From an uncultured delta proteobacterium (GTDB taxonomy: Bacteria > Desulfobacterota > Binatia > UBA9968), in assembly GCA_963727625.1 (NCBI GenBank), contig CAVSHR010000011.1, positions 288,001-352,000 on the forward strand: 64,000 bases of DNA, in the 5' to 3' direction. The translations under genes were made by a program, and so were the position numbers. The notes under the pieces are model-generated. The model saw nothing but the letters and a program-made list of their open reading frames with translations, was not told the DNA's origin and searched no databases. Of this stretch, positions 1-64,000 are shown in pieces (positions within the stretch are counted from its first letter, which is position 1; each line of letters begins with the position of its first letter).

Positions 1-43
1 AAGGATCGGCGTTTGCGACCGCCGGCAATGTTACCGATGTCTC

Positions 44-1135
44 ATGAATCATGACCTCTTAGCGCGGGCGCTAACCTCGCCCGATAGCCTGGGAATTCTG
101 GCACTAGGAGAATGGGACAATCTGATTTCGCAGGCCCGGCGCGCGGGCTTATTGAGTCGGCTCGACGCGTTACTCGCTGAGCGTAAATGGCTCGATAATG
201 TTCCACAACCGGCTCGTGCCCATCTCCAATCAGCGCGAGTCACCGCGGAGAACGAAGAGCGGGTGATGCTCTGGGAGGTCAACCGCCTACAGCGCGCTCT
301 TAGTGAGATCGATTCCCCAATTATTTTACTCAAGGGGGCCGCCTACGCGCTAGCGGGTTTACCCGTCGCCCGGGGCAGGCTATCGACCGATGTGGATATT
401 CTCGTTTCCAAGGAGCAACTCTCCCTGGTTGAGGAGAAATTGCTTGGGCACGGTTGGCAACACGCGAAGTTAGAGGAATACGACCAGTTTTTCTATCGCA
501 CTTGGTCGCACGAGCTGCCGCCTTTAGTTCATAAACAACGTAAAACAGTCGTCGACGTGCATCATACCATCTTGCCACCGACGGGGCGTTTGCATCCCGA
601 TCCGAAAAAACTCATTGCCGCATCGATACCGCTGGATGGGACGAGGTTTCGGGTGCTAGCGCCGGCGGACATGGTGCTCCATAGCGCCGCCCATGCGTTT
701 CAGGACGGTGATCTGACGCGCGGGCTGCGCGATCTCGTCGATATCGACGGTCTCCTGCGCTACTTCAGTCAGAAAGAAAAGTTTTGGGACGAGCTCGCGG
801 CGAGGGCCGAAGAGTTGGATCTCCGTCGGCCGCTATATTACGCCCTGAGATATTCTCATTTCTATCTTCAGACGCCGGTCTCGCAGAACATACTTGAACG
901 ATCGAAAAGCTGGCGACCGGCTTGGCCGGCGACCGCGCTAATGGACATGATCGTCGACAACGTCATAACTGCTGGTCCTCGGCGCAAAGATTTCCGTCTC
1001 AAATTATCCCGCCAACTTCTTTACATCCGGTCCCACTGGCTGCGCATGCCGCCAGCGCTCCTGGCTAAACATCTTTTGCATCAGAGCTTTCGAAGGTGGT
1101 TCGCTCGACCGCACGACACGGCTGTGGCTCGCTAG
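44..1135 (+). CDS. Nucleotidyltransferase family protein (NTP_transf_5-like, HPr-rel-A/PEP-CTERM-locus type)
   Basis: LLKGAAY...R.STDVDILV and DVHH motifs; YDQFFYRTWSHELPP segment typical of this family. Confidence 0.85.
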   Translation: MNHDLLARALTSPDSLGILALGEWDNLISQARRAGLLSRLDALLAERKWLDNVPQPARAHLQSARVTAENEERVMLWEVNRLQRALSEIDSPIILLKGAAYALAGLPVARGRLSTDVDILVSKEQLSLVEEKLLGHGWQHAKLEEYDQFFYRTWSHELPPLVHKQRKTVVDVHHTILPPTGRLHPDPKKLIAASIPLDGTRFRVLAPADMVLHSAAHAFQDGDLTRGLRDLVDIDGLLRYFSQKEKFWDELAARAEELDLRRPLYYALRYSHFYLQTPVSQNILERSKSWRPAWPATALMDMIVDNVITAGPRRKDFRLKLSRQLLYIRSHWLRMPPALLAKHLLHQSFRRWFARPHDTAVAR

Positions 1136-1392
1136 CAACAGCTGCAAACGCGGGACTCAGCTGGGCTCGCTCCAGTTTCATTCATTCCTTAACCTGCGCC
1201 CACTAGAGCCCGAAAATCGTCCTCTGACTACACCGAAAGTTGCGGTTCGGGCAAGAAATCCTCGCCAATCAACCTGGCAAAAGACTGTAAAATTATTTAA
1301 CGCAAAATCCAAAAAGATAATCCTGTTCCGGGGGCCTGGTAACTATTCGGATCTTTAGACCCGGCATCGATACAATCTATTGTTCGGAAATG

Positions 1393-1455
1393 TGTAAATT
1401 GTCCTAACATAATCAATTGATTTCAACGATTGCCAACTATGGCCCTTCGATTGCG
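1393..1455 (+). promoter_or_regulatory. sigma54 promoter (1440-1455) with upstream TGT-N11-ACA enhancer-like site (1393-1409)
   Basis: TGGCCCT-TCGA-TTGCG matches TGGCACG-N4-TTGC spacing; TGTAAATTGTCCTAACA upstream. Confidence 0.6.
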
Positions 1456-1625
1456 TTTACTTCCTGCGGATGCAAAATCGCGTGGTAATAAGGCACTGTT
1501 GCCGCGGTTTTCGCACGGGGATGTTGCGTTAGCAAGAAGCTATTTTAGCCGGCGGGCTCAAATCTTCCGCTCAAGGACACGCTGCTTAAAAACGGTGGAC
1601 AATTAACTGACGAGAAACGGAGTCG

Positions 1626-2342
1626 ATGATGCGAACTGGTAAAATTTACAATGGGATTGTTTTGGGGTTTATAACCGCACTCTTTTGGGTTGTAAATCCC
1701 AATGTAGCCCGGGCCACAATCATTCTTAACCAAACCTGGACGACTGATGTGCAGTGCGGCGGTGACGGTTGTTTTGGATCCACCTACCAACTCATTATCG
1801 ACGATGGAGGCACAGACGATAATAATTTTACGGCGAGGCTGATCGTCGATGCTTCGAACTATTCTCCCCCTGGGGGAAAGACCGGTTATGATTTTATCTC
1901 GGCGGTAGATTTCAAGGTGGCGAGCAGCGTGATCAGCGCGAGCTTAACGGCGGCCCCCGGAAACCTCTCCGACTGGCATGTGGCATTCAATGCTGGCCAG
2001 GTTTCCGGAGACTGCGGCGGCAGTGGAAACGGCTTTGTTTGCGGCAACGACATCGGCACAAACTCGGCAGCCCCGGTGCCAAACGCAACTCCGTACGAAT
2101 GGGATTTTTCGTTTTCATTGGCCGCCGGCAAGGATAACAGCGATATTAGCTTCAGTCATTTAGGGACGCGCTACTGCACCGCAGCAGATACTTGCACCGG
2201 CGTGATCGTTTCCATCGACCAACCTGGAAGTCCAGGCGAAAAAGTTCCAGAGCCGTCGACGATGCTGTTGTTGGGAGCTGGTCTTATCGGCCTGGCCACC
2301 TGGGGAAGAGGCCGCTTGGGCCAACGCGCGGAAACAATGTAA
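1626..2342 (+). CDS. Cys-rich PEP-CTERM sorting-domain surface protein
   Basis: Signal peptide; C-terminal VPEPSTMLLLGAGLIGLATWGRGR (PEP + TM + basic tail). Confidence 0.93.
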   Translation: MMRTGKIYNGIVLGFITALFWVVNPNVARATIILNQTWTTDVQCGGDGCFGSTYQLIIDDGGTDDNNFTARLIVDASNYSPPGGKTGYDFISAVDFKVASSVISASLTAAPGNLSDWHVAFNAGQVSGDCGGSGNGFVCGNDIGTNSAAPVPNATPYEWDFSFSLAAGKDNSDISFSHLGTRYCTAADTCTGVIVSIDQPGSPGEKVPEPSTMLLLGAGLIGLATWGRGRLGQRAETM

Positions 2343-2579
2343 CTCAAGGTCAAAACTGTTTCCTTGGAAGATTGCAAAGCTGTGATTTACGGACCGTAGC
2401 AGCGCTTGCAACATCGACCGACGCGTCCGTTGAAGAATCATAGTGCTTTTCCGAGGGCGAGACTTCCATTTGTGCCAGGGTTGCGGCTGAAAATCGATTT
2501 CTCTCTAGTCGGAGGAACGCAATCCAAATTGTTGATTCTCGGGCCTCGCTTTTTGCGCAAGCTTAGCTTGCAGCTCTTC

Positions 2580-3538
2580 CCTCGCCATTCGAAGTTTTTG
2601 ATCAGAGTCTAGCCGTTCTCTAAGTCTTCTTTCTCTCACGGCTCACCGTGGCATAATCCAAGACCCCCTAACCGGAGCCCGATGTCGGTCTGGGTCAGTC
2701 CGCTGTATCGGTAAATCAATTCCATCGCCATCGCGCGTTCGTTGCGATATTGAGTGCGCTTCTTGGCGATTTGTTCCTCCTCCAATCCAAAGTAGGCGGC
2801 GACGCTTGTGACCACTCTCGCCGGCTCGACAGCTCGAAATTCCTTTAACGAAGGCTGCTCGCGCTTCGAGGCTTGGCTGTTTCCCTGGGCATTGTCTTGA
2901 AGGTTTTTCAGGAAGTTTTCCTTTCCCAAGATTACTTGGCTCTTGAGCTCGGCCCAGGGCGTTTTGTAGCCCAGCTTGAGGCCGTCCTCGACGAACTCTC
3001 GATAGCCTTTGCGCAAGCCGCCTATTTGGCTCAAAACTTCATCGTAGACAATCCAAGGGAGCCATTTCTCGATCTGCAAATAACCGCCCAGACTGCTCCA
3101 ACGGTAGCCCTCCAGCTCGCGGATTTGCTCCTCGAAGGTCGCGTCATGGCGTGAGCGGATTCGGACCGGGTTTAAGTGGACATAGCGGCTGAGTTCCAGA
3201 AGGTAGCTGTCCTTTTCAACCAAAAGGGCCTTGTATCGTCCTTGGAACAAGTGCCCCGCGCGGTTGTGGCGCCGATTGAATGCGCCGGTGTAGCTAATAA
3301 GAAAATGCCTCATGAATTCAGACAAGTTGGCCTTTGGAGTTTCGACAATAAAGTGGAAATGATTGCTCATCAAGACGAAGGCATGCAACCTGGCGCCGTA
3401 GATTTCTAAGGAGTTTTGCAGTTTATCGAGAAAAAAGCTTCGGTCGGAATCGTCGTTAAACGTATCTTTTCTTTCATTGCCCCGGCAGGTGACATGATAA
3501 TAGGCGCCCGGGTAGGCGATCCTCAGGGGGCGAGACAT
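2580..3538 (-). mobile_element. REP-associated tyrosine transposase (RAYT, Y1/HUH) with frameshifted C-terminal HTH
   Basis: MSRPLRIAYPGAYYHVTCRGN, MSNHFH (HUH), GHLFQGRYK, YVHLNPVR; tail continues in other frames as DYATVSRER and RRLRERLDSDQKLR. Confidence 0.88.
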
Positions 3539-3564
3539 GAGTGATCCGTATCACGAAATGAAAA

Positions 3565-3660
3565 TGAAAGTCAAAAGTAAAGATCTGACCATTAGTGAGT
3601 GCTTGAAAGTCAAAAGTAAAGATCTGACCATTAGTGAGTTATTAGTGAGTTAGTGAGTGC
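3565..3660 (+). repeat. 36-bp direct repeat (x2) plus TAGTGAGT sub-repeats upstream of the RAYT
   Basis: TGAAAGTCAAAAGTAAAGATCTGACCATTAGTGAGT at 3565-3600 and 3604-3639, then ATTAGTGAGT, TAGTGAGT. Confidence 0.95.
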
Positions 3661-3711
3661 CAAGTTACTTCCCATTGTTCAGCTGCAAAGCAGCGTAATT
3701 TTGCTAATGGG

Positions 3712-3750
3712 TGACCCGATTATCATTTTTCTGACCCGATTATCATTTTT
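3712..3750 (+). repeat. 19-bp tandem duplication
   Basis: TGACCCGATTATCATTTTT at 3712-3730 and 3732-3750. Confidence 0.95.
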
Positions 3751-3812
3751 TTCCATTAAAGATTCGCCGGTGGATTCGGAGTCCAAGGGAAGGTGTATTT
3801 TAACCAGAAATG

Positions 3813-3985
3813 TGTAACCTAAGCTCACACCTCCTATCAAGTAAAATTGTCAAATGAATCAATGGTTTACCTCAGGACCTTGAGTTGCGGTGATGATCTG
3901 TTAGCTCCCTTTACAGTTTTTCATTTAACCAAGCCGTCGAGTTACTTTCAATATTGGGTACTTAAGTAATGGCATGTGTGTTGCA
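3813..3985 (+). promoter_or_regulatory. sigma54 promoter (3970-3985) with IHF-consensus site (3857-3869) and TGT-N11-ACA site (3813-3829)
   Basis: TGGCATG-TGTG-TTGCA; AATCAATGGTTTA fits WATCAANNNNTTR; TGTAACCTAAGCTCACA. Confidence 0.75.
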
Positions 3986-4038
3986 ATACCCTCCCTCCAG
4001 AGGGTTTTCAATCAATTTTCAATCAAGGAGGAGTCTCC

Positions 4039-4635
4039 ATGATCAGTCTAAAGAAAATCGGTTTCTTAGCTGCACTGGTTTTTTGTGTATGCCTAACAGG
4101 GACGAGTGCATTCGCTGTGTTGACTATCAATGACCCGGGAGTCGTAGGGACTGTTGACCCCGGAACTCAATCTGCAGACCCGACTAACGAAACCGATTGG
4201 GCTAACTACCTGCTTGGTTTGAGTGCAAGTGTAACAATAACGGCTGATGGGAACACACCGCTGGATGGCGCGACTGAGAATTACCAGACTTCAAGCAATG
4301 ATTATAATGGTACCCTGAGCCTGGGCACACAGGGATCTGCGGGAGACACGGACGCTTCCGGCTATACATATGCGCTGGCTAAATATGATGGTCAGAATGC
4401 TGGGTATGTGCTGTTCTACATTCCCGACTTTGGAACTACTCTTCCCCAGTACAGCTACAGCATCTGGGGTTCTAGCGAGCAATACGCGCTCTCGCACTTT
4501 ATAGGTTTCGATGGCGGCACGGCAACCCCAAGCGGCACGCCAAGCGTTCCAGAACCTTCAACATTCCTGCTTCTAGGGGCTGGCCTAGTGGCACTAAGAA
4601 TGGTGTCCAACAGGTTTGGGATAAAAAACCTGTAA
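4039..4635 (+). CDS. PEP-CTERM sorting-domain surface protein
   Basis: AGGAGG RBS before ATG 4039; signal peptide; VPEPSTFLLLGAGLVALRMVSNR tail. Confidence 0.93.
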   Translation: MISLKKIGFLAALVFCVCLTGTSAFAVLTINDPGVVGTVDPGTQSADPTNETDWANYLLGLSASVTITADGNTPLDGATENYQTSSNDYNGTLSLGTQGSAGDTDASGYTYALAKYDGQNAGYVLFYIPDFGTTLPQYSYSIWGSSEQYALSHFIGFDGGTATPSGTPSVPEPSTFLLLGAGLVALRMVSNRFGIKNL

Positions 4636-4664
4636 AAATCACGACTAGCTCTGCTCTCTTACCT

Positions 4665-4702
4665 AAAGGGCGCCAGTGCAGGAGCACTGGCGCCCTTTTT
4701 TA
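4665..4702 (+). terminator. Intrinsic terminator
   Basis: AAAGGGCGCCAGTGC-AGGA-GCACTGGCGCCCTTT stem followed by T run. Confidence 0.9.
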
Positions 4703-4863
4703 TTGCCGGTAAATTAATGTTTTCATCTCGGGTTGCAGGAATGTTTTCTTGATGAGATTCCTCGCATGCGCTATGACTAGAACGATTGCAACCCTATCAA
4801 GAAGTTTCAAATGACCGCGCATTAAGCTTACCGCCTGATCGCCAAAAAAGTTTGTGTCCAGCG

Positions 4864-6702
4864 ATGGTACGATTTATTCAAAGCGTGACTGAGCTCTTTG
4901 AAACGGATCTTCGTTCGCTTGCGGTCTTGCGACTCGGAATAGGCCTTTTGTTGCTGCACGATCTGGTCCAGCGGTCAGGGGATCTTGTGGCGCATTACAC
5001 CGATTTCGGAGTGCTCCCGCGCACGGCTATGATTCAAAATACGTATAGTCGGTGGGTTGTTTCGATACACTTGATGAGCGGCACGTGGGAGGTAGAGGCG
5101 ATCCTATTTATTCTGGCAGCAGTATTCGCGGTGCTATTGCTTATAGGTTATCGGACCCGCACCGCGACGATTATTAGCTGGTTCCTTTTCACTTCGTTGT
5201 GCGCCCGGAACACTGTCATCCTGGCTGGTGACGCTTTGCTCTCGTCGCTACTTTTTTGGGGAATTTTTCTTCCATGGGGCGCTCGCTTCTCCGTTGATAG
5301 GGTATTACACGCGGGATGGGATCGTCTTCCGGATCGGTATGTCTCTTGGGGGGTCGTTGTCTACACATTGCAGATTGTCTTCGTCTTTTGGTTTGGCGCG
5401 CTCATGAAAACAGGGACCGAGTGGCGCGTCGATGGCACTGCTATCTATTATGCTCTCAGCATAGACCAATTGGCGACGCCGATCGGGCATTTCTTGCTTC
5501 AACTTGGGTGGATTCTAAAACCGCTTACTTTTGCAGTGCTTGGGTTTGAATTTATCGGTCCCTTACTGCTCTTTTCTCCGATCTGGAAAGGCCCTGTACG
5601 AAGCGGAGCGGTATTTGCGCTTTTCTCCATGCTTGTAGGCTTCGGATTGTGCCTTGTCATCGGCATTTTTGTTTGGACTGCAGCGTTTGCCGTTCTCGGG
5701 TTATTCCCGCCGTGGTTTTGGGAAAACATACAAAGGCGGCGGTGGCGCAAAAGGGATAAACAGGCGGTCAGAATTTATTATGATCGAGACTGCGGTTTTT
5801 GTACGATTTCGACTCGAGTTGTAAAGGGGCTCTTACCCGATCCGCTTATCCTGCCGGCTCAAGAGAACCCGTCGATTGAGTCGGATATGCGGTTACATAA
5901 TTCCTGGGTTGTGTTGGATGAAGACGGTAATCGACACTACGGATTCCTAGCAGGAATGATAGTTGCTCAACACTCTTATTTCCTAAGCTGGTTTGTTCCT
6001 TTGTCCCAATTTTCTTGGGTCAAAAGGATTGGCGAAAAGATATACAGGATTATTGCAGAACACAAAAAAAACTCATGCTGGCTTGAACCCGCAGAATCCT
6101 CAATTCGAGTGCCGGCATTTAACCTGGGAAAGATTCAATGCGCATGCGTCGCGATTTTATTGCTTTATGTTTTCTTTTGGAACGTTGCGACTGTTCCAAA
6201 TTCTAGCATTAGAATATCTGAACGCTTTCGGTCGATCGGCGAAGCGTTAGGGTTGGCGCAAGCATGGACGATGTTCTCGCCTTACCCGCTCAAGGACGAT
6301 GGTTGGTACGTGATCCCTGGGAAGCTCAAAAACGGTAAACAAGTGGATCTTTTTCGTGACGGGAAAGAGATCACCTGGGCGAAGCCTGATGTGGTTTCAG
6401 CGACTTACAAGAATTTTCGCTGGCAAAAATACATGATGAATCTTTGGAGACAAAATTACCGACAATATCGTCCGTATTATGCCCAGTATCTGTGCCGCGA
6501 CTGGAATGCGCATCATTCGCCAGACATGCAATTGGTGGAATTGCAGATCTATTTCGAACTAGAGTTAACGCTACCCAACTACGAATATTCGACTCCCGAA
6601 AAGGTGTTGTTATTAGAACACCGGTGTGATGCTGACAGTACTCCATCGAGAGAATCAAACACTAATGCGATTGACGTTACGTTAAGTGATCGGTCCCGGT
6701 GA
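4864..6702 (+). CDS. HTTM-domain membrane protein with inserted DCC1-like (DxxCxxC) thiol-disulfide domain
   Basis: DLRSLAVLR, YTDFGVLPR, LPWGARFSVD, W..DGTAIYYAL, QAWTMFSP HTTM motifs; internal YYDRDCGFC. Confidence 0.8.
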   Translation: MVRFIQSVTELFETDLRSLAVLRLGIGLLLLHDLVQRSGDLVAHYTDFGVLPRTAMIQNTYSRWVVSIHLMSGTWEVEAILFILAAVFAVLLLIGYRTRTATIISWFLFTSLCARNTVILAGDALLSSLLFWGIFLPWGARFSVDRVLHAGWDRLPDRYVSWGVVVYTLQIVFVFWFGALMKTGTEWRVDGTAIYYALSIDQLATPIGHFLLQLGWILKPLTFAVLGFEFIGPLLLFSPIWKGPVRSGAVFALFSMLVGFGLCLVIGIFVWTAAFAVLGLFPPWFWENIQRRRWRKRDKQAVRIYYDRDCGFCTISTRVVKGLLPDPLILPAQENPSIESDMRLHNSWVVLDEDGNRHYGFLAGMIVAQHSYFLSWFVPLSQFSWVKRIGEKIYRIIAEHKKNSCWLEPAESSIRVPAFNLGKIQCACVAILLLYVFFWNVATVPNSSIRISERFRSIGEALGLAQAWTMFSPYPLKDDGWYVIPGKLKNGKQVDLFRDGKEITWAKPDVVSATYKNFRWQKYMMNLWRQNYRQYRPYYAQYLCRDWNAHHSPDMQLVELQIYFELELTLPNYEYSTPEKVLLLEHRCDADSTPSRESNTNAIDVTLSDRSR

Positions 6703-6743
6703 TTGCTTATTCGAATTCTCGAATTGTATATAGGATCGAAATA

Positions 6744-8514
6744 TTAGCGTCCGTGTTTTCCCTTTGAGGAACCGGCGCCGCCGGAAGAGGAAATGATTAC
6801 GGATTCCACAGATGACACTCCGAAATGGCCGGCAGCATCGTAAGCCTTTGCTTTTAGGGTATGGGTTCCGTTGCTTATTGATTTAGTAGCGTTAAGTTTG
6901 AAAGTCCAAGGAGATGAGTTGGCGGTCGAAGTTAAAATGTCATCAATATAAAGCTCCACTGCCGTGACACTGCCATCCGGGTCATTTGGATCGGTATTTA
7001 CCGTAAGGAATCGCCCGTCGTAAATTACTCCGGTTATTTGTACAGTAGGAGGGAGAGTGTCTTGCGATTGGACGCTGATGCTATCCTGTGTCGAAGTGGC
7101 TTGGCCGCCGGCGAGGTCGTAAGCTTTTGCCATCAGAGTGTGAGTTCCGGAGAGCCCGTTGGTATTCCATTGAAATGAGTAGGGAGAGGTTGATGTACTG
7201 CTTGCAAATTGTCCATCGACGTAGAGATCAACTTTAGCTACTCCAACTGATGAATTTGCAGCGACGTCAACATTGACCATTCCAGAGACCAAGGATCCAG
7301 TGGAAGGGGAAACAATTGCGACAGATAAAGAATTGCCCGTTGTTGCTTGTGCTGCTTGCAGCGCTCGATAGACATTGATACGTCCCCACCCATAGTACGG
7401 ATCGAAACCGGGCGACCCCAAATCGTCAGCATTGCTCTGTATTAGATCGACTACTTGGGCATTGCTGAGAGCTGGATTGAGAGAAAAGAGGAGTGCTGCC
7501 AAACCTGCAACCTGGGGAGTGGAAAAGGATGTCCCGTAAACGCTCCAATATCCCCCGCCGTTTTGCGTTGTATAGATCCAGTTCCCTGGTGCTGCGACGG
7601 AGATCCAGTTTCCGTAATTTGAGAAGCTTGCGAAAGCGTCTGATGAATCGTTTGTTGCAGATACCGCGAGGACGTTTGTGCACGCCGCGGGATAATAAGG
7701 CGAACTGGTCGAGTAGTTTCCCGCAGCCGCCGCGATGACCAGTCCCTTACTCCAGGCATAGTTCACTGCACTTTGAAGCGTCGAAGAAGGGCTGGAACCG
7801 CTCAAACTAATATTGATGACCTTTGCACCGTGGTCGGCCGCGTAGTTAATGGCCGCAGCAATGTTGGAGTACGTCCCCACATGTGAAGTGTCCCAGACGA
7901 CTATTGGTATAACGGGGTTTTGCCAAGCTACTCCCGCGATACCGATTCCCGAATTGCTCGAGGCTGCGAGAGTTCCGGCAACCGCAGTGCCATGACCATC
8001 TCCGTCTTGGGTATCGGTGTTGTTCGCCAGGAAATTATACCCCGCCATTAATTTCCCAGACAGATCGGGGTGATTTGGATCCACGCCGGAATCAATCACC
8101 GCAATCGGCACTGAAGCTGATCCGGTGGTAAGGTCCCAGTCCGGACGGAGCTGAAATTCGCGGAAGATGCCATTCACTCGAATACCCCGGATCATTAGGC
8201 ACTAGGTTGGCTTCAGCAATAAAGTTTTTCTCGACGAACTGAACGGCCGAATTTTTTGAAAGAGCCGCTTCGATTGCGTCTAATGCATTATCCGGAACTT
8301 TAATCTGATGAACTTTGATTTGTGAAAGTGTCTTGAGTTTTTGTCCGCCGTAAATTCTATACACATTTTCGAGTTGCGCATCCGAGACGCCTGCCTTTGG
8401 GGCGATCAATAGCTCACCCGGAACGTGTGGCGAGCTCTGCGTGCGAGCGAGAGGGGGAGAGACCAACATCCCTGCAGCAATCAACACTAGCGTACATAGA
8501 ATGGATTTAAACAC
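6744..8514 (-). pseudogene. Secreted S8 subtilase with prodomain and two C-terminal Ig-like domains, split by a +1 frameshift near 8140
   Basis: ORF 8092-8514 has signal, prodomain and PNDPGY..WHL; ORF 6744-8195 has IDSG, HGT, GTSFSTP triad and AKAYD Ig repeats; may be an assembly error. Confidence 0.85.
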
Positions 8515-8608
8515 TGATTGTATCCCTTGCCTTTCTTGCTTACTTGTCTCGGCGAACGCAAGTCGGGATCTTAACGCTCCGTGAGGATTTCAGGGAGTTC
8601 AGATCCTT

Positions 8609-8693
8609 CCTTCGGCAGCCCAGCTATCAGGCATTCACCTGACCCGCGGCTTTGCGTCCCAGCCTCGCGGCTGGTTTGCCCTTGTCGAGAAGG
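8609..8693 (-). ncRNA. c-di-GMP-I (GEMM-I) riboswitch
   Basis: Minus strand reads GACAAGGGCAAACCAGCC-GCGA-GGCTGGGACGCAAAGCCGCGGGTC...GATAGCTGGGCTGCCGAA; P1 CCTTC/GAAGG. Confidence 0.92.
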
Positions 8694-8723
8694 CGGCTTG
8701 TTAATTCTTCTACGATGACTTAA

Positions 8724-8739
8724 CGCAAGCGGTGTACCA
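8724..8739 (-). promoter_or_regulatory. sigma54 promoter for riboswitch/subtilase
   Basis: TGGTACA-CCGC-TTGCG about 30 nt upstream of the aptamer. Confidence 0.7.
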
Positions 8740-9033
8740 ATAGCAGCGGGAATCAATTATAAAGTCTTCAGTCAAATTAACGGTGTATTTGGTAGGTGAC
8801 TAGGAAATTTTCAAACTTTTGGGAGGGTAGGCAAAATCCGAACGAACCCACGCAGGAACCAGCAATGTACGAGCCTCGTCAGACAAACGTACAAATCTTG
8901 TATTTTCGCTAAACGAGCCAGTGACGCGATGGAGACTCTATTCTTGCAGGAATCAAAGGCGACGCTGGCTTAGACGAACATCTAGGGTGGCTAACAATTT
9001 TTAAAATATGGTTTTTCAGGCTTCCGTGTGAAT

Positions 9034-9119
9034 CACCGGGGAGGCGCGGAGGACGCGGAGTAAAGTGTGTTCGATTAGAAATTAGTCCGGACTCTGCGAA
9101 CTTCGCGCCTCTTGTGGTG
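9034..9119. repeat. Imperfect inverted repeat (REP/MITE-like hairpin)
   Basis: CACCGGGGAGGCGCGGAGGACGCGGAG (9034-9060) pairs with CTCTGCGAACTTCGCGCCTCTTGTGGTG (9092-9119). Confidence 0.75.
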
Positions 9120-9242
9120 AATACGCCTTCACAGGTAACCCAGAAGCGCCTAAAAATATAAATAAAAAGGCCCTATCTCCTCGAAGGGATAGAACCTTTT
9201 CGCTACGCTTGTTAGAAAAGTGAAACGCTTGTTAGACGAAGC

Positions 9243-9584
9243 TTAGCTTCCGTAGTCTTCCTTGACCTGCTTGGGAGTGATGATCCAATCCCCCGTACAG
9301 CTCAGACGGGCGGTTTCGCCGATGTCTTTCCCGTTGGTGCCGCCATCGTAGTGTCCTCGCACGCCGAAGGTGCCGGTATAGAATATCGCCGCGCTCGCCT
9401 GGGTTCCGGCGCAGGTCACGGCTTTATAAGGAACATGCAGGATCGACAAAATAACGCTCCCCAGTACGAAAATGCCATTGTCCTCTTGATCGCCGGACTG
9501 TTGCGCACGGCTTGAGGCCGGCGTCAATAAAATCACCAGAGCAAAGATGGCGACCGAGATTCCACAGATGACTCGATTCTTCAT
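9243..9584 (-). CDS. Small exported/membrane hypothetical protein
   Basis: GGAGG RBS, signal peptide ending SRA-QQ, hydrophobic segment, Cys pair in the mature part. Confidence 0.7.
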   Translation of the reverse strand: MKNRVICGISVAIFALVILLTPASSRAQQSGDQEDNGIFVLGSVILSILHVPYKAVTCAGTQASAAIFYTGTFGVRGHYDGGTNGKDIGETARLSCTGDWIITPKQVKEDYGS

Positions 9585-9697
9585 GCTATCCTCCCTTTCC
9601 TCGACGGCGCTTAAATTAACGCGCTTATTTTGCGTGGGATTGCGCGATAAGTCAAGCTAAACTTATTCCCTTCCATGCCGGCCGGCGCACGAGAATT

Positions 9698-11050
9698 TCA
9701 CCCCATTGGCTCAGGGATGAGATGGGCCATTGGGGAGTCTTGTGCCAGCACCTTAGTGCTCCGCTGTCGCTGGGTGACCGAGGGAGGCGGATCTAACAGG
9801 AATTTCGTCATCGCGTCAGCGGGAATCGGCCGGCAGAAATAATAGCCCTGGGCCTCATCGCACTGCAAGTTGGTAAGCAGCTTTTTCGCATCTAAGGTCT
9901 CGACGCCTTCGGCCACGATTTTGAGGCCGAGGTTATGACCCAAATCGACAATCGACTTGACGATGACCGAGCTGTCCCGGTCGCGTTCGATATTTAGGAC
10001 GAAGGATTTATCTATTTTAATGCAAGACACCGGCAGCTTGGTGAGATAGGCGAACGAGGAGTAACCCGTGCCAAAGTCATCGATCGTAAACCGCACGCCG
10101 AGTTGGCGGATTTGATTCAGTATGCGAATCACTCGTTGCGGATCGCTCATGATGCTGGTCTCGGTAATTTCTAGTTCCAGGTTGTTCGGCGGCACACCGG
10201 TGTCACTCAGCAATGCCTCGATTTGATCCGGCAGTTCTTGCGCTTCGAGGTTCCACATCGTTAGGTTCACCGCGACGCTTATGTCCAAGCCCATTTCTTT
10301 CCACTGGCGGCATTGAATAAGCGACTGCTGGAGGACCCATAAAGTCATTGGGATAATCAGCCCGGTGCGCTCGGCAACGGGAATAAATTGATCGGGAACG
10401 ATAATCCCATGCTCTGGATGCTGCCATCGCAGGAGCACTTCGACACCCGTGATGGGCCCAATGCTGAGATTCACCTTGGGTTGAAAGGTGAGAAATAGCT
10501 GATCGAGAACAATGGCTTGTCGAAGCTCGCTCATCCATTGCCGGGGTGTAAATAGACTGTGCGAACGCGCTGAATAGACCGTGCGCGGTTTTCTATTCGT
10601 CGCCGCGGCGGCGAGATCGACCTCGGCAAATTCGATCAAACTTTCCACACTATCGCCGTTTTCCGGAAACAAGGCGTTGCCGATCCGCGGCTCGAGTGCA
10701 AAGGGGACGTCGTCGATGCGCACCGGTTCGTCCAGTCGAGCCAGCAGCCGGTTGAGCACCAGATCGAGATCTTGCGGCCCCTGGACAGACTGGAGCAGCA
10801 CGGCGATATGTCCGTTACTCAGTACCGCCACTGCATCCGACTCACGCAAGCCGCTTTTTAGCCGCATCGTGACCGCATTGTTAAAGGCCATCAATCCCTT
10901 GTCGCCCGGACTCAACTCACCGGTCGAACTCTCGAAAGAAAAGACCAGCACCGCCACCTGCGGGAAGCTGTTTTTAGCCGAGCGAATCGCTTGGCGCACT
11001 CTTAATTCAAATTCGGAATTGTTTGTGGTCGAGACCGGGTTATTTTGCAT
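9698..11050 (-). CDS. c-di-GMP phosphodiesterase: degenerate GGDEF + EAL
   Basis: FQPK, EVLLRW, LEITE, DDFGTGYSS, KIDKSFV, EGVE, QGY intact; GGDEF site reads SNGHI. Confidence 0.9.
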   Translation of the reverse strand: MQNNPVSTTNNSEFELRVRQAIRSAKNSFPQVAVLVFSFESSTGELSPGDKGLMAFNNAVTMRLKSGLRESDAVAVLSNGHIAVLLQSVQGPQDLDLVLNRLLARLDEPVRIDDVPFALEPRIGNALFPENGDSVESLIEFAEVDLAAAATNRKPRTVYSARSHSLFTPRQWMSELRQAIVLDQLFLTFQPKVNLSIGPITGVEVLLRWQHPEHGIIVPDQFIPVAERTGLIIPMTLWVLQQSLIQCRQWKEMGLDISVAVNLTMWNLEAQELPDQIEALLSDTGVPPNNLELEITETSIMSDPQRVIRILNQIRQLGVRFTIDDFGTGYSSFAYLTKLPVSCIKIDKSFVLNIERDRDSSVIVKSIVDLGHNLGLKIVAEGVETLDAKKLLTNLQCDEAQGYYFCRPIPADAMTKFLLDPPPSVTQRQRSTKVLAQDSPMAHLIPEPMG

Positions 11051-11168
11051 CGGTCGAATCTCTCCGAAAGGGCGCGTGAAAAATTTGCCTTGGAGCTCCC
11101 ATGAGAATCGGACTATTTTCGGATTGATCGCTCCATAATTGCGATCCAGGTGTTTTAGCGTGTGAAAA

Positions 11169-11184
11169 AGCAACGGGTGTGCCA
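11169..11184 (-). promoter_or_regulatory. sigma54 promoter for EAL gene
   Basis: TGGCACA-CCCG-TTGCT. Confidence 0.75.
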
Positions 11185-11491
11185 GGCAATTGTTTTGAGT
11201 TCTTGGGTAAAGAAAGCATTGTGGATGAATCGTTTGCCATCAAAAAATGCGGGAGATGGCAAAACGGACAGTGACTCGACACAATTGGCAGACAGGGTCG
11301 TCGGTCGCTACCCCGCCAGTTTCATCCCGTCGGTTTGCCGCTACGAGATTCACCTTGGATTTCGGCAAAATTTCCTAAAATGCTTCCAAGGCCATCAAAG
11401 CGCCTTATTTGCAGGGCGCCGTGACTCAAATAGCGATTTTATGGACCAAGAGTGCAAGCGAGGTGAAAAAGTAATAACCGGTCGTCATAGG

Positions 11492-13081
11492 TCAAAGGCC
11501 GCTATCTGGTTGGTACAAGGTGACCGACGCGTACTTCGCGACCAGAGACGCGTGGGCTTGGGTCTTCTTGACGAATATCGTTGCTATGCGATCTGAGTAG
11601 ATCGGCTGCCAGTCTCGTTGATCTTGAAGTGCCGCGGTCAGCGGGGAATAGGTATCAAAAATTACCCATGTAATATCGTATTTCTCTAGCTCGGCTCTCC
11701 AGCCCCTCTGGGCATTGGCGATTGTGAAGTAGGAAGTTCCGTATTTGGCGCCATACATATCAGACCGGCCGTCCATAAAGACACGATAGGCGGGCCAAGC
11801 GGCAAAGATCAGGTAATCGCCGAATTCATCGTTGTTGAACATGTTGCCGGTGATCGGCTCTTTCTTTAAAAACTCGACGGCGGCCACTGGAAAGGTTTTG
11901 CTATCAAACTGAAATTTCACTGCTCCTCCCAGCGCCAGCGCGCAAACGAAAAATAAACTGAGGGCGGGCCATAAATATCCCTTCAGGTTGAGATCTATGG
12001 CCGTCAAATTCCGGTTCCGTTTTTGGTAGGATAGAAATATTTTGTCGGGCAGCCGCGTTACGACGTGCGCCGCGGAATTGACTAGAATGGGCGCTATGAT
12101 AATGGCGTAAAGGGATACATACCTAGCCGAATAGAGGGACATATACGATAACAGCAGGACGAGGGTAGTTTCTATGACGTTGAGCGCGGACGGGGACAAC
12201 GCCAAAGCGCCGATCATCGCTATAAGCATGTATTTGAAAGGCAAAACGTCATGAAAATTTGGCGACAGGAATTCTATGACCCGGTCCATGATGAATCGAT
12301 CAGAAGTGAGCCGAAATGGAAACCAAAGAATGTCGATTCCAGAAGGATTGACTAAGCACGCCCCTAGCAGTCCCAGAAATAAGACAAAGAGTTGTCTTGC
12401 CTTGTGGCGGTATTCCTGTCGCTCCGAGGGATTGGCGCTGATGCCGTACAAAACATTACCCGCAAAGTAAATGCCGATCAGGATCAGGGCTATAATAAAC
12501 CCGCCGTGAAGGTTGACCCATAACAACATCAACAGCGGCATATAATATATGAATCGAGAGTCGTTCCGATACTGAAAGCGATCGAGACAATGATACCAGG
12601 CAACGACAAATAGGAGCGAGAAAACATGCGGGCGAGCAAGCCAATGGGACGCAGAGGTGGCGGCTGCGAGCAAAGTTACGAGAACGCACAGCAAGATGGC
12701 GTCCGATCTGGCGCGCAGCGATTGATAGAGCAGCCAGTGGGTAAAGGCGAGCAAGCTGGCGAAAAACAGGACCACCCCGGTTAGACCGAAATTTTGAAAA
12801 ATTTTCGCCATGATCACTTCGGACAGCCATTCGTGTGCCGTCCACTTTAGCGCTGGCGCATGAAAGGAATAGGGATCTTGAGTCGGCACATGCCATGTTT
12901 GCAAAATTATTTCGCCGGTTCGAATGTGATAACCGGTATCGCCGTCCCCGAGCAGGCCCTGTCCCGAGTTGAAAACGAGGACAAACAGCAGCGCGACGAA
13001 AACCATGTTGCCGATCGTCGGCAGCATTAGGGTGGATAACCCCGCTCCCTTCAATGAGAGCGTTGGACGTTCATTAGCCAT
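11492..13081 (-). CDS. Polytopic membrane protein, putative GT-C glycosyltransferase
   Basis: Many TM helices; DGDTGYHIRTG, HEWLSE, ARPH, WVNLHGGF, FMDGRSDMYG motifs. Confidence 0.65.
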   Translation of the reverse strand: MANERPTLSLKGAGLSTLMLPTIGNMVFVALLFVLVFNSGQGLLGDGDTGYHIRTGEIILQTWHVPTQDPYSFHAPALKWTAHEWLSEVIMAKIFQNFGLTGVVLFFASLLAFTHWLLYQSLRARSDAILLCVLVTLLAAATSASHWLARPHVFSLLFVVAWYHCLDRFQYRNDSRFIYYMPLLMLLWVNLHGGFIIALILIGIYFAGNVLYGISANPSERQEYRHKARQLFVLFLGLLGACLVNPSGIDILWFPFRLTSDRFIMDRVIEFLSPNFHDVLPFKYMLIAMIGALALSPSALNVIETTLVLLLSYMSLYSARYVSLYAIIIAPILVNSAAHVVTRLPDKIFLSYQKRNRNLTAIDLNLKGYLWPALSLFFVCALALGGAVKFQFDSKTFPVAAVEFLKKEPITGNMFNNDEFGDYLIFAAWPAYRVFMDGRSDMYGAKYGTSYFTIANAQRGWRAELEKYDITWVIFDTYSPLTAALQDQRDWQPIYSDRIATIFVKKTQAHASLVAKYASVTLYQPDSGL

Positions 13082-13141
13082 GGCGAAATTCAGGCGATCT
13101 TTCGCGCCGGGTGTCGTGAATTTTTTCCGTGTGAAACTTGA

Positions 13142-14329
13142 CTAACCGACCGCGTGGGTGGTGTTGGTGACTTTTTGATTCCGGGCGGTTATTCCCGGCT
13201 GCTCGGCGGCGCCAGAGCGTGATTTGACCAATCCCAATAACCATCTTGAACGTGGTTTTGGCTTATTGAAATTTAACGGCAGAACAATACGAAAGGTCGA
13301 GCCCTTTCCCAGTTCGCTTTTGACGCTGATCGTTCCGTGTATCTGTTCTAGATGCTTCTTGACAATACTCAGGCCCAAGCCGATCCCGCCTCGGGAATTT
13401 TCTGTGGAAGTCTTGTGCACTTGCATAAACGGCTCAAAAATACCCGTCAGGTGAGCCTCTGAAATGCCCGTGCCGGTGTCTTGGACTTCTGCCACAACGG
13501 AATCGTTCTGAGGCAGCCTTGCCAACCGCAAGGTAATCGATCCATGATCGGTATATTTGACGGCATTTTGCAAGAGATTGCTGATGACTTCTTTCAGTCG
13601 TGTCGCGTCGCTGCGCATGGGAATGGATTCTTTAAATATTTCCCAATGGAGATCGAGCCCCTTTTGCTTGCAGAGAAATTCAAAGGTTTCCTTCAACTCT
13701 CTTAAGACCTTACCCAGATCAAGCTCTTCTATTCGGATTGGTTGTTTCCCGGCCTCCATTCGCGAATATATCAAGATCTGATCGATCATGTTTTTAAGAT
13801 GGGTGGATTGCTTGGCCACGACTTGAAGAATTTCGAGGTGCTTGGCCTCGAGGCCGCCATACAGCCCGTCGGTGATACATTCGATGTAGCCGATAATAAC
13901 CGCCAAAGGGGTGCGCAATTCATGCGAGACCTGATTTAAGAATTCGGCCTTGAGATTGGCTAGGTGCTCCGCCTTTTCTTTCTCCTGCCGGAGGAGCTCT
14001 ATCTGCGCTTGAATCTTGCTCCTTGAATTCGACGAAACGTTGCCGATCGCTAACCCCATCATCAACATACCGAAACCGGCGATCGCGCCATAGCCAAAGA
14101 GCTCTTTGTTGTCGCCAAGCAACTCCATCAGGTTGTCGAGACGGGGGTTGCGGGCTTCTTCGGCGGGTCGTTTTATCGCTGCTTGCCTGGGCGCGCCGAA
14201 CGGCTGCGTCGATTGAGCGGCTCGGACAGTCGTTCGCCAAAAGCTGTCCACGCCGTCGGTCCAAAATGGCGCGGTTCCTGTCAAGGCAACCGACAGGGTG
14301 GCCGCGATAAGAAATTTTTGTTTTGACAT
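13142..14329 (-). CDS. Sensor histidine kinase
   Basis: SHELRTPL H-box, NLLQNAVKYT, DTGTGI, GIGLGL boxes. Confidence 0.93.
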   Translation of the reverse strand: MSKQKFLIAATLSVALTGTAPFWTDGVDSFWRTTVRAAQSTQPFGAPRQAAIKRPAEEARNPRLDNLMELLGDNKELFGYGAIAGFGMLMMGLAIGNVSSNSRSKIQAQIELLRQEKEKAEHLANLKAEFLNQVSHELRTPLAVIIGYIECITDGLYGGLEAKHLEILQVVAKQSTHLKNMIDQILIYSRMEAGKQPIRIEELDLGKVLRELKETFEFLCKQKGLDLHWEIFKESIPMRSDATRLKEVISNLLQNAVKYTDHGSITLRLARLPQNDSVVAEVQDTGTGISEAHLTGIFEPFMQVHKTSTENSRGGIGLGLSIVKKHLEQIHGTISVKSELGKGSTFRIVLPLNFNKPKPRSRWLLGLVKSRSGAAEQPGITARNQKVTNTTHAVG

Positions 14330-14335
14330 CTAATG

Positions 14336-15292
14336 TCAGGGATGTGCGGGAGATTGGCTGCTGCTCGTGGCGTTTTCAGGTTGCCAAATCTCAATTCTAT
14401 CTTTACCAGAATTCTTCGCCACATACAGCGCCTTGTCGGCATTTTCGAGCAGCTCTGGCCAGTCGGAATAGAACTTCGCAGAGGTGGAACTGACTCCGAT
14501 GCTGACGGTGAGCGCAAACGGCCGCGCCGTTGTGCCGAAAGAGCAGGTACGAATCGCCTCGTGAATCTTGCTTGCCACTTGCAGCGCGCTGTCCTGGTCG
14601 GTCTCGGGCAAAATCAATACGAATTCTTCGCCGCCGTACCTTGCCGGGAAGTCGCTTTGACGGGTTTTCTCGCGGAAGGTTTCGGCAATCTTGACCAATG
14701 CAGCGTCACCGCCGTGGTGGCCATAGGTATCATTGATTGTTTTGAAATTATCGATATCTAAAATCAGCAGGGATAGGGAATTATGGTAGCGTTTGGAACG
14801 CTCGAACTCTTCCTGAATCTTTTTTTCGAATGCGCGGCGGTTAAAAAGGCTGGTGAGAGAATCGACTTGAGTCTGATACTCGAGGTGTTGTTGGTATTGA
14901 ACGACCCGGGTACCAACACGGATCCGCGCTAAAAGTTCTGAAAACGAAAACGGTTTCGTGATGTAATCATCTGCACCTAAATCGAGTCCATGGACGCGGT
15001 CGCCTTCCTGAATTCTCGCGGTGATCAGAATTAAATAGATACTCTTCAAGGCAGGATTACTGCGGATCCGTTTGATCAGCTCGAATCCGTCCATCTTCGG
15101 CATCATAATGTCCGACAGCGCAATTTGGACATTTTCGGTCTCCAGCCTTTCGAGAGCCTCTAAACCATTTGCCGCCGTTACGACGCGGTATCCTTCGCGC
15201 TGAAGTACGATCGCCAACAGGTCTCTTTGGTCCGGATGATCTTCAATCACCAGGACGGTCAGTGGGGAGTTATCTTTTTGCACGTTGTTCAT
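14336..15292 (-). CDS. Response-regulator diguanylate cyclase (REC-GGDEF)
   Basis: REC with SDIMMP; DIDNFKTINDTYGH, RQSD I-site, GGEEF. Confidence 0.93.
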   Translation of the reverse strand: MNNVQKDNSPLTVLVIEDHPDQRDLLAIVLQREGYRVVTAANGLEALERLETENVQIALSDIMMPKMDGFELIKRIRSNPALKSIYLILITARIQEGDRVHGLDLGADDYITKPFSFSELLARIRVGTRVVQYQQHLEYQTQVDSLTSLFNRRAFEKKIQEEFERSKRYHNSLSLLILDIDNFKTINDTYGHHGGDAALVKIAETFREKTRQSDFPARYGGEEFVLILPETDQDSALQVASKIHEAIRTCSFGTTARPFALTVSIGVSSTSAKFYSDWPELLENADKALYVAKNSGKDRIEIWQPENATSSSQSPAHP

Positions 15293-15402
15293 TGTCTAGA
15301 TTTCCTTAAAGCTGCCTTTTCCGAATATCGCCGTGATTCGGCGGCTCTGTTGCGAGTTTCTCTAAAAACGAGCTTAATCTTCGGATCTTTGCGCTTTCTG
15401 TA

Positions 15403-15418
15403 AGCAATTTGCGTACCC
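15403..15418 (-). promoter_or_regulatory. Probable sigma54 promoter for cyclase/kinase operon
   Basis: GGGTACG-CAAA-TTGCT. Confidence 0.55.
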
Positions 15419-15696
15419 TACACGACGCGCATTGAAACGGCGGAGATAGGCGCAGTGCTTTGACTCACATATTTACCGTGACGCTTTGCCAAAACTCAGT
15501 AAGATCGATTGGTTTTGCGGCTATGGGCGCAAAATGGCTAAATCGGCTTGGCGCCGCCTTTCAATTAGCAACGAAATAGTTTGGCCTGGCGACTTTGTGA
15601 CACTAGATTCATGCGAGCTGTCAGATTTGTCAAGTTGGATTCCCATTGTTGTTCTCCATGAATTATAATTGTTTGAAATCTAACAAGTCTTTTTGT

Positions 15697-15712
15697 TGGC
15701 ACATAAACTGCA
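15697..15712 (+). promoter_or_regulatory. sigma54 promoter for flp pilin
   Basis: TGGCACA-TAAA-CTGCA about 80 nt before flp. Confidence 0.7.
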
Positions 15713-15792
15713 GCAATCGCGGGTAGTGCATTTGAGTCGGTTTAAGAGTCCATAAGCAGTTCAAATCAAATAGGAAAGGGGGTGAACAAATC

Positions 15793-15987
15793 ATGGAGCT
15801 TTTTAAGCGCTTGTTAGTAGAGGAGGATGGCCAAGGATTGGTCGAATACACCTTGATCGTCGTTCTAGTTGCCTTGGTTTTCTGGGTTGCCATCAAAGAG
15901 ACTGATATAGGTAGCCAATTGGCCAGCGGTTGGAGCAAGGTTGCGAGTTGCGTCGGCGATCCGTCGGCATGTACTTCGGCTTCGTAG
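15793..15987 (+). CDS. flp: Flp/Fap type IVc pilin
   Basis: EEDG/QGLVEY prepilin motif, hydrophobic helix, 64 aa, upstream of tad genes. Confidence 0.92.
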   Translation: MELFKRLLVEEDGQGLVEYTLIVVLVALVFWVAIKETDIGSQLASGWSKVASCVGDPSACTSAS

Positions 15988-16016
15988 TCATGACGTGATT
16001 TTCACGATGCGGTAAC

Positions 16017-16056
16017 CGTGGCTCAGAAATGGAGTCTTTCCGTTTCTGAGCCACGT
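16017..16056 (+). terminator. Strong hairpin after flp (terminator or mRNA stabiliser)
   Basis: CGTGGCTCAGAAATGGA...TCCGTTTCTGAGCCACG. Confidence 0.75.
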
Positions 16057-16088
16057 TATTGCATGGAGCCGAATAATGCTAAATTTTA

Positions 16089-16117
16089 TTGACAAGCTTT
16101 TTTATGAAGTGTAGGCT
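16089..16117 (+). promoter_or_regulatory. sigma70-type promoter for tad machinery genes
   Basis: TTGACA-17 nt-TAGGCT. Confidence 0.6.
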
Positions 16118-16123
16118 TCGTAG

Positions 16124-16690
16124 TTGATTAAAAATGTTGTTTTAAACAATTTGACACCTTCAGACGCGATTATATGCACGGTTAGTGGGCTCGCGGCGTT
16201 CTTCGATATGAGGTTAAGGAGAATTCCGAACTGGCTCATCGCGTCCGGTTTGCTCTGCGGGGTCGTCTTGAACTATTTCCAAGGAGACGGGCGTTGGCTC
16301 CAAAGCGTTTTTGGGTTTGCCGTCGGGGTCGCTGTGCTGGTCTTGCCATTTGCCTTTGGATGGATCGGGGCGGGCGACGTTAAGTTTTTTGGCGTCGTCG
16401 GTGCTCTTTTGGGGATATCTTGGCTGCCACGGGTGTTTTTCTATTCTGCTCTTGTTGCCGGAGTGATTGCGGTTGGCTATTTGGTTGTCGGTTTGTCGAA
16501 ATTTTCCCGCTTAAAATCCTATTGGTTGGACGTTAAAACCGCCGTTCTGAGTATGGGGAATGTGTTACCGGAAACCGCGTCTGTGCGTAATCATGACTCT
16601 GGTGCCTCAGTGCCGTGGGGTGTTGCCTTCGCGGCTGGAATGATTATCGCATACTATTTTGATCCGAGCGGTCGATGGTCCGGATTTTAA
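16124..16690 (+). CDS. cpaA: Prepilin peptidase (A24, CpaA/TadV)
   Basis: FDMRLRRIPNWL, GAGDVK, VPWGVA; start uncertain. Confidence 0.9.
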   Translation: MIKNVVLNNLTPSDAIICTVSGLAAFFDMRLRRIPNWLIASGLLCGVVLNYFQGDGRWLQSVFGFAVGVAVLVLPFAFGWIGAGDVKFFGVVGALLGISWLPRVFFYSALVAGVIAVGYLVVGLSKFSRLKSYWLDVKTAVLSMGNVLPETASVRNHDSGASVPWGVAFAAGMIIAYYFDPSGRWSGF

Positions 16691-16773
16691 ATATGGACAA
16701 ATTCGAACAATGACGATTTCTAAGATTTTGCGGTAATTACTTGGCAAATCATTACGCTTAGTGAGGAGCTGAT

Positions 16774-17601
16774 ATGCAGAATAGACTAAAAATTGCGTTA
16801 GTCGTGGCGGTGTTTTTCGGTTTAATCGCCGCCTACGGGATATACAATTTTCTCAGCAGTCAACAAAAACAGGCGGATTCACTCCGAGCCGCAAACCAAG
16901 ATATCGTGGTTGCAGCGAAAGATATTCCGCCCGGGACGACCCTCAATGAGGAGGCGATAAAAAAGGGATTGATTAAGACCACGCCGTGGCCCAAAACATC
17001 GATCCCGGCAGGTGCGTTTTCTTCTCCTCAGCAGGTGATCGGCAAGGTGAATCGGGTAAAGATTCTAGCCAACGAGCCGCTTTTGGAGTCCCGTCTTGCC
17101 GGTGAGGGCGCGGGGCTTACGGTCCGGTTGGATCCGGGCAAGCGCGCGTTAGCTTTGTCGGTGAACGAGATCGTCGGGGTCAGTGGTTTTATCGTTCCCG
17201 ATGATCGGGTCGATGTTATTTTGACCACGAGCCCATTAGGAACGGGGCAGGATACAAAAATTTCAAAAATCATTATGCAAAATAAACGGGTTCTATCCGT
17301 TGCGCAGAGCACGGAGCAAAAGGATGGGAAACCCCAACTCGCGCGTTCGATCACGTTAGAAGTCACTCCTGAAGAAGCGCAAAAGCTGACTTTAGCAACG
17401 CAGGAAGGGCAGATTGTTCTCGCCTTGCGCGGTCTCGGCGATGATGCGCCGGTAGTCACCAAAGCCAGCAACAAGCGAGATATCTTGTCGCTCGCTTCGG
17501 TGTCCCCTAAGCCATCCTCCGCAGGTGCGGTTGCGCCGCCGCCGGAAAAATATCAGGTCGAGGTCATTATGGGTAGTAAGCGAAACGTGGTGGAATTCTA
17601 A
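16774..17601 (+). CDS. cpaB: Flp pilus assembly protein CpaB/RcpC
   Basis: SAF domain (VVAAKDIPPG), GVSGFIVPDDRVDV, ITLEVTPEEA. Confidence 0.93.
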   Translation: MQNRLKIALVVAVFFGLIAAYGIYNFLSSQQKQADSLRAANQDIVVAAKDIPPGTTLNEEAIKKGLIKTTPWPKTSIPAGAFSSPQQVIGKVNRVKILANEPLLESRLAGEGAGLTVRLDPGKRALALSVNEIVGVSGFIVPDDRVDVILTTSPLGTGQDTKISKIIMQNKRVLSVAQSTEQKDGKPQLARSITLEVTPEEAQKLTLATQEGQIVLALRGLGDDAPVVTKASNKRDILSLASVSPKPSSAGAVAPPPEKYQVEVIMGSKRNVVEF

Positions 17602-17619
17602 ATGGGAAGGGGAGAGTTC

Positions 17620-19125
17620 ATGAGTATTCGTTGTTTAGTCCGGGGGCGGCTAAATAGAATTGTCCTGGCGGCGACGATGGCGTTTGCGTTGACGGCGCAA
17701 ACGGCACTAGCGCAGCCGCAGATGGCGCCGACAATTACCGTAACGGTAAACAAATCGATGGTGTTTAGGCTCGCTGAGAAGGTTAAGACCGTACAGGTCT
17801 CGCAGCCGCAAGTGGCGGACGTGCGAGTGATTAGGCCGAATCAGCTTTTGATCAATGGCAAGGGTATCGGTACCACTTCGCTGATTCTTTTTGACGAAAA
17901 GGGCGAGGTTACCAATTTTGATTTGATCGTCACTCCGGATATCTCAGCCATGCGCGCGCAGCTACGCTCGATTTTTCCCGATGAAAAGATCGAAGTTTCG
18001 ACTTCGGGCCCTGCGATTGTTCTGAGAGGCGAGGTGTCAAACGAGACGGTCTATGACAGGGTGCTCGAGATCGCTACAACCTACCTCCCGCCCAAACCTC
18101 CCGCCGCGGTTGCGCCGTCGACCACTACGATTACTGTCAATCCAACTACCACGACCCCACAGTTTGGTTCCGGCTTCAAGGGTGGCGGTCAGGTGGCCTT
18201 TGAGGATGCGTCGGATATGACATCTGTAAACCGCTTCGGGAACAGAAAAACCGAAGGAATCGTGGATTTGCTGGTCATCAAGGAGATTCGCCAGATCGAG
18301 CTCGATGTTATCGTTGCGGAAGTGTCACTTAGCAAGGCGCGTGAGATCGGTTTTAATTTTCGCTACAGCGGACCAACCCAGGTCCAATCGGCAACATCTG
18401 CCCTCGGCTCGGTGTCCGACAGTGGCAGTAACCCAACGGTTTCATTGCCCGCATTCTTGGGCGCACCAACCGGCGCCTTCACTTATATTAATGGTGCTTA
18501 TTCGCTCGTATCGCTCTATCGATTATTGCAAAATAAGGATCTCTCTGAAATTCTCGCGCAGCCGCGCCTGGTGATCAAAAACGGCCGCGCCGGCGGGTTT
18601 TTATCCGGCGGCGAGATTCCCATACAGCAGGTTACGGCCAACAACTCAACCGTCGAGTTTAAAGAATTCGGCGTTCGGCTTAATTTTGTTCCGACGATCA
18701 CCTGGTCCAACCGGATTGATCTTAAGGTTCTCCCTGAGGTGAGCGAGCCCAGCTCAAGTCTAATTGTCAACGGCATTCCGGCGATTACCACGAAACGCAC
18801 GCTGAGCCAGGTGGAGATGAAAGAGGGGGAAAGCCTCATTATCGGCGGTTTGTTGGACCGGAGAATCGTAAAAAACCTTGCCAAGTTTCCTATCTTGGGC
18901 GACGTGCCGATTTTGGGAGCGCTGTTTAGAAGCACGCGGTTTAGCAACAAGGAGACGGAGCTGATTTTTGTAATTACTCCGCGCATTGTCCGTACGATGA
19001 AGCCGGGCGAAAAACCGAATCTTCCCGGAATAGAAAAATATGACGATCCGGATATGCGCCAGGTGCCCGTGCCCATGGGACCGCAAGCGAGAAAATCCGC
19101 GACTCCAGGAGCCTCGATTCCGTGA
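17620..19125 (+). CDS. cpaC: Tad secretin CpaC/RcpA
   Basis: FLSGGEIP, EFGVRL, PILGDVPILGALFRS, ELIFVITP secretin motifs. Confidence 0.93.
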   Translation: MSIRCLVRGRLNRIVLAATMAFALTAQTALAQPQMAPTITVTVNKSMVFRLAEKVKTVQVSQPQVADVRVIRPNQLLINGKGIGTTSLILFDEKGEVTNFDLIVTPDISAMRAQLRSIFPDEKIEVSTSGPAIVLRGEVSNETVYDRVLEIATTYLPPKPPAAVAPSTTTITVNPTTTTPQFGSGFKGGGQVAFEDASDMTSVNRFGNRKTEGIVDLLVIKEIRQIELDVIVAEVSLSKAREIGFNFRYSGPTQVQSATSALGSVSDSGSNPTVSLPAFLGAPTGAFTYINGAYSLVSLYRLLQNKDLSEILAQPRLVIKNGRAGGFLSGGEIPIQQVTANNSTVEFKEFGVRLNFVPTITWSNRIDLKVLPEVSEPSSSLIVNGIPAITTKRTLSQVEMKEGESLIIGGLLDRRIVKNLAKFPILGDVPILGALFRSTRFSNKETELIFVITPRIVRTMKPGEKPNLPGIEKYDDPDMRQVPVPMGPQARKSATPGASIP

Positions 19126-19191
19126 GTTGGAGTTCAACGTGGCATTTGGGTTTGATCAAGGCGAATCGTTGCAACGAGATAAAGCGAAATA

Positions 19192-20409
19192 ATGTCGTTA
19201 CCCATTTATTTAGTAGGCGAAGATAGCCTGGCCTTAGCCTCTTTAAAGCAGCAGCTCGAAAAAGAGGCTAAGGGATCGGTCGAGCCGAAGATATACGCCT
19301 ACGGGGAGGCTTTCGACGCGCTCAAGAATCATAGCGGTCCGGCCATCGCCATTGTCGATATTAACCTCGACCCGGAGCGGGCGTTTGGTGTAGCCGAACA
19401 GATCAAGCTCAGGCTGGTTAACGTTCGCTTGGTCATGACTGCGCCGACGGGTGCCCCCGACACGATCTTGCGTGCCATGCGGGCCGGCGCCGAAGAGTTT
19501 CTCTCTCAGCCGTTTAATTGGCCCGAGGTGCTAAAGTCGCTCGATTCGATCAGTAAAAAAGTTGACCTTCATGCGACGAAATCGGTCGAGCGCGGGCATA
19601 TTGTGGCGGTTTCATCCAACAAGGGAGGCGTCGGCTCCACCACCGCGGCGACCAATATTGCCGCATGTCTGGTGGCGCAGAAAAAGTCGGTTTGCTTGGT
19701 CGATCTGGTGCTGCAGTTCGGTTCGGTCACAAGTTTTCTTAATATCGATACCTCCTATACGATTCTTGATTTAGTCAAAAACTTGAAACGTATCGACCCG
19801 CTTTTTCTCGACGGCTCGTTGGTCAAGCATGCCTCCGGCATTCGAGTGCTTGCCGAACCTTTTTATGCCGAGGATGCCAGGCGAATTACCCCGGCTGATA
19901 TCGACGAGATCCTGGACGTTCTGGCCCAATCCTTCGATTATGTCGTCGTCGACACTTCGAAGGAGTTCGACGATATGCTGGCCTTGGTTCTTGATAAAGC
20001 GAACTTGATTTTGTTTATCACGGAAATGGATGTCCCTTCGCTCAAGAGCGCGCACCGCGCCCTGGAGTTGTTCGAGCGCATGGGGATTTATGAGAAGAAA
20101 ATCCGCCTGATTCTCAATCGCTACGTGAAGAGCAAATTGATGACTTTGGAGTCGGTCGAAAAAGCGCTTGGGGTGAAAGTGTTTTGGACCTTGCCGAACA
20201 ATTATCCGGTGGCGATTGCGGCGGTCAATCAAGGTCTGTCGATTCAAGAATGTGATCCGAAGTCCGACATCGCAAGAAGCTACGCGGGGTTGACCGACGA
20301 GGTTTTGAAAACGTTTATGTTCGCGAGTACCTCTCGAGTGGAGTCGGCGGATAAAAGGTCGGGGCTGCTCGGACGATTCCTGCCGCCGGTACGAGGACTA
20401 ATCAAGTAA
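19192..20409 (+). CDS. cpaE: CpaE/TadZ (REC-like + ParA-like ATPase)
   Basis: RAMRAGAEEFL; SNKGGVGSTT deviant Walker A. Confidence 0.9.
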   Translation: MSLPIYLVGEDSLALASLKQQLEKEAKGSVEPKIYAYGEAFDALKNHSGPAIAIVDINLDPERAFGVAEQIKLRLVNVRLVMTAPTGAPDTILRAMRAGAEEFLSQPFNWPEVLKSLDSISKKVDLHATKSVERGHIVAVSSNKGGVGSTTAATNIAACLVAQKKSVCLVDLVLQFGSVTSFLNIDTSYTILDLVKNLKRIDPLFLDGSLVKHASGIRVLAEPFYAEDARRITPADIDEILDVLAQSFDYVVVDTSKEFDDMLALVLDKANLILFITEMDVPSLKSAHRALELFERMGIYEKKIRLILNRYVKSKLMTLESVEKALGVKVFWTLPNNYPVAIAAVNQGLSIQECDPKSDIARSYAGLTDEVLKTFMFASTSRVESADKRSGLLGRFLPPVRGLIK

Positions 20410-20418
20410 GGAACAATT

Positions 20419-21813
20419 GTGATGAAGAATCCAGCTTTTGAATCGGATAAGGAACGTTGGGACGCCGATAGGAATACCGGCGACGGCGCGCGCGGGCCGT
20501 TGCGGACGATGCAGGTAACCAACCCCGACGTGATCCTGCAGGATTTGCGGTTACGAATCCACCGCCGGCTGATCGATACTCTGGATCTGTCCAAGCTATC
20601 CAATTTGGAGATGGAGCGGGTTCGCGTCGAGATCCGTCGCATTCTCGAAGACTTGGTGATGGCGGAAGCGATTCCGCTGAGCCGCGCCGATCGCGATCGC
20701 CTGGTCATGGAAGTCCAGCACGAGGTATTCGGCTTGGGTCCGCTGGAAACCCTGATGAAGGACCCGGAAATTTCCGATATTTTGGTAAACTCCTCCAATC
20801 AAATCTACGTTGAACGTTACGGCAAGCTCGAAAAGACCGACGTTCGTTTCCGCGACGACGCGCATCTGATGCAGATTATCGAGCGCATCGTGACTCGGGT
20901 CGGCCGCAGAGTCGACGAAAGCTCGCCCATGGTCGACGCCCGGTTGGCCGATGGCTCGCGCGTCAACGCGATCATCCCGCCGTTGGCTTTGGATGGTCCG
21001 GTTCTTTCCATTCGGCGTTTCGGGGCCGAGCGGCTGACCATCAACGATTTGATTCAGTTCAACTCGCTGCCTCCGCAGATGGCGGAGGTCGCCTCGGCTT
21101 GCGTTAAGTCGCGTCTGAATATGATTGTCTCCGGCGGCACGGGCGCCGGCAAAACGACGCTGCTGAACTGTTTGTCGAATTATATTCCCGAGACCGAACG
21201 TATCGTGACCGTCGAAGATTCCGCCGAGTTGAAATTACAGCAGGAGCATGTGGTGCGGCTGGAAACCCGACCGCCGAACATCGAAGGCCAAGGCGCCGTG
21301 ACCGCTCGCGATTTGGTTCGAAACGCTTTGCGTATGCGGCCCGATCGGATCGTTATCGGCGAGGTCCGCGGCGGCGAAGCGCTCGACATGATGCAAGCGA
21401 TGAACACCGGTCACGACGGTTCGATCAGCACCGTCCACGCCAACAGCGCCCGCGATGCGCTTTCCCGTCTTGAGACGATGATGCTTATGGCCGGGATCAA
21501 TTTGCCGGAAAAAGCGTTGAGAGAGCAGATGGCTTCCGCCATCGACATTATCGTCCAGTTGACCCGCTTGAGCGACGGCAGCAGGAAGGTCGTGGAATTC
21601 TCCGAAGTCACGGGCATGGAAGGAAATACCATCACGACTCAAACCATCTTTAAGTTCGAGCAGCGAGGCGTTGAAAACGGCAAGATCCTCGGCGAGTTTG
21701 TCGCCACCGGCGTGATGCCGTCCTTTATGGAACGTCTGGAGCGTTACGGTTTCAAAATACCGAACACGCATTTTCTGCCGGTAGCCATCGGAGGGAAGAG
21801 AAAAGCGTTATGA
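20419..21813 (+). CDS. cpaF: Tad assembly ATPase CpaF
   Basis: [33 protein letters not shown]. Confidence 0.96.
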
Positions 21814-22784
21814 GTTTACTCCTCATCAGTATATTTGCCTTCCTATCGGCGGTTTCGCTGGTGGTTATTCTGTTCATGCTGCCGATGGCGGTGCAGGATA
21901 CCGCCCAGGCTAGAATCAAGCGCCGGCTCACGGCCATCGGGAGGCTTGAGTACACTTCCAGGGCGGAAATGGCGAGTATTCTCAAGACCTCGATCTATAG
22001 CGAGTTGCCATGGCTGAATAACCTGTTGTCCCAATCTAAATTGATCCACAGAATCGATTTAATGCTCGAACGGGCGAATATCGACATGACGCCCGGGATG
22101 TTTATGCTTTGTTCGCTGGGCGCATCCGGGGTGACTTTTTTCCTGGCGTCAATCATCGGTCAGCCGACGATTATGTGTTTTGTCTTCGCGTTGGTTGCTC
22201 TGGTCTGTCCGTTTCTCTACGTCCAGTTTATTATCTGGAAGCGGTTGCGAAAGTTTCTCGAGCAAATGCCCGACGGTCTCGACATGATCAGCCAGAGCCT
22301 CCAGGCCGGTTTGGGTTTGACCCAGGCGATGGTTTTTGTCGCTAAGGAGATGCCGGACCCGCTCGGAACCGAGTTTTCGGTATTCATTGAGGAGGTCAAT
22401 CTCGGTCTGCCGTTGCCGGACGCCTTGAAGAAATTCGAAGAACGGATGAGCCTGCCGGAGGTTCGTTTATTCAATACCGCGCTCATGGTGCAACGGGAAG
22501 TCGGCGGCAGCCTGGCGGAGTTGTTGACTAAATTGGCGAATATTATCCGCGACCGGTTTCGAATCGAGCGCTTGATCAAGAGCTTGACCGCGCAAAATCG
22601 AATCAGCGCCTGGACGGTGTGCTCGGTGCCGCCGTTTCTGGCAGTGTTCATGTTTATGCGCGAACCGAAAATGATGAACGAGATGCTCCAACATCCGGTG
22701 GGCCGAGGGCTTCTTGCCGCGGCATTGGTTTTGGAGGTCGTCGGAATCCTGGTATTCCGCAAGGTTATTAAGATCCATATCTAG
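21810..22784 (+). CDS. tadB: TadB platform protein
   Basis: [22 protein letters not shown], position. Confidence 0.92.
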
Positions 22785-22793
22785 GAGATTTGA

Positions 22794-23723
22794 ATGGAAC
22801 TTTTAATTGCGGTTGGATTCTTCGGGGTGGTTTCGGCCATCATTTATTTTTTCGTTGCTTCCAAAGCCCCGGTTGCCGAGGACGCCATTCAGCAACGCTT
22901 GCAAAACATCGGCATTCAAACTGAGCCAAGAAGCCAGATTCTTCTCCACCAAGATGAAGAGACGACGTTTTGGGAGCGCGTCGCCAATTTCTTTTTCGGC
23001 GATCGTGAGTTGCCCGAACGCTTCAATATGATCAGCCGGCGGTTGCACCAAGCGGGTTATCGCGGCAACCGCGCCGTGCGCATCTTTTGGGGGCTGAGAA
23101 TCTTTCTTTGCCTCGCCTTCGCCTTTGCCGGACTATTCGTCTCGCTGACCTCGGGGGCGGCGATGAGCGATTTGTTGCTGCTCACGGTCGTCGGCGCGGC
23201 GGTCGGCTATATGCTGCCGTTTCTAACGGTCTTTCGTAAGTCCCGCGCGCGAGTGCTGGCCATGCGCGAGACCTTGCCTGACACGCTTGATCTGATCGTG
23301 GTCTGCGTCGAAGCGGGGATGGGCATCGACTCCGCTTTAAACCGCGTCGGTAAGGAACAAAACGAGCAGAAACTCGCGTTGGGCGAAGAATTGGTTTTAG
23401 CCTCGCAGGAGATGCAGGCGGGAGCGGCGCGCAAGGAAGCGTTGCTTCGGTTGGCGGATCGCGTCGGGATCGAGGAGTTTCAAGCGCTGGTGACGTTTTT
23501 GACGCAAACCGAAGAAATGGGCGGCAGCATCGCGCGTTCGCTGCGCGTCTATGCCGAGACCATGCGCGATAAGCGCAGCCAAGCCGCCGAAGAGGCGGCG
23601 CGCAAGACCGTCATCAAGCTGATCTTCCCGTTGGTGTTTTTTATTCTCCCGGCCATTTTTATAATTCTGCTCGGACCTCCGGGCTTGTCTATCATGAAGA
23701 TGCTTTCGGATCCGTTGCATTAG
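22794..23723 (+). CDS. tadC: TadC platform protein
   Basis: LPDTLDLIVVCVEAG, AEEAARK..KLIFPLVFFILP. Confidence 0.92.
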   Translation: MELLIAVGFFGVVSAIIYFFVASKAPVAEDAIQQRLQNIGIQTEPRSQILLHQDEETTFWERVANFFFGDRELPERFNMISRRLHQAGYRGNRAVRIFWGLRIFLCLAFAFAGLFVSLTSGAAMSDLLLLTVVGAAVGYMLPFLTVFRKSRARVLAMRETLPDTLDLIVVCVEAGMGIDSALNRVGKEQNEQKLALGEELVLASQEMQAGAARKEALLRLADRVGIEEFQALVTFLTQTEEMGGSIARSLRVYAETMRDKRSQAAEEAARKTVIKLIFPLVFFILPAIFIILLGPPGLSIMKMLSDPLH

Positions 23724-23735
23724 GGAGTCAATGCC

Positions 23736-24134
23736 GTGCCGGTCATAAATTTAACCAAACAGACTTGGCTCGCCACCAAGGTGCGCAAGGCGGATAACTT
23801 CATGACCCGGCTGGTCGGTTTGCTCAAAAGAACCACTCTCGGACCGGAAGAAGCCCTGTGGCTGTTGCCGAGCAAGGGGATTCATACGATCGGCATGAAG
23901 TTTCCCATCGACGTGGTGTTCCTAAACAAAAATTATCTGGTCATCGGATTGATCGCCGGCATGGCGCCGAATCGTCTGAGCTCCATTCACTTGCGCGGTT
24001 ATAGCGTGCTCGAGTTGCGCACCGGGACGCTCAAGAAATCGCGCACGGAGATAGGCGATCAATTAGAAATATCGTTAGCGGAAGTTTCGGAGATGGACGA
24101 CTTGAGGGACAACCGCTTGAGTCACATCGGTTAG
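23736..24134 (+). CDS. DUF192 protein
   Basis: ADNFMTRLVGLL, IHTIGMKFPIDVVFL, VLEL. Confidence 0.88.
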   Translation: MPVINLTKQTWLATKVRKADNFMTRLVGLLKRTTLGPEEALWLLPSKGIHTIGMKFPIDVVFLNKNYLVIGLIAGMAPNRLSSIHLRGYSVLELRTGTLKKSRTEIGDQLEISLAEVSEMDDLRDNRLSHIG

Positions 24135-24185
24135 TTTGTTAGTTCGTTAAGGAGGACGGTTTCACTTCGTATTTGCTGTTTTGAG

Positions 24186-24710
24186 GTGAAGACCATGAAA
24201 AACAATTTCCTAAAATGCCTTGCTACTCGCAAATGCTCCCGTGTTTTGCAGTCTTTCCTGTCACGCTCCAAGAGTAATGGGCAGGCGCTCGTCGAATTTA
24301 CTCTCGTCTTCCTTCTGCTTCTGGTTATCATTTGGATCCCGGCTGATTTCGGACTGGCTTTTATGACGGGCCAACTCGCCTCGAACGCGGCCCGAGAGGG
24401 CGCTCGAATCGGTTCGGCTAGCCCAACTTTCACTGCGGCCACTATTGAAGCAGAGACTTGCAAGAGGCTGCCGTCTGCGTTGTTGAGCGATCCTGGGGCT
24501 TCGGGTGGACTTGTGTCTTGTTCTCCATATTCCAACGCCAGAGTTCTTGCTTCGTTGGTTGGCAGCGGGTGCAACCAGACGGTCCAGGTTACGGTGAAGG
24601 GAAGCTACAATTACTTTTTCTATCAGCTTTTGCGCTTCATGGGTATGTCCATTGGGAATAGTGAGACGATTACGCGACAGGCCGAGATGCGTTGGGAGCA
24701 TCAGTGCTAG
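24186..24710 (+). CDS. tadE: TadE-like minor pilin
   Basis: GQALVEF, NAAREGAR. Confidence 0.88.
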   Translation: MKTMKNNFLKCLATRKCSRVLQSFLSRSKSNGQALVEFTLVFLLLLVIIWIPADFGLAFMTGQLASNAAREGARIGSASPTFTAATIEAETCKRLPSALLSDPGASGGLVSCSPYSNARVLASLVGSGCNQTVQVTVKGSYNYFFYQLLRFMGMSIGNSETITRQAEMRWEHQC

Positions 24711-24734
24711 TTCGGGTTCCGTACCGAGGTTGAT

Positions 24735-25217
24735 ATGCGCTCGATACTAAATTGCAAAGGGCAGAGCATCGTCGAGATTACCCTCATCACGCCGCTACTT
24801 TTGGTCGCGTTGTATGTTCCGTTTGATTTCGGAATGACGATCTTTACCGGTCATATCACTCAAAGCGCGGTGCGTGACGGCGCGCGAATCGCTGCGAACA
24901 CTGATGAGATGGATGCTAGCAAGGCCGGTAACTTGGCAAGCCAGGTTTACAATAATTTGCCTCAACTGCTGGTAGACGGGTCTACGACAAAGCAAGTTAC
25001 GGTAAATTATTATGCGCCTGGGACCGCTGGTTGCGCGCAATATGTTGAAGTTAGGGCCCAGGGAACTTATAATTTTTTTCTCTATCGGCTGATCGCGTTG
25101 TTGGGTTTTTCAGCCCCGAGTGGAACTCCAATCACCCGGACAACACAAATGCGTTATGAATTCCAGCCCGATATTAATGGCGGGACCGGCGCTACAACGT
25201 CGTTTGTGGAACGTTAA
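24735..25217 (+). CDS. tadE: TadE-like minor pilin
   Basis: GQSIVEI, SAVRDGAR. Confidence 0.88.
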   Translation: MRSILNCKGQSIVEITLITPLLLVALYVPFDFGMTIFTGHITQSAVRDGARIAANTDEMDASKAGNLASQVYNNLPQLLVDGSTTKQVTVNYYAPGTAGCAQYVEVRAQGTYNFFLYRLIALLGFSAPSGTPITRTTQMRYEFQPDINGGTGATTSFVER

Positions 25218-25267
25218 CCGCCAGCGGCACGTATCCATCGCCATAGCTCGGTAATTGCGGAGGCCTC

Positions 25268-26279
25268 ATGCATACTGCAAGAAACGAACGCGGGTCGGTC
25301 ATCGTATTTGTGACGTTAATGATCGTCGTTCTTTTGATCATGGTTGGTCTTGGCTTGGACACAGGTCAAATGACCTATGTCCGAAATCAGGGGCAGGCTG
25401 CGGTGGATGCTGCCGCGTTAACGGCAGTGTCGGCATTGCCATCTAGGGATGATCTCCAGGTTAAAAGTCGAGCCGCCGGATTCAATTCGACCAATAACTA
25501 CGTCGAGAGCCCTACGAACTCGATCGGAAGCAATCACGTCAGCTACGTCCAATACGATTTCACCACTGATACGATCACTAACTATGCTGCAACCGTCAAC
25601 AACGCGAACGGGGTGAGAGTTGCTTTGGAGGGTGCAAGATGCGATAACAACGCCGGTCTTTTTGACTCCGATGCTCAATTTACTCGGTATATCGACCGGC
25701 GCGACCCAGGAGGTCAACGTTAGCGCGGTTGCGACAATAACGGCAAAGCCGGCAATCCCGATCGCGTTGTGGTCAAACCAGTGCGATGGAAGCAATACCG
25801 TACCCGACGTTAAAATAAAGATGCAACACCCCAGTCAGAAGGATGATGACGGTGGCGAGAATTCCTGTTGGACGACATTTCTCGATTGTTCCTCGGGTGC
25901 ACCGGACATCAAGGCAGGGTTTCAGGTTGCCGGAAGCTGTACGGGTAGCAGGATAGACGGGGATCTCAACATTGGCACGCCCATTTGCCAAAATAGAGGC
26001 CAAGTGAACACCGTCATAGACACCGCCGAGAAGTTCTTTGATGCGAACCCTGGACAACCCTGTTGGATCATTCCGGTTATAGGGGGTGGAGGCAACTGTG
26101 ATCCGACTAACCCGACGAATATCGTGGACTTTGCTAAAATTTGCCCGACCTCGATTTATAAAAACGGGGCTCACAGCTACATCCAGGCCGATGTAACTTG
26201 CAACCAATCACTCGCGGACCTTGATAGTAGTTTGTGTTTTTCTCACAGGCTGGTGCGGGAGCCCACCAAGGGTTATTGA
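25268..26279 (+). pseudogene. tadG: TadG-like Cys-rich minor pilin split by a +1 frameshift near 25637
   Basis: ERGSVIVF..DTG..QAAVDAAAL N-terminus; continues as ITTPVFLTPML..VSAVA in ORF 25620-26279; may be an assembly error. Confidence 0.8.
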
Positions 26280-26328
26280 CCGGCCGACCGCGCCTCAGTT
26301 TCTATCGATTTTCTGACCCAATAAACGG

Positions 26329-26378
26329 CGGCGGAGCGGCTGACAGCTTTTGGTGGCGGCCACTCCGCCGGTTTTTTT
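26329..26378 (+). terminator. Intrinsic terminator at end of tad operon
   Basis: CGGCGGAGCGGC...GGCCACTCCGCCG followed by T8. Confidence 0.7.
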
Positions 26379-26393
26379 TGATAAAGTAGGTTC

Positions 26394-27413
26394 ATGCACA
26401 GGATTCCAATTGTTTTTCTGCTCGGCCTGTCAATTGGGCTGGGATGGAGTTGTCGCCCCCGGAATGATGCTTCGGAAAAGCTCGCTGAGGTTGACGGTAC
26501 GGTAATAACACAAGCGGAAATCGATAAGTCAGCCGGAAAACAACTTCAAGGCCTACGCCAGCAACTCTACCAGCTAGAACGGCAAAAGCTCGAAGAATAC
26601 ATCGGTGCAACGCTTCTCACGAAAGCAGCCAAGGAGCGCGGTGTCTCGGTGGCCACGGTTCTAGACCAGGAAGTTAACAAGAAAGTTTCGCCGGTTTCGG
26701 AAGACGAGATCAAAAGTTTTTACGAGAAGAACAAAGAGCGCATCCGGGTCGAGCTTGACAAAGTTCATGATCAAATTGCCGAATACCTGCGTCAACAGAG
26801 AATTGCCGAACGAAAGAGCGAATATTTTAAAACTCTTCGGGCCAAAGCGACAATCACGACGTATCTAAAGCCGCCGCCCATTCGACGAGTCGATGTGCTG
26901 ATCAAGGGCGCACCGTCGAAGGGCGACGTACGAGCGCCGGTCAAGATCGTCAAGTTCGAAGACTTCCAATGTCCGTTTTGCAAGGCGGTGCAGCCGACGC
27001 TCGCTGAATTAATGAAAAAATACGAAGGAAAAGTCCGGATTTTTCACAAGGACCTGCCGCTCAACGAGATACATCCGAAAGCGGAGCTGGCCGCGGAGGC
27101 GGCGCGCTGCGCGGGGGATCAGGGGAAGTACTGGCAGTATCATGACACTCTCTACACAAATGCGCCCAAGTTAAGCCCGGCGGATTTGAAGGCCTACGCC
27201 AAAGAAGCGGGTCTCGATACGCCGTCTTTCGATCAGTGTTTGGAAAGTGGAAAACATAAAGCCGGCGTGCAGCAAGACCTGAAGGAGGGCGCGAAGCTGG
27301 GCCTGACGGGCACACCGTCGTTCTTCATCAACGGCCGGGAGATTTCCGGGGCGCAGCCTTTGGAAAAGTTTTCTGCAATCGTCGACGACGAGCTGGCCAG
27401 GGCGGGGCAGTAA
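26394..27413 (+). CDS. DsbA-family thioredoxin lipoprotein with SurA-like N-terminal region
   Basis: LGWSC lipobox; FEDFQCPFC; GTPSFFING. Confidence 0.9.
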   Translation: MHRIPIVFLLGLSIGLGWSCRPRNDASEKLAEVDGTVITQAEIDKSAGKQLQGLRQQLYQLERQKLEEYIGATLLTKAAKERGVSVATVLDQEVNKKVSPVSEDEIKSFYEKNKERIRVELDKVHDQIAEYLRQQRIAERKSEYFKTLRAKATITTYLKPPPIRRVDVLIKGAPSKGDVRAPVKIVKFEDFQCPFCKAVQPTLAELMKKYEGKVRIFHKDLPLNEIHPKAELAAEAARCAGDQGKYWQYHDTLYTNAPKLSPADLKAYAKEAGLDTPSFDQCLESGKHKAGVQQDLKEGAKLGLTGTPSFFINGREISGAQPLEKFSAIVDDELARAGQ

Positions 27414-27745
27414 AATGGGCAGGGGGACAGAGCGCATAGAGCAAAGGGCATAGGGCATAAAGAAGCGGGCAGCTAGCAGCCGGCAGCGGGTAGGGAGAGA
27501 GCGAGAGCATGGCGCGGTGCTCTTAAACCCCTGCGCTGTGCCCTCTGTCTTACGCGCTTTGCCATGATTGACCGGAGACCGGTGACGGATGACCGGTGAT
27601 ACGCTTTACGCCATACCTTCAGCGCACGGCCTGCTGCCTTCTGCGCTTTGCTCCATGCTCTTTGCTCTCTATCCTATGCCCTTAGCCCTTTGCTTGCTGC
27701 TCTAGCTGCCTTGCTGCCCACTGCCCTATGCGCCATGCCCTTCGC
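27414..27745. repeat. Degenerate 7-mer repeat array with inverted halves
   Basis: GCATAGA/GCAAAGG/GCATAGG units then complementary CTATGCC/CTTTGCT units; GACCGG units at 27570-27600. Confidence 0.8.
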
Positions 27746-29353
27746 TCCCTGCGCCCTGGGCGCTTCGCTGTTTTGACCGCGGCCCTGGGCTTGCTGTTCG
27801 CCGTGGGTGCGTTCTTCGGGGCAAATAAGCAGATTCTCGGGTTGTTTCACGACGACGGCGTCTACACCGTCGTCGCCAAAGCCTTATACCAAGGCGAGGG
27901 CTATCGGATCATCAGCCTGCCGTCGTCGCCGCCCCAAACCAAGTATCCGTTTCTCTATTCCTATCTCCTCTCTTGGCTCTGGGCGCTCGATCCGGTCTTT
28001 CCGCGGAACATCGCCCTCCTGAAGGCATTGAACTGCGCCATCTTGGGGGCCATTTTCGTCTTGAGCGTGGGGTTTTACCGGCGCTATTTTTCCGCGGCGA
28101 AATTCGCCGCGCTGGTTTTCGCCGTGCTGGTTTGCGCCAATCCGATCGTTTTTACCTTTACCGATTACGTGGTGAGCGATCTGTTGTTCGTCCTGCTCGC
28201 GCTCGCTGCGCTCGCGTTGTATAGCGGCTCGGTGAGTTCGACCTCGCGTGCGAGATTATCGCTCACGGCGGCGCTTACCGGCCTCGCCTGCGTCACCCGG
28301 CTTGCCGCCGCGCCGCTGGCGCTGGCCGGCGCGACCGGCAGCTTCATCGAGCGCGGCTGGCGCGGCGCGCTCTATTTTTGCTGCGGCGTGGCGCTGTTCA
28401 TCGGGCCGTGGTTTTTGTGGGTATATTTCCATATCGATCATTTGACCAATCCGCTTTTTGACTATTACCGGGCCTATGACTTTTCCAGCGCGGCGAAAAG
28501 CCAGATCGGCGAGTGGTTTGCCGGCCACTGGTTGGTAGTGGCGGGGAATGCCCGCTATTTCTTCGACAGTTTCGATTTGCTCTATCTGCTGCCGCTGATG
28601 CCCTGGCTGGCGCCGTTGGTCGGCGCGCTGACTCTGGTCGGCGTGTTCGTTTCGATGCGCCGGGAAGAGCTTTTCCTCTGGAGTTTTTTTCTCGCGTCGT
28701 TGGCCCTGCTGCTCCTTTGGCCGTTTCATCCGGGCCGGTATGTGGCACCGCTGGTGCCGTTGTTGGGATTGTTTCTGTTTCGCGGCATCGACGCGCTGGA
28801 GCGCTGGATTCGGACCTGGGGTGGCGAAGGATCGATGGCCCAGGTGGCCGCCAAGCTCGCCTGGTGTCCGGTATTGCTGATTCTCGTCCTCGATGGCGTG
28901 TGGCTGTCGAGTTATTTCCTGCTTCGCGACGAGCAAACCAGCCGCGGACTGTACGGCAGACGGTTGCCCTACGGCTGGCGCGGCTTTGAGGAGAGTTTTG
29001 CCTGGCTTCGCGCAAATACGAAATCCGACGCGCTGCTGGCGACGGCGTACGATCCGATGTACTTCCTCTACACCGGCCGGCAGGCGATTCGCCCGGCGCT
29101 GCATCGCTCTGGAAGCTATTTTTATCCCTACGGCGAAGCGAGACCCGACGTCGGCTCGGCGGCGGAGATCAAAAGCGCTCTGGAAGCATTACGCGTGGAC
29201 TATCTCATCATCGATCCGCTGGACGGTTACGCGGAAGGGCAGGCGACATTAACCATGCTCGACGAATTGGTGGCATCCTACGGCGACAAGGTCAAGATCG
29301 TGTTTACCAGCAGCGACGGCAAACATCGGATCTACGCGTTGGCGCGGAAGTAA
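27728..29353 (+). CDS. ArnT/PMT-like (GT-C) polytopic membrane glycosyltransferase
   Basis: FHDDGVY acidic loop motif, KYPFLYS, VSDLLF, GRYVAPL; many TMs; start uncertain. Confidence 0.7.
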   Translation: MRHALRSLRPGRFAVLTAALGLLFAVGAFFGANKQILGLFHDDGVYTVVAKALYQGEGYRIISLPSSPPQTKYPFLYSYLLSWLWALDPVFPRNIALLKALNCAILGAIFVLSVGFYRRYFSAAKFAALVFAVLVCANPIVFTFTDYVVSDLLFVLLALAALALYSGSVSSTSRARLSLTAALTGLACVTRLAAAPLALAGATGSFIERGWRGALYFCCGVALFIGPWFLWVYFHIDHLTNPLFDYYRAYDFSSAAKSQIGEWFAGHWLVVAGNARYFFDSFDLLYLLPLMPWLAPLVGALTLVGVFVSMRREELFLWSFFLASLALLLLWPFHPGRYVAPLVPLLGLFLFRGIDALERWIRTWGGEGSMAQVAAKLAWCPVLLILVLDGVWLSSYFLLRDEQTSRGLYGRRLPYGWRGFEESFAWLRANTKSDALLATAYDPMYFLYTGRQAIRPALHRSGSYFYPYGEARPDVGSAAEIKSALEALRVDYLIIDPLDGYAEGQATLTMLDELVASYGDKVKIVFTSSDGKHRIYALARK

Positions 29354-29614
29354 AATTGCTCGGAGCAGGGGGGCGAAGAGGGTAAAACCGAGAGCGGTGA
29401 GGCAATGCCAAGTCGATTTCGCCACAGGAGGCGGAGAGTACGCAGAGGTTTATTCTTTTTGCGGATTACTGCCAGCTGCTCTCGACGCTCGGCTCTTTGC
29501 GCCATGCCCTATGCTCTTTCCAGACTGCCAGCTGCCTGCCGCTCTGTGTTCTCAGCGCTCAGCATTCAGCTCTTAGCCATCAGCTCTCCGCGCCACGCCC
29601 CATGCCCGCTGCTG

Positions 29615-31081
29615 CTAGCTGGCTTTGTCGTCCGGCGGGATGATGAGCTTCATGCCGATAAAGATATAGTTAGGGTTTTTGACCTGTTCTTTATTGGCCT
29701 CGTAGATCTTTTCCCACTTGTACGGTGAGTCGTAAAACCGCTGGGCCAAGCGCGACAGGGTGTCGCCGGCCTTCACTGAGTATTGCTGCGGTGCGACCTT
29801 TTCGCTTTTCGCGCTAACCGCGGTCGCGGAAGTTTTGATCGGAGCGGGCGGCGGCTGTTTGGCCACCGGATGAATCTTTGCTTCGGCCAGCTCCGACTTG
29901 GCTTTCACTTCCCCTGCCGGGGCGCTGGCAATCTCGGCAGGCGCCGCCGCCGCGGGTTCCGCCTTCGGCGCTGGCTTGGCCACCGGCGCGGCCGCTAGCG
30001 ATCGCGCTTTTGGCGCGGTCTGGGCGAGCGCAGGGGTCTTGTAGAGCCGATCGATGAAGCCCGAGCTATCGAGCTCTTTGATGATGCTCATGTCGACAAA
30101 CTGTTCGGGCCGGGCCGAGCGAGCGGCGGCATCCTTCGCGCCCATTTCACGCAAGATAATTTGAATGCCCTTCTGCGTCGGGTAGGGCTTTTCGGGGACC
30201 AGCGTCACGATGATCGATTCGTAGGTGTCCTCAAGCATTTCTCTATCGTCGGTGCGCAGATATTTGGCGAGCACGTCGATGGTTTCCTTGCGATGGGTCT
30301 TGGCGTAGTGGATGCCTTCAACGTAGGCTTGCATGAATTCTCGCGCCAATTGCGGCTTCGATCTGAGCAAGGCTTTGGTGGTGGCGATGCTGGTGTGCTG
30401 ATATTCCAAGCCGAGCATTTGCAGATCGGCGAGCATGGGGAAGCCGAGTTTTTTCGCTCTGAGCGAGGTCGGCAACGAAAGCATCGCGCCTTGGATCTTG
30501 CCCGCCTCGAGCGCCGCGAGCAGCGCCGGCACATTGCCCAATTGGAGGATCGCCACCTCCTTGTTGGCGTCCAGTCCGTATTTATCGAGGGCGTAGCGCA
30601 TGGCGAAGTCGGTCGCCGAGCCGTAGCGCGTGACGCCCACGGTTTTTCCCTTGAACTGATCGGGCCGAGCGATGCTTTTGTCGGTGTAAAGCTGAAAAGT
30701 CAAAGTGTTCACCACACCGGCGATCATCACGGCGTCGGAGCCCCGCAGGCTGCTTTGGATCACCGCCGGGCCGGCCAATTGCGCGAAGGCGAGATCGCCG
30801 GCAACCAAGGATTGCGCGGTGGTCGTGCCCGACTCGATCAAGACCACTTGAACGTCCAGGCCATGTTTGCGAAACAAGCCTTTTTCCTGAGTCACCCACA
30901 GGGGTGCCATGTTGCCGGAGATCGAGCTGTAAGCGACGTTGATTTTTTGCAAAGGACGGTCGGCGCCAACCGCCGGCGACTGGGGGAGGATCGGGGCATA
31001 GAGCAGGGCGAGCAGGGCCAAGGCCCGTCCGAGCAGGTCAATGACCGGTCGCTTTAGCGCGGAAATTAGATTGGCTCTCAT
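29615..31081 (-). CDS. NMT1/SsuA-type solute-binding protein fused to Pro/Ala linker and C-terminal LysM
   Basis: PLWVTQEKGLFRKHGLDV, KGKTVGVTRYGS; YSVKAGDTLSRLA..IYEAN..NPNYIFIGMKLIIP. Confidence 0.85.
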   Translation of the reverse strand: MRANLISALKRPVIDLLGRALALLALLYAPILPQSPAVGADRPLQKINVAYSSISGNMAPLWVTQEKGLFRKHGLDVQVVLIESGTTTAQSLVAGDLAFAQLAGPAVIQSSLRGSDAVMIAGVVNTLTFQLYTDKSIARPDQFKGKTVGVTRYGSATDFAMRYALDKYGLDANKEVAILQLGNVPALLAALEAGKIQGAMLSLPTSLRAKKLGFPMLADLQMLGLEYQHTSIATTKALLRSKPQLAREFMQAYVEGIHYAKTHRKETIDVLAKYLRTDDREMLEDTYESIIVTLVPEKPYPTQKGIQIILREMGAKDAAARSARPEQFVDMSIIKELDSSGFIDRLYKTPALAQTAPKARSLAAAPVAKPAPKAEPAAAAPAEIASAPAGEVKAKSELAEAKIHPVAKQPPPAPIKTSATAVSAKSEKVAPQQYSVKAGDTLSRLAQRFYDSPYKWEKIYEANKEQVKNPNYIFIGMKLIIPPDDKAS

Positions 31082-31264
31082 GGGATTCTCCTTGTGATCG
31101 TTACCTTGGCTCTCAGCCGTCAGGTATCAGCGTTCAATGTTTGTGTTTTGGACTACAGGACCACGGTTCTGCCAGCTGCCCTCTGCTCTTTGCCTTCCGC
31201 CGCCTGCCAGCTGCAACCTGCCTGTTGCCTGCTCTGCACCCTTAGCCCTACGCCCTTTGCATTT

Positions 31265-32041
31265 TCATTCCCGGTTCAAGCGCGCCATCGCCGCCTTTAG
31301 GCTCGCCCGCATGCGCTCGAGGGAGCGGCCCAACTCGCCGATTTCGTCGTTGCTTTGAATCGGCACCGTGGCATCGAGACGGCCGCGGCTAATGTCGTCG
31401 GCGATCGCTTTTAAATCCAAAATCGGCCGGATGGTTTTGCTCGCCAGCACGATCGAAAGGATCACGCCAAGCACCAGACAGGCAACGATCAGGCCGATGA
31501 TCGGCACGAGCGTCCAGCGCACGTTATCCTGCACCGTTTGCGCCCAAAGCCCGACCCGCACGACACCGAGCTGGCCGTCGAGCAGGGGCGCGCGGGTTTC
31601 GTAGACGTTCTTGCCGCGCGCGCGGGTGACGCGCATCGACGCCGCGGTGCCGCCGGAGTCCTTCAACTCATCCGGAAAGGGGTTCATGCTGCTCGCCAGA
31701 ACTTCCCCCTTAGGGTCCTGGATAAAAGCGTAAGCGACGCCGTCCAGGCGCCCGTACTTGGCGACCAGCGCGTCGAGCTGGAGCACGCTCTTACGCGAAA
31801 CGAAGCCAGCCGCGGCGTCGGCGAGGTTGGTGGCAAGAGCGTTGGAGCGCAGGTCGACCTGTTTTTGCAACGCGGCGGTTGTGAAAAAATAAACAATGCC
31901 GATGACGAGCAGGCCCAGCACCAGGATCAGACCGCTGAAAGCGGTGATGATTTTCCAACGCAGGCCGCCGCGCTGCCAATGGATGCCCAGCGGTTTGGCG
32001 ATTTTGGAGCTTTCCATAGGAGATGCAGATTCCTGAGGCAT
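31265..32041 (-). CDS. Two-TM membrane protein ending in a HAMP domain with no output domain
   Basis: TM-sensor-TM then IRPILDL..ADDISRG..DEIGELGRSLERMR, stop 12 aa later. Confidence 0.85.
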   Translation of the reverse strand: MPQESASPMESSKIAKPLGIHWQRGGLRWKIITAFSGLILVLGLLVIGIVYFFTTAALQKQVDLRSNALATNLADAAAGFVSRKSVLQLDALVAKYGRLDGVAYAFIQDPKGEVLASSMNPFPDELKDSGGTAASMRVTRARGKNVYETRAPLLDGQLGVVRVGLWAQTVQDNVRWTLVPIIGLIVACLVLGVILSIVLASKTIRPILDLKAIADDISRGRLDATVPIQSNDEIGELGRSLERMRASLKAAMARLNRE

Positions 32042-32075
32042 CGGTTACGTCCTCCCAAGGGATGGTTCGGTGGTT

Positions 32076-32870
32076 TTAGAAGCGCTTGAAATTCGAGATC
32101 TCCTGAAACATGGATGCCTCGAACTTGTTTTTAAGCAAGCCGTCGTCGATTTCTTTGCCGATGAGGCTGATCAGGTCGTCGAGCTTTTCTTCCGGCAGGC
32201 TGTCCGGTGATTCGCCGAGGGCTTCGATCTGATCGCGCAGTACCAGCGGCGCCATCGGACCGATCACTTCGGTCAAAATGTCGCTGACGCGATTGAGCAG
32301 CGCGGCGGGCACCAGGTCGGCGGTTGGTCTGGCCACCTGAGCGGCGCATTCAACCAACCCTTCCTTGTGCAGGTTGTAAATGACCTTCGCGGTGTAGGCG
32401 AAGGGGATGCGCAACAGCTCGGCGACTTCCTGCACCGTGCGCTTGCCGTCGAGTTTGGTTAAAACCCTCCAGCCGACGTTGGGCACGGTCACCGGGCCGG
32501 CGTGCTCTTCGCTCAATTCGGCGATCTTGAACACTGCCTTGCCGCTCGGAATCACTTCGAGAATGGTTTCCCACTCGCGGGTCATGGTCTTTACTTCGGC
32601 AAGAATTTCTTCGGCCGGCCTGCTTACCGTGGCGGCGGGCGGAGCGCCGTTGGGCTGAAGATCGAAGCTCCCTTCGCCCCAAGTCACGGGGTAGAGTAAT
32701 GCCTTCTCGCCGTCGCCGATCGGGCAGGTGGCATGGACGATCTCGCCGTCGGTGAGATAGACTTCGACGAATTCCTTGCCGCGAGTGAGCTTTAGCACAC
32801 CGGATTTCTTTCCGCTTGTGACCAGCAAGAAAAGATCGGTCAGGCTGATATGCGAAAGGTTGCCTTGCAT
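32076..32870 (-). CDS. DUF4388 (PATAN-like) protein with central HTH-like segment
   Basis: MQGNLSHISLTDL..KKSGVL..GEIVHA..WGEGSF; LDGKRTVQEVAE; EVIGPMA helical tail. Confidence 0.8.
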   Translation of the reverse strand: MQGNLSHISLTDLFLLVTSGKKSGVLKLTRGKEFVEVYLTDGEIVHATCPIGDGEKALLYPVTWGEGSFDLQPNGAPPAATVSRPAEEILAEVKTMTREWETILEVIPSGKAVFKIAELSEEHAGPVTVPNVGWRVLTKLDGKRTVQEVAELLRIPFAYTAKVIYNLHKEGLVECAAQVARPTADLVPAALLNRVSDILTEVIGPMAPLVLRDQIEALGESPDSLPEEKLDDLISLIGKEIDDGLLKNKFEASMFQEISNFKRF

Positions 32871-32894
32871 AGAATCGGCGTGCTGGAAAATGTT

Positions 32895-33221
32895 TTAACG
32901 GTCTTCCGTCGCGCGTCGCGGCTCTTTGCCGGTTTGCGCTTTCCTCGCCAGATCGGCGAGGTCGTCGTGTCCGTTCAAAGTGACTTTGAGGGCCTTGATC
33001 ACCGCCAGGCTTTTGCTGATGCCGACCATCTGTTCCAAGGTCGATTTGATCTGGCTCTGCAACAGATCCACTTCTTCGGTGGAAATCCCCTGCAGTTGGG
33101 CTTGCAGCTCGTCGTAGAGCCGGGTGATGCTGTCGATCTGCCCAAGGGACTCGGTTTTTTGGGTGATGTCCTCGTACAGGCGGGAAATGTCTTCGGTTAA
33201 ATTCTGCAATTCGTTTTTCAT
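32895..33221 (-). CDS. Small coiled-coil hypothetical protein
   Basis: GGAG RBS; heptad-rich helices; operonic. Confidence 0.7.
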   Translation of the reverse strand: MKNELQNLTEDISRLYEDITQKTESLGQIDSITRLYDELQAQLQGISTEEVDLLQSQIKSTLEQMVGISKSLAVIKALKVTLNGHDDLADLARKAQTGKEPRRATEDR

Positions 33222-33235
33222 TTTAATCTCCAGTT

Positions 33236-34489
33236 CTATGGATTCTTTTCTTTGATTACCTCTGGCTTAAGATTGGTCGGCGTATCGCTCGTCGCCTGTG
33301 CCGGAGCAAGGCTCTCAGCGGCGACCGGCATGCGCGGCGGCGGGCTTTTGAACAGATAAAATGCGCCCAACACCAAGCCCAAAACAATAAACGCGGCAAT
33401 CGCCGCGATTTTATTGAATTTCGACGGTTTAGTGTGCGAATAGAGATCGTTTTCGCCGTAGTCCTTGATGATGCTTTTCAACTGGCGGTCGAGTTCGCCG
33501 CGATTCTTGATACTCGGAACAAAGGTTTCGACGGCGGTTTGATGATCCTCTGCTATTTCCGGTGGCGGCAGCGCCAGGGGCTTCTCGGCATCGTTGTTCA
33601 CGGCGACCAGAGCGACGCTTGCGATGGCCGGCAATCGTTCGATCGAGTTTGTTTGCGCGGCAATTGCCGTGGCGTCTTTGGGCGTCGGTTCAATGGGCTT
33701 GGACGGCTGATTTGAAACGACGAATTCGCCGTAGGTGTCGATCAGGTCGTTTAACAGCCGCTCGTCGAACTGGTTCTTGTTTGGCGCGGTCTTTTGCTGG
33801 TTTGGGTTGGCGTCGCGGTTGCCGGTAGGTTCTGCTTTCGGTGCAGCGGTTGCCTCGCGTCGCGGCGCCGCGCCTGCCTCGGGGGCGAGCGAAAGATCGG
33901 GAGCAAGCACCACGTCATCGGCCGGCGTCGTGTTGTTGACCCGGATTTGCGGCGCCGGCGCTTCTCCTCCCCGTAGTTCGGCACCCACGCTCGGCTGCGG
34001 GACCGACGCCGTGCAGGATTGCCCAGCGGTATCGCAAACAGGCCCGATCGAAGGGGGGGCTTGCAGGGGTGCACCGAAATCGCTTGAAATGGATTGCGCG
34101 CCGGTGCGAACGGCCTGCAGCAACAGATACATGCGGATCAGCTTGCCGGCCTGGATGATAGCTTGTAACTTGGGATGATTGTCGAGGCGGTTCGGAGCGA
34201 TTAGATCAAAATCTGCTTGGGGAATCTCGCCGACGAATCGATTTATGTCGGCAACCGACGCCCGCAGTTTTTCGACGAGAGTCAATTGTGCTTGAGAGGC
34301 TTTTAGCTGTTGAATCAGCGCGCGGGTTTTCTGTTCGGCCCGGTTTGCGTCTTCCAGGGAACAATCATCGAGGCGCTGTTGCAACCCATGGACCGAGCTG
34401 AGCACCTTGCCAAAGCCGTTGGCCTTTGGCGGACGCGAATTTTCCGTCCCGGGCTGGGCGGGTGTGACTTGTTTTTGGGCCGGCTCCAT
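33236..34489 (-). CDS. Hypothetical protein with Pro-rich linker and C-terminal TM
   Basis: 417-aa ORF; near-repeated FDERLLNDLIDTYGE / LDRQLKSIIKDYGE; TM near C-terminus. Confidence 0.7.
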   Translation of the reverse strand: MEPAQKQVTPAQPGTENSRPPKANGFGKVLSSVHGLQQRLDDCSLEDANRAEQKTRALIQQLKASQAQLTLVEKLRASVADINRFVGEIPQADFDLIAPNRLDNHPKLQAIIQAGKLIRMYLLLQAVRTGAQSISSDFGAPLQAPPSIGPVCDTAGQSCTASVPQPSVGAELRGGEAPAPQIRVNNTTPADDVVLAPDLSLAPEAGAAPRREATAAPKAEPTGNRDANPNQQKTAPNKNQFDERLLNDLIDTYGEFVVSNQPSKPIEPTPKDATAIAAQTNSIERLPAIASVALVAVNNDAEKPLALPPPEIAEDHQTAVETFVPSIKNRGELDRQLKSIIKDYGENDLYSHTKPSKFNKIAAIAAFIVLGLVLGAFYLFKSPPPRMPVAAESLAPAQATSDTPTNLKPEVIKEKNP

Positions 34490-34549
34490 CTGCTACGTCG
34501 CCTCTGATCCGAACCTTTCCGATGGGCATGGAAGACGCGATATTAACTA

Positions 34550-34565
34550 AGCAAAATGGTTGCCA
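34550..34565 (-). promoter_or_regulatory. sigma54 promoter for the 34489-29615 gene run
   Basis: TGGCAAC-CATT-TTGCT about 60 nt before ATG. Confidence 0.7.
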
Positions 34566-34884
34566 GGAATACCTTTGTGGAAAGCCAAGTAATTTCGGTG
34601 CCCTGAGGGGAAGTTTGTCCTTAAATTGTGAGCTCTTGCCACAAATCCTGTTCGCCACGAACAAAAATGTACGTGGCCAAAAAGCGCTATGTTTCTGGTT
34701 TTTCTAAAGAAATGAACCGCGGACCAGTAGATGACCGACGCCGGACGACTGACTACCGACGATGGACGCTGCTCGCAATGTCGGCTGACGGGAGACCGAT
34801 GACCGGGGACCGATGCACTCTGCTCTTTGCGCCATGCCCTATGCTCTTTCCAAACTGCCTGCTGCCCCTTGCGTGAAAACTTCC

Positions 34885-35642
34885 TTAACGCGGGGTGAGG
34901 CTCAGCAGCTTTTTTACCGGATCCACCGAGACCTGGAAGCGACCGAGAAAATCCATGCCGAGCAGCCCCTCGAAAGTCGGATTGCCGACGGGGTCGTGTA
35001 TCGAAACGGCCATATCGCCAACCTCGGCGTCGCCGACCTTCACTGAGTCTATGCGGGCGACCCGGGTGCGCACGGTTCCGCCGATACCCCTAAGATACTT
35101 CGATCCGATGTAGGGGATGCGCAGGCTAGCGGCTACTTTCCCAGTGATGATGGTCATTCCCGCGCCGGTATCAAGCACTAGGTTGGCGGTCAGCGAACCA
35201 TTGAAGGTTACCGGCACGATGACAGATCGACCGCTGAAGTTAATCGGTACGATGACCGTGCCGCGGGGCGCGGCGGAAGCAGGGCCGGTCGGAATATCGA
35301 CGGCGATTCCGCTCGGCTCGGCCGGCAGATTACGGAAGAATTTAGCTGCTTTGTTAGCTTGGTCCCCGTTGTCTTGTTTAATCCAGCCGACAATACCGCT
35401 CTGGCTTTTCACAAGATACCATTTGACACCGCCCGCGCCTTGGCTCTCGGCGATCGGCGTAACGTTCTCGCCGGCGGGCAGCATTCCAAGCGAAGGAGCG
35501 GCTTGGTCCGCAGCGGCGTAAATTTTAAGCTCAGAGGAGTGCGACGATTGACGATCTGGCGGTTCGCTCTGTGCGGATGGGAGAGAAGAGAGGAGTAAGA
35601 CAAGCGCAAATAGACTGATCGCAGGCTTGACCGCGGCGCCAT
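34885..35642 (-). CDS. Exported retropepsin-like aspartyl protease with N-terminal SH3b-like domain
   Basis: LVLDTGAGMT, GLLGMDFL; KWYLVK..GIVGWI; hydrophobic signal; true start unclear. Confidence 0.8.
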
Positions 35643-35659
35643 GACCGCCGCCGAGCGGC

Positions 35660-36940
35660 TTAGATTGCCAGGGCAAATTTTTCCAGTTTGCGGTAAAGCG
35701 TGCGCGTCGAAATGCCCAGCGCCTCCGCGGCCTTTGCTTTGTTTCCATTGGTCTGTCGAAGCGCCTCCTCGATGACGCTGCGCTCGCCCTCTTCGATATT
35801 GCGGATCGCGTTGCCGCCGATCTCTTCGCGGCGCCCGGTCGCATAATGCTGCAGATTCATCGCCAGATCGCTGATGGCAATATAATCGCTGTCGGAAACC
35901 ATCACGGCGCTTTCGATCACGCTTTTAAGCTCCCGGATGTTGCCCGGCCACGGATAGTCGAGAAACAGTGCTTTGGTCGAGCCGGTGAGTTTTTTAAGCG
36001 GCTTTTGGAATTGATTGCACGCCTGGTAGACGAAATTGGCGATCAACAAGATCATGTCTTCCCGGCGGTCCCGGAGCGGCGGCAGGATGATGCGCGCGCT
36101 GTTCAAGCGAAAATAAAGGTCTTTGCGAAAGCCGGTGCCCTGAATCGCCTCCTCCAACTCCTTGTTGGTCGCGGCGATGATCCGCACATCACAGGTCTTG
36201 GGCGATGATTCACCGACTCGATAATATTGGCGCGTCTCGAGGAAGCGCAGCAGCTTGAGCTGGATCGACGGAGCTAGGTCGCCGATCTCATCCAGGAAGA
36301 GCGTGCCGCCTTCGGCGGCTTCGACGAAGCCTTTTTTGTTGCGGTCGGCGCCGGTAAAAGCGCCCTTCACGTAGCCGAAGAGCTCGCTTTCGACCAACGT
36401 CTCGGGAATCGCCGTCAGGTTGCACCCGACAAAAGGCTTATCGGCGCGCGGACCGCGGGCGTGGACGTATTGCGCCATGATTTCCTTGCCGGTGCCCGTT
36501 TCGCCGGTAATGAGCACGGTAATATCGTGCATGGCGTAACGATTGGCGAGGTTGACGACCTCGTAGAACTGGGGTGTGTCGCCGATCATCACCGGCGCTT
36601 TGACGACATGCGGGTTTTGACTATCCGCCGGGGTATTGTTGGCCTGGCCGAACAGGCCGTAGAGTCCCTGAAGGTCTAGCGGGTCGTAGCAAATCAGTGC
36701 CAGGTGCGCCGACTTCTGTCGCAACCGGTCGGTAAAATTGTTCCAACCGGCGCCGTTGCAGGCCGTAAGGTCGGCAAAGATATACTTTTGTTGCTCGATC
36801 GGAAACGCCGCAAGCACTCGTTCGGCTTCCTCGACCGAGCGGCTCACGTGGACCGAACAATCGCGCGACTCAACGAGTTTGGAGATGCCGTTTAGCGGGG
36901 CATCGGTCGGGTGAATGATCAGCGCTAACGGTTTTACCAT
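35660..36940 (-). CDS. sigma54-dependent enhancer-binding protein with degenerate REC domain
   Basis: GETGTGKE, ESELFG, GAFTGA, LFLDEIG, WPGNIREL, Fis HTH. Confidence 0.95.
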   Translation of the reverse strand: MVKPLALIIHPTDAPLNGISKLVESRDCSVHVSRSVEEAERVLAAFPIEQQKYIFADLTACNGAGWNNFTDRLRQKSAHLALICYDPLDLQGLYGLFGQANNTPADSQNPHVVKAPVMIGDTPQFYEVVNLANRYAMHDITVLITGETGTGKEIMAQYVHARGPRADKPFVGCNLTAIPETLVESELFGYVKGAFTGADRNKKGFVEAAEGGTLFLDEIGDLAPSIQLKLLRFLETRQYYRVGESSPKTCDVRIIAATNKELEEAIQGTGFRKDLYFRLNSARIILPPLRDRREDMILLIANFVYQACNQFQKPLKKLTGSTKALFLDYPWPGNIRELKSVIESAVMVSDSDYIAISDLAMNLQHYATGRREEIGGNAIRNIEEGERSVIEEALRQTNGNKAKAAEALGISTRTLYRKLEKFALAI

Positions 36941-36944
36941 CCGA

Positions 36945-38396
36945 TTACTCTTGGGCCGGCGTATTGGGGATGATCACCATGTTCTCGAGCGAGTCGGCGA
37001 GAAGCTGGCGACTGATCCGGGGCGCCGTGCCAAGATAATTACATGCCGCGATCACATGTTCAGCGATAAATTTCGGGTGAAAGCCCGCGAAGGGGATTTT
37101 GTGCTTAAGGTAAAACGTGTTGAGCAAGTAAGCCATGATTTCTTCGGAAAATTCAAGCCCGTAGGAATCGCAAATGCGTTGGAAGATCTCCTTGAACTCA
37201 TCCACCGTCGGCGGATTAATTTTCATTTTGTAATGGACGCGTCTTAGCTGAGCGGGGTCCATCAACTCTTCCGGCGGAAAGTTCGTCGCGAATATGACCA
37301 GTTGATCGAACAACACCGAAAACTTTTTACCGGTATGAAGCGTGAGATAATCGAGCTTACGCTCGAGGGGGAAGATCCAGCGATTCAAAAGCTCGTGCGG
37401 CCGCACCCGCTGGCGACCAAAATCGTCGATGACGAAAACCCCGCCGATCGCTTTCATCTGCAATGGCGCCTCATAGTATTTCGAATGCGGGTCGAAATCG
37501 AGATCGAGCATTTCCAAGGTGAGTTCGCCGCCGGTAATCACGTAGGGACGTTTGCAACGCACCCAGCGGGGATCATGTTCCAAATGCGGCAAAAACATCG
37601 GGTTGGAATCGCCGTTGGCGCCGTTCCCAGTGGGGAAATCGGTGTGGACCGAGGGGTCGTAAACCTTTATGACCTGGCCGTCGGCTTCGATGGCGTAGGG
37701 CACGTAAACTGGCTGTTCGAAGGCGCTGACGAGAGCCTCGGCGATGGAGGTTTTTCCGTTGCCGGCGGAACCGTAAATCAGAATGGCGCGGCCGGAATTG
37801 GACGCCGGCCCGAGGCGGCGCACGACTTCCTCTGAAAGAACCAGATGAGTCATGGCCTTCTTGAGCTTTTCAATGCTGATGACTTCATTGGTGATCGTCT
37901 GCTTCTGAACTTGCAATTGGTAATTTTCCAGCGGGACCGGAATCGGGCCGATATACTCGCACCGGCGCAGCGCTTCGCTAGCTCTTTCTTTGCCCGCGTT
38001 GGTCAGCGCATAGCGCATGATATTGTAGTTTTTTTCCGATGGACCGCGAACTTCAACGAGCGCGTCTTTCTTGGCGAAGTTTAACAGGTCCTCGACCACC
38101 GGGCGGGTGAGCTTGATTTGCTCGGACAGCTCCGGAATGGTCTGCAGCTGCGAGATGTACATGGTGCGCAGCAGGCTATTGAGCAAGAAATTGGTGTCGA
38201 GACCGGTTTGTTCCACGGTCTTGGGGACTAGCGGCGGCTCTTGGAGAACCGCCTCGAGGTTGCCGCGGCTGATATAGCCGAGCGCGACGAGGTTATCGCC
38301 GATCCGGCCGCCGGCAATTTTCTGCTGATGGACAACCTTGCCGAGTTGCTCTTCGGTAATGATGCCCTTTGTTAATAGAAGTTCGCCGATCGCCAT
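36945..38396 (-). CDS. AAA+ ATPase with N-terminal MshEN-like domain
   Basis: IGELLLTKGIITEEQL..QQ-linker-RIGDNLVALGYIS; GSAGNGKT Walker A; VIDDFGRQ Walker B. Confidence 0.8.
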   Translation of the reverse strand: MAIGELLLTKGIITEEQLGKVVHQQKIAGGRIGDNLVALGYISRGNLEAVLQEPPLVPKTVEQTGLDTNFLLNSLLRTMYISQLQTIPELSEQIKLTRPVVEDLLNFAKKDALVEVRGPSEKNYNIMRYALTNAGKERASEALRRCEYIGPIPVPLENYQLQVQKQTITNEVISIEKLKKAMTHLVLSEEVVRRLGPASNSGRAILIYGSAGNGKTSIAEALVSAFEQPVYVPYAIEADGQVIKVYDPSVHTDFPTGNGANGDSNPMFLPHLEHDPRWVRCKRPYVITGGELTLEMLDLDFDPHSKYYEAPLQMKAIGGVFVIDDFGRQRVRPHELLNRWIFPLERKLDYLTLHTGKKFSVLFDQLVIFATNFPPEELMDPAQLRRVHYKMKINPPTVDEFKEIFQRICDSYGLEFSEEIMAYLLNTFYLKHKIPFAGFHPKFIAEHVIAACNYLGTAPRISRQLLADSLENMVIIPNTPAQE

Positions 38397-38558
38397 AGGG
38401 GTTACCCGCCGCCGAGGGGTAAAAAATTAGTTGTGTTTACCACCGGCAGCATCTATATTCTTGGTATAATCCTCAAAAACCTGTTTCATTATAAGTGATC
38501 GCGGCAACGTGTCAAGAAAACTTCCAGGGCGCGCAATTGTAGCTGGAAGGGGAGACTC

Positions 38559-40724
38559 ATGATCTTCAGGCGATTTTCTAAGTTTGCTTTAATCTTAATA
38601 GCTTGGCTGGGAAGCAGCTGCGCGTTACTCGACGATGGCGCCCAGAAAAAGCCGCCGCCGACCGGACTTGTGACCACGCCGGTCTCCTATTACAGCACTC
38701 CTAAAGCGCGCTATCTCGGAACCAGATATAAAGAAAATCTTGAACGGCTGGCAATGCGCATTGTGCGGGACCCTAAGACCGCCTCGCTGCAATTTGCCAA
38801 CAATATCTCGTCGGTCGGCGGTATCGGTTTTTTCACTCACTCGGCCACCGAGACGCCCGACGAACGCTATCTGGAGGTTGTGCTGGCGACTCCCGAAACT
38901 TTCGAAACCAAAGGCAATTATAGTGAAAAGGTCGCCCGGATTTTTGCTCGCTATGGACCGGAGCTGCTCAGCATGCTCGGCGGTGATAAGGAAATTTATC
39001 AGGACGAGGAGTTGAGCGGTTATGGTCTGAATCTGGCGTGGCGCAATGCCATCGCGCAGGGCACTGCCAGCCGTATCGGCATGGCGCGGGCCGTCATCTA
39101 TTTTCATAAGGAGAGAGTTTTAAAATTCTTACGGCAAGAGATCAATGCCGACGATCTCCTGGCCAACGCGGTGATTTTCGCCGTCGAAGACGACGGGCCG
39201 CTGCAATTGGTTTCCTATCAACCGCACCCGACCAAGCCGGACTATCGCCCGCCGATCCGCGAGGACAATCTGGCAGCCGGAACGTTTGGTTCTAAGCTAC
39301 CGCAGGCTGGAGATTCCGGCGGGCCTGTGACGGCAACGAAGCCCAAAGCGAAACGAAATATCGAGGACGCCAAGCAAGACCCGACCGTGGTGAAAGAGCA
39401 AATACAGAGCGCGAGAACTGACAAGTCGAATGACCCAGAATCCAGAGCGGCAGCAAGGGTCCCGCCGGCCGCTTCAAGCGATCAGAAAATACTCCAGCGC
39501 CCGGCCGAATCCGACGCTAAAACGGCTTCACCGCCGCTTGCGAGTCGAGACGATGCCAATTCCGAAAGGCTCTCGCTTCGCCGGAGCACTGAACCCGTCT
39601 CGCCGCCGCTGCCTTTAGCGACAACTCCGTCAGTGGTTGCATTGACTGCCCCGACTGCGGCGGTCAAGACCGAGAATGAAACTAAGCGGAATGTTCCCGC
39701 CACAACGGCTGCGTCAAAGAATCCGGTGACATCAAAAAATCAGATCTCGCAAAATGACAGAGAAGATAAAACTCGGGCGACGGAGTCCGCAATAGCGGCA
39801 CCGAAGCCGGCGGTCGTGGCAGAATCACAAAAAACCTCGTCAGCGGTTGCGCCGTCGTTGATCGCCAGATCGCCGATTTCACCGGCCGTCGCTGAAAAGG
39901 CGGTCGCCACCCCGGCAGCCGTGGCGAATCTGCAAGGCCATGCGGTTGCTATTGAGCGCCCCGGTGCAGCGAATCTGGAAGCAACTCGTCCTGCCTTGCC
40001 AGTGGAAAAAGCGCCGCCGATGCCGATTCCGAGGTTAAAACCGCGAGCCTCCGCGCCGCTGACGCCGGCGTTAAACCGGATACCGGAGGAAATAGAAAGA
40101 ACCGATAGTCTGGGTCGTACCAAGGCGCCAGTGCCGGCAGCGACGGCAAAAACAACCGTGGAGCGACCAGCGCCAGAAGCGGCAAAATTCTCGCGAGCCG
40201 AAAAGACCGAGATGGGCGCAGCGCTTCGGTCCGCCGCCAAATCGCCCGAACCGGTGTCATTGCGGAAGCCGGCGAAAGCTCCGCCCGCTGCTAGCGTCGC
40301 CAAAATCGAGGCAGCCTCAATCAACCCGGTGGTACCTGGGGCATCGGCACCGGTGCGGGAAAAAATAGTTGAGAAGCCCGCGCCCGAACGGCTGGCCTCA
40401 CTCAAGAAGCCCGATGAAGCCATGGTCGCGAAAAAGCCGTTGGTGCGGTCGGCGCCGAAGCCCTTGGAGGGGTTTATCATTCAAATTGCCTTTAACGACA
40501 AGGAAAAGGCGCAGAGCTGGGCGGAAAAAATGGAGCGGCGCGGCTATGCCGTCTCGGTAACCGAGGCGGGCGCCGAAGGGTCGCTGCGCGTGCGGCTGGG
40601 TAACTTTGCGGTCCGCGATGACGCGGAACGGCAACTAAAGAATCTAAAGCAGGACGGCATGAAAGGCATCATCATCAACTTGCCGCAAGCGTTTCGGCCG
40701 GAGGCACGTTCATCACTGCCGTAG
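38559..40724 (+). CDS. Lipoprotein with long low-complexity linker and C-terminal SPOR domain
   Basis: LGSSC lipobox; FIIQIAF..A..LRVRLGNF..AE SPOR pattern. Confidence 0.8.
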   Translation: MIFRRFSKFALILIAWLGSSCALLDDGAQKKPPPTGLVTTPVSYYSTPKARYLGTRYKENLERLAMRIVRDPKTASLQFANNISSVGGIGFFTHSATETPDERYLEVVLATPETFETKGNYSEKVARIFARYGPELLSMLGGDKEIYQDEELSGYGLNLAWRNAIAQGTASRIGMARAVIYFHKERVLKFLRQEINADDLLANAVIFAVEDDGPLQLVSYQPHPTKPDYRPPIREDNLAAGTFGSKLPQAGDSGGPVTATKPKAKRNIEDAKQDPTVVKEQIQSARTDKSNDPESRAAARVPPAASSDQKILQRPAESDAKTASPPLASRDDANSERLSLRRSTEPVSPPLPLATTPSVVALTAPTAAVKTENETKRNVPATTAASKNPVTSKNQISQNDREDKTRATESAIAAPKPAVVAESQKTSSAVAPSLIARSPISPAVAEKAVATPAAVANLQGHAVAIERPGAANLEATRPALPVEKAPPMPIPRLKPRASAPLTPALNRIPEEIERTDSLGRTKAPVPAATAKTTVERPAPEAAKFSRAEKTEMGAALRSAAKSPEPVSLRKPAKAPPAASVAKIEAASINPVVPGASAPVREKIVEKPAPERLASLKKPDEAMVAKKPLVRSAPKPLEGFIIQIAFNDKEKAQSWAEKMERRGYAVSVTEAGAEGSLRVRLGNFAVRDDAERQLKNLKQDGMKGIIINLPQAFRPEARSSLP

Positions 40725-40808
40725 CAAAGGGGGCAAAGGGCTTGGAGCAAAGCGCATGGAGCATGGAGCAGAGGGCAACCCCGGCCCTTCTCGCTGAGCG
40801 CTTTGCTC

Positions 40809-42263
40809 TTAGCCCTCTGCGCTTTTGGTGAGCTTTTCCCGCAGAATTTTGTTCACGCTCTGAGGGTTGGCCTTGCCTTGGGTCGCTTTCATGATTTGAC
40901 CGACGAGGAAACCGAATATTTTTTCGTTGCCGGATCGATACTGCGCGACTTGCTTCCCGTTCGCCGCGATCACTTGGTCGATGGCCGCCTCGATGCTGCC
41001 AGTGTCAGAGACTTGCTCAAGCCCTTTTTCGCTGACGATTTGCTGCGGTGATTTATCCGAGTCCAACATTGCATCGAAAACCGTTTTGGCAATCCGGCCG
41101 CTGATTTTGCCCTGGTCGATCAACTGCACCAATTGAGCTAAATGCGGCGCCGGTACCGGCCAATGATCAATCTGGAGCTGGTCGTCGAGCTTGCGTTCCT
41201 TGAGCACGCGAAACAGATCGCCGACGATCCAATTGCTGAGCGCCTTGGCGCTGCCGTGAAGTTTTACCGCGGCCTCGAAATAGTCCGCGACGTCCTTTCG
41301 GCTGGTGAGCAACTCGGCGTCGTAGACGGGCAAGCCGAAGTCGGCCATGAAGCGCGCCTTGCGCGGCGCCGGCAGCTCCGGCAAAGCCGCGCGGATTTCG
41401 CCTATCCAGTCGTCGTCGATCACCAGCGGCGGCAAATCCGGATCGGGAAAATATCGATAATCATGCGCCGATTCCTTCGAACGCATGGAACGGGTTTCCG
41501 AGCGGTGCTCGTCCCACAGGCGGGTTTCTTGAACCAGCCCGACGTCTTGCGAGAGCGCATCGATCTGCCGCTCGACTTCAAACTCGATGGCGCTTTCGAC
41601 GGCTTTGAACGAGTTTAAGTTTTTAATCTCGATCTTAATGCCCAGGACTTCGCTGCCCTCGGGACGCACCGAGACGTTGGCGTCGCAGCGGAAACTGCCT
41701 TCTTCCATGTTGCCGTCACAGACGCCGAGGTATTGGAGGATGGCCCTGAGTGTTCGTAGATACGCGCCGGCTTCGACGCGCGAGCGCAGGTCCGGTTCGC
41801 TCACGATCTCCAGGAGCGGCACGCCGGCGCGGTTTAAATCGACTAGACTCGAGTCGCCGTGCGCATCGTGGATATTTTTTCCGGCGTCTTCCTCCATGTG
41901 AATGCGCGTCAAGCGCACTCGCTTCACGGCGCCGTCGAGCGCGATGTCGATATAACCGTTGGTGCAAATCGGCAGCTCGAATTGGCTGATCTGGTAGCCC
42001 TTGGGCAGATCGGGGTAAAAATAGTTCTTGCGCGCCAGCACGCTGGAGCGGGCGATCTGGCAGTGGGTTGCCAGTCCCGCCTTGATGGCGAATTCGACGA
42101 CGCGTTTGTTGAGCACCGGCAAGACGCCGGGAAAGCCCGCGCAAACCGGACAGGCGTTGTGATTGGGCGGCTGGCCGAAGCGGGTCGAACAGCCGCAAAA
42201 AATTTTCGACTCGGTGAGCAGCTGGGCGTGAACTTCCAGGCCGATGACGCTTTCGTGCTTCAT
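40809..42263 (-). CDS. gatB: Asp/Glu-tRNA amidotransferase subunit B
   Basis: [37 protein letters not shown]. Confidence 0.98.
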
Positions 42264-42349
42264 GATGGAAGAGTCAAAAGTTCAAAATTCAAAATTAAAA
42301 AACCTCTGAAGTGATGGTGCTTCTTCGACATGGGCGAGTTTTTTCAATT

Positions 42350-43825
42350 TTAACTTTTAATTTTTAATTCTATCTCCGGTTTTTTCTTGTGCCACTCGGT
42401 GGATTGTTCGTAATGATAGGCCACGCGCAGGATCGTCGCTTCGTCGAAGGGCTTGCCGATAATCTGCAGACCGATCGGCATGCCCTCGCCATCGTAGCCA
42501 CAGGGGAGCGAGAGCGCCGGCAATCCGGCAAGATTGATCGAGATCGTGTAGATGTCGGAAAGATACATCTGCAGCGGATCTTGGGTTTTTTCGCCGAGCT
42601 TAAACGCCGTCGTCGGCGCGGTCGGCGTGATGATCGCGTCGCAGCGCTTGAACGCCGCTTCGAAGTCGCGTTTGATCAGCCTGCGCACGCGCTGGGCTTT
42701 GAGGTAATAAGCGTCGTAGTAGCCTGCCGATAGAGCGTAAGTGCCGAGCATGATGCGCCGTTTGACTTCGGCGCCAAAACCGTCATCGCGGCTGATCATG
42801 TAAGTCTCGATCAAGTCCTTGGCGTCGGCGCGATAACCGAAGCGCATGCCGTCGTAGCGCGCCAGATTGGAGCTCGCCTCGGCGGTGGCGACGATATAGT
42901 ACACCGCCACCGCGTATTCGGTATGGGGCAGGGATATCGTTTCGATCGCCGCGCCGTTTTTTTCCAGATCGGCGATCGCCCGGCGCACTGCTTGATCGAC
43001 TTCCGCCTGCATGCCGGGAACGAAATATTCGTTCGGGATGCCGATGCGCAGTCCTTTGACGTTGCCGCCCAACAGCTCGGAATAATTTGGCGGATCGCGT
43101 TGGGTCGAGGTGGAGTCAGCCGGATCATAGCCGGCGATTGCTTCCAGTAAGAGCGCGTTGTCGCGCACGTCCTTGGTCATCGGTCCGACTTGGTCCATGG
43201 ACGAGGCGAAGGCGATGATGCCGAAGCGGCTCACACGGCCATAGGTCGGTTTGAGGCCGACGATACCGCAACAGGCTGCCGGCTGGCGGATCGAGCCGCC
43301 GGTGTCGGTGCCGAGCGCGGCGATACACTCGTCGGCGGCGACGGCGGCCGCCGAGCCGCCGGAAGAGCCGCCGGGTATGCGCTCCAAGTTCCATGGATTG
43401 CGGGTCGGAAAGAAAGCGGAGTTCTCCGCCGACGATCCCATGGCGAATTCATCGAGGTTGGTTTTGCCGACGATCACAGCGCCGGCGGCGCGAAGCTTTT
43501 GCACCGTTGTCGCATCGTAAGGCGGAATAAACTCGCCGAGAATTTTCGACGCGCAGGTGGTGCGCAATCCTTGAGTGAGAAAATTATCTTTCAGCGCGAG
43601 GGGCAGGCCCAAAAGGGGAGCGTGGACGCCGTCTTGTTTAAGCCGCCGGTCCGCTTCGCGCGCTTGTGCCAAGGCGCCTTCCCGCGCCAGCGTTAGGAAG
43701 GCATGAATTTGTTCGTCCACCGCCGCAATGCGCTCGAACACCGCCTCGGTGAGCTGCACGGACGAGATCTCGCCTTGACGCAATTTTTCGCTGGCATCGG
43801 CGAGCGTGAGTGCGGCGAGGTTCAT
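42350..43825 (-). CDS. gatA: Asp/Glu-tRNA amidotransferase subunit A
   Basis: [19 protein letters not shown]; start MNLAAL overlaps gatC stop. Confidence 0.97.
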
Positions 43826-44109
43826 TCGATGATCTTCGGAACTTTGAAGAAAGCGGCATCGCGATCCGGCGCGTTGGCCAACAAGGCCTCGGCGTTCGGG
43901 CGATTGGTGACCGCGTCCTGGCGCAGTGCATTGACGCTGTCCACGACGTGGCTGAACGGCTCCACTTGGGCGGTATCGAGCTCGGCGAGCTTGTTCATGT
44001 ATGCCAATATGGAGTCGAGTTGCCGGGTCAACAGGGTTTGTTCTACCGGGGTCAACTTCAAGCGCGCCAGCAGCGCCACGCGTTGCACCTCTTCGACGGT
44101 GAGCATCAT
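43822..44109 (-). CDS. gatC: Asp/Glu-tRNA amidotransferase subunit C
   Basis: [25 protein letters not shown]. Confidence 0.95.
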
Positions 44110-44225
44110 GGGAAATTGTTAACATACGGGCGCATGAATGCCAATCTTTGAAGCGGGGCAAAAGCGAGCTTTCAAGAGTCCAATTTATTTGCAGTTCCGC
44201 GGCCTTTTGGCTACAACAGAGGGCC

Positions 44226-44918
44226 ATGAACCGCGGCCAACTGTCACTGCCGGTGGGAAACGCAAAGCCGCTGCAGTTTCGTGATTTCGAAAAGCAGAGT
44301 TACGCCCGCGGGTTTAAATTTATCGCCGGCATCGACGAGGCGGGGCGCGGCCCCCTCGCGGGTCCGGTGGTTGCTGCGGCCGTGATCCTGCCGCGCGGAT
44401 TTGTTCATTCGGAGATTAGAGATTCCAAATTACTGTCGGCGCAGAAACGGGAGAAGCTGGCGCCGGTGATCCGGCAAGAATCCGTTTGCTGGGGCGTGGG
44501 CGTCGTTGAGGTCGATGAAATCGATCGGATCAATATCCTGCAAGCCAGCCTGCTCGCCATGGTCAAAGCGCTGGCGGCTTTGACCTCGAAGCCCGATTGC
44601 GTGCTGATCGATGGTAATCAGCCGATCCCGCGATCCCTGTTTCTCAGGGGCGATTTCGCCGGCGGAAATTCGCTCTATCAAAAAACCATTATCAAGGGCG
44701 ATCTGTTGTGCCTCTCGATCGCCGCGGCATCAATCATCGCTAAAGTCGCCCGCGACCGCATGATGATCGAGCTCGACCAACAGTATCCGGAGTACGGTTT
44801 TGCCAGCCATAAAGGTTATAGTTGCACGGCGCATTTCGAAGCGCTGCGCCGCTACGGACCGTCGCCGATTCACCGGCAGAGCTTCAAGCCGGTGCGCGCC
44901 GCTGCGTTGGCACGATGA
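44226..44918 (+). CDS. rnhB: Ribonuclease HII
   Basis: [29 protein letters not shown]. Confidence 0.97.
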
Positions 44919-45286
44919 GTGTCAACAAAGCAAAACAGGTTCTCGGCAAAGAAGGCGAGCTTATCGCCGAGCGATTTCTCAAGAAAAAGGGTTACAAACT
45001 GGTCGAGCGCAATTATCGCTGCAAGACCGGGGAAATCGACCTGATCGTGCTCGACCGCCGCGTGATTGTCTTCGTCGAAGTGAAGACCCGCACAGGTCAC
45101 GGCTTCGGCACGCCGTTGGAGGCCGTGGAGTTTAGAAAACAGAAAAAAATGATTCACGCGGCGCAATATTTTTTGTCGGAGAAGGGGCTGCATCAGCGCG
45201 AGGCGCGGTTCGACGTGATCGGCATTTCCTGGCCGCGGCGCGAGCCAGTGGTGGAGCATATCGAAAACGCTTTTGAGCTGTCGTAG
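44915..45286 (+). CDS. YraN family protein
   Basis: LGKEGE, ERNYR, GEIDLI, FVEVKTR, RFDV. Confidence 0.93.
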   Translation: MSVNKAKQVLGKEGELIAERFLKKKGYKLVERNYRCKTGEIDLIVLDRRVIVFVEVKTRTGHGFGTPLEAVEFRKQKKMIHAAQYFLSEKGLHQREARFDVIGISWPRREPVVEHIENAFELS

Positions 45287-45406
45287 ACTTCGCGCGAAGG
45301 GCAAGGGCCCGGGGCTAAGTGTTAAGAATCGCGATCCCACGCCATGCCGTAGAGAATTTCCACGCAATGCACTATGCGCCAGGCGCTTTGCTGCCGGAGC
45401 TAATAG

Positions 45407-46687
<1,281 letters not shown>

Positions 46688-46798
46688 CGAGCTTCGAACC
46701 GATCAATAGGGCGTTGATGGGCGGCGGCGCGGGGTCACCTCGCGGCTGACGCCTCGATACGCTCCCGGCACCGAGTTTTTTTGCGGAGACAGGCATTT

Positions 46799-48550
46799 AT
46801 GAGCGTTAAACCAAACCGGTTTTTTCAATTGATCTTGATTAAGCCGTCCCACTACGACGACGACGGTTACGTTATTCAATGGGCTCGTGCGGCGATTCCG
46901 GCGAATTCCCTGGCGACAATTTACGCGTTGGCGCTCGACTGTGCCGAGCGCCAAGTCCTGGGGCAGGACGTGGAAATCGTCATCAGCGCCTTAGATGAGA
47001 CGAACACGCGCGTGCGACCTGAGCGGATCGTCCGCAAGATTAAAGCGGACGGGAGCCGCGGCTTGGTTTGCCTGGTGGGCGTCCAGAGCAATCAATTTCC
47101 TCGTGCCGTGGATATCGCCCGGCCGCTGCGGGCCGCGGGCATCGCGGTATGCATCGGCGGGTTTCACGTGAGCGGCTCTCTCGCGATGCTGCCAGAGCTC
47201 GCCCCGGAGTTGCGTGAAGCGATGGACCTCGGCATTACCCTGTTCGCCGGCGAGGCCGAAGGGCGCTTCGAAGTACTGCTGAAGTCCGCCTATAGGGGGA
47301 CGCTTGAGCCGATCTACAATTACATGAGCGATTTGCCCGCGCTCGAGGGCGCGCCACCGCCCTATCTCCCGGCGGACGTGGTGCGCAAAACCAGGTCGAT
47401 GCGCACGAGCTTCGACGCCGGGCGCGGCTGTCCTTTTCTCTGCAGCTTTTGCACGATCATCAACGTGCAAGGACGAAAGTCCCGTTCGCGCAGCGCCGAC
47501 GACGTTGAACGCATCGTGCGCGCGAATCTCGCGCAGGGGATCAACAATTTCTTCATCACTGACGATAACCTTGCGCGCAATCAGAGCTGGGAGGCGATTT
47601 TCGACCGGCTGATCAAGCTGCGGGAAGAGGAAGGCCGGCAATTCTACCTGATGGCGCAGGTGGATACGATGTGTCACAAAATCCGCGGTTTCATCGACAA
47701 GGGCCGGCGGGCCGGGATCACCCGTGTTTTCATCGGTCTTGAAAATATCAATCCCGACGCGCTCAAAAACGCCCGCAAGGGCCAGAATCAAATCACCGAA
47801 TATCGCGCGATGCTGCAAGCATGGCATCGTGTTGGTGCGCTGACTTACGCCGGCTACATATTGGGTTTTCCCGGCGATACCCCGGCCTCGATCGAGCGCG
47901 ACCTTGGCATCATTCAACGCGAGCTTCCCGTCGACATCTTGGAGTTTTTCATTCTCACGCCGCTGCCGGGTTCAGCGGATCACAAGAAGCTTTACTCGGA
48001 AGGCGTAGAGATGGACGGAGACTTGAACAAGTACGATTTGACTCACGTGACGACTCATCATCCCCTGATGTCGAACGAAGAGCTTAAGGCGGTCTACGAG
48101 AGGGCGTGGGAACTTTATTATTCGCCGGAGCATATAGCGACCATCCTGCGCCGTACCAAGGAGTCGGGGTACAATTTAGGTAATATGACGATGAAGCTTT
48201 TCTCCTTCGAGGCCCCCGCGCGCATCGACAGAGTCCACCCGTTGGAAGCGGGAATTTTCCGGCGCAAGTATAGGCGCGATCGAAGGTATGGATTGCCGCT
48301 GGAAAGCCCTGGGGGTTTTTACGTTCGCTTCGGGTGGGACATCTTATCGCGGGTCTGGCAGTATGCCAGCATGTACTGGCGCTACCGGCGGATTCTCAAG
48401 CGCGTTGAGAGAGATTCCGGGCCCTACAGCGATTTGGCGTTGACACCGGTGCAGGACGTCGAGCTCGCAAACCTGGAGTTGTATAAAAGTACGCGCGGCG
48501 CCGAGGCCGTAGTGGCGAAGGTTCGGCGACATCAAGCGATGCGCGCTTGA
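46799..48550 (+). CDS. B12-binding radical SAM protein
   Basis: GRGCPFLCSFC; N-terminal cobalamin-binding region (IGGFHVSG, GEAEG). Confidence 0.88.
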   Translation: MSVKPNRFFQLILIKPSHYDDDGYVIQWARAAIPANSLATIYALALDCAERQVLGQDVEIVISALDETNTRVRPERIVRKIKADGSRGLVCLVGVQSNQFPRAVDIARPLRAAGIAVCIGGFHVSGSLAMLPELAPELREAMDLGITLFAGEAEGRFEVLLKSAYRGTLEPIYNYMSDLPALEGAPPPYLPADVVRKTRSMRTSFDAGRGCPFLCSFCTIINVQGRKSRSRSADDVERIVRANLAQGINNFFITDDNLARNQSWEAIFDRLIKLREEEGRQFYLMAQVDTMCHKIRGFIDKGRRAGITRVFIGLENINPDALKNARKGQNQITEYRAMLQAWHRVGALTYAGYILGFPGDTPASIERDLGIIQRELPVDILEFFILTPLPGSADHKKLYSEGVEMDGDLNKYDLTHVTTHHPLMSNEELKAVYERAWELYYSPEHIATILRRTKESGYNLGNMTMKLFSFEAPARIDRVHPLEAGIFRRKYRRDRRYGLPLESPGGFYVRFGWDILSRVWQYASMYWRYRRILKRVERDSGPYSDLALTPVQDVELANLELYKSTRGAEAVVAKVRRHQAMRA

Positions 48551-48777
48551 GCCGCAATTTCTTAGAAGCGATCGACTTTCGAAATGCGGCATGGTTCGAA
48601 CGTTCCCAGTGTCGAGCCGTGTTTCATATCCCGACTGAGGCGTTGTTTCGATTAAGGGCCATAAAAAGCAAATCTTACATCGAATCTTGTAACCTCTTTT
48701 CCTAATCGTTATTCTGGTCCTCCGTGATTGGTTGAGTAGCTTCCAGGCCTCCATCGACCTATCAAACTCATCGTCTC

Positions 48778-48866
48778 GGAGGGGTGGGTGAGCGGTTGAA
48801 ACCACCGGTCTTGAAAACCGGCGTCCCCTTGCGGGACCGCGAGTTCGAATCTCGCCCCCTCCGCCA
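48778..48866 (+). tRNA. tRNA-Ser(UGA)
   Basis: GGAGGGG acceptor, CTTGAAA loop, long variable arm, GTTCGAATC, CCA. Confidence 0.95.
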
Positions 48867-48935
48867 CACTTAAGCGCTGACTGCCGAGTAAGGAGTGCTG
48901 AAGTTGGTTAGTGCTTCATCGAAAGGTTAGCGTGT

Positions 48936-50339
48936 ATGTCCAACATTATGGTTCCTTCGTTACAATTTCTCGGCGCGGCGGGAGGCGTTACCGGATCGAA
49001 GTATCTATTCTCCTATGGCGACGATCAAGTGCTGATCGATTGCGGCTTGTTTCAGGGACTGAAGGATCTGCGCTTGCGAAACTGGGCGCCGGTGCCGGTC
49101 GATCTAGGGCGTCTGCGCGCGGTCGTTTTGACCCATGCGCATATCGATCACTCCGGTTATCTGCCGCGGCTTGTTGCCAAAGGTTATAAGGGGCCGGTGT
49201 TTGCAACCGCGGGCACCTGCGATCTATTAGGTGTGATGCTTCCGGACGCGGCGCATCTCCAGGAAGAAGAAGCGCGCTATGCGAACCGTAAGGGCTATTC
49301 CAAGCATACGCCGGCGTTGCCACTTTACACGGTGGAGGACGCCGAACATGCGTTGACGCTTTTGCGTCCGACGCGAGTCGGCGAATCCGTCGAGGTGATC
49401 AAAGGAGTCTTTCTCAACTTCGCCCGCGTCGGTCATATTCTTGGCGCCGCCTCGGCGCGTTTATCGTTCGAAGTGAACGGCCAAAGAAAGACCCTGCTGG
49501 ATTCCGGCGATCTTGGCCGTTACGGCCGGCCGATTCTCAAAGATCCTGAGCCGGCCGGGACGGCAGACTGGCTGATGATTGAATCGACCTACGGTGACCG
49601 CATGCATCCCAAGGAGTCGGAAACGGCGCTGCGCGGGATCATCAAAGAAACGGCCCAGCAACGCCGTTGTCTTTTGATTCCGGCGTTTGCCATTGGCAGA
49701 ACGCAGGAATTGGTCTACATGATTCGCAAGATGGAGGAGGCGGGCGAGATCCCGCCGATCCCCGTCTACGTCGACAGCCCGATGGCAATCGAAGCGACGG
49801 AGATTTATTCGCATCACACCGAAGAACATGATTTCGCGATGGCGCGGCTCAGTAATCATGAACGCAATCCGCTGCGGTCGCGCAATATGATAGTGGCCAG
49901 ATCGCCGGAACAATCGAAAGCGATCAATGACAGGAAGGGCCCGCTGATTGTAATCTCCGCGAGCGGGATGGCCACTGGCGGTCGCGTTCTGCATCATCTC
50001 AAGCGTCGTTTACCCATGCCGGATACCACGGTGCTCTTGGTCGGATATCAGGCGGAAGGAACACGCGGACGCCTGCTTCAGGACGGCGCCAAGGAAGTCA
50101 AAATGCTCGGCGAGATAATCCCGGTACGGGCCAGCGTCAAGGTCGTCGACGGTTTTTCCGCGCACGCCGATCAGGGCGAGATCTTGCGCTGGCTCGGGAC
50201 GTTTAAGAAAGCGCCGCATAGGACTTATATCGTGCATGGCGAGCCGCCGGCGGCCAAGGCATTGGCGGAAGTGATTCGCGAGCGGCTCGCGTGGCAGGTG
50301 GAGGTCGCCAAGCATCAGCAGAAGGTGATGCTGGCGTAA
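48936..50339 (+). CDS. MBL-fold beta-CASP RNA-metabolising hydrolase
   Basis: THAHIDHSG, GHILG, ESTYGDR, FSAHAD, VHGE. Confidence 0.92.
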   Translation: MSNIMVPSLQFLGAAGGVTGSKYLFSYGDDQVLIDCGLFQGLKDLRLRNWAPVPVDLGRLRAVVLTHAHIDHSGYLPRLVAKGYKGPVFATAGTCDLLGVMLPDAAHLQEEEARYANRKGYSKHTPALPLYTVEDAEHALTLLRPTRVGESVEVIKGVFLNFARVGHILGAASARLSFEVNGQRKTLLDSGDLGRYGRPILKDPEPAGTADWLMIESTYGDRMHPKESETALRGIIKETAQQRRCLLIPAFAIGRTQELVYMIRKMEEAGEIPPIPVYVDSPMAIEATEIYSHHTEEHDFAMARLSNHERNPLRSRNMIVARSPEQSKAINDRKGPLIVISASGMATGGRVLHHLKRRLPMPDTTVLLVGYQAEGTRGRLLQDGAKEVKMLGEIIPVRASVKVVDGFSAHADQGEILRWLGTFKKAPHRTYIVHGEPPAAKALAEVIRERLAWQVEVAKHQQKVMLA

Positions 50340-50409
50340 TGGCGACGTATTCGCCAGGAAGCGATTGACTCCCGCGAAGTCGCTAAGCGCGCATGAGACA
50401 GGGACCGAC

Positions 50410-50493
50410 CCGATGATCGCCAGCGCGGCGATGTTCTTCCGCTCCATTTCAGTCATCAGCAACGCGCTGCGCCTCAACCGGCTCGAGCTGTAG
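50410..50493 (+). pseudogene. C-terminal remnant of a Cu-type P1B ATPase
   Basis: Translates PMIASAAMFFRSISVISNALRLNRLEL*, resembling the CopA last-TM motif. Confidence 0.75.
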
Positions 50494-50712
50494 TCGTTAT
50501 CTTTGCCTCAACCAAAAATATGATTCGTACGTGCAATCGCCCAATTCGGCGGCAGCCATTGCTTAAGAATTGGACCGACGAGCGGATAAGGATCATCGCT
50601 CGAATTGGTGCTTGAGGCGTGCGACGACCGGCGTGGCGTTTATTCTTGTGTCGCGAAATATTTCCATTTATCGGAGTATTAGAGTAAAGAAAGCTTAGCG
50701 AAGAATGGCCCG

Positions 50713-50728
50713 TGGCCTGCTTTTTGCG
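50713..50728 (+). promoter_or_regulatory. Possible sigma54 promoter for ABC operon
   Basis: TGGCCTG-CTTT-TTGCG, 27 nt before ATG. Confidence 0.45.
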
Positions 50729-50755
50729 CGGTAAGTTGGGGATTCGGACGAAAAC

Positions 50756-51862
50756 ATGTCGATATTGAAAATCGAAAACGTTTCAAAAAGTTTTAAAGAT
50801 GTAAAAGCGCTGGATAACGTCAGCTTGGAATTCGACAAAGGAATCCTGTCATTTCTCGGCCCTTCCGGCTGCGGTAAGACCACTCTGCTGCGCTCCATTG
50901 CCGGCCTCGAAGTGCCGGATGCCGGTTTGATCTCGATCGCCGATATAGTTCAGACTTCAATCAAAAGGGGCATACTGGTGCCGCCTTACGCGCGCGAGAT
51001 CGGATTCGTGTTTCAGAATTACGCGCTCTGGCCGCACATGACGGTTTTTAAAAACGTCGCTTTCGGGCTCAAGTTGCGAAAAAAACCGAATGATGAAATT
51101 GAACGAAAAGTGATGACGGCCCTGGAACTGGTCGGTCTGAAAGGGCGCGAGCAACGTTATCCGTCGCAACTGAGCGGCGGCCAGCAGCAGCGCGTCGCCT
51201 TGGCGCGCAGTCTAGCGCTCGAGCCGCGCTTAATCCTTCTCGACGAGCCGCTTAGCAATCTCGACGCCAAACTGCGCGAAGAGATGCGTGTCGAGCTTAA
51301 AAAGTTAATCAAAAAAGTCGGCATCAGCGCGCTGTACGTGACCCACGACCAGGAAGAGGCGTTTACGATTTCCGACGCGGTGGTGGTGATGGAGAGCGGT
51401 AAGATTCTCCAATACGGCGCGCCGGACGAGATTTACAATCGCCCGGCGCATGCGTTTGTCGCTTCGTTCATCGGTCACTCGACCTTGGTCGACGGCAAGG
51501 TTCTGAGCATCAACGGAGCCGACTGCCTGGTTAACATTCCCGATTTCAACGGCGCGATCCTAATTTCGCCGGCGCCGAAAGGTGCGGCGGGGGGCGCTGC
51601 ATGTAAAGTGGTGATCCGCACCACTGAAGTCAAACTCAGCCAGGACGGTTTTCCCGAAGGGACCGATAACGTCATTGAGGGCATCATGACCAGCCGGGAG
51701 TTTCGGGGTGGGTTGACCGATCACCGCATTCAAATCGGCTCGAAAGAATTAGTCGTTACTTCGCACAAGCTCTGCCCGATGATTCGTGTGAACGGCAATG
51801 GTGGCATTACCTTCGTGGCCATCGACCGATCCGCAATCAGCCTGATCATGTCCGCTTTATGA
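50756..51862 (+). CDS. ABC transporter ATP-binding protein (FbpC/PotA type)
   Basis: GPSGCGKT, LSGGQQQRV, LLDEP, THDQEEA. Confidence 0.95.
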   Translation: MSILKIENVSKSFKDVKALDNVSLEFDKGILSFLGPSGCGKTTLLRSIAGLEVPDAGLISIADIVQTSIKRGILVPPYAREIGFVFQNYALWPHMTVFKNVAFGLKLRKKPNDEIERKVMTALELVGLKGREQRYPSQLSGGQQQRVALARSLALEPRLILLDEPLSNLDAKLREEMRVELKKLIKKVGISALYVTHDQEEAFTISDAVVVMESGKILQYGAPDEIYNRPAHAFVASFIGHSTLVDGKVLSINGADCLVNIPDFNGAILISPAPKGAAGGAACKVVIRTTEVKLSQDGFPEGTDNVIEGIMTSREFRGGLTDHRIQIGSKELVVTSHKLCPMIRVNGNGGITFVAIDRSAISLIMSAL

Positions 51863-51903
51863 TCGTGCGTCCTCGATAAATTAGCAGGATTTAGGGAAAG
51901 GAT

Positions 51904-53610
51904 TTGGTCACGGCCAACGGGAATTCACTTCGAATTGCGATGCGGCAAGGCACGCTGGTACCGCTGATCGGCAGCGCGATCGTGGGGGCGGCGATCATCA
52001 CGCCCGTGCTGGTGGTGCTGTGGCGCAGCCTGACCACCGGCAGGTTGGGATTTGCCGTCGGTCTCAACCTGACCAATTACGCGCGCGTCTTCGGCGACAA
52101 AGATATCTTGCCTATGCTTGGCAACTCGGTGGTTTATGCCGCCGGCGCGGCGTTATTAGGAACCTGCCTCGGGGCCTTGCTCGCGTGGATCGTCGCCCGC
52201 ACCAACACACCGGGAAAGGCGTTGGTCGAGCTGATGCCGCTCTATCCAATTCTGATGCCGCCGATCATGAAGAATATCGCCTGGATTTTACTTCTGGCGC
52301 CCCGGTCGGGCATTTTGAACGGTATGTTGCAGCAATTTTTCGGTATCGATACGCCGGTTTTTAACGCTTTTTGCATGGCGGGCATGATCTGGGTGTTCGG
52401 TCTGGCCTGCGTGCCGTTAGGATACCTGTTCCTGCTGCCTATTTTCCTTTCCTTTGATCCGTCGCTGGAAGAAAGCGCCTATATCGCGGGCAGCAGGCCG
52501 CTGCACACCATGTTCAAAATCACTTTTCCGCTGGCGATGCCGGCTTTCCTCTCGGCATTCGTGTTGAATTTTTTGCGCGGACTGCGTTCATTTGAAACCC
52601 CGGTGCTGCAAGGCACGCCGGGCAATATCAAAGTCTTCGTCAGCCGCGTCTACGATTCTATGGCGCTGGAGTTCAACACCGGACTGGCGACCGCGTATAG
52701 CGTCATCCTGGTAGTGCTCTCGGTGATCACGCTGTATTTTTACGTGCGCGCGACGCGCTTTTCCGAGCGCTATGCGACGATCACCGGCAAAGGCTATCGC
52801 GTCAAGGTGATCGATATCGGGCCGTGGAAGTATGTCACGTTTTTGACCGTCTTCGTCTATTTTTTGGTGGGAATCCTGATTCCCTTCATAGTCTTGATCG
52901 TGGTGTCGATGATTCCCTATTTCGACTACGATACCTTTATGAGTTTCCCGTCCAACGCGGTCTTGACCAATTACCATACGGTCATGCACCATCCAAGCTT
53001 TGTCACAGGACTCTACAATTCGCTGGTTCTGTCGGTGACGATCGCTGTGATAACCGTTCTGGCCGGCATCGTCATGGCCTTTACAATTTATCGGACCAGG
53101 GCAACAGGAACGAAGTTATTCGAATTCATCGGCACGCTGCCGCTGGCATTTCCACCGTTGGTGCTCTCGGTTGGCTTGGTGATCATCTTCATCGGCACGC
53201 CGCTCTATAATAGTCTCTTGGCCTTGGGCGCGGGATTGTTTGTCGCCTATTTCCCTTACGCCTTTCGCAACGCTTCCGGCGCCATCGTTAATATCCATAA
53301 GGAGCTGGACGAAGCGGCCTGGGTGCACGGCGCGCGTTGGCGCCATGTGTTTTTCAAAATCACCCTGCCAATTCTCAAGCCGTCGGTAGGCGGCGCGCTT
53401 TTTTATATTTTCATCGAGGCGATGCGCAACGTCGACGTGGCCGTGTTGCTGACCTCGCCCGGTAGGGAGTATGGTCCAGTAACGCTGTTCGAATACTTCC
53501 GGGTCGGCCAGTGGGCGGAAGCCGCGGCCGGCGGAGTGATCTATCTTATTATCTTGATTGTCGCGGTCTCCGTGGCTAAATTTGCGTTCAAAATGAAGTT
53601 CAGTCTGTGA
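51904..53610 (+). CDS. ABC permease, duplicated (FbpB type)
   Basis: Two EAA loops (LEESAYIAGS, LDEAAWVHGA); YATITGKG. Confidence 0.92.
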   Translation: MVTANGNSLRIAMRQGTLVPLIGSAIVGAAIITPVLVVLWRSLTTGRLGFAVGLNLTNYARVFGDKDILPMLGNSVVYAAGAALLGTCLGALLAWIVARTNTPGKALVELMPLYPILMPPIMKNIAWILLLAPRSGILNGMLQQFFGIDTPVFNAFCMAGMIWVFGLACVPLGYLFLLPIFLSFDPSLEESAYIAGSRPLHTMFKITFPLAMPAFLSAFVLNFLRGLRSFETPVLQGTPGNIKVFVSRVYDSMALEFNTGLATAYSVILVVLSVITLYFYVRATRFSERYATITGKGYRVKVIDIGPWKYVTFLTVFVYFLVGILIPFIVLIVVSMIPYFDYDTFMSFPSNAVLTNYHTVMHHPSFVTGLYNSLVLSVTIAVITVLAGIVMAFTIYRTRATGTKLFEFIGTLPLAFPPLVLSVGLVIIFIGTPLYNSLLALGAGLFVAYFPYAFRNASGAIVNIHKELDEAAWVHGARWRHVFFKITLPILKPSVGGALFYIFIEAMRNVDVAVLLTSPGREYGPVTLFEYFRVGQWAEAAAGGVIYLIILIVAVSVAKFAFKMKFSL

Positions 53611-53638
53611 AGTCGCGTCTAAATAGGGATTCAAAAAA

Positions 53639-54796
53639 ATGGAGGGATGCATGAAAAGCAAAGCGACGAGAGTGATCGCGGTGGGATTGACCGCGGGGAT
53701 TGTTTTTGCCGGTGCGGGGGGTGCGGCGGAAAAGGCGATGAAGGACACCAAGACAGCGGCGCAAAAGGTCGTTCCCAGCCAAGTGAAAAAGCAGGCCGCC
53801 AGCGCCGGTGCGACGGCAGCCGCGGCGAAAGCGTTCGCCAAAGTCAGCGCGGTGCTCTACCCCAAGGCCAAGCAGGAAGGAAATTTGATCATTTATTCCG
53901 TGTGGGACGTGGAGCATCTCAAAGTCATTACCGAAGCCTTCATGAAGCGATATCCGGGTATCAAAGCAACCTATTGGCAGGGCAGGAACCCCGAGATCAT
54001 CACGCGCGCATTGACGGAGTTTCAAGGCGGTCAAGCGAGCTTCGACATCGTGCTTTCGGACAATGCCCCGCCGGTGATCCGCGCCGCGGGCGGCATCATG
54101 AGCTACGACACCGTACAGGGCGATGTCCTGTACCTGCATGATCCGACTATGGCGACGGTGAGTTTGCAAATTCAGGCGTTGGCCTACAATACCAAGAAAA
54201 TGAAACCGGCGGATTTGCCGAAAAGTTGGGAAGAGGTCGCCAATCCGAAGTACAAAGGCATGATCGCGCTCGACGATCCGATGCGCGCCGGACCGCTCAG
54301 CTCCATGCTCTCGGGATTGAAAACCCAGTGGAACGACGATGCTCGCTTTGCCAGGTTTCTGAAGGGACTCAAGGCCCTGAAGGTGCCCGTGCACAAGAGC
54401 ACGAGCGCCATGTTTCGCCTGGTTATTGCCGGCGAGTATGCGATCTGCATGCCGGCGCTTCTCCATGATGTCATCGAAGAAATGCATAAGGGCACACCGG
54501 TTAGCTACGTTAAGTCCGTGGCGCCGGTAGTCTTCCCGCGCCAGGCGGCAATCTACGCCAAGGCGCCGGACCCCAATGCGGCAAAGCTGTTTGCCGAATG
54601 GATGATTTCAGAGGAGGGCCAGAAAACCATTGATTCGATTGGCCGCGAGTCCTCGCGCACCGACTTCAAGTCGCGCACTTCGATCGAATCGGCCTTCGGC
54701 AAGGACACCAAGCCGTTACCGGTTACGGATAAACTCTTTCTCGAAAATCCGAAGAAATGGCTCGATATAAACGTCAAACCGATTTGGGAAGGGTAG
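53639..54796 (+). CDS. Solute-binding protein (Fe3+/SBP_bac_6 type)
   Basis: AKQEGNLIIYS, AYNT, LPKSWEE, APDPNAAKLF. Confidence 0.9.
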   Translation: MEGCMKSKATRVIAVGLTAGIVFAGAGGAAEKAMKDTKTAAQKVVPSQVKKQAASAGATAAAAKAFAKVSAVLYPKAKQEGNLIIYSVWDVEHLKVITEAFMKRYPGIKATYWQGRNPEIITRALTEFQGGQASFDIVLSDNAPPVIRAAGGIMSYDTVQGDVLYLHDPTMATVSLQIQALAYNTKKMKPADLPKSWEEVANPKYKGMIALDDPMRAGPLSSMLSGLKTQWNDDARFARFLKGLKALKVPVHKSTSAMFRLVIAGEYAICMPALLHDVIEEMHKGTPVSYVKSVAPVVFPRQAAIYAKAPDPNAAKLFAEWMISEEGQKTIDSIGRESSRTDFKSRTSIESAFGKDTKPLPVTDKLFLENPKKWLDINVKPIWEG

Positions 54797-54828
54797 CGAT
54801 AGGCCAGCCATTTAAATTTCAAAGGGCC

Positions 54829-54870
54829 GGGGGAATAGAGTTTGTCAGAACTCTGTTCCCCCTTGTTTTT
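54829..54870 (+). terminator. Intrinsic terminator
   Basis: GGGGAATAGAGTT...AACTCTGTTCCCC followed by T-rich tail. Confidence 0.75.
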
Positions 54871-55059
54871 CGGGGAGTAAATCGGTGACTAGCGATTGCC
54901 TAAACGCTTATATTTAGCGCCGCGGATTGTAGAAAAGCCTAACTTCCTGTGCTAGTTTTAGCCAACCTTAGGCGCAGCACGCATCCGGGAACGATTACGC
55001 GATGTTCGCTGCATGCCTCTCCGGTTAGCGAGCCGGATGCAAACAGGACGGACCCCTAC

Positions 55060-55150
55060 GGAGAGATGGCCGAGTGGTCTAAGGCGCACGCCTGCTAAGC
55101 GTGTGTACCCCAAAAGGGTACCGAGGGTTCAAATCCCTCTCTCTCCGCCA
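55060..55150 (+). tRNA. tRNA-Ser(GCU)
   Basis: GGAGAGA acceptor, CTGCTAA loop, long variable arm, CCA. Confidence 0.95.
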
Positions 55151-55232
55151 TTTGTTAATTCGCATGGCATATCGATCACCTCAGGTTACAGACTCCCGGT
55201 TAGCGCTATTCTGTAATCTTGGAGGTTGGCAA

Positions 55233-55309
55233 GCGCCCGTAGCTCAATTGGACAGAGCACCAGACTACGAATCTGGGGGTTGGGGGTTCGAATCCCTCCG
55301 GGCGCGCCA
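55233..55309 (+). tRNA. tRNA-Arg(ACG)
   Basis: GCGCCCG acceptor, CTACGAA loop, GTTCGAATC, CCA. Confidence 0.95.
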
Positions 55310-55379
55310 GCGCTTCGGGCCGACCGTGAATACTAAAATCTCACAATATTTTAGGTTAGTCGGCAACGCCGATTTGGCT

Positions 55380-55634
55380 ATGCGTGCAGCGGTTCTATTC
55401 TGCGGTGCAATTCTTTGGGCCTGCCTTTCCGCCTGCGCCTCTAGCACCCCGGCCAATCCCAACCTGCGCAAGGAAACGCCGCGAGGCTTCTTTGAAAGAT
55501 TGACCGACCAACTCACCGAACGGGAATGTAACGTTTTCCGTTTTACCTGTCCTTACGGCCTTGGGCCGGCCGGAGAGCCCTGCGAATGCACGGATCCGCG
55601 GGGGATTGTTTTAGAAGGCCGGACAGTTAAATAA
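55380..55634 (+). CDS. Small Cys-rich lipoprotein
   Basis: LSAC lipobox; C-x6-C-x10-C-x-C tail. Confidence 0.6.
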   Translation: MRAAVLFCGAILWACLSACASSTPANPNLRKETPRGFFERLTDQLTERECNVFRFTCPYGLGPAGEPCECTDPRGIVLEGRTVK

Positions 55635-55805
55635 TCCGATTTTTGCGGGTAGCCATTAAATTATTGTTCGGCCTGTACAGCCTTGGCGATTAGCCAAATT
55701 TGAACATTGCTCGCGGTAGTCGATTTTGAGTATTTGCCACCCCTTAGAAGTAACCGTTTAACCGGGCCGGGCGCTGTCGAAGCGAGCCGCCGAAACATTT
55801 CGGGT

Positions 55806-55821
55806 GGGCATGGGAGTTGCT
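55806..55821 (+). promoter_or_regulatory. Possible sigma54 promoter
   Basis: GGGCATG-GGAG-TTGCT, 24 nt before ATG 55846. Confidence 0.5.
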
Positions 55822-55845
55822 CATGGCGATGGTAGTATCAAGGCG

Positions 55846-56241
55846 ATGACCCGGGAAGATTCTAAAACCGTACTGATCATTGAAAAGGAGCCAAACAATA
55901 CGCAGCTATTGGTCAAGCAGGTTTTGTTTGCAGGTCTCAATCCGGTGGTTGCGGTTACCGGCGAGGGTGGGGTTCGTAAGGCGATCGAGCATGCGCCGGA
56001 TTTAATCCTCCTCGAATTGGGCCTCGCGGATATGGATGGATTGCGCTGTGTGTCGCTGTTAAAGGAACAGCCGAAGCTAAAAAAAATTCCCATCGTGGCG
56101 ATGAGTATTTTTCCGTATTTGAAAGCTAATGCACTTCATGGCGGTTGCGACGATTTTATGAAAAAGCCGGTCAAAATGATTGAATTGATGGCTTATATTC
56201 GAACCTACCTGCGCCAGGCGGCGCCTGTGCAGAAATCATAA
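55846..56241 (+). CDS. Stand-alone atypical receiver protein
   Basis: REC fold (PDLILLELGL, KKP) with Glu at the phosphoacceptor position. Confidence 0.8.
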   Translation: MTREDSKTVLIIEKEPNNTQLLVKQVLFAGLNPVVAVTGEGGVRKAIEHAPDLILLELGLADMDGLRCVSLLKEQPKLKKIPIVAMSIFPYLKANALHGGCDDFMKKPVKMIELMAYIRTYLRQAAPVQKS

Positions 56242-56564
56242 GCGGCGCAGCGCCGCGACCTGCCGATCCCGAATCGAATTTTTTGCGCTGCGCCTGCTCA
56301 AGGCCCTCGCTCCGGGCCGAATTTTGTTCGTCGATCGCACCGGTGCGGTTTCCCCTGCTCTCCTGCCATTACCCTGCGAAACTGTTGAGGCTGATAAACC
56401 GCCTGCCGCGATTTCATCCTCGCTTTTACTTAAGGCTCGGAGGACTTGTCGGAAAACCGCGAAAGTTGTAGTAGGGTTCGTGGAGCGATCTAGCTCTCTT
56501 TTGTCGGTGTTGAGGTTGGAGTTCGGCGAAAAGGCGGGCGAAAAGAGAAAGGAGATCCACGGTC

Positions 56565-57383
56565 ATGTCGGTCGTAACGATTTCTCATGCAGCCTACAGT
56601 GGCGGGGCCACAATCGCGGAAAAAGTCGCATCGATGCTCAATTATCGTTCGGTCGACCGTGAAGTGTTGATCGAAGCGAGCAAGCGTTACGGGATTCCTG
56701 AGGCGAAGTACACCGAGATGCTTGAAACCGAAGGTCACTGGTGGGAGCGCTGGCGCGAAAGCCTGCGGCTTTATCGAATCACCCTGCAAGCAGCCATGTG
56801 TGAAGTGGCCTCGGAAGACCGGCTGGTTTATTATGGCCGGGCTGGCCGGCAGCTTCTTCCTGGGATCAAGCATGTCCTGAGGGTGCTCATCGTTGCGCCG
56901 ATGGAATTCCGGATTGAACTGGTGCGCGCACAGAAGGGCATGGACGACGAAACTGCCCGTCAGTATCTGCGCGAGCTCGATCGTGTGCGCAGCCGGCGCT
57001 TTCGCGCGCTGTTCAATGACGACTGGCAGGACCCGGTCGGCCAAGATTTGGTTTTGAACGGCGCAAGGTTTTCGGCGGAGAGCGGTGCTTCGCTGATCGC
57101 CGACACGGTGCGGCGGCCGGAGTTTCAGCCAAGTCCCGAGTCAAAAAAGGCCTTCGAGGATCTAGCCACTACGGCGCACGTCCAGGCGGCATTGATCACT
57201 TCGCCGAAGACCCGCAACGTCGTGCTCAACGTCAAGAGCGACGATGGTCGCGTAAGCATCTCCGGCATCCTGGCGGACCCCGATTTGGAAAAAGAAATTA
57301 CGCGTATCGCCAAAGAAGTCAAAGGTGTCACGGAAGTTGCGACCGATATCGAACCTCCGCCGATTGAATACATGCATCCATAA
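56565..57383 (+). CDS. Cytidylate-kinase-like family protein with C-terminal BON domain
   Basis: VVTISHAAYSGG..IAEKVA, YYGRAG; VKSDDGRVSISG..AKEVKGVTEV. Confidence 0.8.
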   Translation: MSVVTISHAAYSGGATIAEKVASMLNYRSVDREVLIEASKRYGIPEAKYTEMLETEGHWWERWRESLRLYRITLQAAMCEVASEDRLVYYGRAGRQLLPGIKHVLRVLIVAPMEFRIELVRAQKGMDDETARQYLRELDRVRSRRFRALFNDDWQDPVGQDLVLNGARFSAESGASLIADTVRRPEFQPSPESKKAFEDLATTAHVQAALITSPKTRNVVLNVKSDDGRVSISGILADPDLEKEITRIAKEVKGVTEVATDIEPPPIEYMHP

Positions 57384-57497
57384 TTCACGCGTTCATTAAC
57401 GCGAACCGACGCGAATCAAACATTCAGCAAATTGAGTTCGGGGAATTTATTCGCTGGGCACGCCGTGATAATATCCGAACGTCGAGGGGAAACGCCC

Positions 57498-58007
57498 ATG
57501 GAAATGTACGATGTCGAGTATATGCGCCTGGCGCTGGCGGCGGCACGTGACGCAGCCGGTAGAGGCGAGGTTCCGGTTGGAGCAGTGATCGTTTCGGCGG
57601 GGGAAGTTCTCGGCACCGGTTGCAACCGCCGGGAGGAACGCCAGACGCCATTAGGACACGCGGAGATTTCGGCGATCGAGGAAGCGGCTGGCCGTCTGCG
57701 AAGCTGGCGCCTGGATCAGTGCGATATCTACGTGACGCTAGAGCCATGCCTGATGTGCATGGGGGCGATTTTGCAAGCCAGGATGCGCCGGCTAGTGTTT
57801 GCATCCCTCGATCCGAAAGCTGGCGCAGTTGAATCTCTTTATCATTTGTGTGAGGATCAGCGCCTCAACCATCAACTGCCCGCGACCGGCGGTGTCCTGG
57901 CTGAACAGTCGGCGGCTCTGCTCGCCGAATTTTTTATCCGCCTCAGGTCGCGAAATCGCCAAACTCAGAAAGCGGAGAGGTGGCCGAGCCCGGTTGAAGG
58001 CGCTTGA
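57498..58007 (+). CDS. tadA: tRNA adenosine(34) deaminase
   Basis: GEVPVGAV, HAE, TLEPCLMC, DPKAGA, LNH. Confidence 0.95.
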   Translation: MEMYDVEYMRLALAAARDAAGRGEVPVGAVIVSAGEVLGTGCNRREERQTPLGHAEISAIEEAAGRLRSWRLDQCDIYVTLEPCLMCMGAILQARMRRLVFASLDPKAGAVESLYHLCEDQRLNHQLPATGGVLAEQSAALLAEFFIRLRSRNRQTQKAERWPSPVEGA

Positions 58008-58065
58008 CTCGAAATCAAGTGTACGGGGAACCGTACCGGGGGTTCGAATCCCTCCCTCTCCGCCA
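57974..58065 (+). tRNA. tRNA-Ser(CGA)
   Basis: GGAGAGG acceptor, CTCGAAA loop, long variable arm, CCA. Confidence 0.95.
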
Positions 58066-58582
58066 AAATTTTCACTTTCATATTCAGCGGTTTACCCCTT
58101 CTCATTGGTTTCCAGTCAAAAGGCAGTTTCAGGACAATTTAGCGGGTGCCTATAGAAAACGGCGAGAATCGGATTGTCGACGGATAAATTCGGCTGTGCG
58201 TGATATTTTGCCCCGATGCCTGGTCAGAAATCCTATCGTGCCGCACTATCCTAAGGTACATGACGTCTTCCCCGATTCTGGTCTCACAGCTAACTCAATT
58301 AAGCGCTTGTTGATGATTGCGGATGGACGCATTTTCCAATTGCGACTGTGAAGCGCTCGATCGCCTGGTCAACGCGGCGGCCTTGGGTCCCATGCTGACG
58401 CGTTGACCGACGGCGGAAGCTGCGATTTTACCGATGCAGGGCCTGTTTTCTCGCCCCATGCCTTGCGAGCTTTGCGTCGAAATCCGCCTGTGGGATGGCC
58501 AGCGGGAAGCTCAGTGCCAGCGGAAGGATGCGCCGGTATGTCGGGAGATTGAGAAAATCAAACGTCGGTATTAGAAATCTGC

Positions 58583-58867
58583 TCAACGGCTGGTAGTGCT
58601 CTTGCGATCGAGCGACCAGGCGCCGTCGTCGTCAAAGATCGCCTCTCGGAAAAGCGTATCGTAGAAAACATCGATCATATCACCATTGCCGCGGATTCTA
58701 GCGACTCGCAGCGATGTCCAGATATCTTCCCACGGGATAAGCTTCATTGGGGCGTGGCCTGGCGAACCTGGCTCGATTGAGCCAAGGCCCGTCGGTTGAG
58801 TTTTACCCTCCTTGGCCGCGCGCGGATCAGCCATCTTGTCTTTTGAAATCAAATCCCGAAATCGCAT
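58583..58867 (-). CDS. Small hypothetical protein
   Basis: 94-aa ORF downstream of a strong sigma54 motif. Confidence 0.5.
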   Translation of the reverse strand: MRFRDLISKDKMADPRAAKEGKTQPTGLGSIEPGSPGHAPMKLIPWEDIWTSLRVARIRGNGDMIDVFYDTLFREAIFDDDGAWSLDRKSTTSR

Positions 58868-58951
58868 CGAATAAATTCTTGCTGAGTTTGGTATTGGTTG
58901 GCGCAGTTCACGGCTGAACGAGTAAACCGAGAAGCGCTGACAACCGTTCTG

Positions 58952-58967
58952 AGCAATTGCAGTGCCA
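58952..58967 (-). promoter_or_regulatory. sigma54 promoter
   Basis: TGGCACT-GCAA-TTGCT; CGTAAACATTTCTAACA enhancer-like site at 59035. Confidence 0.7.
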
Positions 58968-59317
58968 TTTTTGTAAATCTATGAAAAATCAAGTAGTTTC
59001 GTCGCTGGGGTACGTCGATGGAAAAGCGAGATACGTAAACATTTCTAACAATAACTTTAATGATTGCGTTTCATTTTTCGAATTTAATTACAATATATGT
59101 TTATTAATCGGACTTTAGCGTCGGTTTAAAATTTAGCTCCGAAGGCCGCAAAAAACGTTAAGAGATTTAACATGAAAGGCAGTAAATCCATTCTTTGAGT
59201 GAGCCGCTTGTGGAAAAAGTTATTCAGTTCGCTGATAAGCGTTTTGTAGAAAATCACTTGACTCTATGTTAGCTTCACATCACGCGCCGACGATCGGTGG
59301 ACGGTTTACTCAAGCTG

Positions 59318-59410
<93 letters not shown>

Positions 59411-59493
59411 GGAATGAATGGGTTTGATTGAGGGTCGGTTATATTCCGAATTCTTTCGTCCCAAAGCGCTCGTTAAGCCGAACTGAATTCGAT

Positions 59494-59625
<132 letters not shown>

Positions 59626-59698
59626 GGAAAATAAATTATAAATCATGGCGGGCCGGCGTGTTCGTCGGCTTCGGAACCGATCATCCCGCGTCGATTTT

Positions 59699-61390
59699 AT
59701 GTCTTACCTGGTCATTGCCCGGAAGTGGCGCCCGCAAATTTTTTCGGATATTGCAGGGCAGGAGCATATTACTCGGACTTTGCAAAATGCCATCCGCGCT
59801 AATCGCATCGCGCATGCGTTTCTATTTACCGGGGTCCGCGGGGTCGGCAAGACGACCGCTGCGCGGGTGCTCGCCAAAGCGTTGAACTGTGCCAAAGGGC
59901 CTACGCCGAATCCCTGTAATGAATGTAATCAATGCCGAGAGATTTCTCAGGGCAACTCCATCGACGTGTTCGAAATCGACGGCGCGTCGAACCGAGGCAT
60001 TGATGAAATAAGACAGATCATCGAAAACGTTCGTTATCAGCCGGCCAATTCCAGATTTAAAATTTACATCATCGACGAAGTGCATCAGGTGACCAAGGAC
60101 GCCTTCAATGCTTTGCTTAAAACGTTGGAGGAGCCGCCGCCGTCGGTAAAGTTTATTCTGGCCACCACCGAACCACAGCGGTTACCGGCGACTATCCTGT
60201 CGCGCTGCCAACGCTATGATTTCCGCCGTATCAATCTCCGTGAAATCGTCGAACGCCTCGGCGCCATCGCCCAGAGCGAGGGGCTCGCCATTACCGAGGG
60301 TGCCCTGGTACTGTTGGCGCGGGAAGCCGACGGCAGTATGCGCGATGCCCAGTCGTTGCTTGAGCAGGTTCTCGCCGTTGGCGCGAATATCGACGGCGAG
60401 ACCAAACGCGGCGCGGTGGATGAAACGTTGCTCCAAGACGTATTGGGCCTGGCGGAGCGGCGGGTTCTTTACGAGATTTCCGCCTCGGTGCTTGCGGGGG
60501 ATTCTCGCCGCTGCGTCGAACTGGTGGCTGCAGTCGTCAATCAAGGCCGTGACATCAATCGACTTTCGCGCGATCTGGTCGAGCACTTCAGAAATCTGCT
60601 GGTGGCGCGCCTGGCGGGCAAGAGCCAGGATGGAGCGTCGGGCAGTACGGCTAGAGCGAGCTTGAGCGCGCCCCTGTTGGATTTACCCGATCAAGAAATT
60701 GCCGATCTCAGCGAGCAGTCCCGGCCATTGTCGGTCGAAACGCTACTCGATTACTTCGATTTCATGAGCGCGGGCGATGAAGACGTGAGTCGTTCGGTAA
60801 CACCGCGCTTCGCCCTCGAAAGCGTTTTAGTGCGCCTGGCAGGTTTGCCGAAGACGCTACCGGTAAGCGAGCTCATCGGGCGTCTGGAGCGGCTCGAAAG
60901 CAAGGCGCCGCAGCCGCTCCTCGGCGGCAGCGTTGCGCCACGGGTTAATCCGTTGAAGGAAACAACGTTTGCTCCGGCGCCCGCGGTCCTGCCGAGAGAA
61001 GCGGCGGCGCCGGTCAGCCCAACCGATCGCTGGCGCGAGTTTGTCACGCACGTGGGCCGAGAGAAAAAATTCTTGGCCTCCCACCTCGATGCCAGCAAGG
61101 CGTTGGAGCTGCCACCGCAGCGATTGCGCATCGGTGTTTCGGAGCGGCATCACTTGGCGTTCCTGCTTGACGGAGATAATCTAATCGCGCTCAAGGAGCT
61201 AGCCAATAGTTTTTTCGCTCAGGATGTCAACGTGCAGATCGTCAACATGACGTCGGAACGTACGAGCGGCGGCACCGAAGCGGCTTCCGCTGCGAGGCCT
61301 AACGCCGCCGACGAGCGAACCCCAATGGTCAAAGAGGCACTGCGCATATTCGGTGGATCGGTGCGGAATGTGCGCAAGGACAAGGGTTAG
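59699..61390 (+). CDS. dnaX: DNA polymerase III gamma/tau
   Basis: ARKWRPQ, GVRGVGKTT, IDEVH, NALLKTLEEPP, SRCQ. Confidence 0.97.
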   Translation: MSYLVIARKWRPQIFSDIAGQEHITRTLQNAIRANRIAHAFLFTGVRGVGKTTAARVLAKALNCAKGPTPNPCNECNQCREISQGNSIDVFEIDGASNRGIDEIRQIIENVRYQPANSRFKIYIIDEVHQVTKDAFNALLKTLEEPPPSVKFILATTEPQRLPATILSRCQRYDFRRINLREIVERLGAIAQSEGLAITEGALVLLAREADGSMRDAQSLLEQVLAVGANIDGETKRGAVDETLLQDVLGLAERRVLYEISASVLAGDSRRCVELVAAVVNQGRDINRLSRDLVEHFRNLLVARLAGKSQDGASGSTARASLSAPLLDLPDQEIADLSEQSRPLSVETLLDYFDFMSAGDEDVSRSVTPRFALESVLVRLAGLPKTLPVSELIGRLERLESKAPQPLLGGSVAPRVNPLKETTFAPAPAVLPREAAAPVSPTDRWREFVTHVGREKKFLASHLDASKALELPPQRLRIGVSERHHLAFLLDGDNLIALKELANSFFAQDVNVQIVNMTSERTSGGTEAASAARPNAADERTPMVKEALRIFGGSVRNVRKDKG

Positions 61391-61448
61391 CGGCAAACGA
61401 GCTGCTACACCCGGAGCGGCCAACTTTAAATTCCAAGGAGGAGGGTCG

Positions 61449-61772
61449 ATGGCAAGCATAGGCGCAATGGGCGATCTCTTGAAGCAAGCCCAGGAAATGC
61501 AGGCGCGAATGGCCAAGATTCAAGAAGCGCTGGCCTCTAAAACGGTGCAGGGCTCCGCCGGCGGAGGCATGGTTCAAGTGACGGTCAACGGGCAGTTCAA
61601 CATTACTCAAGTGCAAATCGAACCGTCGGTGATCAATGCGGCGGAAAAGGACATGTTGGAAGATCTGATCCTCGCGGCGGTAAATGACGGCATGCGCAAG
61701 GCCCGCGAGCTGGCGTCGGCGGAAATGAGCAAGCTCACCGGAGGAATGAAGATCCCAGGATTGATGCCATGA
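61449..61772 (+). CDS. ybaB: YbaB/EbfC nucleoid-associated protein
   Basis: KQAQEMQ, GSAGGGMV, MLEDLILAAVND. Confidence 0.95.
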   Translation: MASIGAMGDLLKQAQEMQARMAKIQEALASKTVQGSAGGGMVQVTVNGQFNITQVQIEPSVINAAEKDMLEDLILAAVNDGMRKARELASAEMSKLTGGMKIPGLMP

Positions 61773-62389
61773 TCCTCTATCCCGCTCCTCTTGATCGTCT
61801 CGTTCAAGAACTGTCAAGGCTCCCAGGCATTGGTGAAAAGAGCGCGGCGCGTTTGGCCTTCCACATGCTCAAAGGCAACAAGGATGACGTGATGCGGCTG
61901 GCCGACAGCATTGCCAAATTGCGCCAAGAAATGGGTTTGTGCCGGCTTTGTTTCGGTTTCAGTGAAGTCACGCCGCACGACGACGACGGTGCGCTCTGCG
62001 GCATCTGCCGTAGCGCCGGAAGGGAAGCCGATAAGATCTGCGTCGTCGAGGAACCGGCTGATTTGATCGCTGTCGAGAAATCACAGGAATACCGCGGCCT
62101 GTATCACGTGATCCACGGCACCATTTCGCCGCTCGACGGCGTTGGGCCGGACGCATTGCGCATCAAGGAATTGATCGAACGGCTGCGCGACGGGGCGGTC
62201 AAAGAAGTCATCGTCGCGACCAACCCGACCATGGACGGCGAAGCGACGGCGCTCTATCTTTCCAAGGTGATCAAACCGATGGGGGTTTCGGTGACCCGCA
62301 TTGCCCGCGGCCTGCCGATGGGTGGCGACCTGGAATACACCGACGCGGTGACCTTGGGCAAAGCCCTCGAGGGCCGGCGTGAAATCTAG
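61769..62389 (+). CDS. recR: Recombination mediator RecR
   Basis: LPGIGEKSA.RLA, C4 Zn finger, ATNPTMDGEATA Toprim. Confidence 0.97.
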   Translation: MILYPAPLDRLVQELSRLPGIGEKSAARLAFHMLKGNKDDVMRLADSIAKLRQEMGLCRLCFGFSEVTPHDDDGALCGICRSAGREADKICVVEEPADLIAVEKSQEYRGLYHVIHGTISPLDGVGPDALRIKELIERLRDGAVKEVIVATNPTMDGEATALYLSKVIKPMGVSVTRIARGLPMGGDLEYTDAVTLGKALEGRREI

Positions 62390-62401
62390 TGGCGGAGCAA
62401 A

Positions 62402-63433
62402 CTAAAAAATTTTTCTACCGACATCGATCGCCAGCCAGAATAACATTGCGATCAACGCCGAGGCGGGGATCGTCAATATCCAAGCCCAGACGATTCGTCC
62501 CGCTACATTCCAGCGCACCGATTTTAGCCGTCTAAGCGAGCCCACACCGATGATCGCTCCGGTAATCGTATGAGTGGTGGACACCGGGATGCCGAAATGG
62601 GCAGCGCTGAAGAGGGTAACGGCTCCGGCCGCCTCGGCAGCGAAGCCGCCCATGGGTTGCAAGCGGGTGATGCGCGAGCCCATCGTGTGCACGATACGCC
62701 AGCCGCCCGATAACGTTCCCAAGCCGATGGCCGCGTGGGCGAGCAAGACAATCCAAAATGGAATCATCAGTTTTCCCGCAGGATCACTGACCAGATGACG
62801 ATAATCGGCAACGGTAAAAAGGGCGCCGGCAATGATGCCCATGGTTTTTTGCGCATCGTTGGTGCCATGCCCGAGGCTGTAAGCCGCGGCCGACAACAGC
62901 TGCCCGCGGCGGAAAAAGTGATCCACGTTGGATGGAATCGCGCGCTTGAAGATATGCAGGATGGCCATCAGATTGAGCATGCCCAATCCCATGCCCATCA
63001 CGGGGGCTAAGACGATGAAGATCAAAGTACTCACCCAGCCTCCGGGAATGATGACACCGAGCCCCGCCTTGGCGACACCGGCCCCGGCGTAGGCGCCGAT
63101 CAGGGCGTGCGACGAACTGGTCGGTAGACCGATGTACCAGGTGATCAGGTCCCAGGTGATCGCGCCGAGCAGTCCGGCAAGAATCACATAGGAATCCACC
63201 TGCTGGACATCGAGCAGGCCGCTGCCGATGGTCTTGGCGACCGCGGTGCCGAAGGTAAAGGCGGCGACGAAATTCCAAACCGCCGCCCAGGCAACGCCTT
63301 GAAGCGGGGTGAGGACACGGGTGGAAACCACCGTGGCGATCGAGTTTGCCGCGTCGTGAAAACCATTGACATAATCGAAAACCAGGGCGATGGCGATAAT
63401 CAGTGCCGTTAGAATAAATACCGGATCAGCCAT
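62402..63433 (-). CDS. Inorganic phosphate transporter (PiT)
   Basis: NGFHDAANSIAT, GLPTSSSHALIG, HGTNDAQK, PVSTTH. Confidence 0.95.
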   Translation of the reverse strand: MADPVFILTALIIAIALVFDYVNGFHDAANSIATVVSTRVLTPLQGVAWAAVWNFVAAFTFGTAVAKTIGSGLLDVQQVDSYVILAGLLGAITWDLITWYIGLPTSSSHALIGAYAGAGVAKAGLGVIIPGGWVSTLIFIVLAPVMGMGLGMLNLMAILHIFKRAIPSNVDHFFRRGQLLSAAAYSLGHGTNDAQKTMGIIAGALFTVADYRHLVSDPAGKLMIPFWIVLLAHAAIGLGTLSGGWRIVHTMGSRITRLQPMGGFAAEAAGAVTLFSAAHFGIPVSTTHTITGAIIGVGSLRRLKSVRWNVAGRIVWAWILTIPASALIAMLFWLAIDVGRKIF

Positions 63434-64000
63434 TTTTGATGATAACCCGTTGCAGTACGTCGGCGACGTCTTCCATGGTATCGGTGGTCTCTTCGAGCAT
63501 CTCGTAGATTTCTTTCCAGCGAATCAGGTTAAACATATCGTCCTTGTGGTTGACGATCTCGACTAGCGCCTCGCGCAAGATCCGATCGCCGTTATTCTCG
63601 ATCGTATTGATTTCCTTGATATGCTCGTTCACCAGGCGAAAATTTTTTTTCTCCCGAAGATTGGGCATGGCCATGTGCAGCTCCTTCGCGCCGCTGCGAA
63701 TCAGGTGGGCCAATTGGCGGGCTTTCTCGGTGGGCGCTTCGATGCGAAAGATCTGCATTCGGACGGCCGTTGCTTCAATCTTATCGATGGAATCGTCCAG
63801 GGCCGAGATCAGCCGTTCGATATCTTCGCTGTCGAGCGGGATAATCAGCGTGTGCATCAGCAGATGCATGACTTCATGGACGATAAAGTCGCCGCGATGC
63901 TCCAATTCGGTGATGCGCGCGACTTTGCTCTCCACCTGCTCATAATTGTCGAACAAGTCTTGGAGGATTTCCGCCGCTTCGAGCAGGTTGCCGGTGGCTT
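63426..64000 (-). CDS. DUF47/PhoU-like PiT accessory protein (5' end outside window)
   Basis: LEHRGD, PLDSEDI, IENNGD, WKEIYEMLE; overlaps pit start. Confidence 0.88.
   Translation of the reverse strand, partial: ATGNLLEAAEILQDLFDNYEQVESKVARITELEHRGDFIVHEVMHLLMHTLIIPLDSEDIERLISALDDSIDKIEATAVRMQIFRIEAPTEKARQLAHLIRSGAKELHMAMPNLREKKNFRLVNEHIKEINTIENNGDRILREALVEIVNHKDDMFNLIRWKEIYEMLEETTDTMEDVADVLQRVIIKNG

Follow-up and report, generated by a model that had tools for sequence, protein, structure and literature searches.

A Tad pilus locus in an uncultured soil bacterium flanked by cyclic di-GMP genes and conserved sigma-54-type promoter elements

In the FleQ (with FleN), VpsR, and BerB systems the enhancer-binding protein (EBP) itself binds cyclic di-GMP (c-di-GMP), and PprAB is a two-component system that lies beside, and controls, the tad locus of Pseudomonas aeruginosa. 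Control of Caulobacter Tad pili by c-di-GMP has been described (PMC6581867), and in Desulfovibrio vulgaris DVU2114, a regulator that depends on sigma-54, binds 5' of genes for Flp-type pilins beside cpa/tad (PMC3333781). The window analyzed here is a 64,000-nucleotide stretch from an uncultured soil bacterium that encodes a cyclase, a phosphodiesterase, and a candidate sensor ATPase beside Tad adhesion-pilus genes. The Tad genes and the features to their left are:

9243..9584, minus strand: 113-amino acid small protein with a hydrophobic N-terminus, kept in 6/6 same-genus loci
9698..11173, minus strand: predicted phosphodiesterase with degenerate GGDEF and EAL domains (Pfam; likely start ATG 11050)
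11169..11184, minus strand: sigma-54 promoter element TGGCACACCCGTTGCT 5' of the EAL gene, a perfect consensus match
11492..13081, minus strand: 529-amino acid polytopic membrane protein, no family matched
13142..14329, minus strand: histidine kinase, HisKA plus HATPase_c (Pfam), starting 6 nt past the cyclase stop
14336..15292, minus strand: predicted REC-GGEEF diguanylate cyclase with an RxxD I-site (Pfam and sequence)
15403..15418, minus strand: sigma-54-like element GGGTACGCAAATTGCT 5' of the cyclase operon
15594..15634, plus strand: conserved block TTTGTGACACTAG-N12-TGTCAGATTTGTCAAG, a candidate EBP-binding site that may be the enhancer of the flp promoter (footprint, seven aligned intergenic regions)
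15697..15712, plus strand: sigma-54 promoter element TGGCACATAAACTGCA, 81-96 nt 5' of the flp ATG
15793..15987, plus strand: flp pilin gene, translation MELFKRLLVEEDGQGLVEYTLIV...
16124..26279, plus strand: tad/cpa operon of cpaA, cpaB, cpaC, cpaE, cpaF, tadB, tadC, DUF192, two tadE, a tadG-like gene, and a 219-amino acid ORF (Pfam, synteny)

The cyclase ORF matched Response_reg (108.5 bits) and GGDEF (161 bits), and carries GGEEF with RQSD five residues upstream of it, the I-site spacing of PleD being used for comparison; its best NCBIfam match was the PleD family (E 6.2e-82), under that model's cut-off. The gene is divergent from flp over 500 bp, and the divergent cyclase-kinase operon was kept in 6/6 fetched same-genus loci and also in genus g9 (G259), where the cyclase is 70% identical. 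The flp product itself is 76-89% identical within the genus and 46-48% identical in g9 and in family f9. Synteny inside one genus may of course reflect simple descent. The EAL domain matched its full profile (243.6 bits) and the GGDEF domain only part of its own (32.9 bits, profile positions 61-156); read by eye in the translation, the GGDEF site is SNGHI, and the EAL motifs EVL, NLT, EITE, DDFGTGYSS, KIDK, EGVE, and QGYYF are all there. The 113-amino acid gene always follows the EAL gene, and no family matched its product. Paralogues of the 529-amino acid protein recur near Tad in genus g9; a weak language-model match likens it to GT-C glycosyltransferases, the only lead found toward the coordination of glycosylation proposed in the initial annotation, which this leaves weakened. 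Pfam matches in the tad genes were to prepilin peptidase, RcpC/CpaB, secretin, CpaE, CpaF, TadB, TadC, DUF192, two TadE, and a Tad domain, and no MshEN was found in the window's Tad ATPase, CpaF.

To the right of the Tad genes lie:

33236..34489, minus strand: 417-amino acid protein of low complexity, hydrophobic helix at the C-terminus, no family matched
34550-34565: sigma-54-like element 5' of the 417-amino acid gene
34885..35844, minus strand: retropepsin-like aspartyl protease with an SH3 domain (Pfam), 3' of the EBP
35660..36940, minus strand: sigma-54 EBP, AAA+ with GAFTGA and a Fis-type HTH (Sigma54_activat, 217 bits; HTH_8)
36945..38396, minus strand: MshEN, winged-helix-like, and AAA+ ATPase, candidate c-di-GMP receptor (profiles, structure matches)

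The true start of the protease gene is probably later than listed, because the ORF overlaps the 3' end of the EBP gene; it also follows the EBP in G259, G152, and L049. The EBP N-terminus is receiver-like, yet Pfam finds no receiver in it. The ATPase is laid out as MshEN (residues 1-53), a winged-helix-like domain (~60-145), and AAA+ (~165-478). NCBIfam model NF053729, "cyclic di-GMP-binding domain, MshE-related", covers residues 3-53 with 52 bits against a cut-off of 38 (E 4.5e-14), and the domain aligns with residues 10-60 of MshE in PDB 5HTL (E 9.1e-6). Compared with the published MshEN motif (PMC5013675), the Arg of motif 1 is replaced (by Ala2 here and by Pro in distant orthologues), the last residue of motif 2 is Pro rather than Gln, and the MshEN of the genus g9 ATPase is also without the second Arg; these departures speak against the circuit proposed below, in which the ATPase is a candidate c-di-GMP receptor. 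Its AAA+ fold is Lon-B/RuvB-like (8p49, Z 17.3; LonB ATPase, Z 15.5), with the FleQ/VpsR/BerB-group structures 5exx, 8p53, and 7v2b among the same structure matches as 8p49, and the winged-helix-like domain weakly resembles MarR/DeoR HTH chains in sequence (E 0.3-0.8). Across the ATPase family the N-terminal input domains vary, including MshEN, FHA, PAS, and HDOD.

A further unit lies beyond the small protein gene:

6744..8514, minus strand: subtilase gene with a fervidolysin-type pro-domain, Peptidase_S8, and Ig-like domains (Pfam), downstream of the riboswitch
8610..8689, minus strand: c-di-GMP-I (GEMM-I) riboswitch aptamer (RF03167, 72.9 bits; RF01051, 73.7 bits)
8724..8739, minus strand: sigma-54-like -24/-12 element TGGTACACCGCTTGCG, 35 nt 5' of the aptamer

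The aptamer matches both RF01051 (c-di-GMP-I, gathering score 35) and its variant RF03167, named GGC (gathering score 59), over their full length and well above gathering; the GGC model has a consensus G in GACGC-G-AAG, for which the window aptamer and its orthologue in G012 (L006:401-479) have A, so we read it as the canonical c-di-GMP-I class. It sits in the 5' leader of a secreted protease gene, ~95 nt 5' of the subtilase GTG start (8514) and on the same strand. In this assembly the subtilase gene is in two frames (8514-8092 and 8195-6744), with a frameshift near 8140; its orthologues are single ORFs of 570-577 amino acids with both domains (P0276, for example, at 81% identity). Of the seven genomes with that flank sequenced, only two have the unit adjoining the block. 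Of the earlier proposal that riboswitch and secreted protease are an output of the circuit, the aptamer holds up, but its position and the frameshifted protease gene weaken the rest, and the unit would be a genuine additional output that is attached only loosely.

Elements of the -24/-12 type, sought as GG-N10-GC fitting TGGCAC-N5-TTGC, lie upstream of flp, the cyclase operon, the EAL gene, the 417-amino acid gene, and the riboswitch. The flp element was present in 9/10 flp copies from three genera of two families, NGGTAY-N5-TTGC in 8/8 orthologous cyclase upstream regions (genus g9 included), and the EAL-gene element in 6/6 usable orthologous regions with diverged flanks; the pattern was found in 2/2 regions each for the 417-amino acid gene and the riboswitch, the G012 counterpart of the latter being TGGAACACGCCTTGCT at the same place. 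Overall, the alignments show invariant GG and GC elements between diverged flanks. The same scan gave no match upstream of the EBP (0/21 regions), DUF4388 (0/15), NMT1 (0/14), or DsbA (0/9) genes, scattered score-8 matches only for the 529-amino acid gene (1/12), g04 (1/7), and cpaA (1/7), and 4/20 score-8 matches at differing positions for the ATPase. Because sigma-54-like matches over the whole window were not above chance (35 versus 29.8 expected), the promoter argument is one of position and conservation. Within the conserved block upstream of flp lies GTCAGATTTGTC, at 15620-15631; no exact shared enhancer motif emerged, GWCANNNNTGTC occurring twice in the window versus 2.2 expected, and the EAL region of the window fits the GACA-N4-TGTC palindrome of its relatives only loosely. 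A sigma-70-like TTCCCA-18-TATAAT is also present upstream of flp in the window, with a -10 hexamer that is not conserved in relatives.

The reading we favor, tentatively and at a little under even confidence, is that the Tad/Flp cluster is flanked by two conserved regulatory arms with common sigma-54-type promoters, together forming a c-di-GMP circuit. The left arm would comprise the cyclase-kinase operon divergent from flp and, further out, the EAL phosphodiesterase under its own promoter, and the right arm an operon of the ATPase, then the EBP, then the retropepsin-like protease. The kinase would phosphorylate the receiver domain of the cyclase, raising c-di-GMP, which would be read by the MshEN domain of the ATPase; the ATPase and the co-transcribed EBP would then set the output of the -24/-12 promoters of flp-tad, and would act also on the cyclase operon promoter, as positive feedback, and on that of the EAL gene, as negative feedback. 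Each of these binding and activation steps is one that we infer, as is the choice of EBP: rpoN is encoded in the genome together with about 28 EBPs, so it is by linkage that the window EBP is assigned to these promoters. One promoter type apparently wires the parts together, which suggests how c-di-GMP could turn the pilus on. The initial annotation mentioned neither the sigma-54 promoters nor the EBP, which are the most concrete wiring of the cluster.

In the window 4 nt separate the ATPase stop from the start of the EBP gene, and the EBP follows the ATPase with a 4-nt gap in 20/20 loci of relatives where both are visible. In three genera, which belong to two families, the pair is within 10-36 kb of a Tad operon, and it is on one contig with Tad in eight relatives (G018, G017, G019, G014, G011, G023, G259 of g9, and G257 of f9); many MAG contigs stop near the block. 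In G257 the distance is only 10 kb and the intervening genes are different. The linkage of the genes named in the initial annotation thus persists in relatives. The ATPase family also recurs with Tad elsewhere: of 80 loci encoding family members in GTDB genomes, seven have an MshEN-less ATPase within a Tad operon or adjoining one (four Acidobacteriota/Vicinamibacteria, one Gemmatimonadota, one Chloroflexota, and one Rhizobiaceae MAG), and in a quick tree these seven occur in both of the main branches. Five of these genes directly follow tadC/DUF192 in the same orientation (L079, L083, L094, L104, L125) and another adjoins cpaF (L117), and only one of these six loci has an EBP within 10 kb. Since such Tad-embedded relatives are mostly without an adjoining EBP, they fit direct action on the Tad machine better than transcription, and it is conceivable, if rather unlikely, that the Tad machine or its pilins are the direct target of the MshEN-AAA+ ATPase (e.g., in assembly, remodeling, or retraction), its activity gated by c-di-GMP much as the MshE N-domain gates the MSHA pilus, with an independent EBP controlling transcription apart from it. 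A Lon-B/RuvB-like AAA+ fold, of a class that remodels macromolecules, and the swapping of input domains, as in signal-gated motors, would suit such a role; in the window lineage, however, the ATPase is outside the tad operon and invariably coupled to the EBP, and its winged-helix-like domain would suit DNA binding.

A genome census restricted to GGDEF/EAL genes (13), c-di-GMP-I riboswitches (7), MshEN matches (3), and PilZ (1) gave 24 elements, four of which lie within 29.8 kb here; at least four were clustered in 61 of 20,000 random placements (0.3%), and the clustering is non-random. The four parts named initially (riboswitch, EAL with degenerate GGDEF, REC-GGEEF cyclase with kinase, and MshEN ATPase) all exist, as their profile and sequence matches attest. 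The genome has 11 more GGDEF/EAL genes and six more riboswitches outside this region, however, so the proposed circuit is not self-contained, as it had been called; the local module is supported in part, by its components, their clustering, and their linkage in relatives, while its riboswitch attachment and link to glycosylation are weakened. Elsewhere in the genome, C5 has three GGDEF genes inside 8 kb, C6 a riboswitch immediately 5' of a GGDEF-EAL gene, and C3 a riboswitch, GGDEF, EBP, and MshEN-type ATPase inside 25 kb. Such clusters favor a reading in which there is no dedicated circuit, and the cyclase/kinase pair, EAL gene, riboswitch-protease unit, and ATPase-EBP operon are separate units that feed or read a cell-wide c-di-GMP pool and are near Tad through shared neighborhood ancestry. 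The rarity of the riboswitch unit beside the block points the same way, as do MshEN-bearing relatives of other phyla, which have varied and unrelated neighbors and no Tad genes within 10 kb (0/32). We nevertheless consider this explanation improbable, because flp, the cyclase operon, and the EAL gene have the same promoter type conserved across genera, in family f9 the ATPase-EBP pair has remained close to Tad although the intervening genes are rearranged, and members of the ATPase family turn up repeatedly in Tad operons of four phyla.

The proposed circuit may be set against the known systems. Like the DVU2114 system, it would pair an EBP with a sigma-54-dependent promoter for a Flp/Tad pilin; DVU2114 is described as a two-component response regulator, whereas the window EBP has no Pfam-recognized receiver and is paired with an MshEN-ATPase, and, unlike in the DVU2114 system, the promoter type of the window also precedes cyclase and phosphodiesterase genes. 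With FleQ, VpsR, and BerB it would share the coupling of c-di-GMP to sigma-54-dependent transcription of surface or adhesion genes, but the recognizable binding domain is on a separate ATPase encoded just 5' of the EBP. As with PprAB, a signaling pair adjoins, and would control, flp-tad; the output of PprAB is a DNA-binding response regulator and that of the window pair a diguanylate cyclase. This cyclase has in common with PleD-type REC-GGDEF cyclases a presumed activation by phosphorylation, GGEEF, an RxxD I-site, and Tad pilus association, and differs in its single receiver, its divergence from flp, and its own kinase. Finally, the ATPase resembles Vibrio cholerae MshE (5HTL; PMC5013675) in its 53-residue module of two 24-residue motifs and a 5-residue spacer, in register, and in the fusion of MshEN to an ATPase linked with a type IV filament, although the motif 1 Arg and motif 2 terminal Gln are replaced, the pilus is Tad rather than MSHA, and, whereas MshE is a T2SSE secretion ATPase, the window protein is an uncharacterized Lon-B/RuvB-like AAA+ with a winged-helix-like domain.

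The initial annotation had described a self-contained c-di-GMP circuit around a Tad pilus, and profile and covariance matches placed all of its elements in the window: the riboswitch, an EAL protein with a dead GGDEF domain, a REC-GGEEF cyclase that is divergent, with its kinase, from flp, and an MshEN ATPase. The main features are as follows.

8610-8689, minus strand: c-di-GMP-I riboswitch aptamer (RF01051, 73.7 bits against a gathering threshold of 35, model positions 1-87)
9698-11173, minus strand: GGDEF-EAL ORF (EAL 243.6 bits over profile positions 3-236 of 236; partial GGDEF)
14336-15292, minus strand: REC-GGDEF cyclase (GGDEF 161 bits, Response_reg 108.5 bits)
15793-15987, plus strand: flp, divergent from the cyclase gene and followed by a complete cpa/tad operon up to 26279
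36945-38396, minus strand: ATPase whose N-terminal 53 residues match NF053729 (MshE-related; 52 bits against a cut-off of 38)

The cyclase has a GGEEF active site and an RxxD I-site (RQSD) five residues upstream of it; its score against the PleD equivalog (275.8) is below the cut-off of 474, and it was therefore taken as a PleD-like member at the family level only. A HisKA/HATPase_c kinase gene follows 6 nt after the cyclase gene. The EAL protein reads SNGHI at its GGDEF active site, and its EAL catalytic motifs were recognized in the translation by eye, using a list of the motifs that characterize EAL catalysis. The Tad/Flp set comprises a Flp pilin with G/xxxxEY, prepilin peptidase, RcpC/CpaB, secretin, CpaE/TadZ, CpaF/TadA, TadB, TadC, and TadE/F-type minor pilins; CpaF, at 353 bits, is slightly under the 373 cut-off of TadA family TIGR03819. 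A hairpin between flp and cpaA (16020-16058, plus strand; GTGGCTCAGAAA...TTTCTGAGCCAC), part of which is listed by the terminator scan, may be an attenuator setting the ratio of pilin to machinery. Outside the window, a solitary cpaF paralogue of 70% identity (contig C4, 56814-58232) has no other tad genes detected adjoining it and a sigma-54-like element, TGGCACGGCCGTTGCG, 57 nt upstream. The 529-aa protein encoded beside the EAL gene showed no likeness to the 541-aa membrane protein by BLASTP, and an atlas search returned only unnamed clusters at 0.99, with GT-C families at 0.92 and few shared features; glycosylation, also part of the original picture, is thus a lead only.

Gene order was compared by tblastn of all window proteins onto the DNA around the cpaF, cyclase, and ATPase genes of relatives. 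The left-arm order of 113-aa gene, EAL gene, 529-aa gene, (kinase), cyclase, and divergent flp-tad was seen at all six same-genus loci fetched (G018, G012, G009, G017, G023, and G020), the kinase being above print thresholds in five. The right-arm order of NMT1/LysM, Cache-HAMP, DUF4388, (417-aa gene), aspartyl protease, sigma-54 enhancer-binding protein (EBP), ATPase, (SPOR), and GatB was kept as far as contigs extend, with the EBP gene directly after the ATPase gene at 20 of 20 loci. MAG contigs often break near NMT1; those that continue (G018, G017, G019, G014, G011, and G023) have Tad genes next, and the G024 contig gave no Tad match but extends only 2.5 kb further. In one genome (G014, L018:2806-14073), the DsbA, 541-aa, NMT1/LysM, Cache-HAMP, and DUF4388 genes are duplicated in tandem between tad and EBP, which may explain the frequent breaks there. 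The Cache-HAMP sensor itself (31265-32041, minus strand) is only 258 aa long and lacks an output domain; the DUF4388 protein always precedes it and the NMT1/LysM protein always comes after it, and the three are kept between tad and EBP in the genus and absent from the other genus and the other family sampled.

Synteny within a genus is weak evidence, and the more distant genomes therefore matter. In another genus (G259), the cyclase (70% identity) and kinase are divergent from flp, and the ATPase-EBP-protease operon lies ~36 kb from the tad genes; the interval holds a subtilase gene and four genes paralogous to the 529-aa gene. In another family (G257), the ATPase-EBP pair is 10 kb from flp-tad, the intervening genes differ, and there is no orthologous cyclase. 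The linkage that had been proposed is thus retained for both arms in the genus, and partly beyond it, but not for the riboswitch, which is found beyond the 113-aa gene in only two of the seven genomes with that flank sequenced (the window's own and G012). At the corresponding place in G023 (L025:7259-7428) there is a group II intron domain match (RF02001, 48.5 bits).

The aptamer also matches RF03167 (c-di-GMP-I-GGC; 72.9 bits, gathering threshold 59). The name GGC presumably refers to a variant G at the position that follows GACGC and contacts the ligand; the RF03167 consensus is GGGACGCGAAgCc, the window has GGGACGCAAAGCC, and G012 reads as the window does. Because both have A where the consensus has that G, the aptamer is best read, on its sequence, as canonical c-di-GMP-I rather than as the GGC variant. 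Its last position is 8610, and on the same strand the GTG of the subtilase follows at 8514, a 5' leader position that is repeated in G012. The aptamer is a candidate c-di-GMP-binding switch predicted to control subtilase expression. An RNA fold of the leader (z -1.21) showed no clear expression platform, nor was a U-tract terminator apparent in the interval from aptamer to subtilase start. The subtilase pro-domain and catalytic parts occupy different frames, which overlap at 8092-8195, the reading shifting by one base from ...ISAPS to WDLTTG...; since each orthologue is one uninterrupted ORF of ~573 aa, the gene is frameshifted, and the shift could be real in the organism (a pseudogene) or an assembly error. 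In our view the riboswitch-protease unit is a c-di-GMP output in its own right that happens to lie next to the block, and the incidental part of the earlier picture; it nonetheless has the sigma-54-like promoter type common to the block. A strong sigma-54-like element, TGGCATCAACGTTGCT, precedes a further c-di-GMP-I riboswitch (C4, 1136718-1136890) by ~55 nt, and this organism may habitually drive its riboswitch leaders from sigma-54 promoters.

The assembly (6.62 Mb, 15 contigs) contains 14 GGDEF matches in 13 genes, six EAL matches, all in GGDEF-EAL genes, seven c-di-GMP-I riboswitches, three MshEN matches (one below cut-off), and one PilZ match. Four of 24 c-di-GMP elements of these classes lie within 29.8 kb here, and at least four were clustered in 61 of 20,000 random placements. 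The local concentration that had been claimed is thus genuine, but c-di-GMP genes are grouped on contigs C3, C5, and C6 as well, so that this site is one instance of a habit that the genome shows elsewhere too. It is against this background that the elements might be separate units of a global c-di-GMP network, co-located by descent, a reading we consider quite unlikely. On C6 (33462-34989), a c-di-GMP-I riboswitch directly upstream of a GGDEF-EAL gene would be a case of an enzyme of c-di-GMP controlled by the same signal; on C3 (12246-36656), a riboswitch, a GGDEF gene, an EBP gene, and a gene for a 577-aa MshEN-match protein, probably a PilB/MshE-type ATPase, fall within 25 kb. Five tRNA genes and a small SRP RNA downstream in the window (48778-59610, plus strand) are unrelated to the finding.

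Promoters were sought with the sigma-54 pattern TGGCAC-N5-TTGCW, the key being GG and GC dinucleotides 10 nt apart. A perfect match precedes the EAL gene, a one-mismatch match lies 81-96 nt upstream of flp, and weaker GG-N10-GC matches precede the cyclase operon, the 417-aa gene, and the riboswitch. Across the window, 35 matches were observed against 29.8 expected, which is not above chance, and conservation was therefore used as the test, with one scoring rule for the upstream regions of all mapped orthologues. The element was present upstream of nine of ten flp copies (the exception being the second flp of G257), in all six usable EAL regions (a seventh is cut by the locus edge), as NGGTAY-N5-TTGC in 8/8 cyclase regions, and in 2/2 regions each for the 417-aa gene and the riboswitch. 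Under the same rule, control regions showed no consistent element: 0/21 for EBP, 0/15 for DUF4388, 0/14 for NMT1, and 0/9 for DsbA, and one each for the 529-aa gene (1/12), g04 (1/7), cpaA (1/7), the 541-aa gene (1/8), and the aspartyl protease (1/8); four of 20 ATPase regions had matches, at scattered positions. In alignments of the cyclase-flp and EAL upstream regions, GG and GC are invariant while the surroundings have diverged. With rpoN present in the genome, the conserved -24/-12 elements are predicted to be sigma-54 promoters. No RNA run containing the window was found among the sequencing runs searched; one DNA run had 0.05 of the sampled words.

The other family adds to this picture: in G257 (L040:12440, minus strand), tadE/tadG rather than the cyclase is divergent from flp, behind a GGGTAC-N5-TTGCT element. 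As tadE/tadG is there also preceded by a sigma-54-like element, the arrangement of two divergent promoters predates the genes that it serves.

Upstream of the flp promoter, at a distance of 60-120 nt, is a conserved block (TTTGTGACACTAG...TGTCAGATTTGTCAAG), with TGTCA repeats in G259; an enhancer site would be expected there, and the block is a candidate for one. The EAL regions of relatives contain GACA-N4-TGTC palindromes at a similar distance, and a common enhancer motif is plausible but not established: no 8- or 9-mer was common to three or more of five upstream regions, and GWCANNNNTGTC occurred twice against 2.2 expected. Genome-wide, a loose form of the motif was paired with promoter-like sites 13 times, against a rough expectation of ~5 that is our estimate and not a shuffle. 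The window EBP (Sigma54_activat 217.1 bits; C-terminal Fis-type helix-turn-helix, HTH_8, 56.9 bits) has the GAFTGA motif; the genome encodes about 28 EBPs, and its assignment to these promoters therefore rests on linkage.

The EBP's partner is the candidate c-di-GMP receptor. The ATPase N-terminus aligns in register with residues 10-60 of MshE in PDB 5HTL. As described in PMC5013675, MshEN consists of two 24-residue motifs and a 5-residue spacer, and ATPase segments A2-Q25, K26-G30, and R31-P54 have that spacing. All Gly and hydrophobic positions of RLGxxLLxxGLLxxxxLxxxLxxQ fit, motif 1 opening with Ala and motif 2 closing with Pro. Orthologues in the other genus and the other family start with MPLG, several members of the wider family start with MRIG or MRLG, and the second Arg is replaced by Leu in the other genus. 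The same source has a relaxed motif permitting Pro at the motif start and reports a change of Arg9 that shifted affinity at most fivefold. Given the spacing and the Gly and hydrophobic fit, with the Arg and Gln deviations, binding of c-di-GMP by the domain is plausible and unproven.

The rest of the ATPase is predicted (pLDDT 91.3, pTM 0.86) to fold as a winged-helix-like domain (about residues 60-145) and an AAA+ module. Structurally it came closest to 8p49, an uncharacterized protein of Pyrococcus (Z 17.3), and to the ATPase domains of archaeal LonB (Z 15.5), with generic AAA+ proteins, EBPs included, at Z 12-14. The core family, 711 cluster representatives at E 1e-30 or better, has neither its own Pfam family nor a close solved relative of known function; proteins 88-89% identical to the window ATPase carry the source label 'Candidatus Binatia bacterium', and among 28 members scanned other N-terminal inputs were FHA in four, PAS in three, and HDOD in one. 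A complex prediction for EBP and ATPase scored 0.00 and gives no verdict either way. Divergent from the ATPase gene is that of a 721-aa protein with a C-terminal peptidoglycan-binding SPOR domain (38559-40724, plus strand), kept beside it in G017, G006, G013, and L049.

Window proteins were also mapped onto 80 ATPase-family loci from GTDB genomes. The ATPase gene is in or beside a Tad operon at seven, all lacking MshEN: directly 3' of tadC/DUF192 at four Acidobacteriota/Vicinamibacteria loci (L079, L083, L094, and L104) and one Gemmatimonadota locus (L125), adjoining cpaF in Chloroflexota (L117), and near cpaB/cpaC in a Rhizobiaceae MAG (L119). A random gene would fall within 10 kb of cpaF in <1% of cases, which is our estimate and not a computed control. 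A quick tree put the Tad-linked cases and the window clade in four separate places on both main branches. None of 32 MshEN-bearing loci had Tad genes within 10 kb, which counts against a universal ATPase-Tad link; among these, L049 belongs to the window's clade but is a contig of 9 kb, too short to tell, and the remaining loci come from other phyla, with neighbors unrelated to each other. The Tad-embedded relatives suggest that the ATPase might act on the pilus machine itself, with the EBP working independently, and we judge this unlikely. The broader proposal, that the winged-helix-AAA+ family with its swappable MshEN, FHA, PAS, and HDOD inputs is an unrecognized Tad accessory, whose MshEN form would here be a c-di-GMP receptor and would, jointly with its EBP, gate a sigma-54 regulon of pilin, machine, and the cyclase and phosphodiesterase by which its signal is set, is doubtful at present. 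If true, it would amount to a local c-di-GMP loop that tunes itself and serves surface attachment.

For the window itself we tentatively favor, as a serious possibility, a scheme in which the kinase would activate the cyclase, the MshEN ATPase would read c-di-GMP, and flp-tad, the cyclase operon, and the EAL gene would be transcribed under sigma-54 at a level set jointly by the ATPase and its co-transcribed EBP. Local c-di-GMP modules, riboswitch-controlled proteases, signaling genes beside tad loci, c-di-GMP-responsive sigma-54 activators, and sigma-54-dependent pilins are already known. The literature searched, from which subscription journals were largely absent, held no MshEN-AAA+ protein and no AAA+ accessory ATPase in Tad systems; within it, the MshEN-winged-helix-AAA+ protein paired with an EBP, the recurrence of its family in Tad operons, and one promoter type before pilin, cyclase, and phosphodiesterase are new.

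The route of c-di-GMP to Tad pili is only partly understood. A separate AAA+ ATPase that is widespread, is found repeatedly in Tad operons, and in the window has MshEN and an EBP partner is a testable candidate for the missing link, and the conserved -24/-12 elements before flp, cyclase, and phosphodiesterase offer testable wiring with built-in feedback in a lineage known from metagenomes only. In Desulfovibrio vulgaris, according to PMC3333781, DVU2114 offers a counterpart to what is proposed for the window, a Flp/Tad pilin controlled by sigma-54 and an EBP. The ATPases of MSHA and type IVa pili carry the MshEN sensor themselves, whereas the Tad ATPase CpaF is without it.
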